This document shows positions 1 through 64,000 of a stretch of DNA of 64,000 bases, piece by piece. Every line of letters begins with the position of its first letter. The first letter of the stretch is position 1. The notes beneath the pieces are model-generated. The model ran no database searches and was not told the DNA's origin. It was given only the letters and a program-made list of their open reading frames with translations. This stretch comes from Promethearchaeota archaeon (GTDB taxonomy: Archaea; Asgardarchaeota; Heimdallarchaeia; Hodarchaeales; Hodarchaeaceae). The position numbers were made by a program, and so were the translations under genes. The DNA is taken from positions 97,771 to 161,770 of the forward strand of contig JBHLMN010000015.1 in the NCBI GenBank assembly GCA_048938105.1, in the 5' to 3' direction.

Positions 1-25
1 TAAATTAATGAAATTATAATACTGA

Positions 26-211
26 TTACCTAAGGCTCTCGCTTCGCCTGAATTCAGGTTGGCCTGTTGGCATCCCTCTTTCCACACGCTTGAAGAAATT
101 CTTCTTATTTCGCAAGCTTGGTGTAAGACCTTTCCGAGGCCTGGCTTCGACTCTAGGGGTTTGATTTCTTACTTTTCCAGCTTTTGTAAGCGAACCATGA
201 CTACCTGCCAT
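26..211 (-). CDS. rps30e: 30S ribosomal protein S30e
   Basis: [16 protein letters not shown]-terminal signature of eS30; no ubiquitin-like fusion. Confidence 0.95.
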
Positions 212-488
212 TTTTATATTCTTCCAGTGTTAGTTAAGTCATGGAGACCTTACTCATCATTAATTCAAAAGTTTTACTATATAATTCTAGAATAAAAACC
301 CAAAATATGTTGATTAAAACAAACCAAATCATTTATGTATTCTTTGCATTGAAAACTAAATCATTGTAATGCTTGAGAGTTTTTCATGTCTTACCCTCTA
401 ATAAAGCCAGAATACTGAGATAAAATCTGATGAAAGAAAGTTTTATGCAAGATTTCTTAAAAAATAAGAAAGGAGTTGTATTAATCTA

Positions 489-1358
489 ATGGATATTGAT
501 TTTAAAGGTTTCAAACTTGATATTACTCCAGCCCAAATGGCTCAATTGATAGATCATACAAAATTATCAGCATGGGAAGGGCCTCAAGCGATAAAAAATT
601 TATGTCAAGAAGCTATTCAATACCATTTTTACTCTGTTTGTATTAATTCTTCCTATATTCCGTTAGCCGTTGAAATACTTGAGAATACTGACATCAAAGT
701 CTGTTCTGTTGTTGGTTTCCCCCTAGGGATGATGGACACCGATTCAAAAGCTTATGAAACAAAAAATGTAGTCAAAAATGGCGCTGATGAAGTCGATATG
801 GTCATTAATGTTGGTATGTTAAAAAGTGGTGAGTATAAATATGTCCAAACTGAAATCGAAACTGTAGTGAGTGCTGCAGATAAGGCATTAGTAAAAGTCA
901 TTCTTGAAACTTGTTATCTTACTGATGAAGAAAAGATTAAGGCGAGTGAACTCTGTAAAGATGCTGGTGCAGAATTTGTAAAGACTTCAACAGGATTTGG
1001 CGCATATGGTTCATTCCCTTATGATGTAAAATTGATGAGGAAAACAGTAGGACCTGATATGGGGGTAAAAGCAGCTGGGGGAATTAGAAACTATACTGAT
1101 GCTGCCCGAGTCATAATTGCCAGTGGGCTTATTCTTGATCCTCTTAAATTTAGGATCGGCGCTAGTGCAGGTATTAACATCATTAATAACTTGAAATGGA
1201 TGTCTTTAAGCGAAGATTGGATTATAGATGAGATACCCTGCCACTTGTGTCCAGTGAGAGCAGCAATTTTTGGAAAAATGACCGAGAAACATTATTCATA
1301 TCATAAAAGCAAGTGTCATACATGTCAATATAATAATTATAACCAATTCTATGATTAA
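489..1358 (+). CDS. deoC: Deoxyribose-phosphate aldolase with a C-terminal CxxC...CxxC extension
   Basis: IDHT, VVGFPLG, DEVDMVIN, KVILET, FVKTSTGF (Schiff-base Lys), GVKAAGGIR and RIGAS motifs. Confidence 0.95.
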   Translation: MDIDFKGFKLDITPAQMAQLIDHTKLSAWEGPQAIKNLCQEAIQYHFYSVCINSSYIPLAVEILENTDIKVCSVVGFPLGMMDTDSKAYETKNVVKNGADEVDMVINVGMLKSGEYKYVQTEIETVVSAADKALVKVILETCYLTDEEKIKASELCKDAGAEFVKTSTGFGAYGSFPYDVKLMRKTVGPDMGVKAAGGIRNYTDAARVIIASGLILDPLKFRIGASAGINIINNLKWMSLSEDWIIDEIPCHLCPVRAAIFGKMTEKHYSYHKSKCHTCQYNNYNQFYD

Positions 1359-1393
1359 AATCATTTTATAAGGATAGTTAAGAGGTTTATAAA

Positions 1394-3163
1394 ATGGAAA
1401 AACAGTTTTTACTCCGATGTAACTTGCATAACGGTAAAATTACAAAGGAAGAAATACCAGAAAGGATCTTGGAACAATATATTGGGGGAAGAGGTTTGGG
1501 CGTAAGATACATGTGGGAAGAGGTTTCTCCTGATGTTGACCCATTAAGTCAAGCCAATAAAATGATATACGCTGTTGGTCCATTGACAGGGAGCTATGCC
1601 CCAACTTCTGGACGATATTGTGCTGTATCAAAATCACCATTAACTAAAACAATATTTGATACTCATTCAGGGGGAAGATTTGGTTCAGAATTGAAGAATC
1701 TTGGAGTCATGGCCCTAATCGTTGAGGGTATGGCCTCAGACCTTAGTTACCTCTACTTGGATGCTGAGGATGATATCTTTGAATTAAGGGATGCTTCCCA
1801 GCTGAAAGGGAAAACCACCTGGGAAACAACTGATATACTTACAAAGATAACAAAAACACAGGCAAGAGTTGCCTGTATTGGGCCTGCAGGCGAGAATATT
1901 GGCCTTATGTCTTGTGTCATCAATGATAAAGGTCACGCACTTGGCCGTGGTGGGATGGGTGCAGTTATGGGTTCAAAGCAATTGAAAGCCATAGTAGTCA
2001 AGGGACAAAAACCTCAAAAGAACAAAGAATTGAAAGATCTATCAGAACAGTTAAATTTAGCCGTAAGAAAAAATCCAGTTACTAAATCTGCGTTACCCGT
2101 TTTTGGTACATCTGTTTTAGTAAATATTGTCAACGAATTAGGAATGTTTCCCACTAATAATTTTAAAGAAGGGACATTTGATGACGCTCAAGGTATTTCA
2201 GGGGAAAAACTTAAGGAATTGTACGTTATTAAAAATCATGCTTGCGCAGGATGCAGCATTGCGTGTGGGCGAATAACAAAGGTAACCGAAGAGGAACAAG
2301 GAAAAGGACCAGAATTTGAAACTATTTGGGCTTTTGGATCTCAAATTGGAAACAATGACCTAGCATTAATTTGTAAAGTCAATTATCTTTGTAATCAATT
2401 AGGTTTAGATACTATATCCACAGGAAATACCATTGGTTGTGCCATGGAATTGTCTGAGAGAAATAAAATATCAAGTTTTCCCAGATTTGGCGAGGTTAAC
2501 TCATTAAAGAAAATTATCACCCAAATTGCTTACAAAGAAGGAATAGGAGCAGAATTGAGTAAAGGGTCTAGAAAATTAGCAGAAAAATTTGGAGAACCAG
2601 ATCTCTCAATGACTGTAAAATCCCTTGAGCTACCTGCATATGATCCTAGAGGTGCTCAAGGTCAAGGGTTATCATATGCGACATCTAATAGAGGGGGTTG
2701 TCACCTTCGTGCTTATATGGTTAGTACTGAAGTATTGGGGACACCAATTCCAATGGATCGTTTTTCTTCTTCAGGAAAGGCAAGGATTGTTCGAGTATTC
2801 CAAGATCTTTCTGCAGTAGTGGATTCACTGGTTTTATGCAGGTTCTCAACCTTTGCTCTTTCTGCTATTGATTATGCGAGTATGTTATCAATAGTACACC
2901 AAAAAGAATATTCACAAAGTGAATTCATGAAAATTGGTGAGAGAATTTGGAATTTAGAACGTATATTTAATCTAAAAGCTGGTTTTAATGCGAAAGATGA
3001 CTCATTACCTAAACGATTATTAGAAGAACCCTTAACGGTTGGTAGTTCACGAAATCGAGTAGTTAAACTGCATGAAATGCTTCCAGAATATTATGAAATC
3101 AGAGGTTGGGATGAAAACGGTGTACCAACTAAGGAAAAAATAGCTCAACTTGAAATAGATTAA
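1394..3163 (+). CDS. aor: Tungsten-type aldehyde:ferredoxin oxidoreductase
   Basis: YIGGRGLG, KSPLT, GRGGMGAVMGSK, CxxCxxxC Fe-S motif, GLDTIS, YDPRG, RGGCH and YYEIRGWD motifs. Confidence 0.93.
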   Translation: MEKQFLLRCNLHNGKITKEEIPERILEQYIGGRGLGVRYMWEEVSPDVDPLSQANKMIYAVGPLTGSYAPTSGRYCAVSKSPLTKTIFDTHSGGRFGSELKNLGVMALIVEGMASDLSYLYLDAEDDIFELRDASQLKGKTTWETTDILTKITKTQARVACIGPAGENIGLMSCVINDKGHALGRGGMGAVMGSKQLKAIVVKGQKPQKNKELKDLSEQLNLAVRKNPVTKSALPVFGTSVLVNIVNELGMFPTNNFKEGTFDDAQGISGEKLKELYVIKNHACAGCSIACGRITKVTEEEQGKGPEFETIWAFGSQIGNNDLALICKVNYLCNQLGLDTISTGNTIGCAMELSERNKISSFPRFGEVNSLKKIITQIAYKEGIGAELSKGSRKLAEKFGEPDLSMTVKSLELPAYDPRGAQGQGLSYATSNRGGCHLRAYMVSTEVLGTPIPMDRFSSSGKARIVRVFQDLSAVVDSLVLCRFSTFALSAIDYASMLSIVHQKEYSQSEFMKIGERIWNLERIFNLKAGFNAKDDSLPKRLLEEPLTVGSSRNRVVKLHEMLPEYYEIRGWDENGVPTKEKIAQLEID

Positions 3164-3231
3164 ATATGAATATGAAGAACATTTCAACAACAGTTACTAA
3201 AAACTCATAAAATGAAAGGTCGACGAAAGGA

Positions 3232-4191
3232 GTGTATGGGATGATGAGAATCATCCGAGGTTTTTCACCAGTTACAGGTTACTTTTGTTTGGAATGTCTT
3301 AGTAAATGTTGTGCTACAGAATATGAACTACCATTATTAGCCCAGGAAACTGAAATATTACGCCAAGAATATCCTTTTTGTAATATTTTTTTACACCACT
3401 CAGTAGAAGGAAGTTGGTTACTTCGGGGAGATAGATGTCCTTTTCTAAATTCTAAAGGACTTTGTATACTGCATAATACTCCGTACAAACCAATGATATG
3501 TCAAATTTATCCTTTAATCTTCTGGAAAGTGAGACCAAATCTTTCATTAGCGTGGATAAACCCTTGTCGGGGAAATGGATTTCAGTGGATATCAAATCCT
3601 AACAATCGTATTACGGATCAAGAAATTGAAAGACTATTTAACAAATCAAAATTAAATTTCACAAATTATATCGGAGAAGAGATTGATAAACAAAATCCAT
3701 TCAATGAGATTCCAATGAAACGACTCAATGAAGAGCTTACGTTTTTTGATTGTATAGATACACAAGATTTACTTAATGAAATTAAAAACTTGGATCTTAT
3801 TCCCCAATCCTTAGAGAAAATTCTCTTACTAACAGAAGATTTTACAACAAATGAAATGTTTGCAATAATGAATGCGGTCATTTATTGGTTATGTTGGAGT
3901 CCTATTGGATTACAACTCTCTTTTAATAATTCAAAATTACTTTTTTTAGTAGCTGCTATCTGGATTGACTTTATTAACCGTCCAATTCTTTCTCAATCTG
4001 TCTTACCTTTAAGTCGTGGCCAAATCCTTCAACAATTGGGATCTTTCCTCGCTACAGCAATAATTCCCTCCTTTTGGAAACAAATGGCGCTTAAAACAGA
4101 ATCTGAAGAATTAAGGAAGTTTGCTAAGAACGCTTATAGAGTACTGAGGGGAGAAATTACTCAAGAAGAGTTTGAGTATTCAAATCCTTGA
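3232..4191 (+). CDS. YkgJ-family (CxxCxxCC) Zn/Fe-chelating domain protein
   Basis: CLECLSKCC, CPFL...CILH..KPMICQIYP pattern. Confidence 0.75.
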   Translation: MYGMMRIIRGFSPVTGYFCLECLSKCCATEYELPLLAQETEILRQEYPFCNIFLHHSVEGSWLLRGDRCPFLNSKGLCILHNTPYKPMICQIYPLIFWKVRPNLSLAWINPCRGNGFQWISNPNNRITDQEIERLFNKSKLNFTNYIGEEIDKQNPFNEIPMKRLNEELTFFDCIDTQDLLNEIKNLDLIPQSLEKILLLTEDFTTNEMFAIMNAVIYWLCWSPIGLQLSFNNSKLLFLVAAIWIDFINRPILSQSVLPLSRGQILQQLGSFLATAIIPSFWKQMALKTESEELRKFAKNAYRVLRGEITQEEFEYSNP

Positions 4192-4221
4192 GAAAATCAT
4201 GAAACTGAAGGATTTAATCAT

Positions 4222-5358
4222 TTAAGATTCGAAATCATCAGGGAGCCCTATCTGCTTAACAAGAATATCACTTAATTTATCGGATCGCGGCCGAGATTCG
4301 ATGAGAAAGTCTTCTAGATTAGTTTCAAGTTGTTTAAGTTTTATTCTTTCATCAGGATCAAGATTTTTCTTATCAATATGATACTCAAAGTATTTACACG
4401 CTAATTGTGGACTCTTTGTCATTGCAGAGAGTTCCTCATCAGATAGGCTTCGAATTCGATATACTGTTTGATTAACTCTTGGATCAAAGATATTACTTTT
4501 AAGATGAATAATTGCCGTCAAATAACTTCGACCCTTAGTTATTTCGTCTTCTTCCATCCAAATGTCTGACCCTAAAGCCCACATCTCATAATCAATCCCC
4601 CATATTTTTTCTGCTTGCTTTCCTTCGTTGAATTGGACTAAATAATTCCCTGCATTTCTATCTGGGTCATTCAACCAAACATCAAAAGGTAAGAGGGTGT
4701 ATCCGTCATTTATTTGCCGAACAATTTGAAATGCCTCATCTAGATCTTTGTAAGAATCTAAAAACTCGTCAAGATTGATGGTGTTTGGGATTTTTTCCAG
4801 AAGAAGGGCTAAGACTAAAGAGGGGTCACCACGCCCACTTTTTGCGGATAAAATTTGTTCAAATTTGGCTGATGTTTCCAAAGTATAAGGTTCTCGTTCA
4901 GAATATTGATAGTATTCTTCAGCTGTCTCACCTTCTTCATCCTCATCAAAAACGATCACATCCCCAAGAGGTAACGTCGAGGTTTGCTTGAGAGGTTGGT
5001 CTGCAATTTGTTGAGAACATACAATAATTGCTTCGGGAACATTAAGACGTAAACGACGTCCCAAACGAGAAGCTGTAAGTTCACTAAAAGTTCGCCATAA
5101 GTGCATCCTGTCACGACTATCTTCTGGAGATTCCTTTAGATCAACCTCTAGATCTTGAACCTCCTTTAATTCAAAATCAATAATATTAGAAAAAGTTTTA
5201 AGAAGCCATTCCTTACCACTCTCGTCTTCCAAAACAGTAGCTTTTCCATGTTGTCCTGCTGCAGTCATTGTTTTCTCTGTGAGGCGAAAACGATTACGAA
5301 CAGCTTTTTTATCAGAAGTATCAAAAATAACCAGATCCCAGTCGTTCATTATTATCAA
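4222..5358 (-). CDS. HipA/PI3-PI4-kinase superfamily atypical kinase
   Basis: WLLK lysine, SELTASRLGRRLRLNVP helix, FDVWLNDPDRNAGNYL catalytic loop, IWGIDYE metal-binding motif. Confidence 0.7.
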   Translation of the reverse strand: MIIMNDWDLVIFDTSDKKAVRNRFRLTEKTMTAAGQHGKATVLEDESGKEWLLKTFSNIIDFELKEVQDLEVDLKESPEDSRDRMHLWRTFSELTASRLGRRLRLNVPEAIIVCSQQIADQPLKQTSTLPLGDVIVFDEDEEGETAEEYYQYSEREPYTLETSAKFEQILSAKSGRGDPSLVLALLLEKIPNTINLDEFLDSYKDLDEAFQIVRQINDGYTLLPFDVWLNDPDRNAGNYLVQFNEGKQAEKIWGIDYEMWALGSDIWMEEDEITKGRSYLTAIIHLKSNIFDPRVNQTVYRIRSLSDEELSAMTKSPQLACKYFEYHIDKKNLDPDERIKLKQLETNLEDFLIESRPRSDKLSDILVKQIGLPDDFES

Positions 5359-5481
5359 ATTCCTACTAATTCTTATTAATGCAAGAATATTGTCTCTCGG
5401 ATTCTTCTTAAGAGTGTTGTTTGTATGATTTAAAGAATTGAATGAGTAAAAGAAAAGAGGTTAAAAAAGCTAGCTTGATAC

Positions 5482-7578
5482 TTAGGTCACTCGAGTGCCA
5501 TCAGATACGTCTTGATCAGGAATTAACAAGCTTAACTCTTCCCCGTCAACAGCAGCCAATAGCATTCCCTCAGAACGAACTCCTCGAATAATAGCAGGTT
5601 CTAAATTTACAATCACAGTTATTCGCTGGCCAATAAGTGCCTCCACTTCTCTAAAAGTAGCTAATCCAGCAACTAATTGGTGCTGACCAATTTCAGAACC
5701 AAGTTCAACTTTAAGTTTTAATAAGTTCTTCGTTTTCGGGATTTTTTCAGCAGATATTATGGTTCCAATTCTAATATCAAGCTTTTGAAAATCTGCAAAC
5801 GGAACAGTTGTTTGTTTCTTGTCAGACACGGGTAATTCCTCAGATGAGTCAATTTGAGTCTTGATCCTCAATTCCTTAAGTTTTATTTGAAGTTCTTCAA
5901 TGTCAATTTTTGAGAAGAGGGGATCAGACTCTTTAATCAGAGTCCCTGGTTGAAGTTTCAATTTACCTGCTTCATCGAAATCCTGTTCCTCAGCTTTTCC
6001 TGATTGAGCAAGAGTAAGCCAGATTTTCTCACTAGTTTCGGGTAAAATGGGGGATAGTAGAATACTTAATGTAAGAAGAGATTGAGCACAGAGATATAAC
6101 GATGTCTCAACAGCGCTAAAATCTGTTTTTACTAGTTTCCAAGGTTCCTTTGTACTGAGATAAGTATTAGCAGCCCTAGCAAAATCGATAATCGAAGACA
6201 CCGCCTTTTTAAACTCAAAACGGTCGAAAAAATCCGCCATAACGTTAGGAGTCTTGTGAATCGCGGTGACAAAGTCCCTATCAATGTCATCAAGACGGTG
6301 ACATTCTGGAATCTTCCCATCACAATATTTGTGGATCAAAATAATGATTCGATGAATATAATTCCCTAAGACGTCATTAAGATCATTATTAATACGTTGT
6401 TCGAATTCATCCCAAGTAAAGTTAGTATCTTTAATTTCAGGCCGCGTTGCCGCTAAATAGTATCTCCAATAATCCGTAGGAAGAAGAGCAGCCGCATCAT
6501 CAATCCAAATGCCAATACCTTGCGATTTACTGAACTTTTTCCCCTCAAAAAGCAAAAATTCAGTCGTACTCACATTGTACGGGAGAACAAAAGGTTTACC
6601 ATAGCTCTCCTTTGTTCCAAGGATGAGAGCAGGGAATAATAAAGTATGGAAAAAAATATTGTCCTTACCAATAAAAAAAATGGTTCGAGTGTCTTGATCT
6701 AGCCAATATTTTTTCCAAAAATCAGGATTGTTATGTTCTCGTTCCCCTAATTCCGCAGAAGCAGAAACATAGCCAAGAACTGCTTCAAGCCAGACATAAA
6801 TGGATTTATTCGTAGCATCGGGGATAGCTTTATCAGCAGGAATACCCCAAGCTAAATCTCGGGTCAAAGTACGTGCCTGTAATCCCTCGTCCAGAATATT
6901 AACAGAAAATTTTCGGGCATTTTCAGGCAGTTGTTTATTCTGGCGAATATATTTAGCTAGAGGTTCCTGAAATGCAGAAAAATCATAAAACCATTGAGTT
7001 GTCGATTTGATAATGGGGGGATGAGAACAGATTTTACACAAAGGATCTATTAATTCGACAGGACTCAAGGGTTTACCACAATCAGGGGCATCACATTGGT
7101 CTCCTCGAGCACCAGAAGCACCACAATGGGGACATGTGCCCTCGACAAATCTATCGGGGAGAAATCGCTTATCATGTTCACAATAGAGCTGTTCGACCTC
7201 TTTAGAGAAAATAAACCCATGGTTAAAACAACGACGATAAAAATCTTGAACCCACTTATAATGGAAAGGATTCGCCGTCTTGGAATAATTTAAGCGGATG
7301 TTCCATTTTTCTAACAAAGTCAGAATTTGAGCATGGTTTTTATCAACCAATTCCTGAGGAGAGATATTCGCATCAATCGCAGCTACCGCAATAGGGGTGC
7401 CATGACAATCAGAGCCAGTAGCAGAGATCACGTCCGCTCCGCGCAATTTTAAATAACGAACATAAATATCAGCACCCAATAAATGTAAAACCGTCCCAAG
7501 ATGAGGAACTGCATTAACATAAGGCCACGCAGGGCAGATGACATACTTTTGATTATGTAAGGTTTCCACATTAATCAC
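5482..7578 (-). CDS. metG: Methionyl-tRNA synthetase with C-terminal tRNA-binding (Trbp111-like) domain
   Basis: AWPYVNAVPHLGT (HIGH-like), Zn-knuckle CxxC pairs, IGKDNIFFH, KFSKS, C-terminal LDIRIG...SEGMLLA. Confidence 0.97.
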   Translation of the reverse strand: MINVETLHNQKYVICPAWPYVNAVPHLGTVLHLLGADIYVRYLKLRGADVISATGSDCHGTPIAVAAIDANISPQELVDKNHAQILTLLEKWNIRLNYSKTANPFHYKWVQDFYRRCFNHGFIFSKEVEQLYCEHDKRFLPDRFVEGTCPHCGASGARGDQCDAPDCGKPLSPVELIDPLCKICSHPPIIKSTTQWFYDFSAFQEPLAKYIRQNKQLPENARKFSVNILDEGLQARTLTRDLAWGIPADKAIPDATNKSIYVWLEAVLGYVSASAELGEREHNNPDFWKKYWLDQDTRTIFFIGKDNIFFHTLLFPALILGTKESYGKPFVLPYNVSTTEFLLFEGKKFSKSQGIGIWIDDAAALLPTDYWRYYLAATRPEIKDTNFTWDEFEQRINNDLNDVLGNYIHRIIILIHKYCDGKIPECHRLDDIDRDFVTAIHKTPNVMADFFDRFEFKKAVSSIIDFARAANTYLSTKEPWKLVKTDFSAVETSLYLCAQSLLTLSILLSPILPETSEKIWLTLAQSGKAEEQDFDEAGKLKLQPGTLIKESDPLFSKIDIEELQIKLKELRIKTQIDSSEELPVSDKKQTTVPFADFQKLDIRIGTIISAEKIPKTKNLLKLKVELGSEIGQHQLVAGLATFREVEALIGQRITVIVNLEPAIIRGVRSEGMLLAAVDGEELSLLIPDQDVSDGTRVT

Positions 7579-7598
7579 GTCCTATCGATAGTGAGGAG

Positions 7599-7766
7599 AA
7601 AAAAAGGCTGTTGAAATGATAAACCAAAGGGGCACTCGGGAAGGGAATAGGAGGAAGATCCAAAGAAGATTGAAAAAGATGACGAAAACATAAGCGGGTG
7701 AGCGAGAAAAGAAATGAAAATTCAGCTTGAGTGCGCCATTTGGTAATCCCACATTGTTTATCGCCT
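7599..7766 (-). ncRNA. Putative structured metG leader or small RNA
   Basis: Nested complementary arms 7623-7640/7726-7744, 7618-7624/7756-7762 and 7605-7608/7763-7766. A U-tract follows at 7599-7605 and BRE/TATA-like GAAAG..TTTATATT lies upstream at ~7788-7803. Confidence 0.4.
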
Positions 7767-8573
7767 CAGATCGTTCCGCTCAGAGACAATATAAATGGCT
7801 TTCGATACAAACAAGCCAATTCAGAGAAACATGAGAACCATGAGAAGAATAAATAAATACATAAAATCAAGAAAAACGGAAATGAGAGAACAAAATAGGA
7901 AAAAGAGAAGGATCATTTAAATAAAAATATTCAAAATATCGATGAAACAAGACAAAGAAAGAAATTAAAAATAAAAATGCACTAGGGAAGAAAATATAGT
8001 TTAAAAAGTCCTTATAAAGAAAAATAAAACCCAGAGGCAAGACGAGATAGGTGGAAAAACTCCAAAAAAGATGGAGTAGGAATCAATCCAACGACAGGAC
8101 ACAGAAACTAAAAGGATTTGACAAGAAAAGTCCAAGAAAAAAAACAGGAAAAGAATACAAAAAGGTTATTTTTAAAAATTGTTACCGTAAAGGCAAGAAC
8201 AGAGACAATCGTAAGACAAAGGTTATAATGGAAAAGCGAAAATGTAGGATACGAACCCAAAAGGACGAAGGGAAATATACACGAAACATAGAAACAACAA
8301 AATTAATATTATAGCCGCTGAACGATGAAAAGAGTACAGTGGCGACAGAAAAAAAATAGAAAGCCATGGGCATCCAACGAATCGAAAAAACCTTTTTTCT
8401 AAACGTTGGGTGCCCCTCCCTCCCCCCTTATTCATCTCTATTAATGGGGTTGGCTGCTCTCCTCTGTATTTTTTGGCATTCTAGTCTCATAGCTTAAGTT
8501 AGAGTCAGTCCTCTCCTCCTTGAATTGCTTTTTCTTCATCTATCCTTTTTTTCCACCCCCAGTCTCTTTTTCA

Positions 8574-8816
8574 TTATTCTTTCTGGTTCTTCCCCTTCCG
8601 TTTCAGTTTCTCCAGTGAGAATTCTTCCTTGTTCCTTATGTATTCTCGGATCGCGGCTTCTATGAATTTCACATAGCCTGGGTTTTCTCCCTTTTTAAAT
8701 TCGTTTTCCACCTCAGGGAACTCCTCAAATAGCCTTTGAATTCGTCGTTGTAGTTCTCGTGGCAGTGATACCGAGTAATAGTCATATTTCTTCTTCATTG
8801 TTGTCCTCTCGCTCAT
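8574..8816 (-). CDS. Ribbon-helix-helix (CopG/MetJ-like) transcription regulator
   Basis: YSVSLP beta-strand, a helix, then FIEAAIREYI second helix; 80 aa, basic. Confidence 0.7.
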   Translation of the reverse strand: MSERTTMKKKYDYYSVSLPRELQRRIQRLFEEFPEVENEFKKGENPGYVKFIEAAIREYIRNKEEFSLEKLKRKGKNQKE

Positions 8817-8907
8817 TATCTGTTGTTTTCGTCATTTTCGTTTTTCCCTAGTATTGATTGAATATTAATGCAAACTTTATATAGCTTTTGGTTTTCTAAT
8901 CTCTTAG

Positions 8908-9294
8908 ATGGTTTTCATGTTTTCTTCCGATAAACCACCTCTTGATATGCTTCAGCATGTTATTGACGATATTTTGTTAATTGATGGGGTCAAGTTTGCT
9001 TTTCTTATTGATCCTGTTAGGCCTTCCCTTATTGTTGTTAACCCTTTCTCTGTTGATTCTCAGACCAAAGAGCTTTTATTACCTATTTTCCTCAAGCTCA
9101 TTTCTGCTTCTCGAACTGCCTACGCCTGCATGGATTTAGATCCTGAGTTTGATGAGTTTTGTTTCTGGACCGATACAATTGCAGGGTACCTCTATCGAAT
9201 CCAACAAGTGTTTCTTGTTGTTATTACTAACCTCTATGTAAAAATTAAAGACATATACTCATTAATTCACGATAAACTAGGTGTTTTATCATAA
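8908..9294 (+). CDS. Roadblock/LC7 (MglB-like) domain protein
   Basis: N-terminal helix, IDGVKFAFLID strand, helix, then three strands ending FLVVIT and a C-terminal helix; ~128 aa. Confidence 0.6.
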   Translation: MVFMFSSDKPPLDMLQHVIDDILLIDGVKFAFLIDPVRPSLIVVNPFSVDSQTKELLLPIFLKLISASRTAYACMDLDPEFDEFCFWTDTIAGYLYRIQQVFLVVITNLYVKIKDIYSLIHDKLGVLS

Positions 9295-9296
9295 AG

Positions 9297-9722
9297 GTGA
9301 TACAATTGCATGATCCAGATGATGAAAAGAATTATCTACTTTCCAGGTTGAAAATGTTTCTTCTCCATTTATCTGCTCCTGGGGTCAAGTATGTCCTCTT
9401 TGTCAACACACATGATGGCACGGTCTTATCCTCACCTGAAAGGCCCATTACAAAGCTGAACAAATCCCGATTAGCGTCAGCTTTAAAGGAGATCAAATCA
9501 AACACTGCTCAAATCTTCTCATGTCTCGACCTAGATGGGAGTAGTCATGTTAGAATAGAATTATCAGCGCTGACTGGTTGGAGTCTTATCGATTTAGATG
9601 TAAATTGGATCATCTCTGTTTTTGGTTATCCTCCCGAAGATTTTCGCCCAGAAATCTCTGGGAGAATGGCAGGAATGTGGGATCTGATTAGTGAATACTA
9701 TTCATCTTCTGGCCAATTTTAA
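9297..9722 (+). CDS. Roadblock/LC7-like domain protein
   Basis: PGVKYVLFVNTHDGTVLSS motif typical of roadblock proteins; 2 bp after the previous gene. Confidence 0.55.
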   Translation: MIQLHDPDDEKNYLLSRLKMFLLHLSAPGVKYVLFVNTHDGTVLSSPERPITKLNKSRLASALKEIKSNTAQIFSCLDLDGSSHVRIELSALTGWSLIDLDVNWIISVFGYPPEDFRPEISGRMAGMWDLISEYYSSSGQF

Positions 9723-10047
9723 GTACTGTAACAGCCTACTCCTCATCAATCCTCATAAATTTTGTTCTTAACATTGTTCTTTTTCTTCGTTTTCTATTAT
9801 TAGTGACTAATCACACTATCAAAGGCCATCATTTTTCATTTCCTAGGATTTTTTTGTCTTCAATAAATGTGAATAAAGTAAAACCCTACCATTAGCAGTA
9901 TTAGACCAAAACTAGTGATTATAACACTATTATAAAGGTCTGAAAGCCCACACGTTCTTTATAGCAAAAAAAGACCTTTCCAATCCTTAACAATTCATAT
10001 TCAAGGGAAAAAATCCCCCCTCACGTGTCTCCCCTAGTATTTTTTCT

Positions 10048-10620
10048 ATTGTAGGTTATGGCTTAGTGATGTCTATGGACAATGGGGACGATCAATGGGC
10101 TCCAACCAATGAAGGTGGTAGGGCATGGAGTCAACCCCGATAAGCAGCCACAGGCCAGTTCACCGTTATTGTTGAGAATGACCCAGATAATGTCAAGATG
10201 AGCCGCTGGAACTTCTCCTATTCTGTTCCTGTTTCGTTTAGTTCGGGAAATGCCAGTTTTGAAGACGGATCTGTTGCTTCTGATTACTGGGAGAAATTTT
10301 TGAATAGTTTCCTTCCAGTTATCGTCATTATAGCCTTGATCATTGAAATCATTGCAGCCATTGTCATCTTGAATGTTGTTGGAACCATTCTACTTGGGGG
10401 TACTACAATGATGATATTAGATATCCTAGCAATATCTGCTTTAGGATTCGAATTGCTTTACACTCATAGATTGGGGGATTTTGAAGGATGTGATGAATAC
10501 AATTCAAATTGGCTAGCTCGTTTCCTGTACCATTATATCTGTGATTGGGATGGTACTACTGTCCGTATTGTGGTGATGAATGATAAATTTGACCCTTTTA
10601 CTATCAGATTTACTGAATAA
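10048..10620 (+). pseudogene. C-terminal remnant of a larger hydrophobic protein (cassette A, putative toxin tip)
   Basis: The frame of ORF 10198-10620 continues upstream through an in-frame TAA at 10141-10143; long hydrophobic segment; C-terminus homologous to 13948-14247. Confidence 0.55.
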
Positions 10621-10661
10621 TCTTTTAAACAACAAAAATAATAATTCTTGAGGTATATTTA

Positions 10662-11153
10662 ATGGTCATTTGTAAATACTGCCAGGCGAAAGAAGCAATT
10701 GCCAGACATAGTTCAGTGTTTTTTGATTATTGTTCTCTCAATTGCTGGATTCGTGGTAATGCATGGTTTAACATTCTCGCTGGAGTGGTAATTATCTTCA
10801 TTGATTTGATCGCGTTAATCTCTAACATTGGATTACTCGCTGTGATGTTTTCCTATTTTGCTGTTGGCGCACCTATCCTCATTATTATAGGGATCATTGG
10901 TCTAATACTCAAAGCAGTCAAACCTATGCACCTTAATTCCGACCAAATATCAAATCAAATTACTGAGTTAAGAAATAGCCTTGAACAGGATATCCAACGT
11001 TTAGATTTCACTGATTTAGAGTCTAAGCAATTGGTCGAGAGGTTTAATAACCAAAAATCACAATTTATCGAAAAGAAAATTCCCCCACAATTCTATCTCA
11101 AATGGTTACGTGATTTTAAAAAAACTATCGGCACCAAACTTCAGGAATTTTAA
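10662..11153 (+). CDS. Zn-finger (CxxC...CxxxC) two-TM membrane protein, cassette A
   Basis: CKYC...YCSLNC, two hydrophobic helices, helical C-terminus YLKWLRDFKKTIGTKLQEF shared with 14258-14779. Confidence 0.8.
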   Translation: MVICKYCQAKEAIARHSSVFFDYCSLNCWIRGNAWFNILAGVVIIFIDLIALISNIGLLAVMFSYFAVGAPILIIIGIIGLILKAVKPMHLNSDQISNQITELRNSLEQDIQRLDFTDLESKQLVERFNNQKSQFIEKKIPPQFYLKWLRDFKKTIGTKLQEF

Positions 11154-11159
11154 TCTTTT

Positions 11160-11315
11160 TTTACCGTTTGAATGAATCTCCTCTTTTTAAATTCGTTTCC
11201 CTTCTTTTTCCTACTTCCTTACTCCCTTTCTCGTCGTTTTTCTTTTTCAAGGGCGACTTTTTCTTTGTCCCTGATGTATTCTCGGATCGCTGCTTCTATA
11301 AATTCGTCTTGTACA
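11160..11315 (-). pseudogene. RHH regulator relic
   Basis: Minus strand reads ..DEFIEAAIREYIRDKEKS.., matching FIEAAIREYIRNKEE of 8574-8816. Confidence 0.7.
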
Positions 11316-11405
11316 TCGGTCTGTCTTCTCGTTTGTGGGCATTGCACTCATTAACGAATAGATTTGCTCCCTTACCACTGTTATTGTTTATATCTGTAGA
11401 TTCCA

Positions 11406-11550
11406 TTACTGAAATAAATACACATCAACATCTATGATTGGTTTGTACCCAATGGTTTGATAGATTTTATTCGATGTTGGATTGGCTAAATCAGTAAAAA
11501 GAAAACAATATGTTTTTCCTTCATCTAGTATATTTTGACTTAATTTTGCT
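11406..11550 (-). pseudogene. Duplicated 3' end (48 codons) of the GNAT gene
   Basis: Matches 15022-15166 with one mismatch by eye. Confidence 0.9.
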
Positions 11551-11820
11551 TTAAAAAGCACACATCCTAACATTACTTATGATTCAGATCAAATTCGCGA
11601 TGTATATGGTCTGGACAAACGGATTTATCCTAGAAAGTATTCAAGAATCAATGAGAATAATCGAAAATAATCTAGTAAATTGAGTTGCAGAGACAGTTAT
11701 CTGGGTCAAACCGGTAATCCTGATTTCATCAGCTTTTAATTGACCAAAAAAAATGAAAGAAAGGAATGTGCTTTGGAAAACTCATCTCTGGACTATAGTC
11801 TAGGGTTTTCCTCCTGCTTC

Positions 11821-13083
11821 TTAATCGTACTCCTCGTACTCATGCCAATACGGCCTTTCACAGTTTTCTCCACACTCTTCAGTGGCTTCCCATACCGCAG
11901 CAGCAGCAAGACCTTCTGCAACAAGGCAGGCAACATGCGCGCCTAGGCAGCAACCAGCTGAAACGTGACACTTGATTGCTGCAGCAACGACGCCAGCAAT
12001 TCCTAAAATTCTAAAAGCGTCGCAACAAGCTTTGCAAAGTGTCTCGCTCTCGAATGCAGAACATCCTGCTCGTCCCGCACTAGCCTCGGGCCCATACATA
12101 ATCTGGCCAGTGGGACCTTCTTCCCCTGTTCCCTCACCTACGGTTGTATGGAATAGGTGTCCAGCAACTCCGAGTTTTTTAATATCCACAGTATTAGCCA
12201 CAGTTGCCATAACAGAATGTAATGTACCGTGTACGTTATCTATTGTTTCTTCTTCCTCCTCCTCTTCCTCTTCTGGTGCATAGACAACATAAGTATTCCA
12301 ATGGAAGATTTTTCTCAAAGATGTCTTTTTTAAAGCAACTTCTTTGAATCCTAGGATTAAGGTTTTTTTTCTGTCTGTAAATCTTTCAAGCTGCTTTAAT
12401 TTTACTGGTCTCCATTTGCCGTTTTTCAAAGCAAGAACCTTATTGTAAAAACCTGTAAATCGTTTGCTTCTATCTGGAATCATTTTGTTGAGTCTGCTAA
12501 CAATTTTATCTTTTTTTATTTTTTCTAATTCCTTTGGACGTATATGCTTGTAAAATAGTGTATCAAATCCAGTATTATCAAGAGTATAGATTCCATATCT
12601 GGATCTTTTCTTTATGTCATAAGTGTTGATGAGAATAAATTCTCTATATCCGAAGGCAAAGGCACCAACTCGCCGAGACATTCTAGGGTCGAATGTTCTA
12701 CGAGTAAGGAATGCTGCACGTGTGTTGTTAGGTGTAACATGAAATGAAAGCTTTTTTGAGATATATTCAATAAGCTCCTTACTTCTCTCCATATCTATCG
12801 CTGAAATTGTGAACGAATCGTTCAATGAGACCCCTCCTAGGTCATAGGTAAATTCCTCAATCAATTTGAATGGGAGTGCTGAACCATTTACCTCAAATTC
12901 ATTAGATCTTGTCTTTAGAGTTGTTAGATACTCCTGATCCTCAATTGGTGATTCGACATACGATGCAATACTGTCCCCATAAGAAATTCGTACTAGATCT
13001 GTGAATGGTGAATCACTAGTCTCAGCAATTTTTTCAAATAGTGGTTTTCCACCTTCAATATTTTTTTCGTCTTTTTTTTCCAT
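11821..13083 (-). CDS. Hypothetical precursor-like protein with poly-Glu linker and C-terminal 10-Cys hydrophobic domain (halocin C8-like architecture)
   Basis: 420-aa ORF with an upstream GGAGG SD; E9 linker; C-x8-C-x2-CC-x17-C-x5-CC-x6-C-x17-C-x3-C. Confidence 0.7.
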   Translation of the reverse strand: MEKKDEKNIEGGKPLFEKIAETSDSPFTDLVRISYGDSIASYVESPIEDQEYLTTLKTRSNEFEVNGSALPFKLIEEFTYDLGGVSLNDSFTISAIDMERSKELIEYISKKLSFHVTPNNTRAAFLTRRTFDPRMSRRVGAFAFGYREFILINTYDIKKRSRYGIYTLDNTGFDTLFYKHIRPKELEKIKKDKIVSRLNKMIPDRSKRFTGFYNKVLALKNGKWRPVKLKQLERFTDRKKTLILGFKEVALKKTSLRKIFHWNTYVVYAPEEEEEEEEETIDNVHGTLHSVMATVANTVDIKKLGVAGHLFHTTVGEGTGEEGPTGQIMYGPEASAGRAGCSAFESETLCKACCDAFRILGIAGVVAAAIKCHVSAGCCLGAHVACLVAEGLAAAAVWEATEECGENCERPYWHEYEEYD

Positions 13084-13107
13084 TCAAGGTTCCTCCATTC
13101 CAATTAC

Positions 13108-13461
13108 TCAATCAACTAATGCTAGAAGTCTCGACATATCATTCAGACTTGAATCATCCCTGATCTTAGACTTTAGCTTTCCATTCATGAAAGCTCTCAT
13201 GGGGGATAATTTTCCATCTATTATATCTTGGATTGATTTAGTTGTAGTAGTGATTGTAAATTCAGGATTCTCTGTAGTACCTCCCTTGACAGAACCAGTT
13301 CCGTCTTGGAAGATAATATAACAAGCAGCACTTGGATTATCGATGAAATCAAACTGGAGAGTCCTGTTGAAATCCATAAACCGTACTTTAAGTTTCTCAT
13401 CATCTAATTTTACTACCATTTTTCCAATGAACTCCATAATCTCTTCTTTTGATAATGACAT
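13108..13461 (-). CDS. SCP2 sterol/lipid-binding domain protein
   Basis: LQFDF, PEFTIT, IIDGKLSPMRAFMNGKLK SCP2 signature; start at the ATG at 13461 after AGGAGG. Confidence 0.88.
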   Translation of the reverse strand: MSLSKEEIMEFIGKMVVKLDDEKLKVRFMDFNRTLQFDFIDNPSAACYIIFQDGTGSVKGGTTENPEFTITTTTKSIQDIIDGKLSPMRAFMNGKLKSKIRDDSSLNDMSRLLALVD

Positions 13462-13711
13462 TTTTCGCATCCTCCTTGAATTTTGCAATCTTGGGAGTGT
13501 GAGTGATTCCCAATGCATTCTTCAAAAACACATCTACATTAAATGTAGGCATTTTTTATACCACAAAGATCTATATAAGGATTGTTACTAACACTAGAGA
13601 GCCACTTTTTTAATGGTCCTTAAATTTAAAAATGAAGTATAAAGAAAAATAAGAATCAATTACAAGCAGATAAGAAAAATCACAATCCCAATAATTATTT
13701 TAGATTTTACA

Positions 13712-13966
13712 GTGACATTTCTTACCTCATTAGTCCCAGAAGATCCCAGTTCTATTTTTTATCATATAAAATTCTTTTCTGCTATAATTTTCTATATTGG
13801 AACAATTATTCTTGTTTGGCCAATCATTGAAAGGGTAAATAGACCTTTTAAAGAGCGAGAAAGAAGAAAAAAAGAAGAGGAAGAAATTAAGAGACTTCTT
13901 TATGAATTCCAACACCCAATAAAAAATGATGTAGAGGGATCAGATGATTGGTTAAAAAGAGAATAA
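13712..13966 (+). CDS. Small membrane protein (5' end possibly frameshifted)
   Basis: TM segment followed by a charged tail; frame open upstream to 13643 with another hydrophobic stretch. Confidence 0.45.
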   Translation: MTFLTSLVPEDPSSIFYHIKFFSAIIFYIGTIILVWPIIERVNRPFKERERRKKEEEEIKRLLYEFQHPIKNDVEGSDDWLKRE

Positions 13967-14247
13967 ACAAATGCTGGTCCATTAATATCATCCAAAAAGT
14001 TTTGAATGTAGGTGCAGCAGCTATCTCTGCTAAATTAGCTTTAACCATAGATCTTATTACTGTCGGATTCATGTTTAATGAAATAGTTGTTACCCATGAA
14101 CTTGGAGGATATGAAGGTAGTGACGAGTACAACCAATCTTGGTGGTTCCGTGTGTTTTATCATTATATTTATGACTGGGATGACACAATTGCACGGATTG
14201 TAATTTATGGCGACAGTTTTGATCCGTTTAATGTTCGGTTTATTTAG
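13948..14247 (+). pseudogene. C-terminal fragment homologous to 10198-10620 (cassette B, putative toxin tip)
   Basis: THELGGYEGSDEYN..FYHYIYDWDDTIARIV..FDPFNVRF vs THRLGDFEGCDEYN..LYHYICDWDGTTVRIV..FDPFTIRF. Confidence 0.65.
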
Positions 14248-14257
14248 GTGAGGAAAA

Positions 14258-14779
14258 ATGACCACTTGTCAGTATTGTCATTCAAAAGACGCTGTTAGAA
14301 GGTGGAGTCTGTTCATCTTTGATAGAAATTATTGTTCCTTTTCCTGTTGGTTTCGTGGAAGCGCGCCTCTTTGTTTATCAGCTGGGGTGGTAGTCTTAAT
14401 TAATGGTCTTTTACTAGATATCTTTTCAGTACTATTAACAGGAGGGGAACCCCTTTCTTTCTCAGGGATGTTAATAATTGGATTTTTCAATTTAGTTGGA
14501 TTTTTATTGATTTTCTTTGGCATAATCGGACTAATAACCAGAAAAATCGCCCCTAGTACCCCTCCTGAAATGATCAGTGAACAGATCACCGAGCTAAAAG
14601 ACGAGATCGATCTAAAAATTCAACAACTAGATTTAACACAATTGGACTTTAAGCAATGGGTTGAGAGGTATAACAATATGAAGGTTGAATTTATAGAGGG
14701 AAAGATTCTACCCCAATATTATCTCAAATGGTTACGTGATTTCAAAAAAACCATCGGTACCAAACTTCAGGAATTTTAA
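14258..14779 (+). CDS. Zn-finger two-TM membrane protein, cassette B
   Basis: CQYC...YCSFSC, two TM helices, same C-terminus as 10662-11153; GGTGAGG SD. Confidence 0.8.
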   Translation: MTTCQYCHSKDAVRRWSLFIFDRNYCSFSCWFRGSAPLCLSAGVVVLINGLLLDIFSVLLTGGEPLSFSGMLIIGFFNLVGFLLIFFGIIGLITRKIAPSTPPEMISEQITELKDEIDLKIQQLDLTQLDFKQWVERYNNMKVEFIEGKILPQYYLKWLRDFKKTIGTKLQEF

Positions 14780-15166
14780 TCGTTTTTTTCCGTTTGAATG
14801 AATCTCCTCTTTTTAAATTCGTTTTCCTTCTTTTTCCTACTTCCTTACTCCTTTTCTCGCCGTTTTTTTTTTCAAGGGCGAATTCTTCCTTGTCCCTGAA
14901 GTATGATCCCTCTTCTATTTTGTATAGGACTTCCTGCTGTTTTTTCATTCATATTCATTACGCTCATTAATGAATAGATCTGCTCCCTTGCCACTGTTAT
15001 TGTTTATTTCTGTAGATTCCATTACTGAAATAAATACACATCAACATCTATGATTGGTTTGTACCCAACGGTTTGATAGATTTTATTCGATGTTGGATTG
15101 GCTAAATCAGTAAAAAGAAAACAATATGTTTTTCCTTCATCTAGTATATTTTGACTTAATTTTGCT
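14720..15166 (+). repeat. ~450 bp direct repeat, copy 2
   Basis: Near-identical to 11094-11550; includes a second RHH relic (FRDKEEFALEK). Confidence 0.9.
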
Positions 15167-15879
15167 ACTACTTCCGTCCCATATCCGTGTCTTCGATGTT
15201 TTGGAGGAGTATACACAGCATTAATTGTCTGGCCGTTGGGTGTGGTTCCTGCTTTTCTTGCCATGGACACAATTTTATTATTGACTTTGAGGAAATAGAT
15301 CATTCTTCGCTCGATGGCTTGATCGATCCGTTTCTGTGTTATTGTTGGCTCTTCAGGAGGTTGGTTCGGGACTGCCTCCTTTACAAAAGCCCTCATCCAT
15401 TCAAGAATAAGTGGTTTATCACGTCTTGTTGCTGGTACAAATTCATGGGAGCCTAATGTTTTGGAGTTTACTTCCTCTAGCTGATATATACGTTCATTCA
15501 TATCGAGATGAAGTTTCTTACCATGTCTCTTTGCCCATAATTGGCCAAATTTCAGTGCTCCATCTTTAAATCCGAGAATACCTGGAATATCTGGGATTTT
15601 GTTCGACAGTTCTTCCACAAGTGAAGGAATGGTTGCCAGATCTTCGGTATAAGATATCAACTGATTATAAGGTGGTGTTCGTATGGATATTAATTTCAAT
15701 ACATTGTCATCAGCAATTGAAATCAATATTGGGCTGTATTCTTCACTGTATGTGTGAGGATTTTTTCTCAGGTTCTTTAGAATGCCAAAAAGTAAATTAT
15801 TCTCTGCTTCATTTTTTGCTAAGAAAGGAAAGCATAAGTCACAAAATTTGCGTATATCTGAATAGAAGGTAATTTTCAC
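15022..15879 (-). CDS. GNAT family N-acetyltransferase
   Basis: INAVYTPPKHRRHGYG acetyl-CoA motif A, LFTDLANPTSNKIYQTVGY. Confidence 0.9.
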   Translation of the reverse strand: MKITFYSDIRKFCDLCFPFLAKNEAENNLLFGILKNLRKNPHTYSEEYSPILISIADDNVLKLISIRTPPYNQLISYTEDLATIPSLVEELSNKIPDIPGILGFKDGALKFGQLWAKRHGKKLHLDMNERIYQLEEVNSKTLGSHEFVPATRRDKPLILEWMRAFVKEAVPNQPPEEPTITQKRIDQAIERRMIYFLKVNNKIVSMARKAGTTPNGQTINAVYTPPKHRRHGYGTEVVAKLSQNILDEGKTYCFLFTDLANPTSNKIYQTVGYKPIIDVDVYLFQ

Positions 15880-15965
15880 AGTTTTTCAACTTATTAAAAT
15901 CCTAGCTGCCATGTTTTTGAATCTAGTTTAGTGATCGCTGATAGAGAGTCAGTTAGATAAATCTA

Positions 15966-16259
15966 TTATTTCATCACCTTATTTACTTCTGATGCAAAAA
16001 TGAGTGTGGCGGCGATATCATCAACACTCTCCCCTAGATCTTTAAAATTCTCTAATTTCTCCCTCATTGTTTGGATCATTGCTTTGTACACTGCATATTG
16101 CTTATCAAGTGGATATTTTGAGTATAAGCTCGCCATTGCAAGTAATGAGGCAATTCTTGCCGTCTTTCGCGGGTCTTTACGAAACTTTTTATCATCTGCT
16201 TTCATAAATTCCTGAAGTTTGCTAAAACGATTAAAAACATCTAAGTAGGCTTCGGACAT
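15966..16259 (-). CDS. Hypothetical helical protein
   Basis: 97-aa ORF with typical composition and an AGAGG SD. Confidence 0.6.
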   Translation of the reverse strand: MSEAYLDVFNRFSKLQEFMKADDKKFRKDPRKTARIASLLAMASLYSKYPLDKQYAVYKAMIQTMREKLENFKDLGESVDDIAATLIFASEVNKVMK

Positions 16260-16558
16260 TTTCTTTTATCCTCTCTTATCAGCTTCTATTTATGTATGTT
16301 CTGAATAAAGTCATTAGTAAGGATTTTAATAAAGTATTAGCCCTTTTTATTTATAGTTCTGAGATTTGGTAACTGACTTAAACCGAATATAAAAAATTTT
16401 ATTGTATTATCATATATAATATTTAGCCAATAATAAGTACCAGCCATCATAAGATACATTGATATTTATTTTTGCGATTGAGGCAGAAGGATACCACATG
16501 GATCTTCTCGGATTTCCTTAAATTATCAGTAAATTGGGTAAAAAAGCGGGATTAAATC

Positions 16559-17014
16559 ATGCTTACAGAGGACGAATGGTTAGATAGACTAGCAATCGAA
16601 GCACAAGAGCTCGCGCGTGAGCAACCAACTTTTCGTACAGTTGATAATAATTTAACACATTGGCGGGGAGAGATATTAGGCTCGGGTTTGTATGAAGGGG
16701 GAGTATTTTTCATTGAAATTCATATTCCTCGGAAATATCCATTTGAACCCCCCAAAGTTCGTTTTAAAACTCCAATTTGGCATGTCAACATCTTTAAAGA
16801 GAAGGTATGTGTTGGAATCTTGGGGAAGGAATGGAGTCCCGCGTATAGTCTTGTTCAGATTGTTGAAACCATCAGATTCCTGTTAAATAGCCCGAATCCT
16901 GATGATCCGCTAAATGCCACGGCATCTCGTCAATGGAAGAAAGATCGGGAGCAATTCAGGCAACAAGCAGTGGATTATGTTAAAAGATATGCCCACTGGA
17001 ATCAGCAGTACTGA
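16559..17014 (+). CDS. Ubiquitin-conjugating enzyme E2
   Basis: YEGGVF, YPFEPPKVRFKTPIWHVNI, catalytic Cys (KVCVGIL), WSPAYSL, PNPDDPLN. Confidence 0.95.
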   Translation: MLTEDEWLDRLAIEAQELAREQPTFRTVDNNLTHWRGEILGSGLYEGGVFFIEIHIPRKYPFEPPKVRFKTPIWHVNIFKEKVCVGILGKEWSPAYSLVQIVETIRFLLNSPNPDDPLNATASRQWKKDREQFRQQAVDYVKRYAHWNQQY

Positions 17015-17016
17015 AT

Positions 17017-18033
17017 CTAGACGCCACGATGGATTTCTCGTTTTACAGTGTACTTCGGAGGATGTTCTAATCGGGCAAAGATATGGTCTGCGTTGACCTC
17101 TTCTTTCAACCTATCCAACCAATCGACGTCCTCTTCGTTTTCCAAGCCCCAAATAAAAAGAGCTTTTTTGTAACCACTTTCTTCATATAAAGTAGAACTT
17201 CTAATTGATCGCAATAATATGTCCCAACCTGAAGTATCAGGTTCAGGGTACATTGGAGAGTAAGGCATGAGATGAAAGACAATGTAACCACTAATTTCAA
17301 TAATTGCATCAAGATTGATTCCAAAATGACGAATGAATCCCTCACTCCAATCAGTTTCAGGATCAACTGGAACTATCATCCCAACATCCAGATCTGGATG
17401 TTCACCTTTAGCCATTTCTGTTGCCTCTCGAAAGGCTGTGGTAATAAGATCGGCGCGCCATTCTTCAAAAATTCTCTGGATCGCAGGATCCTTCTGAATG
17501 TCGAGGTACGTAATGTCTAGGCTTGATCCAGAGATTTCAGCAAATTTTCTCACACTTCGTCGGGAAAATGAGTACTCTTGTCTGGGGAATAAAAATTCTT
17601 GTAAGATCAGTGATTTGATGGGTTTTGTGGCTACCTCGCGGGCAATATGGTTCAAGTGTTTCCAATAGCCTTCCATTGATGGGTCTACATAATCGTGTAT
17701 TGCAGTTCCGTCAGATCGGCCAATGGAATAATTAGGATCTGCGCCAAGATATGAATCACCAAATGCATAAGATATTGCATGAGTTCTAATACCCAGATCA
17801 CTAGCTAATTCAGTAAAATCTGTGAAAAAATTTTCATAATTACGATCACTGGGAGCAGCTCCAGATCGATAAGTCACTAATCCATCTTCTTTTTTACAAA
17901 CTAGAGCCACTTCCTCGACTAAACCACCATACTCGGCTAAAAAAGCGTTTGCACCCTTTTCTGCTGGAGAATCTTTGGCTGTGGGATCAATAACGGGAAT
18001 ATAATTATGGTCGATTAATTGGTCAATCTTCAA
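17017..18033 (-). CDS. Glycoside-hydrolase-like (GHL10/DUF187-type) TIM-barrel protein
   Basis: YVDPS, LQEFLFP, EEWRADLIT and HLMPY resemble GHL10 segments; no signal peptide. Confidence 0.5.
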   Translation of the reverse strand: MKIDQLIDHNYIPVIDPTAKDSPAEKGANAFLAEYGGLVEEVALVCKKEDGLVTYRSGAAPSDRNYENFFTDFTELASDLGIRTHAISYAFGDSYLGADPNYSIGRSDGTAIHDYVDPSMEGYWKHLNHIAREVATKPIKSLILQEFLFPRQEYSFSRRSVRKFAEISGSSLDITYLDIQKDPAIQRIFEEWRADLITTAFREATEMAKGEHPDLDVGMIVPVDPETDWSEGFIRHFGINLDAIIEISGYIVFHLMPYSPMYPEPDTSGWDILLRSIRSSTLYEESGYKKALFIWGLENEEDVDWLDRLKEEVNADHIFARLEHPPKYTVKREIHRGV

Positions 18034-18231
18034 TTCTCACATCTACCAACTTTGCTTAGAAGATACTTGGTTATTAGAATCTTTCTTTTTGCATTGCTTT
18101 TTAAAAATTATCCTTTCTTTTGATTTTAGTACTTAAGAACGATTAATTATCTCCTCAAACACAAACCATTAAAAATTCGAAGATTAGAAAGGGAATAAAT
18201 AATAACAAATCTCGAATCATGGTGAAACTAG

Positions 18232-19182
18232 ATGACTAATTTTGTAGAATGGGCTTCGGGAATCTATCGGGTAGTAGATGATGTTGGAAAACAGGGTGAA
18301 GAATATGCCAGCTATCTTGTTCTGGGTGATGAAAAAATCGCTATTATCGATCTTCCTTCACGCTCTATCGGAAAAGATATCATTTCCTTTGTGAAAAAAG
18401 CTGGTCGTGACCCTTCGACAGAAATTCGATATCTTATTCTTACTCACACTCACCCCGATCATTGGGCTGGGATTGATTCATTAAAAAAAATCCAACCACA
18501 AGTGTGGCTTCATGAATCTGGGGTAGACGCATTAAAAGAAGGGAAGAAATATATATTGGAGAAGCAGTTTCCTAACCCCTCTAAATTCAGCTTAGCAATG
18601 AAATCTTCCCTTTTCTCTAAAATTGGAAAAGTAAAAGAGGAGCTTATCCACCCATTTGATAAAAGTGAGACACTTGATTTGGGGGGCGAAGAACTCATTT
18701 TACAAAATTCTGGTGGCCACTCTGCCGATTCTATATTAATTCAAGCTTATCGCGGAGGATGTACTTTTATTGGAGATGAAGGTAATATATATCCAGAGAA
18801 ACCAGCTGCCTTCTTTATTGACAGCACAGGAAGCCCAGACAGAAGATTAAAACTGTTAGAGTTGTTGAGCAACCTTAAAACGGAAGTAATCTGTCCTACC
18901 CATCAAAGTCCAGTCCCAAAACCCGTTGAACTTTATATTAACGATTTAATCTTTGAACATAAGCATACCAAAGATACAATCTATGATCTGGTAGTTAGTG
19001 CAGGTGAAGCTAAAGGATTCTATATTGCAGAGGAATATCAACGCATTTTAGGTTTTAATTGGGAAACACCATTTAAAGAGTTGGGTGTTGCCGAAACAAC
19101 TGTGACTGCGTTCCTTAAACAGCTAGAGAAAGAGGGAAGAGTTCGTTACGAATCCCATACTCAACGTTGGTGTATCCTCTAA
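18232..19182 (+). CDS. MBL-fold metallo-hydrolase with C-terminal winged helix
   Basis: THTHPDHWAG, GGHSADS, IGD and CPTH motifs. Confidence 0.88.
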   Translation: MTNFVEWASGIYRVVDDVGKQGEEYASYLVLGDEKIAIIDLPSRSIGKDIISFVKKAGRDPSTEIRYLILTHTHPDHWAGIDSLKKIQPQVWLHESGVDALKEGKKYILEKQFPNPSKFSLAMKSSLFSKIGKVKEELIHPFDKSETLDLGGEELILQNSGGHSADSILIQAYRGGCTFIGDEGNIYPEKPAAFFIDSTGSPDRRLKLLELLSNLKTEVICPTHQSPVPKPVELYINDLIFEHKHTKDTIYDLVVSAGEAKGFYIAEEYQRILGFNWETPFKELGVAETTVTAFLKQLEKEGRVRYESHTQRWCIL

Positions 19183-19344
19183 TATGCTTTATTTTCCTAC
19201 ACTTTTCATTTAAATAATAGCATAGTCTACTTCATGTAAAAACAAAGTATAGTAAAGAAAAAATAGAGTTAGAGGTTTGAAAGTTCTATTTTCCTAATTT
19301 TTGGCCTAACTCTCCTGATTTAACCTTAAACATATAACACATGG

Positions 19345-19794
19345 TTAATTAACAAACCATGCAGATTCTTTCATAATATCAATGTCAATGGAGATCCATT
19401 TATCTTGGGGTTGAGCTATACGCGATTCATAGAGAAGTCGGAGATAAATGTAGGTCTCTGGTTCATATAAATATAACTCCCAAATTTTCCCTGTGTGGAT
19501 TTGAAACTCCTGAACACGATTATCCCGAATTGTACCATTAATCAGATTACATTGGATTATTTCCCCATTAATATCAGAGACATTCTTTTCAATGGTTTGA
19601 GTAAGTATCTGCAATAAATCGTCAAGATCTATATCTTTTGTCGGATAAATGTTCCAAGTAACTGTGATGTTTTGTTTTCGGCTATTGATCCTTACTGGCA
19701 ATGTTTTTGATCTATCTGAATAATAGGAATCGATTATGCTTTCGATTTTTGGAATTAATTGTTGAAGAACCTTAGGTAGGATTTCTAAGTTCAA
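19345..19794 (-). CDS. Hypothetical protein (probable TTG start 4 bp after the RING stop)
   Basis: The listed ORF 19345-19911 overlaps the RING gene; the in-frame TTG at 19794 gives 149 aa. Confidence 0.55.
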   Translation of the reverse strand: MNLEILPKVLQQLIPKIESIIDSYYSDRSKTLPVRINSRKQNITVTWNIYPTKDIDLDDLLQILTQTIEKNVSDINGEIIQCNLINGTIRDNRVQEFQIHTGKIWELYLYEPETYIYLRLLYESRIAQPQDKWISIDIDIMKESAWFVN

Positions 19795-19798
19795 AGAA

Positions 19799-20128
19799 TC
19801 ACAACTTCCCGCGACAATAAGGACAAGTATGGTGTTTGGCAAGCCAACGCAGCATATGATCTTGATGGGCTTTTTGATGACAATGGGGACATTCCATATA
19901 TGAACTAGCATCTATTCCATAAATATCGATTGGTTTCCAACATATCATGCATTTGACAAGTTCAAAAGGATTCCATTCTCCTATGTTTTTGCTGATCAGT
20001 TTGATATTAGATGTACTGGAGACAGGAAATTTACTTGGAATATGAATACGATTATTATTAGTGCCTTTATCGACAGGGGATGATTGAAGACGAATCTTAG
20101 TAGGAAGCTTGAATACCTCAGGGCTCAT
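19799..20128 (-). CDS. RING-finger protein (putative E3 ligase)
   Basis: CMIC...CPHC...AHQDH..RW....CPYCR RING-like pattern with the conserved Trp. Confidence 0.85.
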   Translation of the reverse strand: MSPEVFKLPTKIRLQSSPVDKGTNNNRIHIPSKFPVSSTSNIKLISKNIGEWNPFELVKCMICWKPIDIYGIDASSYMECPHCHQKAHQDHMLRWLAKHHTCPYCRGKL

Positions 20129-20522
20129 TTTCGGTCACATGATCCTTCAACTGTTCTAAAATATTCGATAGGTCTTCTTTTAAAGCCACCAAGTCAGCTT
20201 TTTCTACAAGTAATTGTTTCTTTGAAAAATCTCGATTATACTCTTGTTGAGACTCAATTTTCGTTAAGATAACAATGAGATCTGCAAATGTTTCGCTCAG
20301 TCCTCCCAGTTTCTTACTGTATTTCGCCAATTGCGAATTTATATCCACTAAGGCTTGACGGATTTGGTCCTGAAACTGGTTAATTTGTGAGAGATGATTG
20401 TTTAATGAAGCCATTTCCGCATAAACAGTGTTTATTGTAGTTTCAAGACCTTTAACTGTAGGAATGTCACCTTTAGGAGTTTTAAGGGTCTCAATCTCTA
20501 CTTTTCGGGGTTCATTGGACAT
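20118..20522 (-). CDS. Coiled-coil protein
   Basis: Heptad-rich 134-aa ORF overlapping the RING start. Confidence 0.7.
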   Translation of the reverse strand: MSNEPRKVEIETLKTPKGDIPTVKGLETTINTVYAEMASLNNHLSQINQFQDQIRQALVDINSQLAKYSKKLGGLSETFADLIVILTKIESQQEYNRDFSKKQLLVEKADLVALKEDLSNILEQLKDHVTENEP

Positions 20523-20648
20523 TGTCTTTCACATGAATCCTTTTATCTTTTGATTTGATAAATACAATCTAATTAATAAAATTCGTACCCCCAGGGGAAA
20601 AATCTTTGTATTTGATATCTGTGTATTTCGAAGATGTTATAAACGTCT

Positions 20649-21323
20649 ATGTCTAAGAATATCAATCGATACCCTGTATTTAGAGTTTTAATTAACGATG
20701 ATGCTTTTCTCACGACCCCATATCGAACAATCCACAAAAGGATCTATCATCGGATGCAAAGCAGTTTAAAAGACATCTATTCGGTGGTACTATTAGGAAC
20801 AAGCGGTGTAGGGAAATCTACAATTGCTTTTTATCTAGAACATGGGTATCCTCCTCCGCGTGATATTAAACCTACGATTGCGTTCGGTATCACTCACGTA
20901 GTTATCCAAAAAACCGTGATGGGCTTGATCGATGTGGGAGGTCAGCGTAAATTCTTGGATATGCGTTATCACGAGCGTTTTGTACGCACTGCAGATGGTA
21001 TGGTCTTTATTGTTGATAGCTCGAGAAGAAATTTCAGATATGATGAGCAATGGTTTGATGACGCTCTACAATTGGTATCGAACCGGGTACCGATTCTTGT
21101 AATTGCTAATAAGCAAGATCTTCCAGGTGCTCTCTCCCCTGAATTCTTGAAAACACATTTCTTTGAAGAATTGCTGAAAAATAATGTCTATAATGTCTTT
21201 GGTACTGTGGCTGCCGACCCAGGAGGGATTAGAAGTGGTGAGAATATCCAGGTGGCTTTTCAGTACCTCATTGACCAAATGAAACTGAATCGTAAGTTTT
21301 TGATTAAACAAAGTCAAATCTAA
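20649..21323 (+). CDS. Arf-like small GTPase
   Basis: G1 GTSGVGKS, G2 PTI, G3 DVGGQ, G4 NKQD. Confidence 0.88.
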   Translation: MSKNINRYPVFRVLINDDAFLTTPYRTIHKRIYHRMQSSLKDIYSVVLLGTSGVGKSTIAFYLEHGYPPPRDIKPTIAFGITHVVIQKTVMGLIDVGGQRKFLDMRYHERFVRTADGMVFIVDSSRRNFRYDEQWFDDALQLVSNRVPILVIANKQDLPGALSPEFLKTHFFEELLKNNVYNVFGTVAADPGGIRSGENIQVAFQYLIDQMKLNRKFLIKQSQI

Positions 21324-21345
21324 TCTTAGATAATAGAAGAAAAAC

Positions 21346-22152
21346 GTGCGTGGTATTTTGTTCGAGCAAATTACTCGTGTAACCTCAGGTGTTCCTTATT
21401 TAGATGCATTAACCTCAGGTGGTTTTATCAAGGGGACAACCAATCTGGTAATTGGTCCTGCAGGGGCTGGTAAAACCATTTTTGGCTTACATTTTCTACA
21501 TGAGGGTGCACGACGGAATGAAAATGGCCTATTGGTAGCTATGCAAGAACCCCCTTGGGCTATTCGTCGGGATGCAAGTTCTTTCTCCTTTTTTGACCAT
21601 AACTTCTTTGCTGAACCAGAGAAAATTGTTATGCTTGATTTTACTCCCTCGGGTTGGGAATTATGGGATCCCGATAGTTTAACATATACTGAAGAGTCTG
21701 AACTGATGTTAGAGGCGGAGGGGGTTCCCTATAACGAAACCTCTCTACCTACTTTTCTTCATAAAGTGTTCTATCACATTAGTCAAGTGGTAGAAGAAAA
21801 AAAGATAGAACGTATTGTTATAGATCCCTTGGCAGCATTTCAGTTCTATGACTATGGAAATGACTTTGGATTCCTTAGAAAACTTACAACAGGATTTTTA
21901 ACAAATATTTCAGCATTGAATGTTACTACTCTTGCTATATCCGAGGTTTCAGGTGGCATGGAGCATTCACTTTTCGGAGAAGAATATATTGCGGATTCTA
22001 TTATTCATTTAGATACACTTTCAGTTAGAGGTGAAATGATTCGTATCTTAAGAATTGGGAAGATGCGAGCGACCAATCATACTAAACAAACGTTACGGTT
22101 TGAAATCAATCATCATGGAATCACTTTTCTTGATTCTGAAGACACAGATTGA
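21346..22152 (+). CDS. KaiC-like RecA-superfamily ATPase (single domain)
   Basis: TSGVPYLD, GGF, GPAGAGKT, RIVID, EYIADSII and KMR motifs. Confidence 0.9.
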   Translation: MRGILFEQITRVTSGVPYLDALTSGGFIKGTTNLVIGPAGAGKTIFGLHFLHEGARRNENGLLVAMQEPPWAIRRDASSFSFFDHNFFAEPEKIVMLDFTPSGWELWDPDSLTYTEESELMLEAEGVPYNETSLPTFLHKVFYHISQVVEEKKIERIVIDPLAAFQFYDYGNDFGFLRKLTTGFLTNISALNVTTLAISEVSGGMEHSLFGEEYIADSIIHLDTLSVRGEMIRILRIGKMRATNHTKQTLRFEINHHGITFLDSEDTD

Positions 22153-22309
22153 GCTATTAACAGTATAATTCTGTTTTAAACAATTTTATAAAAGTATCAC
22201 AATCCTCGATACAGAAAATCGTTGAAGAACAGAAGGGATAAAAGATTTGGGTTCCCCATTCAATATATTTTAAAAGAGGAACTTATATGGGGTAGATCAA
22301 GTAGATCAA

Positions 22310-22564
22310 ATGAAGGAATTCATGATGCAGATAAATGTAGTTCAAGCTATTGGAGGCGGGGAGATCACAATGACTTGTGATAAGACAGATTCGGTTGCTG
22401 CTATCAAAGAAAGAGTAGCCCAACAAAAAAGGATACCAGCTAGATCGGTCATCCTCGTATTTCAGGGAAAACAACTCGATGAAAGTGAGACCCTAAAGTC
22501 TGCTGGGATCGAAGATATGGATAAGTTATATATGATCACACGAACTACAGGTGGCTCAACCTAA
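22310..22564 (+). CDS. Ubiquitin precursor (GG followed by ST)
   Basis: Beta-grasp pattern IKERV, LVFQGKQLDE, C-terminal RTTGG-ST. Confidence 0.93.
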   Translation: MKEFMMQINVVQAIGGGEITMTCDKTDSVAAIKERVAQQKRIPARSVILVFQGKQLDESETLKSAGIEDMDKLYMITRTTGGST

Positions 22565-22664
22565 CCTAAAATTCCGTTCCCAAGATAGAACTTCGTAACT
22601 GACTTCGTAAATCCAGTGAAGCACTTTTAAATTCTTTAGCTGGGATGGTGGTTGGGATTGTCAT

Positions 22665-23660
22665 ATGAGTGAGCGGTATAATCGTCAACTTTTGATAGAA
22701 CACTGGGATCAGAAAAAAATCCAGCAAAGTACCGTGACATTGGTTGGGCTAGGAGCATTGGGGAGTGTGGCTGGTACATCATTAGCAATGGCAGGAGTAG
22801 GAACACTCATTCTAGTTGATTTAGACACCATCGAATTGAGTAACCTGAATAGACAATTGCTTTTTCGGGCTGCAGATATAGGAAAACCGAAGGTTAAAGT
22901 CTGTGCAAACGTATTACAGGAAATTAATCCAGACGTTAATGTTATTACGTTATACATGCCTATTGAAAAGGCTCCACGCCATGTCCTAGAAACTTCGAGT
23001 GTCATCCTTGATGGTTTAGACACATTTCAAGCTCGTCGATGGGTAAACTCATTTGCAGTAGGGGCAAACATTCCTTTGATCTCTGGAGGGATGTATAGCT
23101 TTCTAGGAAATCTTCAAGTTGTTGTCCCCCAAAAAACTCCCTGTTTAGAATGCCAGTCACTAATTCCTGAAGAAGAGCTTCAAAAAGCCTGTACACCATT
23201 TGGAGAAGTGAGAAAAGAAACTCGACCTGCTGAAAACGAAAACGAATACATTCCATACGTTTCTAGTGTATCTTTTGTCATAGGGGGTCTTATGGCTCAA
23301 GAGGCTTTAAAAATCATTCTTGGATTACCCCCCTTGAAAGAGTATCTGTTTTGGGATGGAAAGACCGAGTTGTTCACATCGGTACCTCTTGAACGTCGTG
23401 AAGATTGTATTGTTTGTTCACCACGTTACCAGTTGCAAGCTATTCCTATTCGTTCTCCTATTGACCAACAACTAGGAGATTTTATAGCTCAACTACGATA
23501 CTCATTCAATCTGAGTTCTGAAATGGCATTGTTGTTTCAAACTCAGAGATTAACTGCCTCTGAAGAAAAGATAGGAAGTATCTTTCAATCAGGAGCTATT
23601 TTCAGGGTTGTTGATCCCACATTATCTACTCCCCTAAAATTCGTGATTAATATAGACTGA
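22665..23660 (+). CDS. Ubiquitin-activating enzyme E1 (ThiF/UBA family)
   Basis: RYNRQ, GLGALG, SNLNRQ, CLEC, putative catalytic KACT, CIVC, and a ~75-aa C-terminal domain. Confidence 0.92.
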   Translation: MSERYNRQLLIEHWDQKKIQQSTVTLVGLGALGSVAGTSLAMAGVGTLILVDLDTIELSNLNRQLLFRAADIGKPKVKVCANVLQEINPDVNVITLYMPIEKAPRHVLETSSVILDGLDTFQARRWVNSFAVGANIPLISGGMYSFLGNLQVVVPQKTPCLECQSLIPEEELQKACTPFGEVRKETRPAENENEYIPYVSSVSFVIGGLMAQEALKIILGLPPLKEYLFWDGKTELFTSVPLERREDCIVCSPRYQLQAIPIRSPIDQQLGDFIAQLRYSFNLSSEMALLFQTQRLTASEEKIGSIFQSGAIFRVVDPTLSTPLKFVINID

Positions 23661-23716
23661 AATCTGTGATTTAATCAACAGGTAATTGGTACAATTCTGT
23701 ATCTTTTTTCTTCACG

Positions 23717-24469
23717 TTAAATAAAGTTTGGTAATAAAAAAAGAACAATGTAGACAAGGGTGAGGATACCACTAATGCCATATGAATAATATTCGTTGAG
23801 TAAATGAGCTGTACGAATACCATTTCCACAATGATAAGCAACGAGGCCCAAAAAGGGGATGTAAAGGAGTTCAAATATAGCATAATTAGTCCAAGTTGTA
23901 GTAGTAATGGTTGCACTTTCTAATCCTGGTCCCAAAAAGGCAATTAAAATGCTGATTATTATTGAAGCAGGAATGAGAGGACCAAGTGAGTAGCCAACAA
24001 TTCCTTGTGTATCCCGAAAACTAGCTTTTCCTCCAAGGGTTTTTGCTATTAGCCAAACAATAAGACTACTAATGAGCCACCCGAATATCGCTAGGATAAT
24101 AAAGGCTATAGCAACAATCCAAGGAGCAATCACGAAATATAAGAAGTGCCAATCATGCCAAGATGTATCTGCACCTTTAAAAAAGAATGCACTTAATCGA
24201 AAACCATATGCTACAGAAACAAAATATAGTACAATTATGGCGCCAAAACGATCAGGGTTGACTCCAATCTCATTAAAAAGGCGTTTACTTTCTCTGGGGT
24301 CGAATAAACTTCGCCAAATTCGTAAAAACTTCTCTCTAATCGTGACACGAACTCGTTCTCTTGCCCGAACAATTTTTGTTAAGTCGAAGCCACAATAAGG
24401 GCAGAGAATGTAACCTGCTGGACTTCTTTCACTACAATTGGGACAGACGAGGGATTCAGACTCAGACAT
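23717..24469 (-). CDS. Yip1-domain membrane protein with N-terminal Zn ribbon
   Basis: CPNC..CPYC; LFDP..F; five TMs with AKTLGGKASF..TQGIVGYS Yip1 motif. Confidence 0.8.
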   Translation of the reverse strand: MSESESLVCPNCSERSPAGYILCPYCGFDLTKIVRARERVRVTIREKFLRIWRSLFDPRESKRLFNEIGVNPDRFGAIIVLYFVSVAYGFRLSAFFFKGADTSWHDWHFLYFVIAPWIVAIAFIILAIFGWLISSLIVWLIAKTLGGKASFRDTQGIVGYSLGPLIPASIIISILIAFLGPGLESATITTTTWTNYAIFELLYIPFLGLVAYHCGNGIRTAHLLNEYYSYGISGILTLVYIVLFLLPNFI

Positions 24470-24678
24470 ATGTTTTCTCTCACGGAAGAGTTTTATCTTC
24501 GTGGTTCTCTACGCTTAAATTACTTTTCACACAGTTATTCTTAACTATTTTCTTTTGGATTCTCATTTCTATTAGATAAATTCTAAAACCCTTCGGAAGT
24601 CATTCAACCAACTGAGAAGTTTCATTATTAAAGGATCCCTCCCATTAATTATTCTTAGTTTATTTTCTTTAGGACATA

Positions 24679-25725
24679 TTACTCGACTGAAAAGGAGGAA
24701 GTCTGGTCTAATGAGAGTTTCTCTTCAATGAATTTAAACAACCACGGGACGCAAAAAATACCGAAAAACGACAAAATCGCATATCGTAAAAATCGTGCAA
24801 TTAGATAAAGAGGAAATTCTTTGAAAAGCATTCCAGCTATAGCACTCGAGCCAAAATATATGATAAAAATAATTATGAGGCCTAAAACAGCACGATAGAT
24901 AAGTATTTTCTTATTTGATCTGACTTCTTTCACTTTCAGATTGATATAACGACTTTCAAGTATATAACCAGTTGATAAACCTAGAAGTAATCCTGCATAT
25001 GAACTGGTGTCAGCAAGTTCAAAATCATGACCCATTAAAACAGTGATTAAATATGACATTACTACTGCTATTATAGGAGCTATTACTGCAATTATAAAAA
25101 GAAAGGAAGGAGAAGAATTCGCAATAAATTGTTCTATTTTAGGTAAGAGGATGATATAGAGCAGTGCAATTAATATTCCGAACAATACACCAACAATTAC
25201 ATCTGTCGGCCAATGGACACCAAGGTAAATTCGGGAAAGAGGAACCATAACTATCATGAAGACACTTATTATCCAAAGACCAAGGCAGCGCCAACGGGTT
25301 GCTAAAAATGTCCAAAACGACCCTACACTTGATGAATGTCCACTTGGAAATGTATAATCTGTTGGAAGTTGGCCTAGTATATCCTTGATCCCTTTTATTT
25401 CAGTTTTATTCAATCTATCATATTCAAGATAAGGTCTTTCAAGACCAAAAAAGCCTTTTATTGTGTATGTGATGATAGCAGTAAAAATTGCTAAAAAAGC
25501 AACATGGATAGCCAGTTTTTTATCAATACAGAAGAAAAGTACAATAATTATTCCAACGACAAAGAGTTTATCGCCAAAAAGAGTGATGAATCCAAAAATA
25601 AGATCAAGATATGGACTGAAAGTTTGTAGGAAAATTATTATTTGATCATCTAAAGAACCAAGTGATTCACCCATTTTTTTCCTTCCAAGAGTAATGTCAA
25701 GTTTAGAGAGAAGACAGGAAATCAT
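24679..25725 (-). CDS. PAP2-family membrane lipid phosphate phosphatase
   Basis: KGFFGLERP, FPSGH and SRIYLGVHWPTD motifs; multiple TMs. Confidence 0.92.
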   Translation of the reverse strand: MISCLLSKLDITLGRKKMGESLGSLDDQIIIFLQTFSPYLDLIFGFITLFGDKLFVVGIIIVLFFCIDKKLAIHVAFLAIFTAIITYTIKGFFGLERPYLEYDRLNKTEIKGIKDILGQLPTDYTFPSGHSSSVGSFWTFLATRWRCLGLWIISVFMIVMVPLSRIYLGVHWPTDVIVGVLFGILIALLYIILLPKIEQFIANSSPSFLFIIAVIAPIIAVVMSYLITVLMGHDFELADTSSYAGLLLGLSTGYILESRYINLKVKEVRSNKKILIYRAVLGLIIIFIIYFGSSAIAGMLFKEFPLYLIARFLRYAILSFFGIFCVPWLFKFIEEKLSLDQTSSFSVE

Positions 25726-25891
25726 CTTACTTATTAAAGTTTTAGTTTCTTTTTAAAGATTGGATAAAACACAACTTCATAATTATAGACTAGCCTTTAA
25801 AGAGGGTGAAGGGTCATATCTTTATTAGTGAGGAATTAAAAAACCGAATGTTTGTTAAAAATTTTTCAGAGAATATCGGAAGGCCAACCCA

Positions 25892-27115
25892 TTGGAAGAT
25901 AATAATAAGTCTTCACAATCCAAAAAATCGAAGGAAGAGAAATCTCTGGAAGAAAAGGTTCTTGATGAAGCCAGATCCGATGAAATGGAAGAATTCTACC
26001 ATAAAGTTCAAGTAGACCTTGAAAAAGCAACATCGGGGCGCAGTGATTATCTAACGATTTTGGAAGAAGCTTATGCACAAGCTGAAAGAACCGAGAAAGA
26101 TTACATCGAAGACTTTAGACGGTTTGGTTTAGAAAGAGCGGAAAAAACAGAAGATATATACTTGATTTCCTGTTTTATGAGAAATGGACAACCATTGTTT
26201 GATTATCCTCTGTCTAAGAAGATTAATCTGCAAGAATCTTTAAGCTTTATTTTGAACACTATAACAAACTATGTCCAATACAAACTAGGAGAATTACTTG
26301 AAGTTCTTACCCTTGAATCCCAAACCATTCATTTTTTCGTGATTGAACAGATCATTATTGCAATTGTTACTTCAAAATTTATCCCCCGAGATAAAATCTA
26401 TATGTTAGCTATTCAAATCGGACAAATTATAAATCAATATCCGAATAAAAATCCTCAAAACAGTCCAGATTTACGTATTGATCTAGATAATGCGATTACA
26501 ACAGCTAAATCAACACTTGTTCAGGAACATCACACTTTGAAGGTAATCCTGATTGGTGATGGCGCTGTAGGGAAAACTTCAATAAGAAGGCGCTATCTTG
26601 GAGAAGGGTTTCAGATTGATTATCAAATGACTATAGGGGCAGATCTAGCTGCTAAAACATCTGATATAGTCTATACTGGCGGTAAACAGATAAAATACCT
26701 AATCTGGGATCTCGCTGGCCAACCCCGCTTTACTAATGTGAGAAAAATCTATTACATGTCTGCGGTAGGAGCCCTGGTTGTCTTCGATATCACACGTCCT
26801 GAGAGTTATCAGAATATTGTGAAATGGATGAATGAGCTCTGGCGCAATAACGGACGTGGCCCAGTACCATTAATTGTATTAGCTAACAAAACAGATTTAT
26901 GCAAGGCTGGTTTACCCTGTGTTTCTAAAGAAAAAATACAGGCTTTTGTATCTCGTTTGTCACAAATTTCAGAGAAATACCGCGGTTTCAAGATATACTT
27001 TCTTCCAACAAGTGCAAAAACAGGCCAAAATATAGAACAAGCATTTGAGCTGTTAGGTGAGTCTATCGTTGACTTTTTATCTTCTGTGAAAGTCTCTGGA
27101 GGAAAAAAATCGTAA
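25892..27115 (+). CDS. Longin-like domain fused to a Rab-like GTPase
   Basis: Central longin-type beta/alpha pattern; GDGAVGKTS, TIGADL, IWDLAGQ, YYMSA, NKTD, TSAK; no C-terminal Cys. Confidence 0.85.
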   Translation: MEDNNKSSQSKKSKEEKSLEEKVLDEARSDEMEEFYHKVQVDLEKATSGRSDYLTILEEAYAQAERTEKDYIEDFRRFGLERAEKTEDIYLISCFMRNGQPLFDYPLSKKINLQESLSFILNTITNYVQYKLGELLEVLTLESQTIHFFVIEQIIIAIVTSKFIPRDKIYMLAIQIGQIINQYPNKNPQNSPDLRIDLDNAITTAKSTLVQEHHTLKVILIGDGAVGKTSIRRRYLGEGFQIDYQMTIGADLAAKTSDIVYTGGKQIKYLIWDLAGQPRFTNVRKIYYMSAVGALVVFDITRPESYQNIVKWMNELWRNNGRGPVPLIVLANKTDLCKAGLPCVSKEKIQAFVSRLSQISEKYRGFKIYFLPTSAKTGQNIEQAFELLGESIVDFLSSVKVSGGKKS

Positions 27116-27423
27116 TATTGCTGAAATAAAACTAATTATTGGGGATAAATGTCTCAAGGATATCATATAATAAGATTTTTAGATTTTTAAAGAATGCTCA
27201 TGAGATTTTAAGAAATAAATCAGCGTTAGTCGGATTTATAGAGATGATTGGGACTGAAAAAAAGAATGATGCACTATCTATCCCGATGATATAAGAGAAA
27301 AGACAATATGGGACAAGGGAGTATCTTTTTAAGGTTCCTTATTGTGAGGCTTTTTTAAGAGGTTTCACACAGATGTACATAAACCGAAGGAAACACCTAT
27401 CTGGGTTAAATATATTTACATGA

Positions 27424-28200
27424 ATGTTTAAGCCTACAATTCAAAGAAAGGAGCCAGAAAAAAAAATGGATAGAGATTTTATTTTAGCACGAGAGGCACA
27501 GCTGGTTTATTCTAATTCCGCAGCCTCAGGATTCAATCCTGTAGGAGAATCCTTAGCTCGATGGCAAGGGACATTAACTTATACAACCAGTAGGGGTCGA
27601 AACATGTTCACTTTCGAGATTTTTTTACCAGAATATTTTCCAAATGTCCCCCCCGTGGTTACAGCAGTTGGCTACATGGATCACCCAAACATCGATGAGG
27701 ATAGCTTTATCCAATTACGAATCCTAGATAATTGGCGTGCGGAGTTTCATCTATATCAAGTGATTATAGCATTAAAGAACCTTATGTCTAGGGTGCCTCC
27801 AACTCCCAAAGGTGAGGCTGCTAAGACAGTTCGCGAGACAGTCGCCCGTTTAACAGAAACACCCCCAGTAGCCGAACCTCAGACAACCTCCGCAGAAACC
27901 ACAGCCTTGAGAACAGAGATATCTTCTTTGACACATAAAATGCAGGAAAAAGATGAGGAATTAGCCCGATTACGCGCACAGCAAATGGTTCAAGTACAAT
28001 CCTCTCAAAGAGATGAACATTTAAGCCTTTCAGCTCAAGATAACCTCGAATCAGAACGTATTGCCCTCTCAGAATTATTAGCATCACTTGAAGATCGCTA
28101 TGCAGCTGGAGAGATTTCAATTTTCGAATATTCACGTTTATATAAAAAATATACAAAAGAACTCTATACAATTCGAAAACAATTAAGTTATTTGGGATAG
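27424..28200 (+). CDS. vps23: ESCRT-I Vps23/TSG101-like (UEV, coiled coil, steadiness box)
   Basis: E2-variant fold (LPEYFPNVPP, HPNI, no catalytic Cys), Pro/Thr linker, coiled coil, GEISIFEYSRLYKKY hairpin. Confidence 0.88.
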   Translation: MFKPTIQRKEPEKKMDRDFILAREAQLVYSNSAASGFNPVGESLARWQGTLTYTTSRGRNMFTFEIFLPEYFPNVPPVVTAVGYMDHPNIDEDSFIQLRILDNWRAEFHLYQVIIALKNLMSRVPPTPKGEAAKTVRETVARLTETPPVAEPQTTSAETTALRTEISSLTHKMQEKDEELARLRAQQMVQVQSSQRDEHLSLSAQDNLESERIALSELLASLEDRYAAGEISIFEYSRLYKKYTKELYTIRKQLSYLG

Positions 28201-28210
28201 GATAAACTTC

Positions 28211-28831
28211 ATGACTTTTCCTCCAAATTTAGCAAAGCGTTGGGAATTGGAAGGGCATCTATATGCAAGTATTGGGACTCTTGACTTATTATCTCGAACT
28301 TTTGAGCGAGGTGAGTTAGATCCGAATATTTTCCATAAACAACACAAGAATCTCTTATCAACAATTGTCGCGATTCGAGCAAAGTTAGAGAACTATAATT
28401 TTGACTTGGATGACTTCATTCAAACTGAACAGATCCAAAAATTATTCCCTTATGGTCTTGAAAAACTCCATAAGACTGAGGGTACAGATGAATCTCCTGG
28501 AAATCGCATTGATTATAGCCAAATTAAAAAACTCCCCAGTATTGCTGCCGAATTCGTAGCTAATGCTATTGAATTACTAGATCTTCTTCGTTTAGAAGCC
28601 ATTGCAACTGTAGACCGAGTTTTACCTTATTTAGATGAGCTTTATGCAATCCTAATCAAATCTCATGTATATGGAGCTGACCATTGGGTAACCCAAGATA
28701 TTAATGAGTGGATAAGATGGATGGACAGACAAAAACCAGGCCAACTCTTAAAGCAAGACGAACTACGAAAGTTAGAATTGCAAGCTGCAAGATGGTTATC
28801 TGATTTTCGACGAGAATTGAGTAATCTTTAA
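28211..28831 (+). CDS. vps28: ESCRT-I Vps28-like
   Basis: LYASIGTLDLL N-terminal hairpin; AAEFVANAIELLDLLRL..VDRVLPYL C-terminal four-helix bundle. Confidence 0.88.
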   Translation: MTFPPNLAKRWELEGHLYASIGTLDLLSRTFERGELDPNIFHKQHKNLLSTIVAIRAKLENYNFDLDDFIQTEQIQKLFPYGLEKLHKTEGTDESPGNRIDYSQIKKLPSIAAEFVANAIELLDLLRLEAIATVDRVLPYLDELYAILIKSHVYGADHWVTQDINEWIRWMDRQKPGQLLKQDELRKLELQAARWLSDFRRELSNL

Positions 28832-28847
28832 GGTATTCTAAAGTCTA

Positions 28848-30197
28848 TTAAGTGAAAAGATTAGTTTTCCCTGTTCGAACAAGCAATTCAGTAATTGCAT
28901 CATTTATTTTAGCAAGCTCTAATTCGAATTGCTTGATTAACTCGAAATAATCTCGACTTGATACTTTTTTTCTGCCTTCTTTGAGTTCCTGTAATGCCTT
29001 TTCGTTTGCTAATTTTCGTAACCGTAGATCGCGTAGGCGGTCGTCTAGAACTCCTGTTACAAAATCAGGTTCCCTTTCTTGATCGGAAGTTGACTCAGTC
29101 GTTCCCTTTGTATTTCCAATTATATTTGAATTAAAATTAAGAGCTGATAGGATTTTTTCCTGATAAATTTCGGAAGACCAATCTCGGAAAGGTTCATGGA
29201 CATATATATCACTGGGACGTCCGTAATAACTAAGTTGGAGTGCATCAAATATTCGCATTAGGGTTTGACAATCAGCTCGTAGTTCATAATCATGTTTAAT
29301 GGTTGTTATTTGAAGCTTATCTCGTTTAAGAAATCCAACGCTTGTTTTTTGAACATCAATCAGATCTTCAGGTGGAAATTCATCATTTACAACAATTTTG
29401 CGAGCTAGGATATTATGTCTTTTTTTACTAAGTATAACAATTCTATCAGTTGTGATTACTAAATCAATAGAACTTTTTCTAATACCACCATTTGGTAATC
29501 CAATATTTGGGAAAAAACCAATAGCTAATTCCCCAGGTACAAAAACAAAGACATCAAAGCACCGTCCAAGATGTCGTGCCATCTCTTCAAACTGATCGCA
29601 CTGATTTTCTATATCCTCAATTAGATCATGAATCGGTTGAAGTTTATCATGGACCGTTTGATCGAAACTGGTAATTTGCTTCTGGAAAAGACTAAGTTGA
29701 AGCGAAAGATTACGATAATCAGTAAAAGAGGAGTCTAATCCCATTAAACTGCGATAGAGTCGATTTAATTTCGAAGCATATTCTTGAAATTCTGATAAGG
29801 TAAAATTTTCGATTTTTTTGGTGTCAAGAAAGATTTTATCGATCTGATTTCCTGGGATTAAAAACTGTTTTCTAAAAGATCGTAGTCTAGATTCAAGATG
29901 CCCCGTACGTTTAAGTACGATTACTGGACGATAAGCTACTTGTTTAAGCGAGCGCTTCAACTCAAAAATATGTTCCAAAGTTTCAGTTTTCAAGTTTTGT
30001 GAAGGAGAACCCATTTCTACGTTCATTGAACCACAAGGACATTTAAACTGGGCATCATCGGTCTGTAGTTGAGAAGCGCACTTGGAACAGAATGCTGCAC
30101 CGCAATCATAACACTTTTGGGAATCTAATTCGCGAATCATGGTGCCACAAAACGAACAATAAAAGCTTGACATCCCGGAAGGCATCTTGAGCACCAC
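28848..30197 (-). CDS. FYVE-like Zn finger / coiled-coil / PH-like / steadiness-box-like protein
   Basis: C-x2-C-x11-C-x2-C-x4-C-x2-C-x12-C-x-C; DLVITTDRIVIL..LIDVQ..KLQITT PH/GRAM-like strands; C-terminus aligns with the Vps23 steadiness box. Confidence 0.65.
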   Translation of the reverse strand: MVLKMPSGMSSFYCSFCGTMIRELDSQKCYDCGAAFCSKCASQLQTDDAQFKCPCGSMNVEMGSPSQNLKTETLEHIFELKRSLKQVAYRPVIVLKRTGHLESRLRSFRKQFLIPGNQIDKIFLDTKKIENFTLSEFQEYASKLNRLYRSLMGLDSSFTDYRNLSLQLSLFQKQITSFDQTVHDKLQPIHDLIEDIENQCDQFEEMARHLGRCFDVFVFVPGELAIGFFPNIGLPNGGIRKSSIDLVITTDRIVILSKKRHNILARKIVVNDEFPPEDLIDVQKTSVGFLKRDKLQITTIKHDYELRADCQTLMRIFDALQLSYYGRPSDIYVHEPFRDWSSEIYQEKILSALNFNSNIIGNTKGTTESTSDQEREPDFVTGVLDDRLRDLRLRKLANEKALQELKEGRKKVSSRDYFELIKQFELELAKINDAITELLVRTGKTNLFT

Positions 30198-30379
30198 GTA
30201 CTATCCCAGTGGGTAAAAACTTTAGCTCTTAGTTTATAAGCTTACAAAGTCTTGACATATTATGCCAATCTAAAAATTAAGAAAATAGTGAATTATAACT
30301 ACTTAGGCTTAGAGGTGCTTCTATAAGTCGTTTTAACTGTTTCATCTACCAATTATTATCAGTTTTAAACAGTACTATC

Positions 30380-30973
30380 TTAAGCACCAATTTCGGACTC
30401 AACTGGCTTATAATACTTATATAACCAATTTGCACTTATTAAAAAGAATACACCGATTAACATCATTACCAAGAGGTATATATTAAGGATAGGAGGATAC
30501 CATGTAACTCCACTCATGAGAGAAACATGGTTCTTCCATGGTTCTTGAATCATTATTATGATTATGAGTAACCATTCTATAAAAATTGAAATAATGGTTA
30601 TTATTGATAACCAATAAAGGATAATAAAATTCTCTTTCCTTAAGAACTCAACTATCGCAAAAATTAATACGAGAATTCCCAACAGAATCATACACCAACC
30701 TGGGATCACGAGATAATCAATTATGCTGTCGAATGCAAAATCCGTAAAATAATATCCTGATTTTCCAGATTCATGAATATAATACGAGTCAAAGAAATAC
30801 GAATATTTGGTAATAAACGAATCTGCGGTAACGAAATACCATCTTTCACTCCTTTCAAAGAAAGGAAATATTTTAGCTGCAGGGATTATCACACAAAGGA
30901 TAAAAAATCCGATAAATAATAAGAAGCGAAATTTAGGCCATCTTTTTTGGTCGAGAGTCAGTTGAGAATGCAT
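30380..30973 (-). CDS. Hypothetical four-TM membrane protein
   Basis: 197-aa ORF with four hydrophobic segments. Confidence 0.65.
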   Translation of the reverse strand: MHSQLTLDQKRWPKFRFLLFIGFFILCVIIPAAKIFPFFERSERWYFVTADSFITKYSYFFDSYYIHESGKSGYYFTDFAFDSIIDYLVIPGWCMILLGILVLIFAIVEFLRKENFIILYWLSIITIISIFIEWLLIIIIMIQEPWKNHVSLMSGVTWYPPILNIYLLVMMLIGVFFLISANWLYKYYKPVESEIGA

Positions 30974-31508
30974 TGGTTTTTTCCTGAATCATCACTTACT
31001 ATTTAATCTTACATTGAAGCCCTATATAAGTTTTACTCATATCTTTCTATTCATGAATCCAGCTTTTTGATCAGATAATCAAGTACAATCCTGATTTTAG
31101 AAACTATCCGTAATTATTATGAAATTTACTTAAGATACCCTATTCATTGGTTTATATTTCGGGATCCGAGGTTTTAGAAGATATTTCTCTAAGTGTAGTT
31201 GCCATTCAGCTAGAGTGGTAAGTGGTTAATCGAAATCAATTATGAAATTATGAGCTATTTTTTTGAGGAAAAATTATGTTACTTAATCAGAGTATATTAG
31301 TGGATCCTGCAATTTGGATCCTGTATAACTATTTATTTAACTATCTTCGTTTATTAAAGACTTGAGGAACCAACATGCCTCCTGAGAATATGGATAAAGA
31401 CAAGTCAGAGGATAATTGATTGGAGCTTTAACCAACTACAGAGCGAATTTTTCAAAACTCTAGAACTAAAATCCTTAGAGGAAATTCAATCCAAGTGAGG
31501 TTAAACAG

Positions 31509-32717
31509 ATGCAAGTGACTCGCACAGAACAAATTTGGATCAAACCCCATAAATCCCTTTCTTGGTTCTGTCATCTCTCAAAAAACCTCTATAACGAAGG
31601 AAATTATCTGATTCGTCAAGAATTGTTCAATAACAAAAAATGGATTCGTTATAATGACCTGTACCACTTACTTAAGACTTCTAATAATTATCAACATCTC
31701 CCTGCCCAGACTAATCAACAGGTCTTGAAAATCCTTGATAGGAACTGGAAAGCTTTTTTTAGCACTATCAGAGAGTGGAAGAAGGATAAATCGAAATTTA
31801 ACGGAAGACCGAAAGCTCCTAGGTATAAACCAAAGAATGGAGAGTTTATACTGGTTTTTACGAACCAGCAAGTGAAATTAAAAGATAAAACCCTGCTATT
31901 TCCAAAAAAAGTAAGTTGTAAGCTGAATACTAGACTTGATGACAAAACTGACATCAGAGAGGTACGAATTATCCCAAAAGGGGTAGGTTATATTGTAGAA
32001 ATCGTCTACGAGAAGAATTTTCATCCTAAACTTATGAATAAAAATAAAATCATTGCAATTGATTTAGGGGTTCACAATTTCATAACTACAGTCAATAACA
32101 ATGGCTTGAAACCATTTGTTATTAAAGGTGGGGTTGTTAAATCCATTAATCAATACTATAACAAAGAACGAGCACGGATTCAATCAACTTATGATCGTCA
32201 GGGAATAAAAACAGGAAAGACCATGCAAAAATTAACAGCTAAACGCAATAAAAAGATAAATGACTATTTCCACAAAACTAGCAGAAAAATTATTGAGTAC
32301 TGCGTAATGAATGACATTGGAACAGTTGTGATCGGGTACAATTCTAATTGGAAGAAAAACAGCCAGATCGGTAAAAAGAATAATCAAAATTTTGTCACTA
32401 TTCCTTATAATAAGCTAATTCAGCAATTAGACTACAAAGCTGAAGAGCAGGGAATAACGGTCATTAAACAGGAGGAAAGTTATTCGAGTAAGTGTTCTTT
32501 TTTGGATAACGAGCCAATCGAAAAACATAACCGATTTCTAGGCCAAAGAATAACTAGAGGACTATTCAAATCCCACAAAGGTATTATCATTAATGCTGAT
32601 GTGAATGGGGCCTATAATATTTTGAAAAAAGCATTCCTGAACGCGGTTGACGCTGACAGGATAGAGGCTGTTGGGTTACATCCCACACGATGGAGACTAG
32701 CTGCGGTAACGAGCTAG
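31509..32717 (+). CDS. tnpB: RNA-guided endonuclease TnpB (IS200/IS605 family), copy 1
   Basis: KNLYN, RuvC motifs IAIDLG, QEESYSSK, INADVNGAYNI. Confidence 0.95.
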   Translation: MQVTRTEQIWIKPHKSLSWFCHLSKNLYNEGNYLIRQELFNNKKWIRYNDLYHLLKTSNNYQHLPAQTNQQVLKILDRNWKAFFSTIREWKKDKSKFNGRPKAPRYKPKNGEFILVFTNQQVKLKDKTLLFPKKVSCKLNTRLDDKTDIREVRIIPKGVGYIVEIVYEKNFHPKLMNKNKIIAIDLGVHNFITTVNNNGLKPFVIKGGVVKSINQYYNKERARIQSTYDRQGIKTGKTMQKLTAKRNKKINDYFHKTSRKIIEYCVMNDIGTVVIGYNSNWKKNSQIGKKNNQNFVTIPYNKLIQQLDYKAEEQGITVIKQEESYSSKCSFLDNEPIEKHNRFLGQRITRGLFKSHKGIIINADVNGAYNILKKAFLNAVDADRIEAVGLHPTRWRLAAVTS

Positions 32718-32771
32718 TTGATGACCTCATGTGAAAAAAGTTGAATAGATTTCTATTCAACTGCAATAACC
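31509..32771 (+). mobile_element. Non-autonomous IS200/IS605-like element; right end ~32771, left end not defined
   Basis: Post-stop sequence shared with copy 2 up to AATAACC; hairpin GTTGAATAG-ATTT-CTATTCAAC at 32740-32761; no tnpA. Confidence 0.75.
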
Positions 32772-32792
32772 TAAAGAATTATAAATGAAATC

Positions 32793-33551
32793 GTGCGAAA
32801 TCTACTCGGAATCATAGATGGGATGATTACAAGAATGGGATTACGGAGAATCGAAGAGAAACTCACTCAGGAAGCTGAGATGAAGCGTAAAGGCGCAGAA
32901 TTAGCACTGAAATCTTTAGAGGAAATGACCCAAAAAGTACAGGATCTTCATAAAGATTTGGAAAAATTAGAAAAAAGATATCAGACAGATTTAAAGAAGA
33001 ATCCCGAATTGTCTCGACGACTAATGGCACTTCGAGAGGAATTAGGCCTTCCCCGTGCCATAGGCATTTATGAGATAGGGAAACAGCCAAGTTTGATGCA
33101 GCGATTGAAAGGGAAGGATGAATATCATAATGTCTTGGCATTACGAATCTTAGAGCTAGGAAAACAAATACGAAGTCAGACTGGTGGACTTCTCAGTGTC
33201 TCAGAATTAACCTTAAAGTTAAGTGATGAGAGTCAAGGAATTACTACCTCAATTGATGACATTACAACAGCTCTCAATTTGTTGAAAAAGAATGGAATGA
33301 TTCATGATATCCGTCAATTAGCAGGGATGAAAGTTGTAGTGTTTATTGATCCTAACCTAACTACAGACCACCAAACTATCTTAGAATTTGCAGCTCGATT
33401 TCAGGGTCAAATCAGCTTAACTGAATTAGTTAGAGAGACATCTTGGACACTGGAACGTGTAAACCAGGGGTTAACACAATTAATCCAACAAAAAATTGCA
33501 ATTAAAACCGAAACTCTGGACGGAATAGTCATATCATTTCCAGGGATCTGA
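32793..33551 (+). CDS. ESCRT-II Vps22/Vps36-like (EAP30) protein; real start may be the ATG of MGLRRI
   Basis: N-terminal helix/coil, LKKNPE, TGGLLSVSEL winged helix, second winged helix ISLTELVRETSWTLERV. Confidence 0.88.
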   Translation: MRNLLGIIDGMITRMGLRRIEEKLTQEAEMKRKGAELALKSLEEMTQKVQDLHKDLEKLEKRYQTDLKKNPELSRRLMALREELGLPRAIGIYEIGKQPSLMQRLKGKDEYHNVLALRILELGKQIRSQTGGLLSVSELTLKLSDESQGITTSIDDITTALNLLKKNGMIHDIRQLAGMKVVVFIDPNLTTDHQTILEFAARFQGQISLTELVRETSWTLERVNQGLTQLIQQKIAIKTETLDGIVISFPGI

Positions 33552-33755
33552 ATTTCTAACCGAATTGGAAATATGTTTTCTTTAAACTTAACCTTGAATT
33601 ATTCTAGGTCTAAACAAATACCAATCTAGGTTCTTCCAATCATTAGTAGGCTATAAAGGATAAAGTAGGAAAAGTCTTAAGTAAGTTTGAAATGATGTAC
33701 ACCTGAAGACTTTTAACTAATAAGAATAATAATTATGCATTAATAATATAGTGAG

Positions 33756-34433
33756 ATGAATTTAACCTTGAAAAGATTTAAAGGTTTTTTAACCGGAAAA
33801 AAACCTAGTAGCTCAACTGAAACAAAAGCAAAGCTGAAACGTACAATCAATCAAATGGAAGTCAAGATTAGGAACTATTCAAGGCAAGCAGATGAACAAT
33901 ATGAACTTGCCCGAACTTTGTTAAAATCAGGTAATAAATTAGGAGCTCAACAGGCATTAAAACGCCGTGAACTCTATTTAACCCAAGTTTCAAACACACA
34001 CAATAAGATTGCAAACCTCCAGCGAACAATTGATACTTTAGACGTATCAGCAGACAATGTTACTCTAACAGAAACTCTCGCTTCTGCTCAAACAGCTATT
34101 GATGCTAATATTGAAGCAGCTTCTCCTGAAAGAACAGAAGAAGTAATGATGTCCTTAGAAGACTCTATTGAAATGGTTTCAGGTATGGAAGAAGCGTTAA
34201 CAGACACTTCAATTACTGAAATTGGAATGGATGTTGAAGCAGATGATCGCATCTCTCAACAAATGGCTGAATTGGAAGCGGAATTAGCTTCTGGTTCGCT
34301 CCCAGAACCAAGTGTGGAGGTAAGCACTCCTTCTCCCCCTGTAACGGAAACATCATCTACTACTAAACGTGAAGCTGAGAAAAAGAAACTAGATGAAATG
34401 CGACGACAAATTGAAGAAGGTCTGAGGTCTTAA
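33756..34433 (+). CDS. ESCRT-III Snf7 (Vps20/32/60-class)
   Basis: Basic N-terminal half with GNKLGAQQALKRR, acidic C-terminal half, LPEP MIM2-like segment. Confidence 0.9.
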   Translation: MNLTLKRFKGFLTGKKPSSSTETKAKLKRTINQMEVKIRNYSRQADEQYELARTLLKSGNKLGAQQALKRRELYLTQVSNTHNKIANLQRTIDTLDVSADNVTLTETLASAQTAIDANIEAASPERTEEVMMSLEDSIEMVSGMEEALTDTSITEIGMDVEADDRISQQMAELEAELASGSLPEPSVEVSTPSPPVTETSSTTKREAEKKKLDEMRRQIEEGLRS

Positions 34434-34435
34434 GA

Positions 34436-35053
34436 ATGGTTTTTGACAAGTTTGGAAATTGGTTAAAAGGTGGAGGTCGTAGCGATGTTAGATCCACACG
34501 AAAATGGATTGTGCGCCTACGCATGGTCGAAAAACGGATGAATCGTCAGCGAAACAAGCTCATTAAAGAAGAAAAACGGATGCTCAAGGAAGTTGAAAGT
34601 TCAATCGAAGCTGGCGATATGACAACAGCACGATTATTAGCTAAAGATGTAGCTAAAAATCGAACCATGGCTCGTGGATGTCAACAAATGGCAAGTCGAG
34701 TAAAAGGTATCAAATTCAAATTAGAGCAGGCTGCTGCAACCCAAGCCATAGGTCAAGATCTCAAAGGGCTAGTAAGAACCCTCCACACAATGAATAAACA
34801 ACTTAAGATTCCTCAGCTTGAAGGTGTCCTTCAACAAATGGAGATTGAAACCGAAAGAGTTGATATGGCTACAGAGGCTATGGATGAAGGTTTCGAGATG
34901 ATGACTTCAGATGTTGAAGAGGACGAAATGGTAGACAAGATAATTGGGGAATTGAGTGCCTCAAAAGCAGCTGCAGCTGACTTTGGACTTCCATCACCGG
35001 ACATTCGTAGTCAAGAACTTCAAAAAGAATTGGAGAAAATCAAAAAAGGATAG
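34436..35053 (+). CDS. ESCRT-III Vps2/24/46-class
   Basis: ARLLAKDVAKNR, M..QLKIPQL, C-terminal LQKELEKIK MIM1-like helix. Confidence 0.9.
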   Translation: MVFDKFGNWLKGGGRSDVRSTRKWIVRLRMVEKRMNRQRNKLIKEEKRMLKEVESSIEAGDMTTARLLAKDVAKNRTMARGCQQMASRVKGIKFKLEQAAATQAIGQDLKGLVRTLHTMNKQLKIPQLEGVLQQMEIETERVDMATEAMDEGFEMMTSDVEEDEMVDKIIGELSASKAAAADFGLPSPDIRSQELQKELEKIKKG

Positions 35054-35111
35054 ATAAGAACCCACCTCAGATTTTCTTTCTCTTAATTGGGTATTTTCTG
35101 GTGATTAAATT

Positions 35112-36257
35112 ATGAGCTCCCCCTTGTTTGATGCTGCTAAAAAGAATGCAGCCATGGCTTACAAACTCGATCAAAGTGGACAAACTTCCCAAGCAGTTCG
35201 GTACTATGTGAATGCTGCTGAACAGCTGCAGCAACTAATTAGTTTTACTGACGATCCAAGTATGAAAAATTTATATTATCAAAAAGCCATGGAATATATT
35301 TTACGTGTAAAGGAAATTCGTGGGATTGTGGGGTCTTCTGAATCTAAGACAGGTTCCACTGCAGCACCTTCAATTGAAGATGATGAGATTTCAGGGGCCA
35401 TCTCAAGCGTTATTGTTAGAGAAAAGCCTAATGTTAAGTGGGAAGATGTTGCTGGGATGGAAGCTGCAAAACGCGCCCTCCGCGAAGCTGTCATTCTCCC
35501 AATGTCTCGACCAGATCTATTCAAAGGCGCTCGCAAACCATGGAAAGGAATCTTGATGTTCGGCCCCCCTGGCTGTGGAAAAACGTATCTCTGTAAGGCT
35601 GTTGCGTCAGAAGTAGATTCAACCTTTTTTTCTGTAAGTGCAGCCAATTTGATCAGTAAGTGGCTTGGAGAGTCCGAAAAATTAGTTAAAGAACTGTATG
35701 ATCGTGCTATTGAAGAATCACCTTCCATAATATTCTTTGATGAAATAGATGCCCTTGCAGGATCAAGAGGCGGTAGCTCTGAGGGAGAAGCAATGCGTCG
35801 GGTTAAAACACAGCTACTACAGGCGGTCGAGGGGTTTGGAACAGGAGAAGAACTACTGGTTACAGTAGGGGCTACAAATACACCCTGGGATATTGATGCA
35901 GCTATGCGTAGACGATTCGAGCGACGGGTTTATGTTACATTACCAACAACTGAAGCTCGGGGAATTATGTTTCAAATTCATACCCGTGGTGTGAAATTAG
36001 ATTCAGATGTTAGTTTTGAAGAATTAGCAAAGTATACTGCGGGGTACAGTGCTGCAGATATTGCTCTCCTCTGTCGTGAGGCCTTAATGCATCCCATTCG
36101 GGAACTCGATGCTGAAGGGGCATTGAAAGATGCAACTATTCAACCTCGAGCCCCTAACTTTAACGATTTTGTCGTTTCTATGGAAAATATCAAGCCATCG
36201 GTATCACCTAAAGAACTGAGCAGGTATGAAGATTGGAAAGATCAATTTGGAGGATAA
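35112..36257 (+). CDS. vps4: Vps4 AAA ATPase (MIT + AAA)
   Basis: MIT domain, EKPNVKWEDVAG, GPPGCGKT, SKWLGESEK, FDEID, ATNTPW, RRRFERR, C-terminal QFG. Confidence 0.97.
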   Translation: MSSPLFDAAKKNAAMAYKLDQSGQTSQAVRYYVNAAEQLQQLISFTDDPSMKNLYYQKAMEYILRVKEIRGIVGSSESKTGSTAAPSIEDDEISGAISSVIVREKPNVKWEDVAGMEAAKRALREAVILPMSRPDLFKGARKPWKGILMFGPPGCGKTYLCKAVASEVDSTFFSVSAANLISKWLGESEKLVKELYDRAIEESPSIIFFDEIDALAGSRGGSSEGEAMRRVKTQLLQAVEGFGTGEELLVTVGATNTPWDIDAAMRRRFERRVYVTLPTTEARGIMFQIHTRGVKLDSDVSFEELAKYTAGYSAADIALLCREALMHPIRELDAEGALKDATIQPRAPNFNDFVVSMENIKPSVSPKELSRYEDWKDQFGG

Positions 36258-36302
36258 CAAGTCCACAAAGTTGACTACATATGAACAGTAAGTTGGGTTT
36301 TT

Positions 36303-37082
36303 ATGGCTGAAATGCAGCGAAAAAAAGATAAGGAAAAGAAGAAAGCAGAATCCATTGATATACTTGGAACAGTCTTAGATGAAGTAACAAAAGAGCATTC
36401 GACTTCGAGATCACCTAATTTGGAACAAATAAGTGCTGAGGTGTCACGATCTTCCCCCACACTTTCATCTGTTCAAAGTAAATCGATATCAGCAGTGCGT
36501 ACTCCTCCTATCTCCACTATTCCCCAACCGGATATAAAACCAAAGCTTCAACCTGGAACTGTTGATCCACGCGTAAAACCTGTTCTACCTGCATGGGTTG
36601 GAAAACCTTGGCGTTGGATGGTGCCCGAAGATCCACAACTAAAAGAACAATGGTTGACAACATGGGGAGAGTTTATTCTGGACTTTGCCCGAGTACTGAA
36701 TTTCCATATCCTTGATCTCCAAGAGGTTGCTTCAGTGTATCCTTTTCAGAATCCTCTTTTGCACCAAAAATTAACGCTTTCTCATATTGTAATGATTTCT
36801 GAGTATCTTATAGAAATAGAAAAAGCGAAGTGGTGGGATGATGAGAAAACACGGTTACGAGTCTACTGGAAAACCTTAAAATCACATGCAGATGACTTGT
36901 TTCATTATGCCTTTCAACATGGTTATGATATGGTCACCGCATTCGACATTGTAAAGATGAAACAAGTGTGGTCAACATTACCTCCAACGGATATCCGAAT
37001 GCTAATGAAAATAATGGTAGAAACGAAACGAGCTTCTTGGGCTGATTCTGAACAGAAGACCATTGAGTTTCATTATACTTAA
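36303..37082 (+). CDS. vps25: ESCRT-II Vps25-like with long Ser/Pro-rich N-terminal extension
   Basis: QWLTTWGEFILDF, PFQN..KL, RLRVYWKT..AD..F winged-helix motifs of Vps25. Confidence 0.82.
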   Translation: MAEMQRKKDKEKKKAESIDILGTVLDEVTKEHSTSRSPNLEQISAEVSRSSPTLSSVQSKSISAVRTPPISTIPQPDIKPKLQPGTVDPRVKPVLPAWVGKPWRWMVPEDPQLKEQWLTTWGEFILDFARVLNFHILDLQEVASVYPFQNPLLHQKLTLSHIVMISEYLIEIEKAKWWDDEKTRLRVYWKTLKSHADDLFHYAFQHGYDMVTAFDIVKMKQVWSTLPPTDIRMLMKIMVETKRASWADSEQKTIEFHYT

Positions 37083-37178
37083 ACGTTAATTTTTCATTTG
37101 AAGTGAAAATGCTAAAATACTCCAAAACTTCTTAACCTTAGTATTAAGAACCTTCATTGGCTCTTAAGGTAAGAAAAG

Positions 37179-37865
37179 ATGAATAATCAGAGGAATTCAC
37201 ACCAAATGTCAATATCTGAGACAGAAGGGGACCTACTTGCCCCCCTAGAAGATTATTTAAAGGCTGGCGTCCACATTGGAACCTCTTCTGGGATGAAGAG
37301 TATGGAGTGGGCCATTTATCGCACACGAAGCGATGGCCTCTACGTCCTAGATGTTCATAAAACTGATGAACGGATCCGTGTTGCTGCCCAATTCCTCTCT
37401 CGACAGAATATAGCGCAAGTTGTAGTTTGTAGTGTCCGAGCATATGGGATTTTTCCTGTTGAGATGTTTTGTAAAATAACGGGAGCAACTCCAATTACGG
37501 GTCGTTTTATCCCTGGTATTTTTACTAATCCCAATATTAAAGGCCGTTATCACTATCTTGAACCAACCACTGTTGTTATTACTGATCCCCATTTTGATCG
37601 TCAAGCATTAAAGGAAGCAGCACGAGTAGGAATCCCAATTGTTTCATTAGTAGATACTGACAACGTAACTAGATATGTTGATCTGGCAATTCCTTGTAAT
37701 AATAAGGGCCGTAATTCTCTAGCAATGATTTTTTGGCTCCTAACAAAAGAATTTCTGAAAGAGAAAGGTGAACTGACCCCTGAACGAGATGCTCAATTAC
37801 GGGTCGAGCATTTCAGGGCACCACGAGGTCGTAGACCCACTCCTGCTAGTGATATAGGATATTAA
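37179..37865 (+). CDS. rps2: 30S ribosomal protein S2 (uS2)
   Basis: YLKAGVHIG, RSDGLY, GRFIPGIFTN, DLAIPCNNKG. Confidence 0.97.
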   Translation: MNNQRNSHQMSISETEGDLLAPLEDYLKAGVHIGTSSGMKSMEWAIYRTRSDGLYVLDVHKTDERIRVAAQFLSRQNIAQVVVCSVRAYGIFPVEMFCKITGATPITGRFIPGIFTNPNIKGRYHYLEPTTVVITDPHFDRQALKEAARVGIPIVSLVDTDNVTRYVDLAIPCNNKGRNSLAMIFWLLTKEFLKEKGELTPERDAQLRVEHFRAPRGRRPTPASDIGY

Positions 37866-37883
37866 TTGAGGTGATCAGGTCAA

Positions 37884-38087
37884 ATGATGGTACCCATCCG
37901 TTGTTATACCTGCGGAAAAGTCATAGCTCATTTGTACGACGAGTATATTGAAGGGTTGAAGGAAGGAAAAGAACCAAAAGAGTTACTTGATTCATTCGGA
38001 TTAACACGCTATTGTTGTAGGCGTATGTTGATAACACATGTTGAATTGATTGATAACATACTTACATTTTCAAGTCCTACTCGCTAA
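37884..38087 (+). CDS. rpoN: RNA polymerase subunit N (Rpo10)
   Basis: MVPIRCYTCGK...RYCCRRM. Confidence 0.97.
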   Translation: MMVPIRCYTCGKVIAHLYDEYIEGLKEGKEPKELLDSFGLTRYCCRRMLITHVELIDNILTFSSPTR

Positions 38088-38091
38088 TCCT

Positions 38092-38198
38092 AGCCCCGTA
38101 GTGTAGTGGTCCATCATAGAGGACTCTGGAGCAATTCTCTAAAATTACGGAATACGTGGCGAAATCCTCTAACCTCAGTTCGAATCTGAGCGGGGCTA
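38092..38198 (+). tRNA. tRNA-Gln(CTG) with a canonical 37/38 intron (~38130-38163)
   Basis: Acceptor stem AGCCCCG/CGGGGCT, anticodon stem GAGGA/TCCTC, anticodon CTG at 38126-38128, T-loop TTCGAAT; CCA not encoded. Confidence 0.92.
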
Positions 38199-38299
38199 TC
38201 TCTTTTCGAACTAGATTCAGATAATAATGCAAACTTTTTTATTAAAAAAAATGTTAGAAAATAAGTTGAGCCCATTATAGGTAAAAGCGAGAGATTTTC

Positions 38300-39205
38300 A
38301 TGAACTTGGGTGTTTTAAGCAAGAATCGCGAGTATTTTCCTACAGCTCAACTCTTAGATGATATAAAACGAAGAAATAACACTCAAGGTATCTTTATATC
38401 GACTAGCTTTGTGTCACCCTTAGTTAACGACTCATTTGTGGATGCACTATTTGTTAACCAATCCCTAAAGTCCCTTGATGGAATTATCCCAAGAATTGGT
38501 CGTTCACAAACCCAAATTGGGTTACTTTGTCTTCAGCAATTCGATTTAATGGGAATTCCTACCACCATCTCTTCTCATGCTTTATTCTTAGCTCGTGATA
38601 AATTTCGTTGTTATCAAACACTTTATGGACTCCCAGGCATACAACTACCAAAAACTGTGCTAATTAGTAATTCATTCATGTCTGATAAGTTAATGGAAAG
38701 ATTTAAGTTTCCAGTTGTGATTAAGATACCGAATGCTACGCAAGGAGTAGGAACAATCCTCGCTCCTAGTAGGAGGGTTGCCCAAGAGATGATTGAAGCA
38801 TTACTCATACGTCATGAAACTCCTATCCTTGTGCAAGAGTACTTAGGGGGAATTTCTCATAAGACCAATGATCGAATAGAGGATATTAGAGTATTAGTGG
38901 TAGGAACCACAATACTCGGAGCAATGCGCCGAATTGCACTCAAAGGTGAATGGCGGACAAATTATGCTCAAGGGGCGACCTGTGAGCCACATAACCTGAA
39001 ATTAGAAGAGCAAGACCTCATATTCCGTATTATTGAGCGTATAGGTATTGAAGTTGCAGGAATTGATTTATTTCCAACAGATCAAGGACTATTTCTACTT
39101 GAGGTAAACGCGTGTCCAGGTTGGAAAGCTTTTGAGCAGGTACATCCAAAAATTAATGTGGCGAAAAGTATTGTAGATTATATTCTTACAAAGATTCATC
39201 AATGA
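38300..39205 (+). CDS. RimK/LysX/CofF-family ATP-grasp ligase
   Basis: ARDK, FPVVIK, VQEY, DIRVLVVG, WRTN, AGID, LEVN..PG. Confidence 0.9.
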   Translation: MNLGVLSKNREYFPTAQLLDDIKRRNNTQGIFISTSFVSPLVNDSFVDALFVNQSLKSLDGIIPRIGRSQTQIGLLCLQQFDLMGIPTTISSHALFLARDKFRCYQTLYGLPGIQLPKTVLISNSFMSDKLMERFKFPVVIKIPNATQGVGTILAPSRRVAQEMIEALLIRHETPILVQEYLGGISHKTNDRIEDIRVLVVGTTILGAMRRIALKGEWRTNYAQGATCEPHNLKLEEQDLIFRIIERIGIEVAGIDLFPTDQGLFLLEVNACPGWKAFEQVHPKINVAKSIVDYILTKIHQ

Positions 39206-39616
39206 TACTTCTGTATTCTCAAAAACACTCAAGAATCTTGGGGAAGCTGATTTTACTACTGCAGATTGCCCTTCTTTGACTATGCTTCAAACTATGATTG
39301 GGATCCAGTACCAGGTGTTATCAAAGCAGTTTATCAGTTCTAATCAAGCAGATTTTTTTATAGAGCTTCATGACCAATACAATGTCTATTGGGGTGGAAA
39401 TCCCTTCTTCCTGCTGCTTGTGACGTGAGAGCCTGGACTGCTGCTAGTTTCTTCCCTAAGGGTTGTTGTGTCCTTCTTCAACAACAGAAATGACATGGTG
39501 AAAAGACAACCAATTCACATATATCAATGATCTTATATATCCTGCCCACTACCCATGATTTTGAAAAAAGTGTGAGGGTTTATTGAGACATTCTTTCCAA
39601 AGAGGATGACCTATAA

Positions 39617-40993
39617 TTGTGGGGCCAAAAGCTATTATTGATTTCATTATTGATTGGTCTAATGATATTTCACCCCTTGTACAATCAAACAACAATTACT
39701 TTTTTGGTTGACAAATCACACGAGAAGAGATTGCAGGACGGGTCATCTATGCCACAGCTGACCTGGAATCGTACGTATAGCTGGAGTTCTCGTGACAATC
39801 CTCGTTCTGGTCTCGAAACAGAAGATGGAGGGTTAGCAATTCTAAGTTATTCAGAACCAGAAGGATCGGCAGAATTGGATTTTAGGTTGGTAAAACTAGA
39901 CTCCAATGGAAACCTTCTTTGGACACACACGTATGGTGGAGAGGATTATGACTATGGAATGTCGGTTGTACAAACCACGGGTGGGGGATTTGCCTTGACG
40001 GGTTATACGTATTCTTACGGAGCTGGAAGTGCGGATGCTTGGCTGATAAAAACCAATGCTGATGGGAAGGTCGAGTGGGAGCGTACCTATGGTGAACCAA
40101 ATGAGGATATTGCCAATACTCTCATTCAGACGGTTGATGACGGCTACCTCTTAGCTGGTACCTCTAGGTCGTATGGTCGCGGTGACGTTGATGCCTGGTT
40201 ACTCAAAACCGACAATAAAGGAGTGATGCAATGGTCTCAGACCTATGGTGGACCTCGGTGGGATGAGGCTGAATCCCTCATCCAGACAGATGATGGTGGT
40301 TATGTGTTTACTGGCGTACGAAGTATTGGTGATAGTGCGTCTCCCGAAGAGTTATGGGTGGCAAAAACCGATGCAACGGGCAAGATGGAATGGAATCGTA
40401 CTTATGGCGGTATATGGACTGATCAAGCATATTCAGTCATCTCAAGCAGAGAGGGGGGGTACACCATAGCTGGTAGGAATGTCCCTGATGAGACGGGGGA
40501 AAGGGGGCCTGATTTTTGGTTAGTGAAAACGGACGTCCACGGAGTAGTGGAATGGAATTGTACGTATGGTGGGTTAGGACTTGAAACAGCGCGTTCAGTT
40601 GTCCAAACAGCAGACGGGGGATACGCTCTGCTAGGCGAGACTGATTCCTTTGGAGCTGGGTCTTACGATTTTTGGTTGGTAAAGACCGATGCTAATGGGA
40701 CTGCACAGTGGAATCAGACGTATGGCGGGCCTCATAAGGAATGCCCTAATTCGCTCGTGAAGACCTCAGATGGGGGACTTGTATTGATTGGATACATCAA
40801 ACCACTAGATATTTTTAATTATAGCTACCTCATAATTAAGATTGGCGGAGAAATGATCTCTGACACCTTGACCCCGACTCAACCATCACAACTAAATTTC
40901 ATTCATACTCTCCTTATTCCTCTAGGAATTAGCATTATCATTCTGCTTGGAGTTTTTGTCATCATCGTGACTCGGAAACGGAAAAGCTATTAA
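39617..40993 (+). CDS. Cell-surface beta-propeller repeat protein with C-terminal TM anchor
   Basis: Signal-like N-terminus; about seven W..TYGG..QT.DGG..WL.KTD repeats; TM plus RKRK tail. Confidence 0.85.
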   Translation: MWGQKLLLISLLIGLMIFHPLYNQTTITFLVDKSHEKRLQDGSSMPQLTWNRTYSWSSRDNPRSGLETEDGGLAILSYSEPEGSAELDFRLVKLDSNGNLLWTHTYGGEDYDYGMSVVQTTGGGFALTGYTYSYGAGSADAWLIKTNADGKVEWERTYGEPNEDIANTLIQTVDDGYLLAGTSRSYGRGDVDAWLLKTDNKGVMQWSQTYGGPRWDEAESLIQTDDGGYVFTGVRSIGDSASPEELWVAKTDATGKMEWNRTYGGIWTDQAYSVISSREGGYTIAGRNVPDETGERGPDFWLVKTDVHGVVEWNCTYGGLGLETARSVVQTADGGYALLGETDSFGAGSYDFWLVKTDANGTAQWNQTYGGPHKECPNSLVKTSDGGLVLIGYIKPLDIFNYSYLIIKIGGEMISDTLTPTQPSQLNFIHTLLIPLGISIIILLGVFVIIVTRKRKSY

Positions 40994-41165
40994 TTCTAGC
41001 ATTTACGGATTGAAAAAGCAAAAGAAAACCAAGAACGACCCAAGTAATTATCTATTGAAGGATTGATTTCTTAGGTGGCTATAAGAAAAGGTTTGATTAC
41101 TTTCTTGATCAAGAGTAACTCCTCTGGAACCTCTCTCTCCTGAAAGTGATCAAAAGGGATGTTGC

Positions 41166-42374
41166 TTGAGAGTCATCCGAACTGAGCAGATATGGTTAAA
41201 ACCACGAAAAACCTTTTCATGGCTGTGTCATCTCTCAAAAAATCTCTATAATGAAAGAAATTACCTTATCCGTCAAGAGTTTTTCAATCATAGCAAATGG
41301 ATTCGATATAATTCCCTATATCACCTCCTTAAAACTTCGGATAATTATCACCAACTCCCTGCTCAAACAGCTCAGCAAGTGTTGAAGATCCTTGATAAAA
41401 ATTGGAAATCCTTTTTTATCGCTATCAAAGCATGGAAGAAGAATAAATCGAAATTTAACAGGAGGCCAAAACCTCCTGGATATAAACCGAAGAATGGGGA
41501 GTTTCTGGTAGTTTTTACTAACCAACAAGTGAAATTAAAAGATAATATTCTGTTTTTTCCTAAAAAAGTCAGTTTTCAAATAAAAACCAGACTTCAGGAC
41601 AAAGCAAACATCAGAGAGGTACGAATTATCCCAAAAGGGGTAGGTTATGTAGTAGAAATCGTTTATAAGAAAGAAATTCATCTTAAACTTTTAAATAAGG
41701 ATAATATCGTGGCTATTGATTTAAGACTTACCAACCTCATAACTATGGTAAATAATAATGGTTTGAAACCGTTTATTATTAAAGGTGGGGTTATTAAATC
41801 AATTAATCAATACTATAACAAAAATAGAGCACGGATTCAATCAACCTATGACCGTCAGGGAATAAAGACAGGGAAAACCATGCGAAAATTAACTACTAAG
41901 CGTAATAAGAAAATAAATGACTATTTCCACAAGACTAGTCGAAAAGTAATTGAGTACTGTGAAATGAATGACATTGGAACAGTTGTGATCGGGTACAATC
42001 CCGATTGGAAACATAACTGTCAGATCGGTAAAAGGAATACTCAGAATTTTGTCACCATTCCTTATTCTAAACTAGTTCATAAATTAGAATATAAAGCCAC
42101 AGAACTGGGAATAACGGTCATTAGACAAGAGGAAAGTTATTCAAGTAAGTGTTCTTTTTTGGATAATGAGCCAATCGAACATCATAGGAAATATTTAGGC
42201 CGAAGAATGACTAGAGGGCTATTCAAATCTCATAAAGGTATTATTATTAATGCTGATGTGAATGGGGCTTACAATATTCTGAAAAAAGCATTCCTGAACG
42301 CGGTTGACGCTGACAGGATAGAGGATGTTGGGTTACATCCCACACGATGGAGACAAGCTGCGGTGACGAGCTAG
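41166..42374 (+). CDS. tnpB: TnpB, copy 2
   Basis: Highly similar to 31509-32717; RuvC-I reads AIDLR instead of AIDLG. Confidence 0.93.
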   Translation: MRVIRTEQIWLKPRKTFSWLCHLSKNLYNERNYLIRQEFFNHSKWIRYNSLYHLLKTSDNYHQLPAQTAQQVLKILDKNWKSFFIAIKAWKKNKSKFNRRPKPPGYKPKNGEFLVVFTNQQVKLKDNILFFPKKVSFQIKTRLQDKANIREVRIIPKGVGYVVEIVYKKEIHLKLLNKDNIVAIDLRLTNLITMVNNNGLKPFIIKGGVIKSINQYYNKNRARIQSTYDRQGIKTGKTMRKLTTKRNKKINDYFHKTSRKVIEYCEMNDIGTVVIGYNPDWKHNCQIGKRNTQNFVTIPYSKLVHKLEYKATELGITVIRQEESYSSKCSFLDNEPIEHHRKYLGRRMTRGLFKSHKGIIINADVNGAYNILKKAFLNAVDADRIEDVGLHPTRWRQAAVTS

Positions 42375-42427
42375 TTGATGACCTCATGTGAATAAAGTTG
42401 AATATATTTTTATCAATTTTAATAACC
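41166..42427 (+). mobile_element. Non-autonomous IS200/IS605-like element, copy 2
   Basis: Shared right-end sequence to AATAACC; terminal hairpin degraded. Confidence 0.7.
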
Positions 42428-42510
42428 TTCTCGAAAACATAATAAATATTAAATAGTGAGTTCTATCAAACCTCTACATCAGACGTTGGAAATACAGCAC
42501 GAAAAATGGG

Positions 42511-43494
42511 ATGCCACCGAATGGGATGATCATGGCAAAGAAAGATGACTACTCTTCCTTAAAAATTGCCAAGGAAACTAAAATTCGAATCCAAGAACAA
42601 TTTCCGACCCTTATGGCATTGGCTGCAACTCCACCTGAAGAGGTAATACGTCGTTGTGAGATAAATCGGTCTTCTGCAGAAAGGGCAGTTAATCAAGCAC
42701 GAAAAATAGTCGGGATGACTGAACCAATCACTGCGGCAGAGCTGTTAGAGAAAAAGATAGCAAAACACCGCATTACTACCTCATCCCAACAGCTTGATGA
42801 AATTCTTGGAGGAGGTATATCTGTAGGCGCAATAACAGAATTTAGTGGTGCTTTCTCCACTGGAAAAACACAATTAGCGTTCCAGTTATGTATTAATGTG
42901 CAGCGACCACTAGAGGAAGGCGGTATAGATGGAAAAGCTCTATTCATTGATACAGAAAATACGTTTGCACCTGCTCGTGTTGCAGAGATGAGTTATTCAT
43001 TTACAGATGATCCAAAGAGGTTTTTAAAAAATATTTTTGTAAGTAGAGCGTATAATGCGGACCATCAGATACAAATTGTGGAAAAAATAGATAAATTAAT
43101 AGAAGCAAACGAAGTACGATTAATAGTTATCGATTCAATGGCATCACACTTCCGGGCAGAATTTCCAGGGAAGGACAATTTACCTAGAAGGCAACAAATG
43201 CTTATGGCTCATGCAGAAACCCTACAACGGTTAGCTGAATCCTATGAACTAGCAATAGTGACAACAAATCAGATACTAGCCAATCCAGATAGCATTTTCT
43301 CGGGAATAAGTAGCTTAGAACCAGCATTAGGATTTGCCTGGGGACATCGGCCCACACATAGAATATTACTGAGGAAGTCACGAGGAACAATACGGATAGC
43401 GAGGATTTTTGACTCACCAGAATTAGCGGAAAGAGAAGCCGTATTTCATATAACACCTCAAGGAATACGAGACGGACCACCGCTGGATTATTGA
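42511..43494 (+). CDS. RadA/Rad51-like recombinase paralog
   Basis: N-terminal helical domain, LDEILGGG, GAFSTGKTQ, FIDTENTF, LIVIDS, TNQ, RIARIFDSP; divergent L2 region. Confidence 0.88.
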   Translation: MPPNGMIMAKKDDYSSLKIAKETKIRIQEQFPTLMALAATPPEEVIRRCEINRSSAERAVNQARKIVGMTEPITAAELLEKKIAKHRITTSSQQLDEILGGGISVGAITEFSGAFSTGKTQLAFQLCINVQRPLEEGGIDGKALFIDTENTFAPARVAEMSYSFTDDPKRFLKNIFVSRAYNADHQIQIVEKIDKLIEANEVRLIVIDSMASHFRAEFPGKDNLPRRQQMLMAHAETLQRLAESYELAIVTTNQILANPDSIFSGISSLEPALGFAWGHRPTHRILLRKSRGTIRIARIFDSPELAEREAVFHITPQGIRDGPPLDY

Positions 43495-43615
43495 ACTTCC
43501 TTTTTAATTAATAACATAATAATCTGGGTTATATTTAGAGTTTTAAATATACAAGATGGGTGAAAAAAGAAAAATAGATTAGTAATAGTATATATACAGT
43601 ATTACAAAGAACAAC

Positions 43616-44518
43616 TTAAGCTTTTTTGATTGGTACATAAATGTACATTGGATCAGTCTCTTCATTCTCATAATCTTCTGGATAAACTTCATATTCCCCG
43701 TAGTGGTAGCTTATGTCCTTGTAACCGTTTTTTTGTATCCATTCGCTAGCAAAATTCCAGGCTTTAAAAAGAGTTGGCAACGTACACTTAACTACGACAT
43801 AAGTTAATTCAGGGATTGTGTAAGTAATAAAATCTTCAGGTACTTCTATCCCTGGGTCTACTTCATAACCTGCTAGAAAGCTGAATTCTTTAGTAGTTTT
43901 ATTCTTGTTATAACTTATACCATATGCTGTACCTGACTTTGTCTTTTCTTTAATCTCATCATATCGCTTTATGAACCTGTTCCATAAGCCAGGTATGAAT
44001 TCTTGAGGTTTTTTTCCTCGGTCCTGCATTCCCATTACTGTAAATGCTGGACGTGATTTAATTTCGACTTCCATTTCAATTTCACTCCATTTTTTTGATT
44101 CGGATTCCAAAATTTCACCATTTTCAAACCGATATCGTGTGTATCGGGATATCATGTCTTGGTATCTTCTTCGCTGACGTTCCAACCGATCTTGTTCTCT
44201 AATTCTAGCATTCAGATAATTTTTTGATATGCTAGATAGGAATTCTTTTCCATCTGTGGTTATTTGATATACACCTCTATCTAATTTCACAATTAGATTT
44301 TTTTCGAGAAGAACATTCAGATGGTTTCCCAAAGCACTCTTTGGTAATCCTGTTTGCTCCATGAGAGTGCCAAACTCCTTTTCTTCTTTCAGCATGAAAG
44401 TTAATATCTCAAGCCTTTTTGGATGTTGAAGAGTTTTAAGTAATTCCGAGATTTCATCCACTGCTTCTAAGATAAACGCTTTCATAGCTTCTTCAGATTC
44501 GAAAGGTTGGTCAGTCAT
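43616..44518 (-). CDS. ArsR-type HTH + GyrI-like ligand-binding regulator
   Basis: LQHPKRLEIL..LGNHL HTH; IPGLW..F, YEVYP..IYVPI GyrI motifs. Confidence 0.85.
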   Translation of the reverse strand: MTDQPFESEEAMKAFILEAVDEISELLKTLQHPKRLEILTFMLKEEKEFGTLMEQTGLPKSALGNHLNVLLEKNLIVKLDRGVYQITTDGKEFLSSISKNYLNARIREQDRLERQRRRYQDMISRYTRYRFENGEILESESKKWSEIEMEVEIKSRPAFTVMGMQDRGKKPQEFIPGLWNRFIKRYDEIKEKTKSGTAYGISYNKNKTTKEFSFLAGYEVDPGIEVPEDFITYTIPELTYVVVKCTLPTLFKAWNFASEWIQKNGYKDISYHYGEYEVYPEDYENEETDPMYIYVPIKKA

Positions 44519-44750
44519 TTGGAAGTCTTTCCTTTCTTTATTTAAGGATTATTGGTTGAATTTATGAATATTTTGCAATTTGAACCATTCTAGAAATTGA
44601 ACATTCAAATATATGACCATTTGAACTTGTGAACACTATAACCCTTGAAATTTGTGTGGTAAAAAATTTCGATTTCAAAGTATAATATATTTTATCTTCT
44701 CTGTCAAGTATGATTCCTTGAATTCTGAAAGTTGGAGTTTCTAAGTACCC

Positions 44751-45677
44751 TTAAATTTCTTTAAACCAAGTTTCTTCAGCCAATTTTTTAGTGAAACCGA
44801 CCGAATCATATAATTTATTAGCTGCGAGCGTGTTTGCAGCCCCACCAATATAAAAAAAGGCAGGATCATACTTCATAGCACGTTTTAGACCCTCAAATAT
44901 AAGTAATTTAGCTAATCCTAATTTTCTAAAGTTCGGATGAGTTGCCATTGGTTCGAGTTGGGTAATTTTACTCATAGGATCCATTCTAAACGTACAAAAA
45001 GAAGCAAAGGTCCCATCAGGAGTAACAGCAACTAGATCCAGGTTTTGTTTATAGAAGGAGCGATGGGATATTTGTTCCAAGATATCTGCAGTAAACCAAT
45101 CACCATGACCAAAAATTAAACGTATTAACCGAGCTAATTGTTGATAATCAGATTTTCCTTTAACATTTCTAATTTCAAATCCTTCAGGGCACTTAAAATC
45201 TGGAATGGGTAAGTTTGAAGGACGTATTCTGACATAAGAATCTATCTCTCCCACTTTTTGATAACCAAGCTCATATAATAATATTTCTCGTGTGGAGTTT
45301 CCCTCAATTGTTTTAATTCTTAACTTCTCCTTCTTACTAGGATCTTTTTTCTTCTCAACTGAGTGTTTTTCAATCCATTTTACTATTTCTCGTTCAATAA
45401 AACTATAAGAGGGATCAATTTGGATGTAATACACATTATTTGTTTCGGGATTGGCTACAGCAACTATTTTTCTGTGCAAAGGTGAGATTGAATCTATAAT
45501 TTCTTCCCAAATTCTTATATCTTCTATATAATAATCATGATTACTTTCAAAGCGATCTGGGAACCAATTCAGATAAGAATTGGTATTTTTAAATGTTTCA
45601 TATAAAAAGGCCATAATAGAGGTAAAATCTTCATCAATATTGTATGGACGTGAAACTATCTTCATTACTATAACCAA
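44751..45677 (-). CDS. GNAT family acetyltransferase (tandem domain)
   Basis: EPMATHPNFRKLGLAK, ANKLYDSVGF. Confidence 0.88.
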   Translation of the reverse strand: MVIVMKIVSRPYNIDEDFTSIMAFLYETFKNTNSYLNWFPDRFESNHDYYIEDIRIWEEIIDSISPLHRKIVAVANPETNNVYYIQIDPSYSFIEREIVKWIEKHSVEKKKDPSKKEKLRIKTIEGNSTREILLYELGYQKVGEIDSYVRIRPSNLPIPDFKCPEGFEIRNVKGKSDYQQLARLIRLIFGHGDWFTADILEQISHRSFYKQNLDLVAVTPDGTFASFCTFRMDPMSKITQLEPMATHPNFRKLGLAKLLIFEGLKRAMKYDPAFFYIGGAANTLAANKLYDSVGFTKKLAEETWFKEI

Positions 45678-46130
45678 TTTATCTTCTATAGAAGCAAACT
45701 TTTAACGTCGTGGTTACGGTAAAATTGTTGGAAAAAAGCAATTGAACTTGAGTTAATCAGAAGGAAATATCTGAATAATATATGTCAAAAGATAATGATA
45801 CACAACAAAGTTGACATATGTTCTTCTCCATTGGGAAAATCCATCCGATTAGAGATCCATTACTAATGAAATCAAGGCAAGATCCAATAAGATTAACCTA
45901 ATCACACCTCCAGAATTAGCTAATGCTTAAAAAAGGATAATAAATAATTGTTTTAGACATTATAAACTTTTTTTTCATCGAAAATAACCTTAAATCCATT
46001 CTGAAAGGTTAATAAAGTTGATTTAAGGCTAAAACACTTAGGGATTACTTACCTAATACAATTAGGCTTTTATTTAAGAAAAGCTAGTCATTAAAATCAA
46101 AGACAATTAGAATAAATTGAGGAGTCAATA

Positions 46131-46904
46131 TTGCGCCAACCAAATGGAAATGCATTCACTTACTTACATAAAGTCTCAGATGTCAAGATCAAGCCCCCTG
46201 CGGTAGTTATTCAAGGATTACCAGGAATGGGTCTCATAGGAAAAATCGCAGCAAATTATTTGATCAATCATTTTAAAGCAGAAGAGATTGCACGGATTTA
46301 TAGCTCTTTCTTTCCACCAGTTGTACAGATAGACAGTAAAACAAGTATAGGACGACTAGCGAGGATGGAAATATATGCCATCACCACAACGGCACCAAAC
46401 CTTTTAATTTTGACAGGAGATGCCCAACCACACGATATTGGGATTATCCAAGTTCTGAACAGTGTGCTAGATTATGTCATAGATCTAAAAGCAGATACTT
46501 TGATTTGTCTGGGAGGATTACGAGTACATGAAGAAGGACCCGAAGTAGCAGGGTTTGGTTACGATAAAGAAACCCTAGATTGGCTCGAAGAACACGATGT
46601 GACATTATTGAAAGGGGGAGAAGTCACAGGAGCCGTTGGTGTTCTATCAGCACTTGCTGCAGAACGAAATCTGAAAAGCTTTGGATTACTGGGAAAACTC
46701 ACCCTCGCAGGGACAGACCCCAAAGCAAGTAAAGCATTATTAAAACAATTGGCCAAACTTTATCCCCTAAAACTCAAGTTAAAAGACCTAGATCTGACGA
46801 TAGAAGAAGCCCAAGCAAAAAATGATCGGATCACTAGTCTAGCACGAGAAGTACTAGAACAAGGGGAAGATGAGAGGGAACAAGGGCCAGGATATTATAT
46901 TTAA
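46131..46904 (+). CDS. PAC2-family proteasome assembly chaperone
   Basis: QGLPGMGLIGKIAA, LTGDAQP, LGG, DPKAS, C-terminal aromatic tail GYYI. Confidence 0.88.
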   Translation: MRQPNGNAFTYLHKVSDVKIKPPAVVIQGLPGMGLIGKIAANYLINHFKAEEIARIYSSFFPPVVQIDSKTSIGRLARMEIYAITTTAPNLLILTGDAQPHDIGIIQVLNSVLDYVIDLKADTLICLGGLRVHEEGPEVAGFGYDKETLDWLEEHDVTLLKGGEVTGAVGVLSALAAERNLKSFGLLGKLTLAGTDPKASKALLKQLAKLYPLKLKLKDLDLTIEEAQAKNDRITSLAREVLEQGEDEREQGPGYYI

Positions 46905-46936
46905 TGCAAGAAAGAGAGAATCATTACAAACTTGTT

Positions 46937-48832
46937 CTAGCTTCTCTTGGATCTTCGGATGATTCGACGAATAAATTCTAGAGAAACGGCTCCCGTCAAA
47001 AGGAGAGGGAAAGGCCAACTAGGAGTAATATCCCCCGCTCGGGATTGATAGGTTATCGTTGTTAAATCGGGATTATTGGGAGTTATTTCTGGATCTGGAT
47101 CTTCATTTTCAGAATCACCATCAATGGAGTAAGGGTCATCCACTATTCCATCCTCATCCTTATCAGGACTGATCCAGTTGTTCCAATAGTTATGGGAGAA
47201 AGAATTGTCTTTTTCGCCATAAGAACAATCATATGCTTGAGAATCCCCCTCTGGATTGTTGTCAATGAAATCATTCTCTTCCACATCACAATTTTCACAG
47301 TTCTCCAACCGAATTCCATATAATTCATTATCCTCTAATAAATTATTTTCAATGGATCCATCTGTGACAGAGAATAGCTCAATCCCATCATAAAGGTTGT
47401 TTGATAAAATATTTTGAGTAATAGTGAGATCATCAGATCTCCAACCCCCTTGTATTCCAGTATAGTCATTATTTTGGATAGTATTGTAGTCGATTGATAA
47501 ATCAGGTGACTCCTCAAAATAAATCCCTCCATCCATGTTATCAGCTATAAGATTGGCTTCAATATTGACATGATCAGAGAACCATACCCAAATCCCAGAA
47601 AAAAGATTATTCATGATAAAATTATCATGGATGTCTATGTCTGAGCTGAAACACGTGCTAATCCCATCAACAGTTTTATCAAGCACTTGATCCACAATTT
47701 CTATCTCTTCACAATCAACTAGAACTATTTGTCCAGCGCCAGAAGGAACAATTTTCTCCTCTTCGTTTTGCCAATAAATTAATGGCTTATCATTAACCGT
47801 ATTATCCGTCACATCATCCTGTAAACAATCATCAACGTCTATGCCGATCATAAATAAACCATTATTCTGTAATTCATTATCTTGAATCTTGTTATCTGAT
47901 GAAAGCCATAAATAAATACCCGCGGCAGTATTTTCAGTAATTTGATTATCGTGAATATTAAGATCTGAACATAGGACTGCAGTTATCCCTGCAGAACCAG
48001 CTGACAATGTCACATCAGATACTTCAACATCCTCACAATTATATAAGAGAATCTGCCCAGCGTCTGTAGGTACCTTTCCTCCATGCTTATTTTGCCAGTA
48101 AACTAGTGGCTTATCGTTAACCGTATTACCACTCACTTCTGCTTGCGTACAATTTTCTGTTTCTAACCCTCTAACGATGAACCCATTGCGAGAAAAATCA
48201 TTATCCATAATCCTGTTATTTGGAGAATATCGTAAGTCAATTCCGTACCAGCCATTATCTGAGAAAGTATTATCATGAATATTCAATTCAGTGGAATGAT
48301 AGGCCCATATACCTCTCCAACAGTTATTATCAAAATCATTCTTCTCGATCGTGATAGAATTTGATTCATACAGATTTATGCCATCTTGGGCATTATTATT
48401 AATGGTGCAATCAACAATATCCCCGTTTGACACCTCGTCAAATTCAATTCCAATATCCCCATCCGTTAAGAGACAGTTACTTATCTGAAAATGCACATCA
48501 GTATAACGAATCTCAATTAACGTACCTGAACCTGTAATAGAAAGGCCATCAATAATATACGGATTGGAATAGCTACCATCTCCCTCCCAACCTTCGGAGA
48601 TTATTATATCATTGAATTCGGTGTTGGAAGAAATGGAAATGGGAGCATGAGACTCGTATGTAACCCTAGAAAGTTGTTGAGGAGTTATACTTGGATTAAA
48701 ATATCTAGAACTATCAGCTCTAATGAATTGTTTAACATTGGAACAAGAACCTTGATCAGTAGTCATGAAAGCTAAAATGAACAGAAATATTATTGTAGAA
48801 AAAAAGACTGAGGATCTAACCACTATAGTCAA
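46937..48832 (-). CDS. NosD/CASH right-handed beta-helix surface protein with C-terminal sorting signal
   Basis: GDGS..NPYII, GI.L..S..N.I repeats, duplicated VNDKPL.YWQN, NYW; TPSW + hydrophobic + basic tail. Confidence 0.85.
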   Translation of the reverse strand: MTIVVRSSVFFSTIIFLFILAFMTTDQGSCSNVKQFIRADSSRYFNPSITPQQLSRVTYESHAPISISSNTEFNDIIISEGWEGDGSYSNPYIIDGLSITGSGTLIEIRYTDVHFQISNCLLTDGDIGIEFDEVSNGDIVDCTINNNAQDGINLYESNSITIEKNDFDNNCWRGIWAYHSTELNIHDNTFSDNGWYGIDLRYSPNNRIMDNDFSRNGFIVRGLETENCTQAEVSGNTVNDKPLVYWQNKHGGKVPTDAGQILLYNCEDVEVSDVTLSAGSAGITAVLCSDLNIHDNQITENTAAGIYLWLSSDNKIQDNELQNNGLFMIGIDVDDCLQDDVTDNTVNDKPLIYWQNEEEKIVPSGAGQIVLVDCEEIEIVDQVLDKTVDGISTCFSSDIDIHDNFIMNNLFSGIWVWFSDHVNIEANLIADNMDGGIYFEESPDLSIDYNTIQNNDYTGIQGGWRSDDLTITQNILSNNLYDGIELFSVTDGSIENNLLEDNELYGIRLENCENCDVEENDFIDNNPEGDSQAYDCSYGEKDNSFSHNYWNNWISPDKDEDGIVDDPYSIDGDSENEDPDPEITPNNPDLTTITYQSRAGDITPSWPFPLLLTGAVSLEFIRRIIRRSKRS

Positions 48833-48920
48833 CCTCCTGATGTAGTTTCACTTTTAGGGGATATAATATTATATAAAGTTTTCAATAGAGAAGATCAGTA
48901 ATTAGATAAATACAGGATTT

Positions 48921-49464
48921 TTATCTATCAAGCCTAGTAGATGGATTTGATTGGATCGCCAATGCTACGTTAGTAAGTGGTCCTAAAGCAACGATTGTTA
49001 TTTTTTCAGTGGATGAATTGGCTATAGAAATAATTAAATCTGAAGCGTTCAAATCAGATACTTGGGTTTCAGTAGAGGGAAGGCCTAAGCCCCAGAAATT
49101 TTTAGAATTTTCTCGCCAAAAAGCAGGAAAGGTGTGATTTACATGTAGAGGTGTTTCTTTTCCTGCGGCAATAGGGATCTCATCATACCCTAGATAACTT
49201 AAGAGTTTAACATAGTTTTGTGCGCCTTCCTCTACATAACTAACACCACAAGAGAGCGTTAAAGCAAGAACATATACCCTTGGATGGTTAAGAAGATATA
49301 ATATCCTATATACATCATCAGGAGCACCATCAGAATCAATAATAACTGAAATTGTGTCTACTTCTTGATTAAAAATTCCTGTGGAAGAACCGTGATCAGT
49401 GAGTAAAAAGCACACAAGAACAAATGGTAATAACCGAATAAAATTAGAGGAACTTTTTTACCAT
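48921..49464 (-). pseudogene. Truncated, frameshifted secreted nucleoside hydrolase (IU-NH family)
   Basis: IIDSDGAPDD and LGPLTNVA motifs, then a stop at about half the family length; signal peptide out of frame in an A-run near 49455. Confidence 0.75.
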
Positions 49465-49603
49465 GACATTCAAATCGCAGAATTTAACTCATAAGATTGC
49501 TTTATGTGTATTGGATTTAAGGAAAGAGGTTCCTCTACATCTCAAGCTGATCTCTAAAGACAATTACACGAGGGTAGAAAATTTAATAACTCTAAAATGA
49601 GAG

Positions 49604-50170
49604 TTAAATTTGAAGAATTCTAGTGGTAGCTTCATTAGCAAATGAATAGATTTGATCCCAATCACGAAGATCATTGTATTCATTTTCAGTTAAATTAGAA
49701 CTTTTATCATCTCTTGCAGACATATTTGCAAACTTTTTTTCCAACCAACCAATCTTTGAGGTGTTTGACAGATCGAATACTCCCCCAAATGCTTCATGCA
49801 TCACTTTGTTTAAATCAAAACCTAAACTAGTAATAATTTTCTGAACATACTTTTCTTTAGCCTCCTGATATTTCTCTGGGTAAGAAGCTTCACCTGAGCT
49901 TACAAATACTGCTAAGAAAGGTTTCTCCTTCAGATGATTGGCATATTTTTTGAAGAAGTTTTTTGCTTCTTTTGTCCATCTTCCCATTTTTATACTGCTG
50001 CCAATTAGTACAGCATCGAATTGGTCTAATGGAGGCCATTTATCCTTTTTGACATCTATAACAGTTGTATCTAGACCCTGATTCCTCATGATCTCTGCAA
50101 ATTTAATCGAAATTTCTTCTGTACTCCCAAATCGAGTTCCATATACAATTAACACTCTTTTTGTCAACAT
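49604..50170 (-). CDS. Flavodoxin-domain protein (HemG-like)
   Basis: YGTRFGSTEEI FMN loop, IGSSI, FGG, DLRDWDQI. Confidence 0.88.
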   Translation of the reverse strand: MLTKRVLIVYGTRFGSTEEISIKFAEIMRNQGLDTTVIDVKKDKWPPLDQFDAVLIGSSIKMGRWTKEAKNFFKKYANHLKEKPFLAVFVSSGEASYPEKYQEAKEKYVQKIITSLGFDLNKVMHEAFGGVFDLSNTSKIGWLEKKFANMSARDDKSSNLTENEYNDLRDWDQIYSFANEATTRILQI

Positions 50171-50581
50171 TTGATCCTCAGTTACTAGTTTGGCTTATCG
50201 AAATCTTAACTTGAGATCTAGCAGGTTTATTTCTTCTGAAAGATTGCACTTTTTTGGTGCATTGTATATTCGAGCATTTTTGTATTTTAACGGAGAGACA
50301 GTCATTTTATACTAAAAACAGGGTCAATTATATAACTGACGATACTGGAATAGATATTTTATATTAATGACATGTACCAAGAAAATTCCAAAGACCAATC
50401 ATTTTCTTCAATGTTAACCCCATAAAAAGGCTTTATATTCGCTTTATATAGTATCAATGCCTTTTATCTTTTGTTATCAGTTATGTCGTTTTTACATTCG
50501 GATTACTCGTGATATTTATATCGTCTACTTTGGAAATATGAACCCAACAAGAATTTTTGAAATTAAAAAATTCCGAGAAAT

Positions 50582-52483
50582 ATGAGTAATGGTGGAGTAT
50601 TTTTTTTAACAACCGATATCCATATATTTGATATATTAGGAGAAAATTCGTTCAGAGGTTATCTGTTGTCCATTTCAGAAGTATTTTCCTGTATCAAATG
50701 GAAACTAGAGCAAAATCAGCAGATTTCATCTATTGGTAAACTCAATTCACTGGAAAACCTACTATATCAGGGAAAAAGCCATGAGTTGTTAGATATTTTT
50801 AAACAGCTGAAAAAAAAGGGGGAAATGACACGAGTAGCCTTGGTTGAGACGCAAATTCTTGAAATCCTAATCTTATATGAACTAGGTGAATTTCAATCAG
50901 GACTAGACCTCATTGAAAAGATTATCAAGGTAGTCAAGCATTCTGAAGATCGATTAGCAGAATTTAATGTAATACTTTTAAAAATAAGGGCATTTTTAGA
51001 GCTTGGTGATTTAAGAACATGTAGAAACTTAATAAAAAACGCAGAAGAACTTCTTCATATATTTGAGGATAACTTGGCTAAGGAGGGAAGAAGAAAAGAA
51101 TCTGACCTAAACTACTTGAAAGCTCGAGTATTCACAAGAACAGCTGAGTATGACAATGCGCTTGATTTTGCGCAAAAAGCATTAATCAACAGGAGAGAAA
51201 ACAAAAATCAGTATGAAATCGCAGAAGGTCTAAATTTAGTAGGGATTATCTACATAGCAAAAGGTGAGTATCAAAAAGCAAACGACTATTTCCAAGAATC
51301 ATTAAAGATCTTTAGCAAATTTGATAATAAAAAGGCAATTGCAAAGATATTAAATAATCTTGGGATGAATTACTGGAGAATAGGGAATTTACAGAAGGCT
51401 ATTAACTTTTTTCAAAAGAGTTTATCATTAGCTGAAGAATTGGAAAACTTTACCTATATTGCTATATCACATTTAAACATCGGTCTTATTTATGTGAATC
51501 AAGGGGAATTGAATTTAGCACTAAAGAGTCTTCAGAAAAGCTTAGCTATAAGTAAAGAGTTAGATCAGAAACGTCCCCTTTCATTATGCTTAAACAATAT
51601 TGGATTAATTTTTCATGCGAGAGGGGATTTTGAGCAGGCTTTACGTTACTATCAAGAGTCATTAGTCCTAGGACAGGAACTAGGGAATAACCATGACATA
51701 GCGATCTGCCATAACAATATTGGGGAAATATATAGCTCAATGGGGAAATATGACGAGGCTCTAGATCAGATAAAGAAGAGCCTAACGATTTTTCAAGAGA
51801 TCAAGGCCATTCCTGATATAACAATTCCGTTATTCAATCTTGTAGAGCTTTCATTAAATTCAGGATTGCCACAAAAAGCCCAATCATATTTGCAGCAACT
51901 CCAAGAGATCGATATGAAAGAGGAACATAGACTAATCAGTCAAAGGTATCGGTTAGCTAAAGCTTTGGTATTAAAAAGTAGCAGAAGGGCAAAGATGAAG
52001 GTGAACTCGTCCGAGATTCTTGAAGAACTAATATCGGAGGAAATTATCGATCATACACTCGCAGTACGGGCAATGTTTGAGCTTTCCGAGCTATTAATTG
52101 ATGAATTAAGAGCATATGGAGAGGAAGAAGTCTTTTATGAAGTCAAAGAGTTGATCCAACGGTTAGATGAAAAAGCGAACACACAAAAATCGTATTCATT
52201 AATTATTGATACATCGATTCTCCGAGCAAAGCTTTCAATGGTAGAAGGTGATTTGAATACATCACAGCAGCTTTTAGATCAAGTAGAACTGATTGCAAAG
52301 GAAAAAGAGATTCAACAGTTAGCTAACAAAGTCCAAAAGGAGAAAGAACAATTGAAAAATCAATATGAGAAATGGGAGAAACTTATTCAAACTAATGCTC
52401 CTTTCGGATCACGGTTGGAACAAGCACAATTAGCTGAATACATCAATACAGCGAAAAAGACGAAAAGAGAATGGGGAAGGTAA
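50582..52483 (+). CDS. TPR-repeat protein (real start probably ~50663)
   Basis: Several LNNLG..Y...G...A..Y..SL 40-aa repeats. Confidence 0.9.
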   Translation: MSNGGVFFLTTDIHIFDILGENSFRGYLLSISEVFSCIKWKLEQNQQISSIGKLNSLENLLYQGKSHELLDIFKQLKKKGEMTRVALVETQILEILILYELGEFQSGLDLIEKIIKVVKHSEDRLAEFNVILLKIRAFLELGDLRTCRNLIKNAEELLHIFEDNLAKEGRRKESDLNYLKARVFTRTAEYDNALDFAQKALINRRENKNQYEIAEGLNLVGIIYIAKGEYQKANDYFQESLKIFSKFDNKKAIAKILNNLGMNYWRIGNLQKAINFFQKSLSLAEELENFTYIAISHLNIGLIYVNQGELNLALKSLQKSLAISKELDQKRPLSLCLNNIGLIFHARGDFEQALRYYQESLVLGQELGNNHDIAICHNNIGEIYSSMGKYDEALDQIKKSLTIFQEIKAIPDITIPLFNLVELSLNSGLPQKAQSYLQQLQEIDMKEEHRLISQRYRLAKALVLKSSRRAKMKVNSSEILEELISEEIIDHTLAVRAMFELSELLIDELRAYGEEEVFYEVKELIQRLDEKANTQKSYSLIIDTSILRAKLSMVEGDLNTSQQLLDQVELIAKEKEIQQLANKVQKEKEQLKNQYEKWEKLIQTNAPFGSRLEQAQLAEYINTAKKTKREWGR

Positions 52484-52959
52484 TGGTTTGAACATTTTCT
52501 CACCAACATTAAACGACAACAGATAAGGGAAGGATTTGAAGAAAAACCCCAATAAAGAAAACAAGGGCAGAAGGGAGGAGGAAGAGAAATGTTACTATGA
52601 TCATAAAGGTAATATCGTGATTTATAAAGTTTTCAATAGAGGAGATCAGTACCAAGTTATATACAAGATTTTAATGATGCGAAATAAACTATCTTTTGTG
52701 GAAATCAGAAAAATCCAGCTGAAAGATATAGATAAAGTTACAATTTTATTTCAAATTACCTTGAGAGAATTTTTCTCAAGGACTATCCTAATCACACCAT
52801 CCAGAGATTATGTGCTGATTCCATTATCATTGGTTATTGTACATCTATTATGTAACAAATTCAATGTATTTCTCCTGCAATGAACCATTAATTTGACAAT
52901 AAAGATATGTTTAAAAGAAATAAATTCAATCATACATCTAATGAAGGAAGGATAACTTA

Positions 52960-54141
52960 TTGAAAGATTCAAATATTCCAATTCAAACTCTATTTGAAGA
53001 ATCACCTATTTCAATCTGGAGAGAAGATCTATCAGAATTAAAGAAATATTTAGACTCATTGAAAAACGAAACTAAAGACATTAAGGAATACTTTGATGAG
53101 AATCCATCCGAAATAATCAAGTGTGCACAGTTAGTTAAAATTTTTGATGTTAATAGATCAATGATGGAATTAATCGAAGAAGAATCAAAAAATGAATTAA
53201 TAGGATCCTTTGTAAAACACTTAAGTCCTGAAATGGCAATTTTACCTTTTAAGGAAGCTATAATTACTCTTTCAGAGGGAAAAATACAGAATTATGTAGA
53301 AGGTTATACGGTAACTAAGAAAGGCAAATTAGTCTACTTGAAATATTTAACATATATTCCTGAAGTATTTGCTTCAACTTGGGCTGAAGCTTGGGTATTA
53401 GTTTTCGATCTTACCAAATATAAGGAAAAAGAGTCAATTCTGAATGAAAAAGCTAGTAAGAATGAGTTTTTGCTTGATTTATTGACTCACGATCTTAGAA
53501 ATTATCATACACAGTGTCAGGGTTATATTGATGTAATCCTTGATGGAAAAGTAGACCAAGAAGACCTCGTCTTAAATTGCCTATCTAGGGCAAAGAAGGG
53601 TATACAACAAGCAACTAAACTATTAAATAATGTTTCCACATTGATGAAAACTCAGATAACCAAAGAATTCGTATTACAACCCATAGAACTGAAAGTCGTT
53701 CTTATTAGAGCAAGAGAGTTCATATTGGATCTTTATCCGAATCAGAAGATAGTTGTATCAATAGAAAACATACCAGATAACTTAATTGTACATGCTGATT
53801 CATTGGTTGAATATTTGTTCATCAATCTCTTCACAAATGCAGTGAAGTATAATCAAAATAAGGTTAAAGAAATTAAAGTAACTACATTTCACGAGGGTGA
53901 TATCTGTATTATAAAAATTGCAGACAATGCAAGAGGGATCCCACCTAAAATGCGTAAGGATATCTTTACACGTTATTCTGAATTCCAAAAAAGTGGAAAG
54001 GGGTCAGGACTCGGGATGTTTATTAGTAAAACACTTGTAGATCGATATAACGGTCAGATTTTGATTGAAAGCCGTGATCTCGATGATTATTCTATAGGAA
54101 CGCAGATTAAGATTATTCTAAAGAGTATTTCAGGTGCTTGA
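52960..54141 (+). CDS. PAS-domain sensor histidine kinase
   Basis: LFEESPISI PAS start, THDLRN H-box, NLFTNAVKY, DNARGI, GSGLG. Confidence 0.92.
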   Translation: MKDSNIPIQTLFEESPISIWREDLSELKKYLDSLKNETKDIKEYFDENPSEIIKCAQLVKIFDVNRSMMELIEEESKNELIGSFVKHLSPEMAILPFKEAIITLSEGKIQNYVEGYTVTKKGKLVYLKYLTYIPEVFASTWAEAWVLVFDLTKYKEKESILNEKASKNEFLLDLLTHDLRNYHTQCQGYIDVILDGKVDQEDLVLNCLSRAKKGIQQATKLLNNVSTLMKTQITKEFVLQPIELKVVLIRAREFILDLYPNQKIVVSIENIPDNLIVHADSLVEYLFINLFTNAVKYNQNKVKEIKVTTFHEGDICIIKIADNARGIPPKMRKDIFTRYSEFQKSGKGSGLGMFISKTLVDRYNGQILIESRDLDDYSIGTQIKIILKSISGA

Positions 54142-54304
54142 ATAACAAAGACTATATATCTTGATTGGAAAAGAGAAATAGACCATTATCTTAAGTTAAT
54201 TCTCATTAATTTTGGAAGCATGAAATGCATCTATGTCGTGTAAGAATCATAATATTAAATTATTAGGTTAAAGTGGAAATTAAAACAAGCTAAAGTCAAC
54301 AAGG

Positions 54305-55027
54305 TCAGATGCTTTTCTGTTGAATATCATATGCTAAAGCCGTTATGATTGTGAATACTGCTAGAATCATTGATAATTGACCAACACAAAGCAATAGAAC
54401 AGTAAAAGTATTAATATCCAAGAATAAAGAAAACGGAAATCCAAAAATTGCCATCTCTGTACCAAGCAGAGATACCAGAACAGTACTAATAAGCGACCAA
54501 GGCCATAACCTTAGAAGGTTATGTTGCCAAGTCACAGAAAGATGTGTTCTCCACCATGATAATGGTTTATTTATTCTAGTTGCGACAATAGAAGAAATAA
54601 TTCCGAATGTTAAAGGAGGAGAACCCCCTCCAGTTAAAAATAATGTAATACAGAGAAAAAAGGATACCCTTGCTCCAAATTTCTTATCAATCAATCTGAC
54701 AGACCAGAAGATAATAATTAATCCAATAATTATTGTAATTATCCCAGTTATAAGGAAATTTGGAATTAAAGTGAAAGCTGGCTCACTAGCGCCAAGCCAA
54801 TATTTCTGATTCGGCCCAATAGCATCAATAATGAAACCAAATCCAAAAGAATCTACCTCTAAACCTAATGGAGCTACTGTAGGGGTGTTATTCCCCTGAA
54901 GTATCTCAAAAAGTCCGTGTTCAATACCTAGAATAGCTGATAAGACACCATATGTTACTACAACCCAATTAATTGCATTTCTTTGATAATTATTCTGGAT
55001 AAAATCATCTAGTTTTGAATTTGTCAT
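54305..55027 (-). CDS. Hypothetical multi-TM membrane protein
   Basis: GIEHGLFEILQG, EPAFTLIPN; about six TMs. Confidence 0.75.
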   Translation of the reverse strand: MTNSKLDDFIQNNYQRNAINWVVVTYGVLSAILGIEHGLFEILQGNNTPTVAPLGLEVDSFGFGFIIDAIGPNQKYWLGASEPAFTLIPNFLITGIITIIIGLIIIFWSVRLIDKKFGARVSFFLCITLFLTGGGSPPLTFGIISSIVATRINKPLSWWRTHLSVTWQHNLLRLWPWSLISTVLVSLLGTEMAIFGFPFSLFLDINTFTVLLLCVGQLSMILAVFTIITALAYDIQQKSI

Positions 55028-55183
55028 ATTAAAATCTCTGTACCTATATAAGAAAGGCTAAATGTAGTAATATTACTAAGCAGAATTAATATATATAGAG
55101 ATTGATATCAAGGTGTTAAATAAAATGTTACATTAACACATTAACTCACTCATACAAGCAGCGATAACCGATGCAAGTATATA

Positions 55184-55215
55184 CCGTAATCTATACTTTT
55201 CAAGACCTAAACAAC
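55184..55215 (+). repeat. 32-bp dispersed direct repeat, copy 1
   Basis: CCGTAATCTATACTTTTCAAGACCTAAACAAC; 30/32 identical to 57315-57346. Confidence 0.8.
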
Positions 55216-55548
55216 GATGCATCCAATAATTATTTAAAAACAAAGGTGAATCTCATCATTCCCTCATTTGGTCTTTTAAGAAAAGTTATTCTATTCCTGT
55301 TACCTCTATAATATTCATAATGATAGCTCCATCATGTTCTTAATTTGGTTTCAATTCTTTTACGTGCATTATAAATTTTCATTTTTCTATTTTCTTGTCT
55401 CCTGAATATACAAAAGAGTTAAAGGAATTTATTTGGCCGATTTTGAAATAATAAGAAAATGGTCCAGATAGATTGCGTAAGGACAATCACATTAGTAAAT
55501 AAAAACATAAAATTTATAATCCAAGGATTCAAAAATTACAAATATTCC

Positions 55549-57018
55549 CTAATCAACTGGTTGTTGTTTCACTAAATCAAGTGCTTCCTGTAAATATTCC
55601 CGAAATTCTGCATAATCAACAGGTTCTTTCATATCAGATCCTCGATAATGGGTCTTCTGCATCAGTAGTGCCAACTCCTTCTCAATCTTCTGTTCTAGGT
55701 TTTTGAGTTGTAACTCTTTTATTTGTTCCATTGTATGTTTCAATATTTCAAGTGCTTTTACACAATTATTTTTGAGATAGTATGTATATTTCGCTAATAA
55801 TATTTGCTGTGAAGTATATCCAAATACCGCCTTGGGGTTTCTAAGTAATGGGTACTCCCCTAAACGATTCATTATTGTTTCTATCTCTTTTACTATTCTT
55901 TCATCTTCAGTAATCACAACATTCTCGAATAAAAGGTCTATTAAATGTATTGTCACTTCTCTATGATAGCGTGATTCACTTTCTACCTCCAATAACTGCT
56001 TAAATATTTCTATTGCTTGTCCTTTTTCCTTAAATGACCCGTGTTTCAGAAGTAATGCGTTATCATGTCTTATAAGAAACATGGACAAACTATCCTCAGA
56101 TAATTTATCTTTGAGATCCTCCATTTTCAGCAGCTGTTCTCCCGTTTTCTTCAAAAACTGTCTGTTGTTTTCTATCCTAAACATTTCATAATAATAATCA
56201 AATATAATGTGATACCCTAAAAGTATCATTGAGGGTTGCCTTGTTTGAATCTTGTATTGTAAACTCTCCTGATGAGATGCTAGTGCTTCTTTATATTTAC
56301 CTTCTTGAAAAAAACAGTAGGCTATGTTATCCAGGGCTTTAATAATATCGAACTCTTGGTTATACTTTTTTGCTGTTAATAAGGCCTGATTACAGTAATC
56401 ATGTGCCTTTAGAATATCTCCTTTTAACCTATAAAACCACCCAAGTGAAATAAGGTTGAATGCTAGATACTTACTATTATATTTTTTCCCCACCGCCATT
56501 CCTTGTAGATAGTACTCTTCCGCTTGATCCAGCTTACCGAGTTGTATATACCAATATGCCACAGCAAAGTTATATGATTGAACAATGTCCTCTCCATCAT
56601 CTGGGATTTTCGCCAAGGATTTTCTTCCTTTTTCTGCATAAGTAATATTCCGTTCTATCTCCTCTTTTGTCGTTCCTCCTCGAGAACCCAAGTAATTCAT
56701 ATAATAAATTCCTTCAATCATGTATTTTTCCCATGTGTTTTCTAACTTTAATTTTAAGAAGATATTTTCTGCTAATGCCGCATACTTCTTGCTTAATTCT
56801 TGATTGTGCTGTATTTGACTGTAGTACAACCGATATGAAAGGTAGAGTATACACAGAAGAGACTCATCCTGGAGTTCTGCAATTCTCTCCTCTACATCAA
56901 CCATTATGCTAAGGAATTTCTCAATGTTGTATTTGGAATAAAGATAGTATTCTGCAATCCAAATCCTTGCAAACGTAATATCTCTTGGATCATCTAAAGC
57001 ATCGGTCATTTCTTCCAT
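55549..57018 (-). CDS. TPR-repeat protein (frame open to ~57090)
   Basis: TPR-like repeats LG..Y...G....A; GGAGG SD near 57096 suggests an upstream start. Confidence 0.82.
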   Translation of the reverse strand: MEEMTDALDDPRDITFARIWIAEYYLYSKYNIEKFLSIMVDVEERIAELQDESLLCILYLSYRLYYSQIQHNQELSKKYAALAENIFLKLKLENTWEKYMIEGIYYMNYLGSRGGTTKEEIERNITYAEKGRKSLAKIPDDGEDIVQSYNFAVAYWYIQLGKLDQAEEYYLQGMAVGKKYNSKYLAFNLISLGWFYRLKGDILKAHDYCNQALLTAKKYNQEFDIIKALDNIAYCFFQEGKYKEALASHQESLQYKIQTRQPSMILLGYHIIFDYYYEMFRIENNRQFLKKTGEQLLKMEDLKDKLSEDSLSMFLIRHDNALLLKHGSFKEKGQAIEIFKQLLEVESESRYHREVTIHLIDLLFENVVITEDERIVKEIETIMNRLGEYPLLRNPKAVFGYTSQQILLAKYTYYLKNNCVKALEILKHTMEQIKELQLKNLEQKIEKELALLMQKTHYRGSDMKEPVDYAEFREYLQEALDLVKQQPVD

Positions 57019-57314
57019 TTTATTTATATCTCCCTCTATTACATAACAACTAAAGATTTCCTTTGCTTTTTGTGAAATGGGAGACAGTATTCATTCCTCC
57101 GTAGCTCATTCCTAATGATTAGACAATATATTTCTAGCTCCTTAATGTTCTTAACTTGTCTTTAATTTTTTTCATAAATTATAAATCTATGTGTTAGTCT
57201 ATGTTATCGTCTCCTCTCTGTTATAGCTTTTAGTTGTTCATACGCATCAGAGCTCTTTGAAAATGGACATACCTTCACACACACTGAGCCCCCATAGTAC
57301 TGTGCAATCAATAC

Positions 57315-57346
57315 CCGTAATCTATACTTTTCATGACCTAACCAAC
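57315..57346 (+). repeat. 32-bp dispersed direct repeat, copy 2
   Basis: CCGTAATCTATACTTTTCATGACCTAACCAAC. Confidence 0.8.
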
Positions 57347-57568
57347 ATTATTGTTCCTTGAAAAATCATGTCATGTCCTGACTTCGAGAAATGAATTAAC
57401 TTTTTTTATTGTCATTATTCTTACAAGAATAGATATTCAGACAGTAATTCTGCTTCATTCACATAACCAACGAACGGTATACTCATTAATGAGTTATCCG
57501 TGAATATTTTGCAATCTTACGTTTTATCGGTGGCATTGCTTTCTTTACTGTTGGTGAATCAATGAAAC

Positions 57569-58285
57569 CTAATCCATTAATCTCAGAGCAGGATTTATCG
57601 TTTTAAAAATCAATCTTTCGTGGCTTGAAGGATTAAATGATAGAAAAGTTTCCCAAATTGGGATGAGTTCATTCTCTGGGGGAGAATAGTAATGAAGGAG
57701 GGTATTTTCATCAATTTCTCTAAGCTCACTAACCAAAGGGTAAGATGGATTTGGATTCCTTTTTCCAATGAAAATCATTTCACGAGTCCCAATACGATAT
57801 TTTTGTTTATGAAGTAGAGCAAGACTCATTTTATTGTGAAGGAGATATGCTGGGCATTTTGATTTTACCCAAGGATACCATTCTCTACATATTAGTGGCC
57901 TGAGAGTATAAATTCGGCATAAATCCTCCTGTAGAAAGATGCAGGGTTTAATTTGACATAATTCTGATAATATTTCAGAGTGATCTCTTCGTTTTCCATT
58001 TTTTAAGAATTGCTTGCTCAATTGCAGAATGTCTATTCTTAAGGATCTTATTACATTGTGTAAATTCTTAGAATCTGGGAAAGAAATCTCTCTACAGCAT
58101 TGACCACATTGCTGACATAAAAAAGGAATATTTAAGGTGAAGGAACCACCAAATTGAGTGAGGATATCAAATCTAGTGAAGATAATGGTATCGATGTGTT
58201 GGGTGACAATCTCCACAAATGCTACTTCCTTTAATTCAAAATGAGATATGGATAAACAGACATAAGCTTGAAATTTAAGACACAA
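57569..58285 (-). CDS. YkgJ-family CxxCxxCC protein
   Basis: CQQCGQCC, PCIFL..CRIY..RPLICR.WYP. Confidence 0.8.
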   Translation of the reverse strand: MCLKFQAYVCLSISHFELKEVAFVEIVTQHIDTIIFTRFDILTQFGGSFTLNIPFLCQQCGQCCREISFPDSKNLHNVIRSLRIDILQLSKQFLKNGKRRDHSEILSELCQIKPCIFLQEDLCRIYTLRPLICREWYPWVKSKCPAYLLHNKMSLALLHKQKYRIGTREMIFIGKRNPNPSYPLVSELREIDENTLLHYYSPPENELIPIWETFLSFNPSSHERLIFKTINPALRLMD

Positions 58286-58364
58286 AAAATTATTATCATT
58301 AATTCAATGAAATTTGTATTAAGGTATTGATCAATGGTTGGTTTTAAACGTAGATTTGTAGAAT

Positions 58365-58886
58365 TTAAGAGGTTGAAATTTGAGAAACAACTCTTGAATG
58401 GAATAGCATACCCCAAAGAAATATTAGTATTAATATAGCTAATGCTAGTGAACCATTATTCGGAAAGAAAATCACAAAGGTAATTAAAACTAGATTAATA
58501 ACGACTCCAAGTATCCAATGAAAAGGGGTTGGAGATAATCCATCGTAGAACACTATAAAGGCTAAAGTCGCAATAACTGAAGAAATGATTACTAGTAGAG
58601 ATAAATTTTCATTTATGCCTATAAAATTGAGACCTGATAGAAGTAGTATTAATCCACTCACACCAAATAATATCACAATAAGTATCCAGGTTATTTTTCC
58701 GATATAATTGGTAATTTTTTGGGGGAGTACTTTGTCTAATAACCAAGATTTTCGTGACCATCCCAAATGGACATTATCTTTCTCGTCATAGTGATAGAAC
58801 ATGAACATAATGTGTATTGCACCATGAGCCATTATGTATAAGCCTAAAAGTAATTTCTCTAAATCTGTTATCTCTAAGACCGTCAT
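58365..58886 (-). CDS. Hypothetical membrane protein
   Basis: Five hydrophobic segments; HGAIH and SWLL motifs. Confidence 0.7.
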   Translation of the reverse strand: MTVLEITDLEKLLLGLYIMAHGAIHIMFMFYHYDEKDNVHLGWSRKSWLLDKVLPQKITNYIGKITWILIVILFGVSGLILLLSGLNFIGINENLSLLVIISSVIATLAFIVFYDGLSPTPFHWILGVVINLVLITFVIFFPNNGSLALAILILIFLWGMLFHSRVVSQISTS

Positions 58887-59348
58887 AATTCGAACACAAC
58901 ATTATTCTTAACTTATTTCCAGTTCTTTTATACTAATTCTTTAGTTTTTTGTATCTGGTGAATAGAAAAGGTTTTAAAGGACTTTTTTACTAGCAATAAC
59001 TTATCTACTGTTGCTATTACAACAATGATCAAAATGATCAAACTTAATGAAATAAAACTTGCAATATCTGGATCAGCTATCCGGTAGTTTTCATCAACAA
59101 CTTTGATTCTCTCTAAGAAGGTATATACAAATATCTTACTCTTTGTATTCCTTTAAGATTGGTTGTGGTTTCCAATTGAACCAGATCTGTAAGTGATAAA
59201 TTAGGAATGGGTATAGATAATTCATGAAATTTCGTAGCATGATACTTATATTTCGTTCGGTAAAATGAATGATTGACGAACATGTTTTATTATTATGATA
59301 ACTATCGAACGAAAAAAATAGTAAAAGAGGGGTGTAGATATTATATGA

Positions 59349-59645
59349 TTACTCCGGCAACTCTTTGGAAATAGAAACATAATCCTCCACAGGGATAGTG
59401 ACCAATGTTTCTGTCCGTACTTCTCCAGATCTCACGATTCTAAGCACAGCTTTCATCATGGTGTTGTTATCAGGGAACTCTGTAATTGCTACAAAATCAT
59501 ATCGTCCAAATGTATAGAAAAGGTGCTTGATTTCTCCTTGATATTCTTTAACCCAATCATGAGTTACTTTGAGTTTTTCATCAGTTTCTTTTACTTCTTC
59601 AATTCCTTTTTGTGTATAATTTCCTAAAACAATATAAATTGGCAT
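59349..59645 (-). CDS. GYD-domain protein
   Basis: YTQKGI, YTFGRYD, EFPD, VRTETL. Confidence 0.88.
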   Translation of the reverse strand: MPIYIVLGNYTQKGIEEVKETDEKLKVTHDWVKEYQGEIKHLFYTFGRYDFVAITEFPDNNTMMKAVLRIVRSGEVRTETLVTIPVEDYVSISKELPE

Positions 59646-60137
59646 AGCTTTTCCTCCTTATGAGCTTCTTAGTTCTTTTTGAGATTTTTCTGAACTTTAA
59701 TGAAAGAATTTCAATCAGAACATGTAATTTCTAGTTACTAGATTTTAAGTTTTATCTGTAAAATTAATTCTCATTAGATTTGTCACAGTTATATGAACGA
59801 GCTCAATACCTCGTCAACAACCGATTGGTGACTTACAATTAAATCAGCCCTGACCTATAGAGTATTAATTCCAAAAAAAAATCATTTAACCATTGTGTTA
59901 TGCTATGCATGTTTTTACGTAAATTCAGTACTTTATCAAACTTTCAAAGGAGTATTAGACGATGATATTGAATTACTTCTAGAATAAGATCCATCAATCA
60001 TTTATGTTATAAATAACATAGATTTTTATTGACCAAACAGAATTAACAAGTTGGATAAAAGAGAGGATGTTTCAAGTATCTCTTTTCCCATAACATGAAG
60101 AAAGAATGTTAATATCAAGAGACAAATCGGTGATGAT

Positions 60138-60677
60138 ATGGGTGAGTATAAAGAAAAGATCAAAAAACATTTCTGGACTTTAGTTTGTTCCTCAGTCAGT
60201 AAGATGGATGATAAGGAGGCTTATAGGGAAAAATATGAACCAGTATTCAAAATAAATTCAAAAGAAGCATTCAAACTAGTTGAAGATCCTTTTTGGACAA
60301 CATTATATTCTTTAACAAGAGAAATAAAGGATCCAAACGAATTGAGGAAACACTTGGAACCAGTAGTCCAAATTGAAGTAGGGAAAGTCAGAGACCACAT
60401 CTGGAAATTATTAATTCTCTCTGTAAGTGAAACTTGCGATGAGAATACTTTTAGGGAAAATTTTGAACCATTATTCAAGATAAATTCAAAAGAAGCAGTC
60501 AATATTGTAGAAGACCACCTGTGGACAATACTATATTCATTGACAAGAAAAATACAACAACCGAAAGAATTGAGCAAAGAATTAGAGTCAATAGTCCAAA
60601 TTGATGTTAAACGTGCTGCTGAAGCAATTAAAGAAGATAATCCTGAGAAATACGAGTTCTTACAGATATACAAATAA
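60138..60677 (+). CDS. Hypothetical helical repeat protein (2x76 aa = 4x38 aa)
   Basis: FKINSKEA recurs at a 228-bp interval. Confidence 0.7.
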   Translation: MGEYKEKIKKHFWTLVCSSVSKMDDKEAYREKYEPVFKINSKEAFKLVEDPFWTTLYSLTREIKDPNELRKHLEPVVQIEVGKVRDHIWKLLILSVSETCDENTFRENFEPLFKINSKEAVNIVEDHLWTILYSLTRKIQQPKELSKELESIVQIDVKRAAEAIKEDNPEKYEFLQIYK

Positions 60678-61018
60678 AGTAATGAGTTTAAGTAAATAGT
60701 CATCTCTTATTAACTTATAGTGAATCAAATAATCTCATAACCACTCCCATGGTTAAGAGGAAAAAGAAGGTAGATGTTTGAGATTCTTGAGAGAATTAAT
60801 TGATAACTTGTTTAATTTCTTCTTTAACAAACGTTATGCTCACAAAAATCTTTATATTTTTTTATATAGTCTGAATGTCGTTTAACTTTAAATTATGAAA
60901 TTTTCTTTCCATACTTTTTACTAATAAATTAGATGAAAATTTTAAATTATGGAGAGAAATAAGGGTAGCTCTAAAGCAGACCAAACCATCAGCTTTCAAG
61001 ACCAAGAGCGTGAGCCTC

Positions 61019-61612
61019 TTAAAGTGTGGTAACCTTTGAAACAAATTTATTGTCTTTTATGTAAAATCGTAAGAGATGCTCCTTTCCTTTACGGATACCC
61101 ACTCTTGGAGCTTCGACAATAATGACCTTCTCATCTGAATTTTCAATAAATAAAAAATTGTTTCCTGATAAATCTAACCCATTGTGATTTATGTCTATTC
61201 CAAAAGCTTCTGTTACCTTTCCAGGGCCATTTGTAAGATTTGTTATTTCCTTTGTACATCTATTTCTCTTCATCATATTAATCCCTTTCAAAGGTTCTAA
61301 TGCTCTTATTAAAACAGAACTGGGAAAACCTATTTTCTCTGTGACAACATCCAACAACCAATTTGTTCCATAAGCAAGATAAACATAAGCTGTTCCTGGA
61401 TTTTTATATAAAATGATATTCCTTTTGGTAATTTTCTTACCATAAGCATGTGATGCAGGATCAGACCATCCAAAGTACGCCTCTGTTTCCACTATTTTCC
61501 CTTTATAGGTTCCTTCAGAGGTTTTATGAATTAAAATTTTTCCTAATAACTCTTTTGCAACAATTTTACTTTCTCGCGCATAAAAAGCTCTAGGGAGTAT
61601 CATGAAGACCAC
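61019..61612 (-). CDS. mpg: DNA-3-methyladenine glycosylase (MPG/AAG family)
   Basis: IVETEAY, DPASH, YVYLAYG, VLIRA, NGPGK, PRVGI. Confidence 0.93.
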   Translation of the reverse strand: MVFMILPRAFYARESKIVAKELLGKILIHKTSEGTYKGKIVETEAYFGWSDPASHAYGKKITKRNIILYKNPGTAYVYLAYGTNWLLDVVTEKIGFPSSVLIRALEPLKGINMMKRNRCTKEITNLTNGPGKVTEAFGIDINHNGLDLSGNNFLFIENSDEKVIIVEAPRVGIRKGKEHLLRFYIKDNKFVSKVTTL

Positions 61613-62313
61613 TCAAATATTAAACAGGAACACTTGGAAGTTAATAAAAGCTACCTCTAAGTGAGAATATCTTTCTATTCCTTATCAAAGATTAATTGTA
61701 GGTCATTGATTACTTCTTCATTGTCTCTCACAGACAATCTTAGTTTTTATTTGACTAGGATTAATTTGTTTTGGTCTTTCAACTTTATATATGACAGATG
61801 TGCAATAATCAACTAAAAAATAATGATACAGAAATAATTTTTAAAATAACATCAAAAAATAACTATGTTCTTCACTTCTTCTTTGATATACCTACATATG
61901 ATTTAACTTTACTTACCAATTCTAATCAAAGAATTTAATGACAGAGCGAACCTTTAATGAGCCTTTTGGATCCCTGTTCGAAGTGATGTTAAAGAAATTA
62001 TGTACATCTTTTTAAGAAAATAGCTCCTGTTCACTAGCTATTTCGATATTTCTGTTCAGAAAATAGAGGCTATTATTATATCTCCCCCAAATGCCTTCTG
62101 ATCTTCAACACAGCCACTGAGGGTTAATATTATTCCAAGAAGAATAATTATGAATATTATTGTTCGTAAATTAACTTTCCTCATTCTTTATCAACTCCTT
62201 TCTTGGGAATTCAATGAAAGTACAGTAACGGAAGAGGTGTTATATAAATTTATGTAAGATGAGAAGAAAATGAATAACAATTACTTGAGTTAAATTAATG
62301 CACCTTTTTTTTG

Positions 62314-62874
62314 TTATTCTTGCTTCTTTTTTGGTAAGCCCACATATCTGGGAGTTTTTTTCAAATATTCTTGGTAAGATTCGCCGTATTTGTTAGCTAA
62401 AAAATCCTCCTCTTGCAAAACGAACCAATGGAGTAAGAATATTGTGATGATGAGATAAACGAGGAAAAGGATGCATATTGATTCGGACCAGCCATTCAAA
62501 GTTAAATCCAGAAAGAAGATTATCCATCCAATGTAATTTGGATTTCTTGTATAACGCTGGATTCCTGTCATTGTGAGTCCAGATTGGTTTGCAAACGAAT
62601 AGAATGCCAGTCCCACTATGATTAATCCTATAATAGAGAACATTAAACCTAGGTACAGCAATATCCCATTACTAATTGGGACAAAAAGACTTATTACAAA
62701 CCCACCGATGATCCATATCATTGCTGGAATAAGAATCCTTTTTTGAGATGCAAGTTCTGGGTCTTCAAAAGGTTCTCCCCTTTTTTTTTCAGCCCACATT
62801 CGTAATGGATAGGCGATGGCATAACCAGCAATATAGAACAGGCATAAATTAATAAAGCTTGACATTTTTTTCAC
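62314..62874 (-). CDS. Isoprenylcysteine carboxyl methyltransferase/PEMT-family membrane methyltransferase
   Basis: YTRNPNYIG, EE..L..KYGESYQEY...TPRY. Confidence 0.85.
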   Translation of the reverse strand: MKKMSSFINLCLFYIAGYAIAYPLRMWAEKKRGEPFEDPELASQKRILIPAMIWIIGGFVISLFVPISNGILLYLGLMFSIIGLIIVGLAFYSFANQSGLTMTGIQRYTRNPNYIGWIIFFLDLTLNGWSESICILFLVYLIITIFLLHWFVLQEEDFLANKYGESYQEYLKKTPRYVGLPKKKQE

Positions 62875-63235
62875 AGAACTCCGTAATGCAAATTGAAACC
62901 TTATTCTCTTATTTAAATATTCTTTTTAACAAACTAGGTTTATCAACATAAAACATAGAAAAGAGAACCGAAATATAAATGAAAGGAGTCAAGAATCTAT
63001 ACCAAGCTAAGGAACAATAAACAAAGCTACTATCATCGTAATCATCGTAAGGGTAAATTCTTAAACACAAACTGTTAGAACTAATCCAAAGGATCGATGA
63101 AGAGGCTAGAAAGAGAGAAAATAAAATCCCCTTCCAGAGAAAGAAAGGCGGAAAAAACCGAGAACAACGAAAACAGTTCCGACAAAATAACAGAATAAAC
63201 ATCAAGACGAGAGAGAGCGGAAAAACGAGCCCCAA

Positions 63236-63365
63236 TGAACCTTGATCTTTTCCATTATTTTTCTGAATTACCTCAATACTAAGTCGTAATGCCTCTTCAC
63301 ACTTCCCTTTGGACAATAAAATTAACCCTTTAACTCTTAAACCTTGTAATATATCTTTCGCTAAA
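63236..63365 (-). pseudogene. TPR-like gene fragment
   Basis: Minus strand reads LAKDILQGLRVKGLILLSKGKCEEALRLSIEVI, then runs into a low-complexity tract. Confidence 0.4.
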
Positions 63366-63434
63366 GAGAGAATTAAATATTAATTGAGAACATAAATTAT
63401 TATTTTCTAAAGAATTCTCTGTGAATGTGGTATT

Positions 63435-64000
63435 TTGAGCGAATTAACAGCAATATATACATTAATTGTCGTGATTTTTGCTGGTGTATTAGTCGGCCGA
63501 GCCGCGGAAATATATAAATTTCCTAAGACAATCCCATTAATACTCACAGGGTTGGCTTTAACTTTTTTGGTAGCTTACACCGATTTTACTCTTGAATTGG
63601 ATGTAATACGAGATACAACACTACTTGTGGCTGAACTGGCACTGATTATTATACTCTTTAAAGAGGGAATGCATACCAACATTGTGGCTTTAAGAAGATG
63701 GTTTCTTCCTATTCTGTTACTAGCATTCTTTGGTACTTTTTTAACAGCCTTTCTTGTTGGAGTTTCTATCGAATTGTTTCATTTCGCTTCCATTACCTTT
63801 TTAGCAGCATTATTAGTTGGTGCAACTATTTCACCAACAGATCCAGCAGCTACTTTTTCTATTCTCCGTGGAGGAGGAACCCGAGTCAAGGAACAAATAG
63901 AAACGATTTTAGGAGGAGAAAGTGCTTTTAATGATGTAATTGCGATTCTTCTTGTCGTAATAATTTTTGTTCCTCAATTAATTGAGGGAAAAGGGCAGGT
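63435..64000 (+). CDS. Cation:proton antiporter (CPA1/NhaP), truncated by the window end
   Basis: TTG start; ILFKEG, SPTDPAATFSIL, GESAFNDV; missed by the ORF track because there is no stop in the window. Confidence 0.9.
   Translation, partial: MSELTAIYTLIVVIFAGVLVGRAAEIYKFPKTIPLILTGLALTFLVAYTDFTLELDVIRDTTLLVAELALIIILFKEGMHTNIVALRRWFLPILLLAFFGTFLTAFLVGVSIELFHFASITFLAALLVGATISPTDPAATFSILRGGGTRVKEQIETILGGESAFNDVIAILLVVIIFVPQLIEGKGQ

Follow-up and report, generated by a model that had tools for sequence, protein, structure and literature searches.

A Zn-ribbon-Yip1 gene and a glycosidase-like gene recur beside the ubiquitin-ESCRT machinery of distant Asgard lineages, with further accessory genes confined to Hodarchaeales

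Clustering of ubiquitin and ESCRT genes is known in Asgard archaea (Hatano et al. 2022, Nat Commun 13:3398; Makarova et al. 2024, PMC11188069), as an earlier note on the present locus had said, and the question raised here is whether the additional genes interleaved with them belong to the same machinery. The window analysed is a stretch of 64,000 nucleotides from a Hodarchaeales archaeon, in which the region at 16559-37082 comprises about 22 genes in nine apparent transcription units, judging from gene orientation and spacing (Table 1). All of the gene families claimed in that note were recovered by Pfam at the positions given there. The core consists of E2, RING-H2, a ubiquitin precursor, E1, UEV-Vps23, Vps28, a Vps22/36-like protein, Vps25, ESCRT-IIIB, ESCRT-IIIA and Vps4, and interleaved with it are an Arf-like GTPase, a KaiC-like ATPase, a Zn-ribbon-Yip1 protein, a PAP2 phosphatase, an N-terminally extended Rab-like GTPase and a Zn-finger/coiled-coil/PH-like protein. 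The region is probably (at roughly 75%) the form that the Asgard ubiquitin-ESCRT neighbourhood takes in Hodarchaeales, with three tiers of accessory genes. Old and conserved partners would be Zn-ribbon-Yip1 and the GHL10-like protein; additions known only from Hodarchaeales would be the Arf-like/KaiC-like pair, the extended Rab-like GTPase and the PH-like protein; and probable passengers would be the variable PAP2, the MBL hydrolase and a mobile-element insertion. Zn-ribbon-Yip1 and the glycosidase-like gene recur by the ubiquitin-ESCRT machinery in distant Asgard lineages, whereas the GTPase, KaiC-like, PH-like and lipid-phosphatase genes are restricted to the Hodarchaeales lineage, so that a "proto-endosomal pathway" stays a matter of inference.

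Table 1. Features of the region, with positions in the window and supporting matches
Feature	Coordinates	Strand	Match or remark
E2 ubiquitin-conjugating enzyme, 151 aa	16559..17014	+	Pfam UQ_con 2e-37; active-site HVN..C
GHL10/DUF4015-like putative glycosyl-hydrolase-like protein, 338 aa	17017..18033	-	
MBL-fold hydrolase, 316 aa	18232..19182	+	Pfam Lactamase_B 3e-13
188-aa protein (as called; orthologues 148-157 aa)	19345..19911	-	last gene of helical-protein/RING operon
RING-H2 E3 ligase candidate, 109 aa	19799..20128	-	zf-RING_2 2e-4, under Pfam cut-off
Helical/coiled-coil protein, 134 aa	20118..20522	-	coiled-coil Pfam matches, all weak
Arf-like small GTPase	20649..21323	+	Pfam Arf 2e-19; motifs DVGGQ, NKQD, TVAxDP
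KaiC-like single-domain ATPase, 268 aa	21346..22152	+	Pfam KaiC 2e-41
Ubiquitin precursor, 84 aa, C-terminus GG-ST	22310..22564	+	Pfam ubiquitin 7e-16
E1-like ubiquitin-activating enzyme, ThiF, 331 aa	22665..23660	+	Pfam ThiF 3e-62
Zn-ribbon + Yip1 multi-pass membrane protein, 250 aa	23717..24469	-	Pfam Yip1 3e-13
PAP2-superfamily phosphatase, 348 aa	24679..25725	-	Pfam PAP2 5e-20
Rab-like GTPase (residues ~212-400)	25892..27115	+	Pfam Ras/Rab 6e-38
UEV-Vps23, ESCRT-I	27424..28200	+	UQ_con 8e-13, UEV 6e-3
Vps28, ESCRT-I	28211..28831	+	Pfam VPS28 1e-11
Zn-finger/coiled-coil/PH-like protein, 449 aa	28848..30197	-	known from Hodarchaeales only
Insertion	30380..32717		197-aa ORF 30380-30973 (-); TnpB/OrfB_IS605 31509-32717 (+), Pfam OrfB_IS605 7e-25
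Vps22/36-like EAP30 protein, ESCRT-II	32793..33551	+	Pfam EAP30 2e-16
ESCRT-IIIB, Vps20/32/60 class	33756..34433	+	Pfam Snf7 2e-13
ESCRT-IIIA, Vps2/24/46 class	34436..35053	+	Pfam Snf7 4e-16
Vps4 AAA ATPase	35112..36257	+	Pfam MIT + AAA + Vps4_C
Vps25, ESCRT-II	36303..37082	+	Pfam ESCRT-II 1e-14

Among the conjugation genes, E2 is collinear in all same-genus loci. The RING-H2 motif (C-x2-C...C-x-H...H-x2-H...C-x2-C) is intact in the translation despite the weak score, and orthologues are present in ubiquitin clusters of other Asgard lineages. The pairing of RING with the 134-aa helical protein is also found in six genomes (G002, G007, G124, G297, G299, G306) and in families f32 and f33; the helical protein is probably that of asCOG005522, which has been described beside RING and ubiquitin in other Asgard classes (bioRxiv 10.1101/2023.07.25.550441). 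The 188-aa protein has no Pfam match, and its homologues adjoin E1 in G002 (4e-11) and Yip1 in G396 (2e-15). The 134-aa and 188-aa genes of this operon were absent from the earlier note, as were the MBL hydrolase, the GHL10-like gene and the insertion. From what is known of these families, ubiquitin would be processed to expose GG and then conjugated to targets via E1, E2 and RING.

In the ESCRT part, an alignment of UEV-Vps23 has no Cys after the HPN motif, which is the site of the catalytic Cys in E2 enzymes, and the true start is likely the MDRDF methionine. Vps28 is the sole copy found in the genome. The claim that both ESCRT-III classes are present is borne out by the best PDB matches, which for ESCRT-IIIB are Heimdallarchaeota ESCRT-IIIB (2.7e-32) followed by Snf7, and for ESCRT-IIIA are CHMP2A (2.5e-16), CHMP1B and CHMP3. 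By analogy with the families concerned, the UEV domain of Vps23 would read ubiquitin, ESCRT-II would bridge to ESCRT-III filaments, and Vps4 would remodel these filaments, leading to a membrane cut. Biochemistry of Asgard proteins has been published (Hatano et al. 2022, Nat Commun 13:3398), as have ubiquitin-binding and ubiquitylation assays (bioRxiv 10.1101/2023.07.25.550441).

The accessory gene with the widest linkage is Zn-ribbon-Yip1, which is convergent with E1 (56 bp between them), single copy in the source genome and nearly always single copy phylum-wide, and whose motif CPxC...CPxCG is invariant across lineages. It adjoins E1 or Vps23 in at least eight GTDB families; the Yip1 profile derives from already-linked lineages, a bias as to which homologues score best. 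The synteny expected of the extra genes in the earlier note is seen for some of them and not for others. It holds strongly for Yip1, which lies by E1 or Vps23 in Hodarchaeales, in another Heimdallarchaeia family, in the Baldr and Odin lineages and in at least three further lineages. The arrangements include RING beside Yip1-E1 (G077), Yip1-Vps23-Vps28 (G078 and G010) and Yip1 beside E1-E2-Ub-RING (the Baldr and Odin loci and H2M.186); elsewhere Yip1 lies 26 bp from E1 (G106), 7.5-7.8 kb from Vps28 (f33) or next to ubiquitin (f32), and in families f4, f6, f7, f13 and f14 it is found without ESCRT-I linkage. Yip1 may be the membrane-embedded partner of an otherwise soluble machinery, be it as anchor, receptor or substrate. 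The source copy of the GHL10-like gene has no Pfam match; GHL10 is matched by 6 of the 13 members of its protein family (best 2.5e-5), and its Atlas features stand at 0.94-0.97 to GHL10/GHL13/DUF4015 clusters. This gene recurs by ubiquitin/ESCRT-I genes in four families, with homologues that adjoin ubiquitin in f33; in f13 Vps23 is 1 kb away, and in f32 Yip1-Ub is ~9 kb away.

The second tier begins with the Arf-like gene, whose most likely start, judged from its orthologues, is M36 at 20754; the resulting protein of 189 aa consequently has no N-terminal amphipathic helix. Its best PDB matches are Arf/Arl proteins (1e-13 to 1e-9), and it falls in a strongly supported Arf-like clade among the source genome's GTPases, of which 1 in 56 has the TVAxDP motif. 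Orthologues occur in both Hodarchaeales families. The KaiC-like gene starts 22 bp downstream, has orthologues in Hodarchaeales only, and is one of five in the genome, three of which follow a small GTPase gene. As a pair the two are conserved across the order, but their placement directly upstream of Ub-E1 is seen in one genus only; in the second Hodarchaeales family no cluster gene lies within 5 kb upstream of the pair, and Yip1, not KaiC-Ub, comes before E1. The Rab-like gene sits upstream of Vps23-Vps28 and encodes a disordered N-terminus followed by a predicted alpha/beta domain (81-208) of longin/roadblock-like topology. Of the label "longin-Rab GTPase", the Rab-like part is upheld and the longin part is plausible from the predicted topology, though unproven. 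The translation has no C-terminal Cys for prenylation. Both the synteny of the gene and the Rab fusion itself are found in one genus only.

The remaining member of this tier lies between the ESCRT-I and ESCRT-II/III operons and has an 8-Cys Zn finger (11-60), three long helices (67-212), a PH-like domain (~213-330) and a C-terminal helical hairpin (378-442). It had been described as "FYVE/PH-like"; a predicted model agrees with the PH-like fold, and a canonical FYVE domain is not supported (E 0.046, under the cut-off; basic PI3P motif R(R/K)HHCR absent from the translation). Its synteny holds within one genus; the only homologues outside come from two genomes, both in the second Hodarchaeales family, whose contigs end too soon to reveal neighbours. 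The protein could be a third ESCRT-I subunit like Vps37/Mvb12, or an ESCRT-0-like adaptor, that joins Vps23 and Vps28 through its helical hairpin, which is doubtful. The modelled hairpin and long helical stalk are compatible with such a role, and the gene is convergent on vps28 with 16 bp between stop codons in all same-genus genomes covering the site. In a profile comparison its C-terminus also shows weak local similarity to the steadiness-box helix of Vps23 (23 aa, P 0.017), but this falls short of significance and spans just one helix; moreover, Pfam gives no Mod_r or Vps37 signal, and a published survey (PMC11188069) reports no extra steadiness-box/Vps28-C proteins for Hodarchaeia.

The third tier holds the probable passengers. 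A lipid phosphatase is present as claimed, in the form of PAP2, and its synteny is variable: PAP2 is absent from G071, G065 and G058, and a weakly similar PAP2 lies on the opposite strand in G059, G062, G063, G073 and others. The MBL hydrolase, with a C-terminal winged helix suggested by a weak BLACT_WH match (1e-3, under the Pfam cut-off), is conserved at its position within the genus only. The insertion, which separates the divergently oriented PH-like gene and ESCRT-II/III operon, is absent from all relatives examined and unique to the source genome, where there are 10 TnpB-like ORFs (some fragments) and where a paralogue of the 197-aa ORF adjoins TnpB on contig C6; the insertion's read depth is 43-55x, against about 18x.

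Full collinearity was found in 10 of 10 same-genus neighbourhoods and in Hodarchaeales loci reached from the Yip1 side, in each case as far as the contig extends; within a genus this is weak evidence, because collinearity runs past the cluster at either end and the housekeeping genes rpS2, RpoN and RimK belong to the same block. It is conceivable, if rather unlikely, that everything beyond the ubiquitin/ESCRT core, and perhaps Yip1, consists of unrelated passengers kept through little rearrangement in the genus. PAP2 would then serve lipid-carrier or glycan metabolism, the MBL protein would act as a hydrolase, and the roles of KaiC and the GTPases would lie in general signalling. The inconstancy of PAP2 favours this, as does the fact that neither MBL nor PAP2 was found by ESCRT genes outside the genus and that KaiC and PH-like orthologues beyond it are known only from the second family, on contigs showing no ESCRT neighbour. 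With 56 small-GTPase ORFs in the genome some adjacency to the cluster is expected, and in other lineages the GTPases near ESCRT genes are not orthologues of either GTPase in this region and occur at about the frequency that GTPase density predicts. Yet wherever a same-genus locus covers the stretch, the Arf-like/KaiC-like pair lies 157 bp upstream of ubiquitin and shares its strand, the PH-like gene is always exactly between the ESCRT-I and ESCRT-II operons, and the Poisson probability of 2 of 56 GTPases falling by chance in one 20.5-kb block is ~0.02 (post hoc arithmetic). Also at odds with mere passengers are a RING-Arf-like GTPase fusion within the ubiquitin operon of H2M.186, fusions of longin (Fuz_longin_1) to Arf-like domains that in two lineages lie 1-6 kb from ESCRT genes, and a second Hodarchaeales cluster (EAP30-like, SPFH, E1, Ubl, E2, JAB), collinear in 5 other genomes, which contains two canonical Arf genes.

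At the opposite extreme stands the single proto-endosomal pathway of the earlier note, in which the Arf-like, longin-Rab, Yip1, lipid phosphatase and FYVE/PH-like proteins would define the identity of a membrane, ubiquitin would mark cargo and ESCRT would carry out scission. In its favour, every component is there and they lie together, Yip1 has a deep link to the cluster, the 449-aa protein has a predicted PH-like fold, and GTPases are fused to RING and longin domains in other lineages. This pathway is nonetheless improbable, as the proteins lack what lets their eukaryotic counterparts mark identity: once its start is corrected, the Arf-like protein has no amphipathic N-helix, the Rab-like protein has no prenylation Cys, and the Zn finger has neither the R(R/K)HHCR motif nor an adequate FYVE score, while PAP2 is dispensable within the genus. 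A role of the accessory proteins in "membrane identity" is unproven. Under the preferred reading of a three-tiered neighbourhood, the second-tier proteins may instead serve as switches and adaptors, regulating the ubiquitin-ESCRT core or localising it.

Compared with known Asgard ubiquitin-ESCRT clusters, the locus has the same clustered E1, E2, RING, Ub, UEV-Vps23, Vps28, EAP30, Vps25, ESCRT-IIIA/B and Vps4, and the same pairing of RING with an asCOG005522-type helical protein; the Hodarchaeales version differs in interleaving Arf-like, KaiC-like, Yip1, PAP2, extended Rab-like, PH-like, MBL and GHL10-like genes. The text of PMC11188069 is silent on Yip1, KaiC and PAP2, and for Hodarchaeia it reports no additional multidomain ESCRT proteins. 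The presence of Yip1 and a Rab-like GTPase in the Hodarchaeia UEV-Vps23 cluster is already on record (bioRxiv 10.1101/2023.07.25.550441), and the available part of that source contains no mention of Arf-like, PH-like or GHL10-like genes or of the Rab-like N-terminal domain. The Arf-like protein resembles Asgard ArfR/AArf GTPases (bioRxiv 10.1101/2024.02.28.582541; PMC11914678) in its above-cut-off Pfam Arf match and in DVGGQ and NKQD, but differs in lacking the N-terminal amphipathic helix and is far more divergent than the genome's canonical Arf genes (70 vs 136-161 bits); the available portions of these two sources do not discuss an ESCRT/ubiquitin neighbourhood of Arf genes.

Archaea, bacteria and eukaryotes all have proteins with a Yip1 domain (Eme 2023). 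The present one is like eukaryotic Yip1/Yif1, Rab-interacting Golgi/ER membrane proteins, in having a Yip1 domain over the Pfam cut-off with a Rab-like gene 1.4 kb away, and unlike them in its N-terminal Zn ribbon, in the absence of a prenyl anchor from the neighbouring Rab-like protein, and in having E1 or Vps23, rather than a GTPase, as its conserved gene neighbour. With the eukaryotic ESCRT-0/I/II/III-Vps4 multivesicular-body pathway the locus shares, as far as genes alone tell, ubiquitin reading by UEV, the ESCRT-I/II/III cascade and Vps4, and also a protein that combines a PH-like domain with a Zn finger, like Vps36-GLUE or Vps27/Hrs taken together. It differs from that pathway in having no VHS/FYVE/UIM ESCRT-0 and no PI3P motif, and its PH-like domain lies outside the EAP30 protein.

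The gene order was taken from the ORF listing together with Pfam scans. The genes for E1, E2, a RING E3 and ubiquitin are found together in the window, and ESCRT-I, ESCRT-II, both ESCRT-III classes and Vps4 are encoded in the same neighbourhood, so that the clustered set of ubiquitin, ESCRT and accessory genes reported in the earlier note holds on the ORF listing, the Pfam matches and the PDB matches. The genes which that note named are all present; those it overlooked are the MBL hydrolase, the 338-aa protein, the two genes that accompany RING-H2 and the TnpB insertion. The block is followed by rpS2, RpoN and RimK. The ubiquitin is a precursor, as its C-terminus reads GG-ST. In the alignment of Vps23 orthologues the HPN motif has no Cys behind it, and the alignment also indicates that the ORF call of this gene is probably over-long (27424-27474 being extra), the methionine of MDRDF being the likely start. 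The genome is 5.85 Mb in size and 99% complete, and the named homologues belong mostly to Candidatus Hodarchaeales/Hodarchaeota, with other Asgard labels on a few metagenome-assembled genomes.

Features of the window (plain coordinates) and of loci elsewhere (contig C or fetched locus L, then position)
Feature	Position	Strand	Remarks
Gene upstream of 97-aa gene	5482-7578
97-aa gene	15966-16259
E2	16559-17014	+	UQ_con 2e-37; HVN..C kept
338-aa protein	17017-18033	-	no Pfam match
MBL hydrolase	18232-19182	+	Pfam
188-aa protein	19345-19911	-	operon with RING-H2 and helical 134-aa genes
RING-H2	19799-20128	-	same operon; motif and weak Pfam match
Helical 134-aa protein	20118-20522	-	same operon
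Arf-like GTPase	20649-21323	+	Pfam Arf
KaiC-like ATPase	21346-22152	+	Pfam PF06745
Ubiquitin	22310-22564	+	Pfam ubiquitin 7e-16
E1	22665-23660	+	Pfam ThiF 3e-62
Zn-ribbon-Yip1	23717-24469	-	Pfam Yip1
PAP2	24679-25725	-	Pfam PAP2
Rab fusion	25892-27115	+	407-aa Ras/Rab GTPase, 210-aa N-terminal extension
UEV-Vps23	27424-28200	+
Vps28	28211-28831	+
449-aa protein	28848-30197	-	no Pfam match
TnpB + 197-aa ORF insertion	30380-32717
197-aa ORF	30380-30973	-
TnpB	31509-32717	+
EAP30 (Vps22/36)	32793-33551	+
ESCRT-IIIB (Snf7 family)	33756-34433	+	best PDB match Heimdallarchaeota ESCRT-IIIB, 2.7e-32
ESCRT-IIIA (Snf7 family)	34436-35053	+	PDB CHMP2A 2.5e-16
Vps4	35112-36257	+
Vps25	36303-37082	+
Second TnpB copy	41166-42374		near-identical
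GTPase-KaiC pair, contig C18	L113:2058-3423		gap 1 bp
GTPase-KaiC pair, contig C39	L114:3077-5041		gap 654 bp
RING-GTPase fusion (H2M.186)	L048:6944-7675	-	243 aa; RING 34-77, Arf-like GTPase 83-217
Fuz_longin_1 + Arf-like fusion	L051:5061-5957	-	298 aa
Fuz_longin_1 + Arf-like fusion	L049:5665-6522	+	285 aa
Second ubiquitin-like cluster	C38:84000-103999
Third small cluster	C40:3933-6847

For comparison, 40 kb around Vps28 was fetched in 31 genomes and the ORFs were searched with the window proteins. Gene order is identical in all 10 species of the same genus, from the 97-aa gene upstream of E2 to RimK, as far as the contigs reach, and it is also kept, to the contig ends, in 18 loci of Hodarchaeales that were located through Yip1. 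This collinearity runs past the cluster on both sides, with insertions and deletions, and genus-level synteny alone therefore tells little of function. What lies between Yip1 and the Rab fusion varies by subclade: PAP2 on the Yip1 strand (here with a PAP2 domain at 72 bits in Pfam), a PAP2 of weak similarity encoded on the other strand, or, in three species of the genus, no PAP2 at all. The 197-aa ORF and TnpB were found only in this genome among the relatives compared, and they represent a mobile insertion, since a paralogue of the ORF adjoins TnpB on another contig (C6). The insertion lies 75 bp upstream of the Vps22 start, so that the divergent intergenic region which the ESCRT-II/III operon normally shares with the 449-aa gene is split from the operon. 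Ten TnpB-like ORFs, some of them fragments, are present in the genome; in the probable source sample, contigs cover the cluster evenly at ~18x and TnpB at 43-55x, which fits an element present in several copies. A second sample has zero cover at 30480-31143 and no bridging contig, which bears no inference on insertion polymorphism. PAP2, the MBL hydrolase and the insertion are probably passengers. Outside the cluster, the segment at ~7600-15900 is an insertion relative to several genomes of the genus, where the two genes that bound it here adjoin each other.

The accessory gene with the widest linkage is that for the Zn-ribbon-Yip1 protein, in which the multi-pass membrane domain Yip1 (residues 52-245) scores 50.3 bits against a Pfam cut-off of 28.6, and whose architecture, CPxC...CPxCG followed by Yip1, is common to several lineages. 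Yip1 counts among the recognised eukaryotic signature proteins, and its homologues occur in Archaea, Bacteria and eukaryotes alike (Eme 2023, as cited). In the second Hodarchaeales family RING and Yip1-E1 occur in one genome (G077) and Yip1-Vps23-Vps28 in another (G078), the latter order recurring in a further family of Heimdallarchaeia (G010/CSMAG_1930). The gene is convergent with E1-E2-Ub-RING in Baldrarchaeota, an Odinarchaeota record, H2M.186 (a genome of another Asgard lineage) and one uncultured record; Baldrarchaeota stands here for two record titles, corresponding to three genomes of GTDB family f11 in which Yip1 and Vps28 share a contig; one more genome of that family has the Yip1 gene and no Vps28 match. 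Elsewhere 26 bp lie between Yip1 and E1 (G106, family f12), Yip1 is 7.5-7.8 kb from Vps28 (f33), or it adjoins ubiquitin (f32). A phylum-wide profile search recovered Yip1 in 344 of 399 genomes, very few of which have more than one copy, and in families f4, f6, f7, f13 and f14 it is unlinked from the Vps28 positions; as a caveat, the profile derives from lineages where Yip1 is linked. The linkage is therefore patchy, yet it spans at least eight families. The earlier note had made its reading depend on synteny of the added genes with ESCRT/ubiquitin genes in other genomes, and for Yip1 this is borne out by its position next to E1, Vps23 or ubiquitin in distant lineages. A role of Yip1 as a conserved partner of the ubiquitin-ESCRT machinery is supported.

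The 338-aa protein falls in a GHL10/GHL13/DUF4015-like family, with GHL10 matched by 6 of its 13 members and atlas features of 0.94-0.97. In family f33 a homologue adjoins ubiquitin, in f13 one lies 1 kb from Vps23, and in f32 the distance to Yip1-Ub is ~9 kb. Its standing as a conserved partner is supported as well, less strongly than that of Yip1. As deep, cross-class neighbours of ubiquitin and ESCRT-I genes, Zn-ribbon-Yip1 and the GHL10-like protein are the strongest candidates for partners not yet recognised. The helical protein and RING gene are the known asCOG005522/RING pair, bioRxiv 10.1101/2023.07.25.550441 describing an asCOG005522/RING/Ub set in other classes; homologues of the 188-aa protein adjoin E1 in one genome (G002) and Yip1 in another (G396).

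The Arf-like GTPase has an Arf-type G domain (Pfam Arf 70.4 bits, cut-off 22.3) with the motifs DVGGQ, NKQD and a rare TVAxDP, and its best PDB matches are Arf/Arl. Orthologues begin level with M36, with some 10 residues ahead of strand 1, and the ORF call is probably over-long at 20649-20753; with a start at M36 no N-terminal amphipathic helix is left in the orthologue alignment. The KaiC-like gene follows after 22 bp and encodes a single KaiC/RecA-type P-loop domain (PF06745, 142.5 bits), which does not imply clock function. The orthologous pair is kept in both Hodarchaeales families; in the second family no cluster gene lies in the 5 kb upstream, and the contigs end inside KaiC. Orthologues of this KaiC were found only within the order. 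Of the five KaiC-like genes of the genome, three come after a small-GTPase gene in the same orientation, the KaiC domains of the other two pairs being confirmed by Pfam. Such pairing was seen at none of eight loci in other Heimdallarchaeia families, and a literature search for a link between KaiC-like proteins and small GTPases found none.

The second GTPase, the Rab fusion, possesses a Rab-like G domain and ends in ...GGKKS, with no C-terminal Cys for prenylation. Its N-domain is predicted (pLDDT ~90) as an alpha/beta fold with a topology that fits longin (beta2-alpha-beta3-alpha2) or roadblock. The N-domain had no match in Pfam or in a PDB profile search, hhalign gave P 0.014 against a Fuz_longin_1 domain and P 0.23 against roadblock, atlas features stayed below 0.9, and the GTPase domain of the protein took up the results of the fold search. 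A whole-library HMM search of 1.84 billion proteins returned 3 representatives of this N-domain, an extremely narrow family. The longin/roadblock fold suggested by the model is tentative.

The 449-aa protein had been read as FYVE/PH-like. The PH-like part (about 213-330) stands as a predicted seven-strand beta sandwich capped by a C-terminal helix. A canonical FYVE finger does not: the Cys spacing C-x2-C-x4-C-x2-C, read by eye from the translation, resembles the FYVE core, with R(R/K)HHCR absent and a FYVE score of 14 bits (E 0.046) against a cut-off of 27.8. A DH domain in the helical part, proposed by top Foldseek matches to DH-PH RhoGEFs, was rejected because of an rmsd of ~20 A and a TM of ~0.24; only the PH part superposes well with these structures. 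The C-terminus contains a predicted helical hairpin, and the protein was considered as a Vps37/Mvb12-like third subunit of ESCRT-I, which would join the Vps23-Vps28 headpiece by such a hairpin or a steadiness box. The protein gave a weak, steadiness-box-like hhalign match with the Vps23 C-terminus (23 aa, P 0.017), and a predicted complex of the hairpin with the C-terminus of Vps23 and the N-terminus of Vps28 scored 0.00, which is evidence neither way. Close homologues (at least 52% identity) are mostly Hodarchaeales records, the only others found being one longer (29% identical) and one partial (22%), both from the second family.

Beyond Hodarchaeales the synteny on which the earlier note made its reading depend is not seen for the GTPases. 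Those within 20 kb of Vps28 in other families did not pass a reciprocal search as orthologues of the window GTPases, and their frequency is about that expected from GTPase density. In H2M.186 a RING-GTPase fusion is encoded inside the ubiquitin operon, between RING/Ub and the helical-protein gene, and monophyly of the window Arf-like gene with it is weakly supported (70/60) despite the common TVAxDP. In two Asgard lineages with small genomes, fusions of Fuz_longin_1 with an Arf-like domain are encoded at a distance of 1-6 kb from ESCRT genes, and a single clade with good support (100/99) unites them with the RING-GTPase fusion. The source genome also has a second ubiquitin-like cluster outside the window (contig C38), collinear in five other Hodarchaeales genomes, which reads roadblock-GTPase-roadblock, GINS51, aIF2-alpha, GNAT, EAP30-like (333 aa), SPFH/Band7, a 588-aa protein with a C1-like Zn finger, E1 (409 aa), Ubl (109 aa), E2 (180 aa), JAB/MPN (199 aa), two canonical Arf GTPases (2.8e-47 and 1.4e-39) and ThrRS; the JAB protease present there is missing from the window. 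The link of the GTPase, KaiC-like and PH-like genes of the window to the ubiquitin system is echoed by the RING-Arf-like fusion, the longin-Arf-like fusions and this ubiquitin-like/EAP30/SPFH/JAB/Arf cluster, which suggest that a link between GTPases and ubiquitin recurs. A third small cluster (contig C40) consists of diverged Snf7-like, Vps4-like and Vps25-like paralogues; diverged Hodarchaeota Vps4 paralogues not associated with other ESCRT genes have been reported (PMC11188069).

In the claim that one locus encodes cargo tagging, membrane identity and scission, membrane identity is drawn by analogy only, and several defining features of the eukaryotic counterparts are absent. It is plausible that the GTPase, KaiC-like and PH-like genes are Hodarchaeales-specific regulators or adaptors. 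In the fullest reading, to which a probability of only about 0.15 is given, Zn-ribbon-Yip1 would be an ancestral membrane-embedded component of the ubiquitin-ESCRT system, and the Hodarchaeales system would be GTPase-controlled, the Arf-like/KaiC-like module gating ubiquitylation, the longin-like-Rab fusion gating ESCRT-I, and the PH-like protein acting as a membrane adaptor of ESCRT-0/I type. Hodarchaeales belong to the known archaea most closely related to eukaryotes. If true, this reading would place GTPase-regulated, ubiquitin-dependent membrane sorting in such a relative. The locus bears on the question in eukaryogenesis of how ubiquitin, ESCRT and small GTPases were first joined in function. 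The outcome is a ranked list of candidates, with Yip1 and the GHL10-like protein first and the GTPase, KaiC-like and PH-like genes as lineage-confined. In the published account of the system (PMC11188069) there is no mention of Yip1, KaiC or PAP2, and no extra multidomain ESCRT proteins are given for Hodarchaeia; the available portions of two papers on Asgard Arf proteins (bioRxiv 10.1101/2024.02.28.582541; PMC11914678) do not discuss ubiquitin/ESCRT gene neighbourhoods. The cluster is real, and it is a lineage-specific, extended form of the known system.

Follow-up and report, generated by a model that had tools for sequence, protein, structure and literature searches.

The protein of 449 residues encoded next to vps28 in a stretch of 64,000 nucleotides from a Promethearchaeota genome of the order Hodarchaeales (contig JBHLMN010000015.1), the whole stretch being referred to hereafter as the window, is, as judged from its profile matches, a divergent short member of Znr_CC_PH_SB, a known and near-universal family of the Asgard archaea. 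Its C-terminal hairpin is statistically supported as a homologue of the Vps23-type steadiness box, and the protein itself most likely operates, with moderate confidence, as a modular adaptor attached to ESCRT-I. No homologue of Vps37, Mvb12 or ESCRT-0 is known in the Asgard archaea (PMC9192718), and Znr_CC_PH_SB is the published candidate for the completion and the membrane targeting of their ESCRT-I (PMC10936438). The present analysis adds to this candidature the near-universal distribution of the family in Asgard genomes, the statistical support for the hairpin as a steadiness box of the Vps23 type, and a compact form with two zinc sites located, in the Hodarchaeales, exactly at the junction between the ESCRT-I and ESCRT-II genes; it adds no new kind of system. 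This compact form offers a handy construct for binding experiments.

The open reading frame, located on the minus strand of the window (28848..30197), codes for 449 amino acids plus a stop and corresponds to a real, conserved gene, with 52 close homologues sharing 52-93% identity, all labelled as Hodarchaeales or Heimdall-type MAGs. No holder of RNA evidence was listed for positions 27424-30400. It converges on vps28 (28211..28831, plus strand; Pfam VPS28, E 1.2e-11), the end of which at 28831 leaves 16 bases between the two stop codons, in agreement with what had originally been read from the DNA. The gene for UEV-Vps23 (27424..28200, plus strand; Pfam UQ_con, E 8.2e-13), which comprises an E2-variant domain, a coiled coil and a steadiness box, lies beyond vps28, and the products of these two genes are the proposed partners of the 449-residue protein. 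On the opposite side, vps22/36 (32793..33551, plus strand; Pfam EAP30, E 2.3e-16) is divergently oriented. The genes around it make up a complete Asgard ubiquitin-ESCRT cluster, which successively contains an Arf-like GTPase, a KaiC-like ATPase, the E1 enzyme ThiF, Yip1, PAP2, a Ras-like GTPase, UEV-Vps23, Vps28, the 449-residue protein, Vps22/36, two Snf7-family ESCRT-III genes, Vps4 and Vps25. Among 18 related Hodarchaeales loci taken from a species-representative genome collection, vps28 adjoins the gene in convergent orientation in all 18; vps22, detected in 16 of them, is there its direct neighbour on the other side; and the Ras-like GTPase gene stands upstream of vps23 in all 16 loci that reach that far. 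In sufficiently long loci, vps22 occupies one side of the gene, and vps28, vps23 and the Ras-like GTPase gene the other.

With respect to its classification, the family Znr_CC_PH_SB (asCOG cog.011556) was defined with the same domains by Makarova et al. 2024 (mBio, PMC10936438), who consider it 'a likely ESCRT-I component', 'likely to be ancestral in Asgardarchaeota', anticipate, by analogy with Vps36, an association of its PH domain with membranes, and relate its steadiness-box hairpin to the hairpin of CdvA. The same cog.011556 served as a source of steadiness boxes in another study (10.1101/2023.07.25.550441). The architecture, which the original prediction did not recognise as described, can consequently not be regarded as novel, since it was published with these domains and with the role proposed for it. 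A long-form HMM derived from 27 Asgard ORFs, none of them from the Hodarchaeales, matches the 449-residue protein end to end (residues 10-59 and 53-442, E 9.4e-19). Apart from this homology, the likeness to the family extends to the order of the CxxC zinc modules, long helices, PH domain and steadiness-box hairpin, to the linkage with ESCRT genes, and to an exclusively Asgard distribution; one of the distant relatives bears the accession OLS27508.1. With a mixed family profile, a match at E <= 1e-5 is obtained for 383 of 399 Asgard genomes, and for about 358 of these the E lies below 1e-20; 84/89 high-quality Asgard genomes and 83/85 genera are covered, the weak or missing matches being confined to a few families, mostly with small genomes.

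The Hodarchaeales form nevertheless departs from the published family in several respects. The long forms, of about 470-560 residues, agree with the published architecture and contain six CxxC pairs, i.e., three zinc sites with 12 Cys, followed by the helical region, the PH domain and the hairpin, whereas the two middle pairs are missing from the 449-residue protein and from its genus, so that four pairs (8 Cys) and two sites are left. The coiled-coil region, the PH domain and the C-terminal steadiness box of Znr_CC_PH_SB are all present, but the three N-terminal zinc ribbons are not. The short form is smaller, especially when compared with the 650 residues listed for a Lokiarchaeum GC14_75 member in an excerpt of the published family table (PMC10936438). 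It also differs by its location between vps22 and vps28, instead of beside an ESCRT-III gene, and by a conserved C-terminal tail with a GKTNL motif (residues 443-449; 28851..28871, minus strand), the residues T442, G443, K444 and N446 being invariant in 20 sequences. Literature searches returned no experimental study of Znr_CC_PH_SB.

The AlphaFold2 model, computed from an alignment of 20 sequences (pLDDT 77.9), successively displays a zinc module at residues 11-60, three long helices, a beta-sandwich, a short helix, a disordered linker and a hairpin, and thus reproduces both the domain order anticipated by the original prediction (zinc module, helical stalk, PH-like domain, steadiness-box-like hairpin) and the long helical stalk included in it. 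The three helices (residues 67-108, 117-151 and 161-212, pLDDT 83-97), which would form an intramolecular stalk or a coiled coil over residues 67-212 (29562..29999, minus strand), show a mean column conservation of 0.76 within the genus. Conservation is unevenly distributed along the chain: the segment following the PH domain (residues 331-355, PFRDWSSEIYQEKIL; 29133..29207, minus strand) reaches 0.89, the top value of all segments, the hairpin 0.81, the zinc module, as the least conserved folded domain, 0.68, and the linker (residues 356-377; 29067..29132, minus strand), with a pLDDT below 50 over residues 358-381, 0.38. The post-PH segment contains W340, which is almost invariant even when distant relatives are included, and a short conserved helix is predicted in it at residues 343-352. 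The nearest neighbour in the ESM Atlas, a 698-residue archaeal cluster labelled Promethearchaeota, superimposes with a TM of 0.57 over residues 6-376. When the 449-residue protein alone is compared with Pfam, only sub-threshold zinc-ribbon and coiled-coil matches occur, and neither the PH domain nor the hairpin finds any.

The C-terminal hairpin (residues 378-442; 28872..29066, minus strand) is predicted to consist of two helices at residues 378-407 and 414-442. The alignment with the steadiness box of the neighbouring Vps23 that was drawn in the original prediction is also the best local alignment obtained with Vps23 by hhalign from shallow, genus-level alignments, for which neither the match to Vps23 (E 0.36) nor that to Vps28 (E 0.16) is significant; significance arose only once distant family members were added. 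With 26 C-termini of the family, including distant relatives collected by whole-genome searches, the same residues are recovered in a match to the local Vps23 family with a probability of 92.7% and an E of 4.4e-7 over 59 columns, residues 382-438 facing residues 199-257 of Vps23. Among structures of the PDB, the family C-terminus profile matches yeast Vps23 (2p22_A, E 8.5e-5; 2f66_A, E 1.7e-4; 2caz_A, E 9e-4) and human TSG101 (6vme_B, E 1.2e-3), while Pfam Vps23_core is matched below threshold by two relatives (E 2e-4 and 1.9e-3), 21.7 bits being reached in a relative for a cut-off of 26.8. Conversely, the C-terminus of the Vps23 from the window is retrieved both by the family C-terminus profile (E 1.0e-5) and by the long-form HMM, which matches its coiled coil and steadiness box (E 4.5e-6). 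Taken with the distant relatives, these profile and PDB matches support the reading of the hairpin as a steadiness box of the Vps23 type, i.e., as a two-helix hairpin homologous at the profile level to that of Vps23/TSG101 (Vps23_core; 2p22, 2f66, 2caz, 6vme). The 449-residue protein differs from Vps23/TSG101, however, in that it is devoid of a UEV domain and in that its hairpin follows a disordered linker, without a continuing stalk helix. Elsewhere in the genome, the steadiness-box profile weakly matches two further sequences (C3 and C38), which proved to be a Na+/H+ exchanger tail and an SPFH protein and probably represent generic helices.

Like the eukaryotic Vps37 (Mod_r), the 449-residue protein can be proposed as the donor of the third hairpin of the ESCRT-I headpiece, and the original prediction had accordingly called it Vps37-like. 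This label is not specifically supported: the hairpin matches Vps23/TSG101, a search for Mod_r (PF07200) through the 99%-complete genome gives no match at E <= 0.1, and the stalk-helix-plus-hairpin arrangement of Vps37 is lacking, the hairpin being preceded by the poorly conserved disordered residues 358-377 rather than by a helix continuous with it; the additional zinc, helical and PH modules further separate the two proteins. There is a distinct and rather unlikely reading, according to which the protein would occupy the position of Vps37 in the Hodarchaeales, its hairpin completing a heterotrimeric Vps23-Vps28-X headpiece and its PH and zinc modules providing ESCRT-I with an arm for membrane and cargo targeting. 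The anticipated three-hairpin headpiece was modelled from Vps23 196-258, Vps28 1-105 and residues 372-449 of the 449-residue protein, together with three controls, and the complex score of 0.59 (runs 0.00, 0.71 and 0.59), versus 0.37 for the best of the three controls, provides weak modelling support, the contact agreement between the runs being at least 0% and the partner pLDDT at least 66. The control in which Vps28 was replaced scored 0.00. In the calibration of this approach, 58 of 80 solved complexes and 2 of 110 mismatched pairs attained the mark; at 0.60 or under, it was attained by no more than 7 of the 80 solved complexes and by both of the mismatches that passed. Since solved ESCRT-I headpieces exist, the pass may be due to likeness alone. 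In addition, the Odinarchaeota ESCRT-I complex was reported to contain 2 Vps23 for 1 Vps28 (Hatano et al. 2022, PMC9192718), so that a second Vps23 may fill the third slot of the headpiece. Should the 449-residue protein nevertheless take the Vps37 position, the functions of ESCRT-0 and GLUE would have been united, before eukaryotes arose, in one Asgard subunit, from which Vps37 itself could descend through domain loss. It has been proposed that, among archaea, the Hodarchaeales stand closest to eukaryotes.

Outside the Hodarchaeales, the linkage of the family with ESCRT genes, predicted from the single locus and also apparent in the Hodarchaeales loci, persists in a different form. ESCRT genes occur at 5 kb or less from the family member in 22 of 27 distant Asgard loci, the nearest being most often a Snf7-family ESCRT-III gene at 3-150 bp, with vps4, vps25 and vps22 also in the vicinity; vps28 turned up close by in a single locus of the 27, and vps23 in none. 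This association with ESCRT-III counts against a strict analogy with Vps37 and keeps alive a model in which the protein would be a recruiter on the ESCRT-III side, analogous to CdvA, its PH and zinc modules binding the membrane and its hairpin self-associating or engaging ESCRT-III/ESCRT-II, outside the ESCRT-I headpiece. The similarity of the steadiness-box and CdvA hairpins stated in PMC10936438 agrees with this model, as does the location near Vps20 of the Lokiarchaeum GC14_75 member in the excerpt of the family table (PMC10936438). The invariable proximity of vps28 in the 18 Hodarchaeales loci argues against it, however, together with the specificity of the hairpin profile for the headpiece hairpins of Vps23/TSG101 and, as weak evidence, the loss of the complex score upon replacement of Vps28. 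For the protein of the window, we consider the CdvA-like role improbable, and attachment to ESCRT-I is preferred.

The zinc module (residues 11-60; 30018..30167, minus strand) contains eight Cys conserved in three alignments, which predict two zinc sites with the pattern C14-x2-C17-x11-C29-x2-C32-x4-C37-x2-C40-x12-C53-x-C55, a helix beginning at the third Cys pair. FYVE, B-box type 1 and RING domains share the spacing C-x2-C-x11-C-x2-C-x4-C-x2-C, the eight ligands and the helix at the third pair. They differ from the module of the 449-residue protein, in which no R(R/K)HHCR motif precedes C29, the last ligand pair is C-x-C, His ligands are lacking, and the scores remain below the family thresholds. 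The weak Pfam matches to Zn_ribbon_3, FYVE and RING are all of this kind, and FYVE identity was rejected both from its 11.6-13.7 bits for a cut-off of 27.8 and from the missing motif. The FYVE-type Cys spacing without a PI3P motif, as first noted, is therefore real, but the label 'FYVE-like' is not specific, relatives scoring better with B-box models and the fold search pointing to RING fingers. In this respect, the best sequence match of the module, a weak one, is to the B-box1 of MID1 (E 0.0097); relatives match zf-B_box (E 8.1e-5, 23.1 bits) and ANCHR-like_BBOX (E 1.3e-5, 25.6 bits), just under the respective cut-offs of 24.1 and 27. A fold search with a model of the domain only (pLDDT 70) returned the RING fingers of TRAF, TRIM and PRC1 and the zinc ribbon of TFIIE, with E 0.04-0.3 and TM 0.43-0.53. 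Since the spacing fits FYVE, B-box type 1 and RING equally well and all scores are weak, the module is best described as a finger with two zinc sites that resembles the cross-brace type, its class being uncertain; it scores best as B-box/RING-like rather than FYVE, with every match under threshold.

Eukaryotic E3 ligases act on the steadiness box of TSG101, and a parallel can be drawn with a protein that would regulate the ubiquitin system, its RING/B-box-like finger binding the UEV domain of Vps23 or an E2 while the hairpin tethers it to ESCRT-I. The prominence of RING fingers among the fold matches and of B-box models among the matches of the relatives is in line with such a role, and so are the E1 and the UEV encoded in the locus and the reported ubiquitination of the steadiness box of Asgard Vps23 (10.1101/2023.07.25.550441). 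The position of all the zinc-finger matches below curated thresholds, the C-x-C character of the last ligand pair, the conservation of nothing but the Cys ligands of this module in the family alignments shown, and its rank as the least conserved folded domain (0.68) argue against the regulator, which is very unlikely; only the last of the alternatives, which is tied to the PH domain, is less likely still.

The central domain (residues 216-330; 29208..29552, minus strand), probably of the GRAM/GLUE type, is modelled as a seven-stranded beta-sandwich with strands at residues 225-307 and a capping helix at residues 310-325, and clearly adopts a PH fold in the prediction. The best structural match found by VIA-align is the PH-GRAM domain of MTMR2 (1lw3; Z 12.8, rmsd 3.0 A, 109 residues), followed by the PH domains of Bcr (Z 12.6, rmsd 2.6 A) and TAPP1 (Z 12.0, rmsd 2.9 A), and dozens more PH domains match with rmsd 2.1-3.6 A, many of them at Z 10.5-12.6; the PH/GRAM-like domain first recognised by eye is borne out by these Z values of 12-13, with rmsd 2.2-3.0 A. 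At the sequence level, residues 210-335 of the 449-residue protein have no match in Pfam, and its relatives match GRAM (E 4.2e-4, 20.6 bits, cut-off 23.6), Vps36_ESCRT-II, i.e., GLUE (E 1.1e-3, 19.6 bits, cut-off 24.1), and bPH_3, always below threshold. The relatives also bear a strand motif G-x-L-x-L-T-x-x-R-L-x-F in the PH domain. A BAR-PH reading, conceivable from the three long helices that precede the PH domain, finds no BAR-PH entry among the 50 best VIA-align matches.

An exchange factor of the DH-PH type, or a PH-type effector, acting on the neighbouring Ras-like or Arf-like GTPases is highly improbable: the DH-PH RhoGEFs at the top of the Foldseek matches (E 1.7e-6), the Ras-like gene upstream of vps23 and the Arf-like genes that flank two distant family members speak for it, but the superpositions have a TM of 0.18-0.25 and an rmsd of 16-27 A, the DH-PH entries do not rise in VIA-align above those with a PH domain only (Z 11-12.3, rmsd 5.7-19.9 A), and a DH domain is rejected because nothing but the PH domain and generic helices matches these entries.

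In the adaptor reading, which we prefer, the C-terminal hairpin would dock on the Vps23/Vps28 headpiece, and a flexible linker would tie it to the rigid three-helix stalk, on which the GRAM/GLUE-type PH domain and the two-zinc cross-brace finger would be borne. By analogy with the GLUE domain of Vps36, the PH domain and the finger may supply contacts with the membrane, ubiquitin, cargo or GTPases. Of the ESCRT-I subunit with a targeting function imagined in the original prediction, the role as an ESCRT-I adaptor is accordingly retained as plausible, and the Vps37-like and FYVE labels are not specifically supported. The 449-residue protein shares the PH fold with Vps36 GLUE and GRAM-type PH domains, its best match being a PH-GRAM domain, but its PH domain stands apart from any EAP30 winged helices, and its zinc fingers are located N-terminally instead of being inserted in the PH domain.

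Two features of the vicinity deserve mention. The local Vps22/36 comprises 252 residues, of which the EAP30 domain spans residues 16-234, and thus has no room for a GLUE domain, as had been noticed from the start; the GLUE domain of Vps36 is used here as an analogy, next to a local Vps22/36 that lacks one. The second feature is an insertion of ~2.4 kb (30394..32771), delimited by comparison with the closest related locus (L001), the homology to which stops at 30393 and restarts at 32772. It contains a gene for a 197-residue membrane protein and a TnpB (Pfam OrfB_IS605, E 6.5e-25), neither of which could be detected among the 18 related loci, and it parts the gene of the 449-residue protein from vps22 in this genome only.

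With regard to the distribution of the Znr_CC_PH_SB family within the Asgard archaea, a few families, f9, f24, f25 and f27, were matched only weakly (E 1e-6 to 1e-11) or not at all by the family profile run on 399 genomes, and may be devoid of any Znr_CC_PH_SB protein. Such an absence would be consistent with an ESCRT-I complex that is completed differently in these lineages. The genomes are small, approximately 1.2-2.9 Mb, in most of the Asgard families with a weak or no match to the profile. Outside the Asgard archaea, clusters from Bathyarchaeota and Chloroflexota resembling the helices-plus-PH part of the studied protein (residues ~87-334) were found in the ESM Atlas (rows 2-4; TM 0.32-0.38 by query), and one bacterial cluster among them carries the Pfam labels GRAM and Vps36_ESCRT-II. 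A module associating a helical stalk with a GRAM-type PH domain may occur outside this group.

Among the solved structures, the hairpin profile built from 26 family C-termini matched best, in two stretches, with PDB 8WHN (E 2e-5). The matched part corresponds to the helical domain on the cytoplasmic side of OST1/ribophorin I in MK-D1, an Asgard archaeon (PMC11417166). Both the family hairpin and this domain share the turn motif G-x-I-x-x-x-x-Y, a likeness that may reflect homology or a common hairpin motif. Past the hairpin, the protein terminates in a tail (window 28851-28871, residues 443-449) with the motif TGKTNL, with T442, G443, K444 and N446 invariant. The tail is conserved in the Hodarchaeales and, in part, in the relative P0059, and represents a candidate short docking motif.

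The studied gene (28848-30197) is separated from vps22 by an insertion of ~2.4 kb (window 30394-32771), comprising a gene for a 197-aa multi-pass membrane protein on the minus strand (30380-30973) and a TnpB gene on the plus strand (31509-32717). This insertion was found in none of the 18 related loci; it stops only ~21 bp short of where vps22 begins, and possibly displaced the vps22 promoter.

Directly upstream of vps23, a Ras-like GTPase gene (window 25892-27115), encoding a protein with an N-terminal extension of ~200 aa, occupies the same position in all 16 related loci reaching that far. The distant family members in loci L042 and L048 are flanked by Arf-like GTPase genes.

Elsewhere in the genome, a second EAP30/Vps36-family protein of 333 aa, with an unassigned N-terminal extension of ~137 aa, is encoded on contig C38 (G000:C38:91869-93768; locus L070:370-2269) together with an SPFH/Band-7 protein, whose gene begins 10 bp after it. 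This pair may correspond to an ESCRT-II paralogue coupled with SPFH. A weak match to the steadiness-box profile (E 1.5e-3) falls on the C-terminal helices of the SPFH/Band-7 protein.
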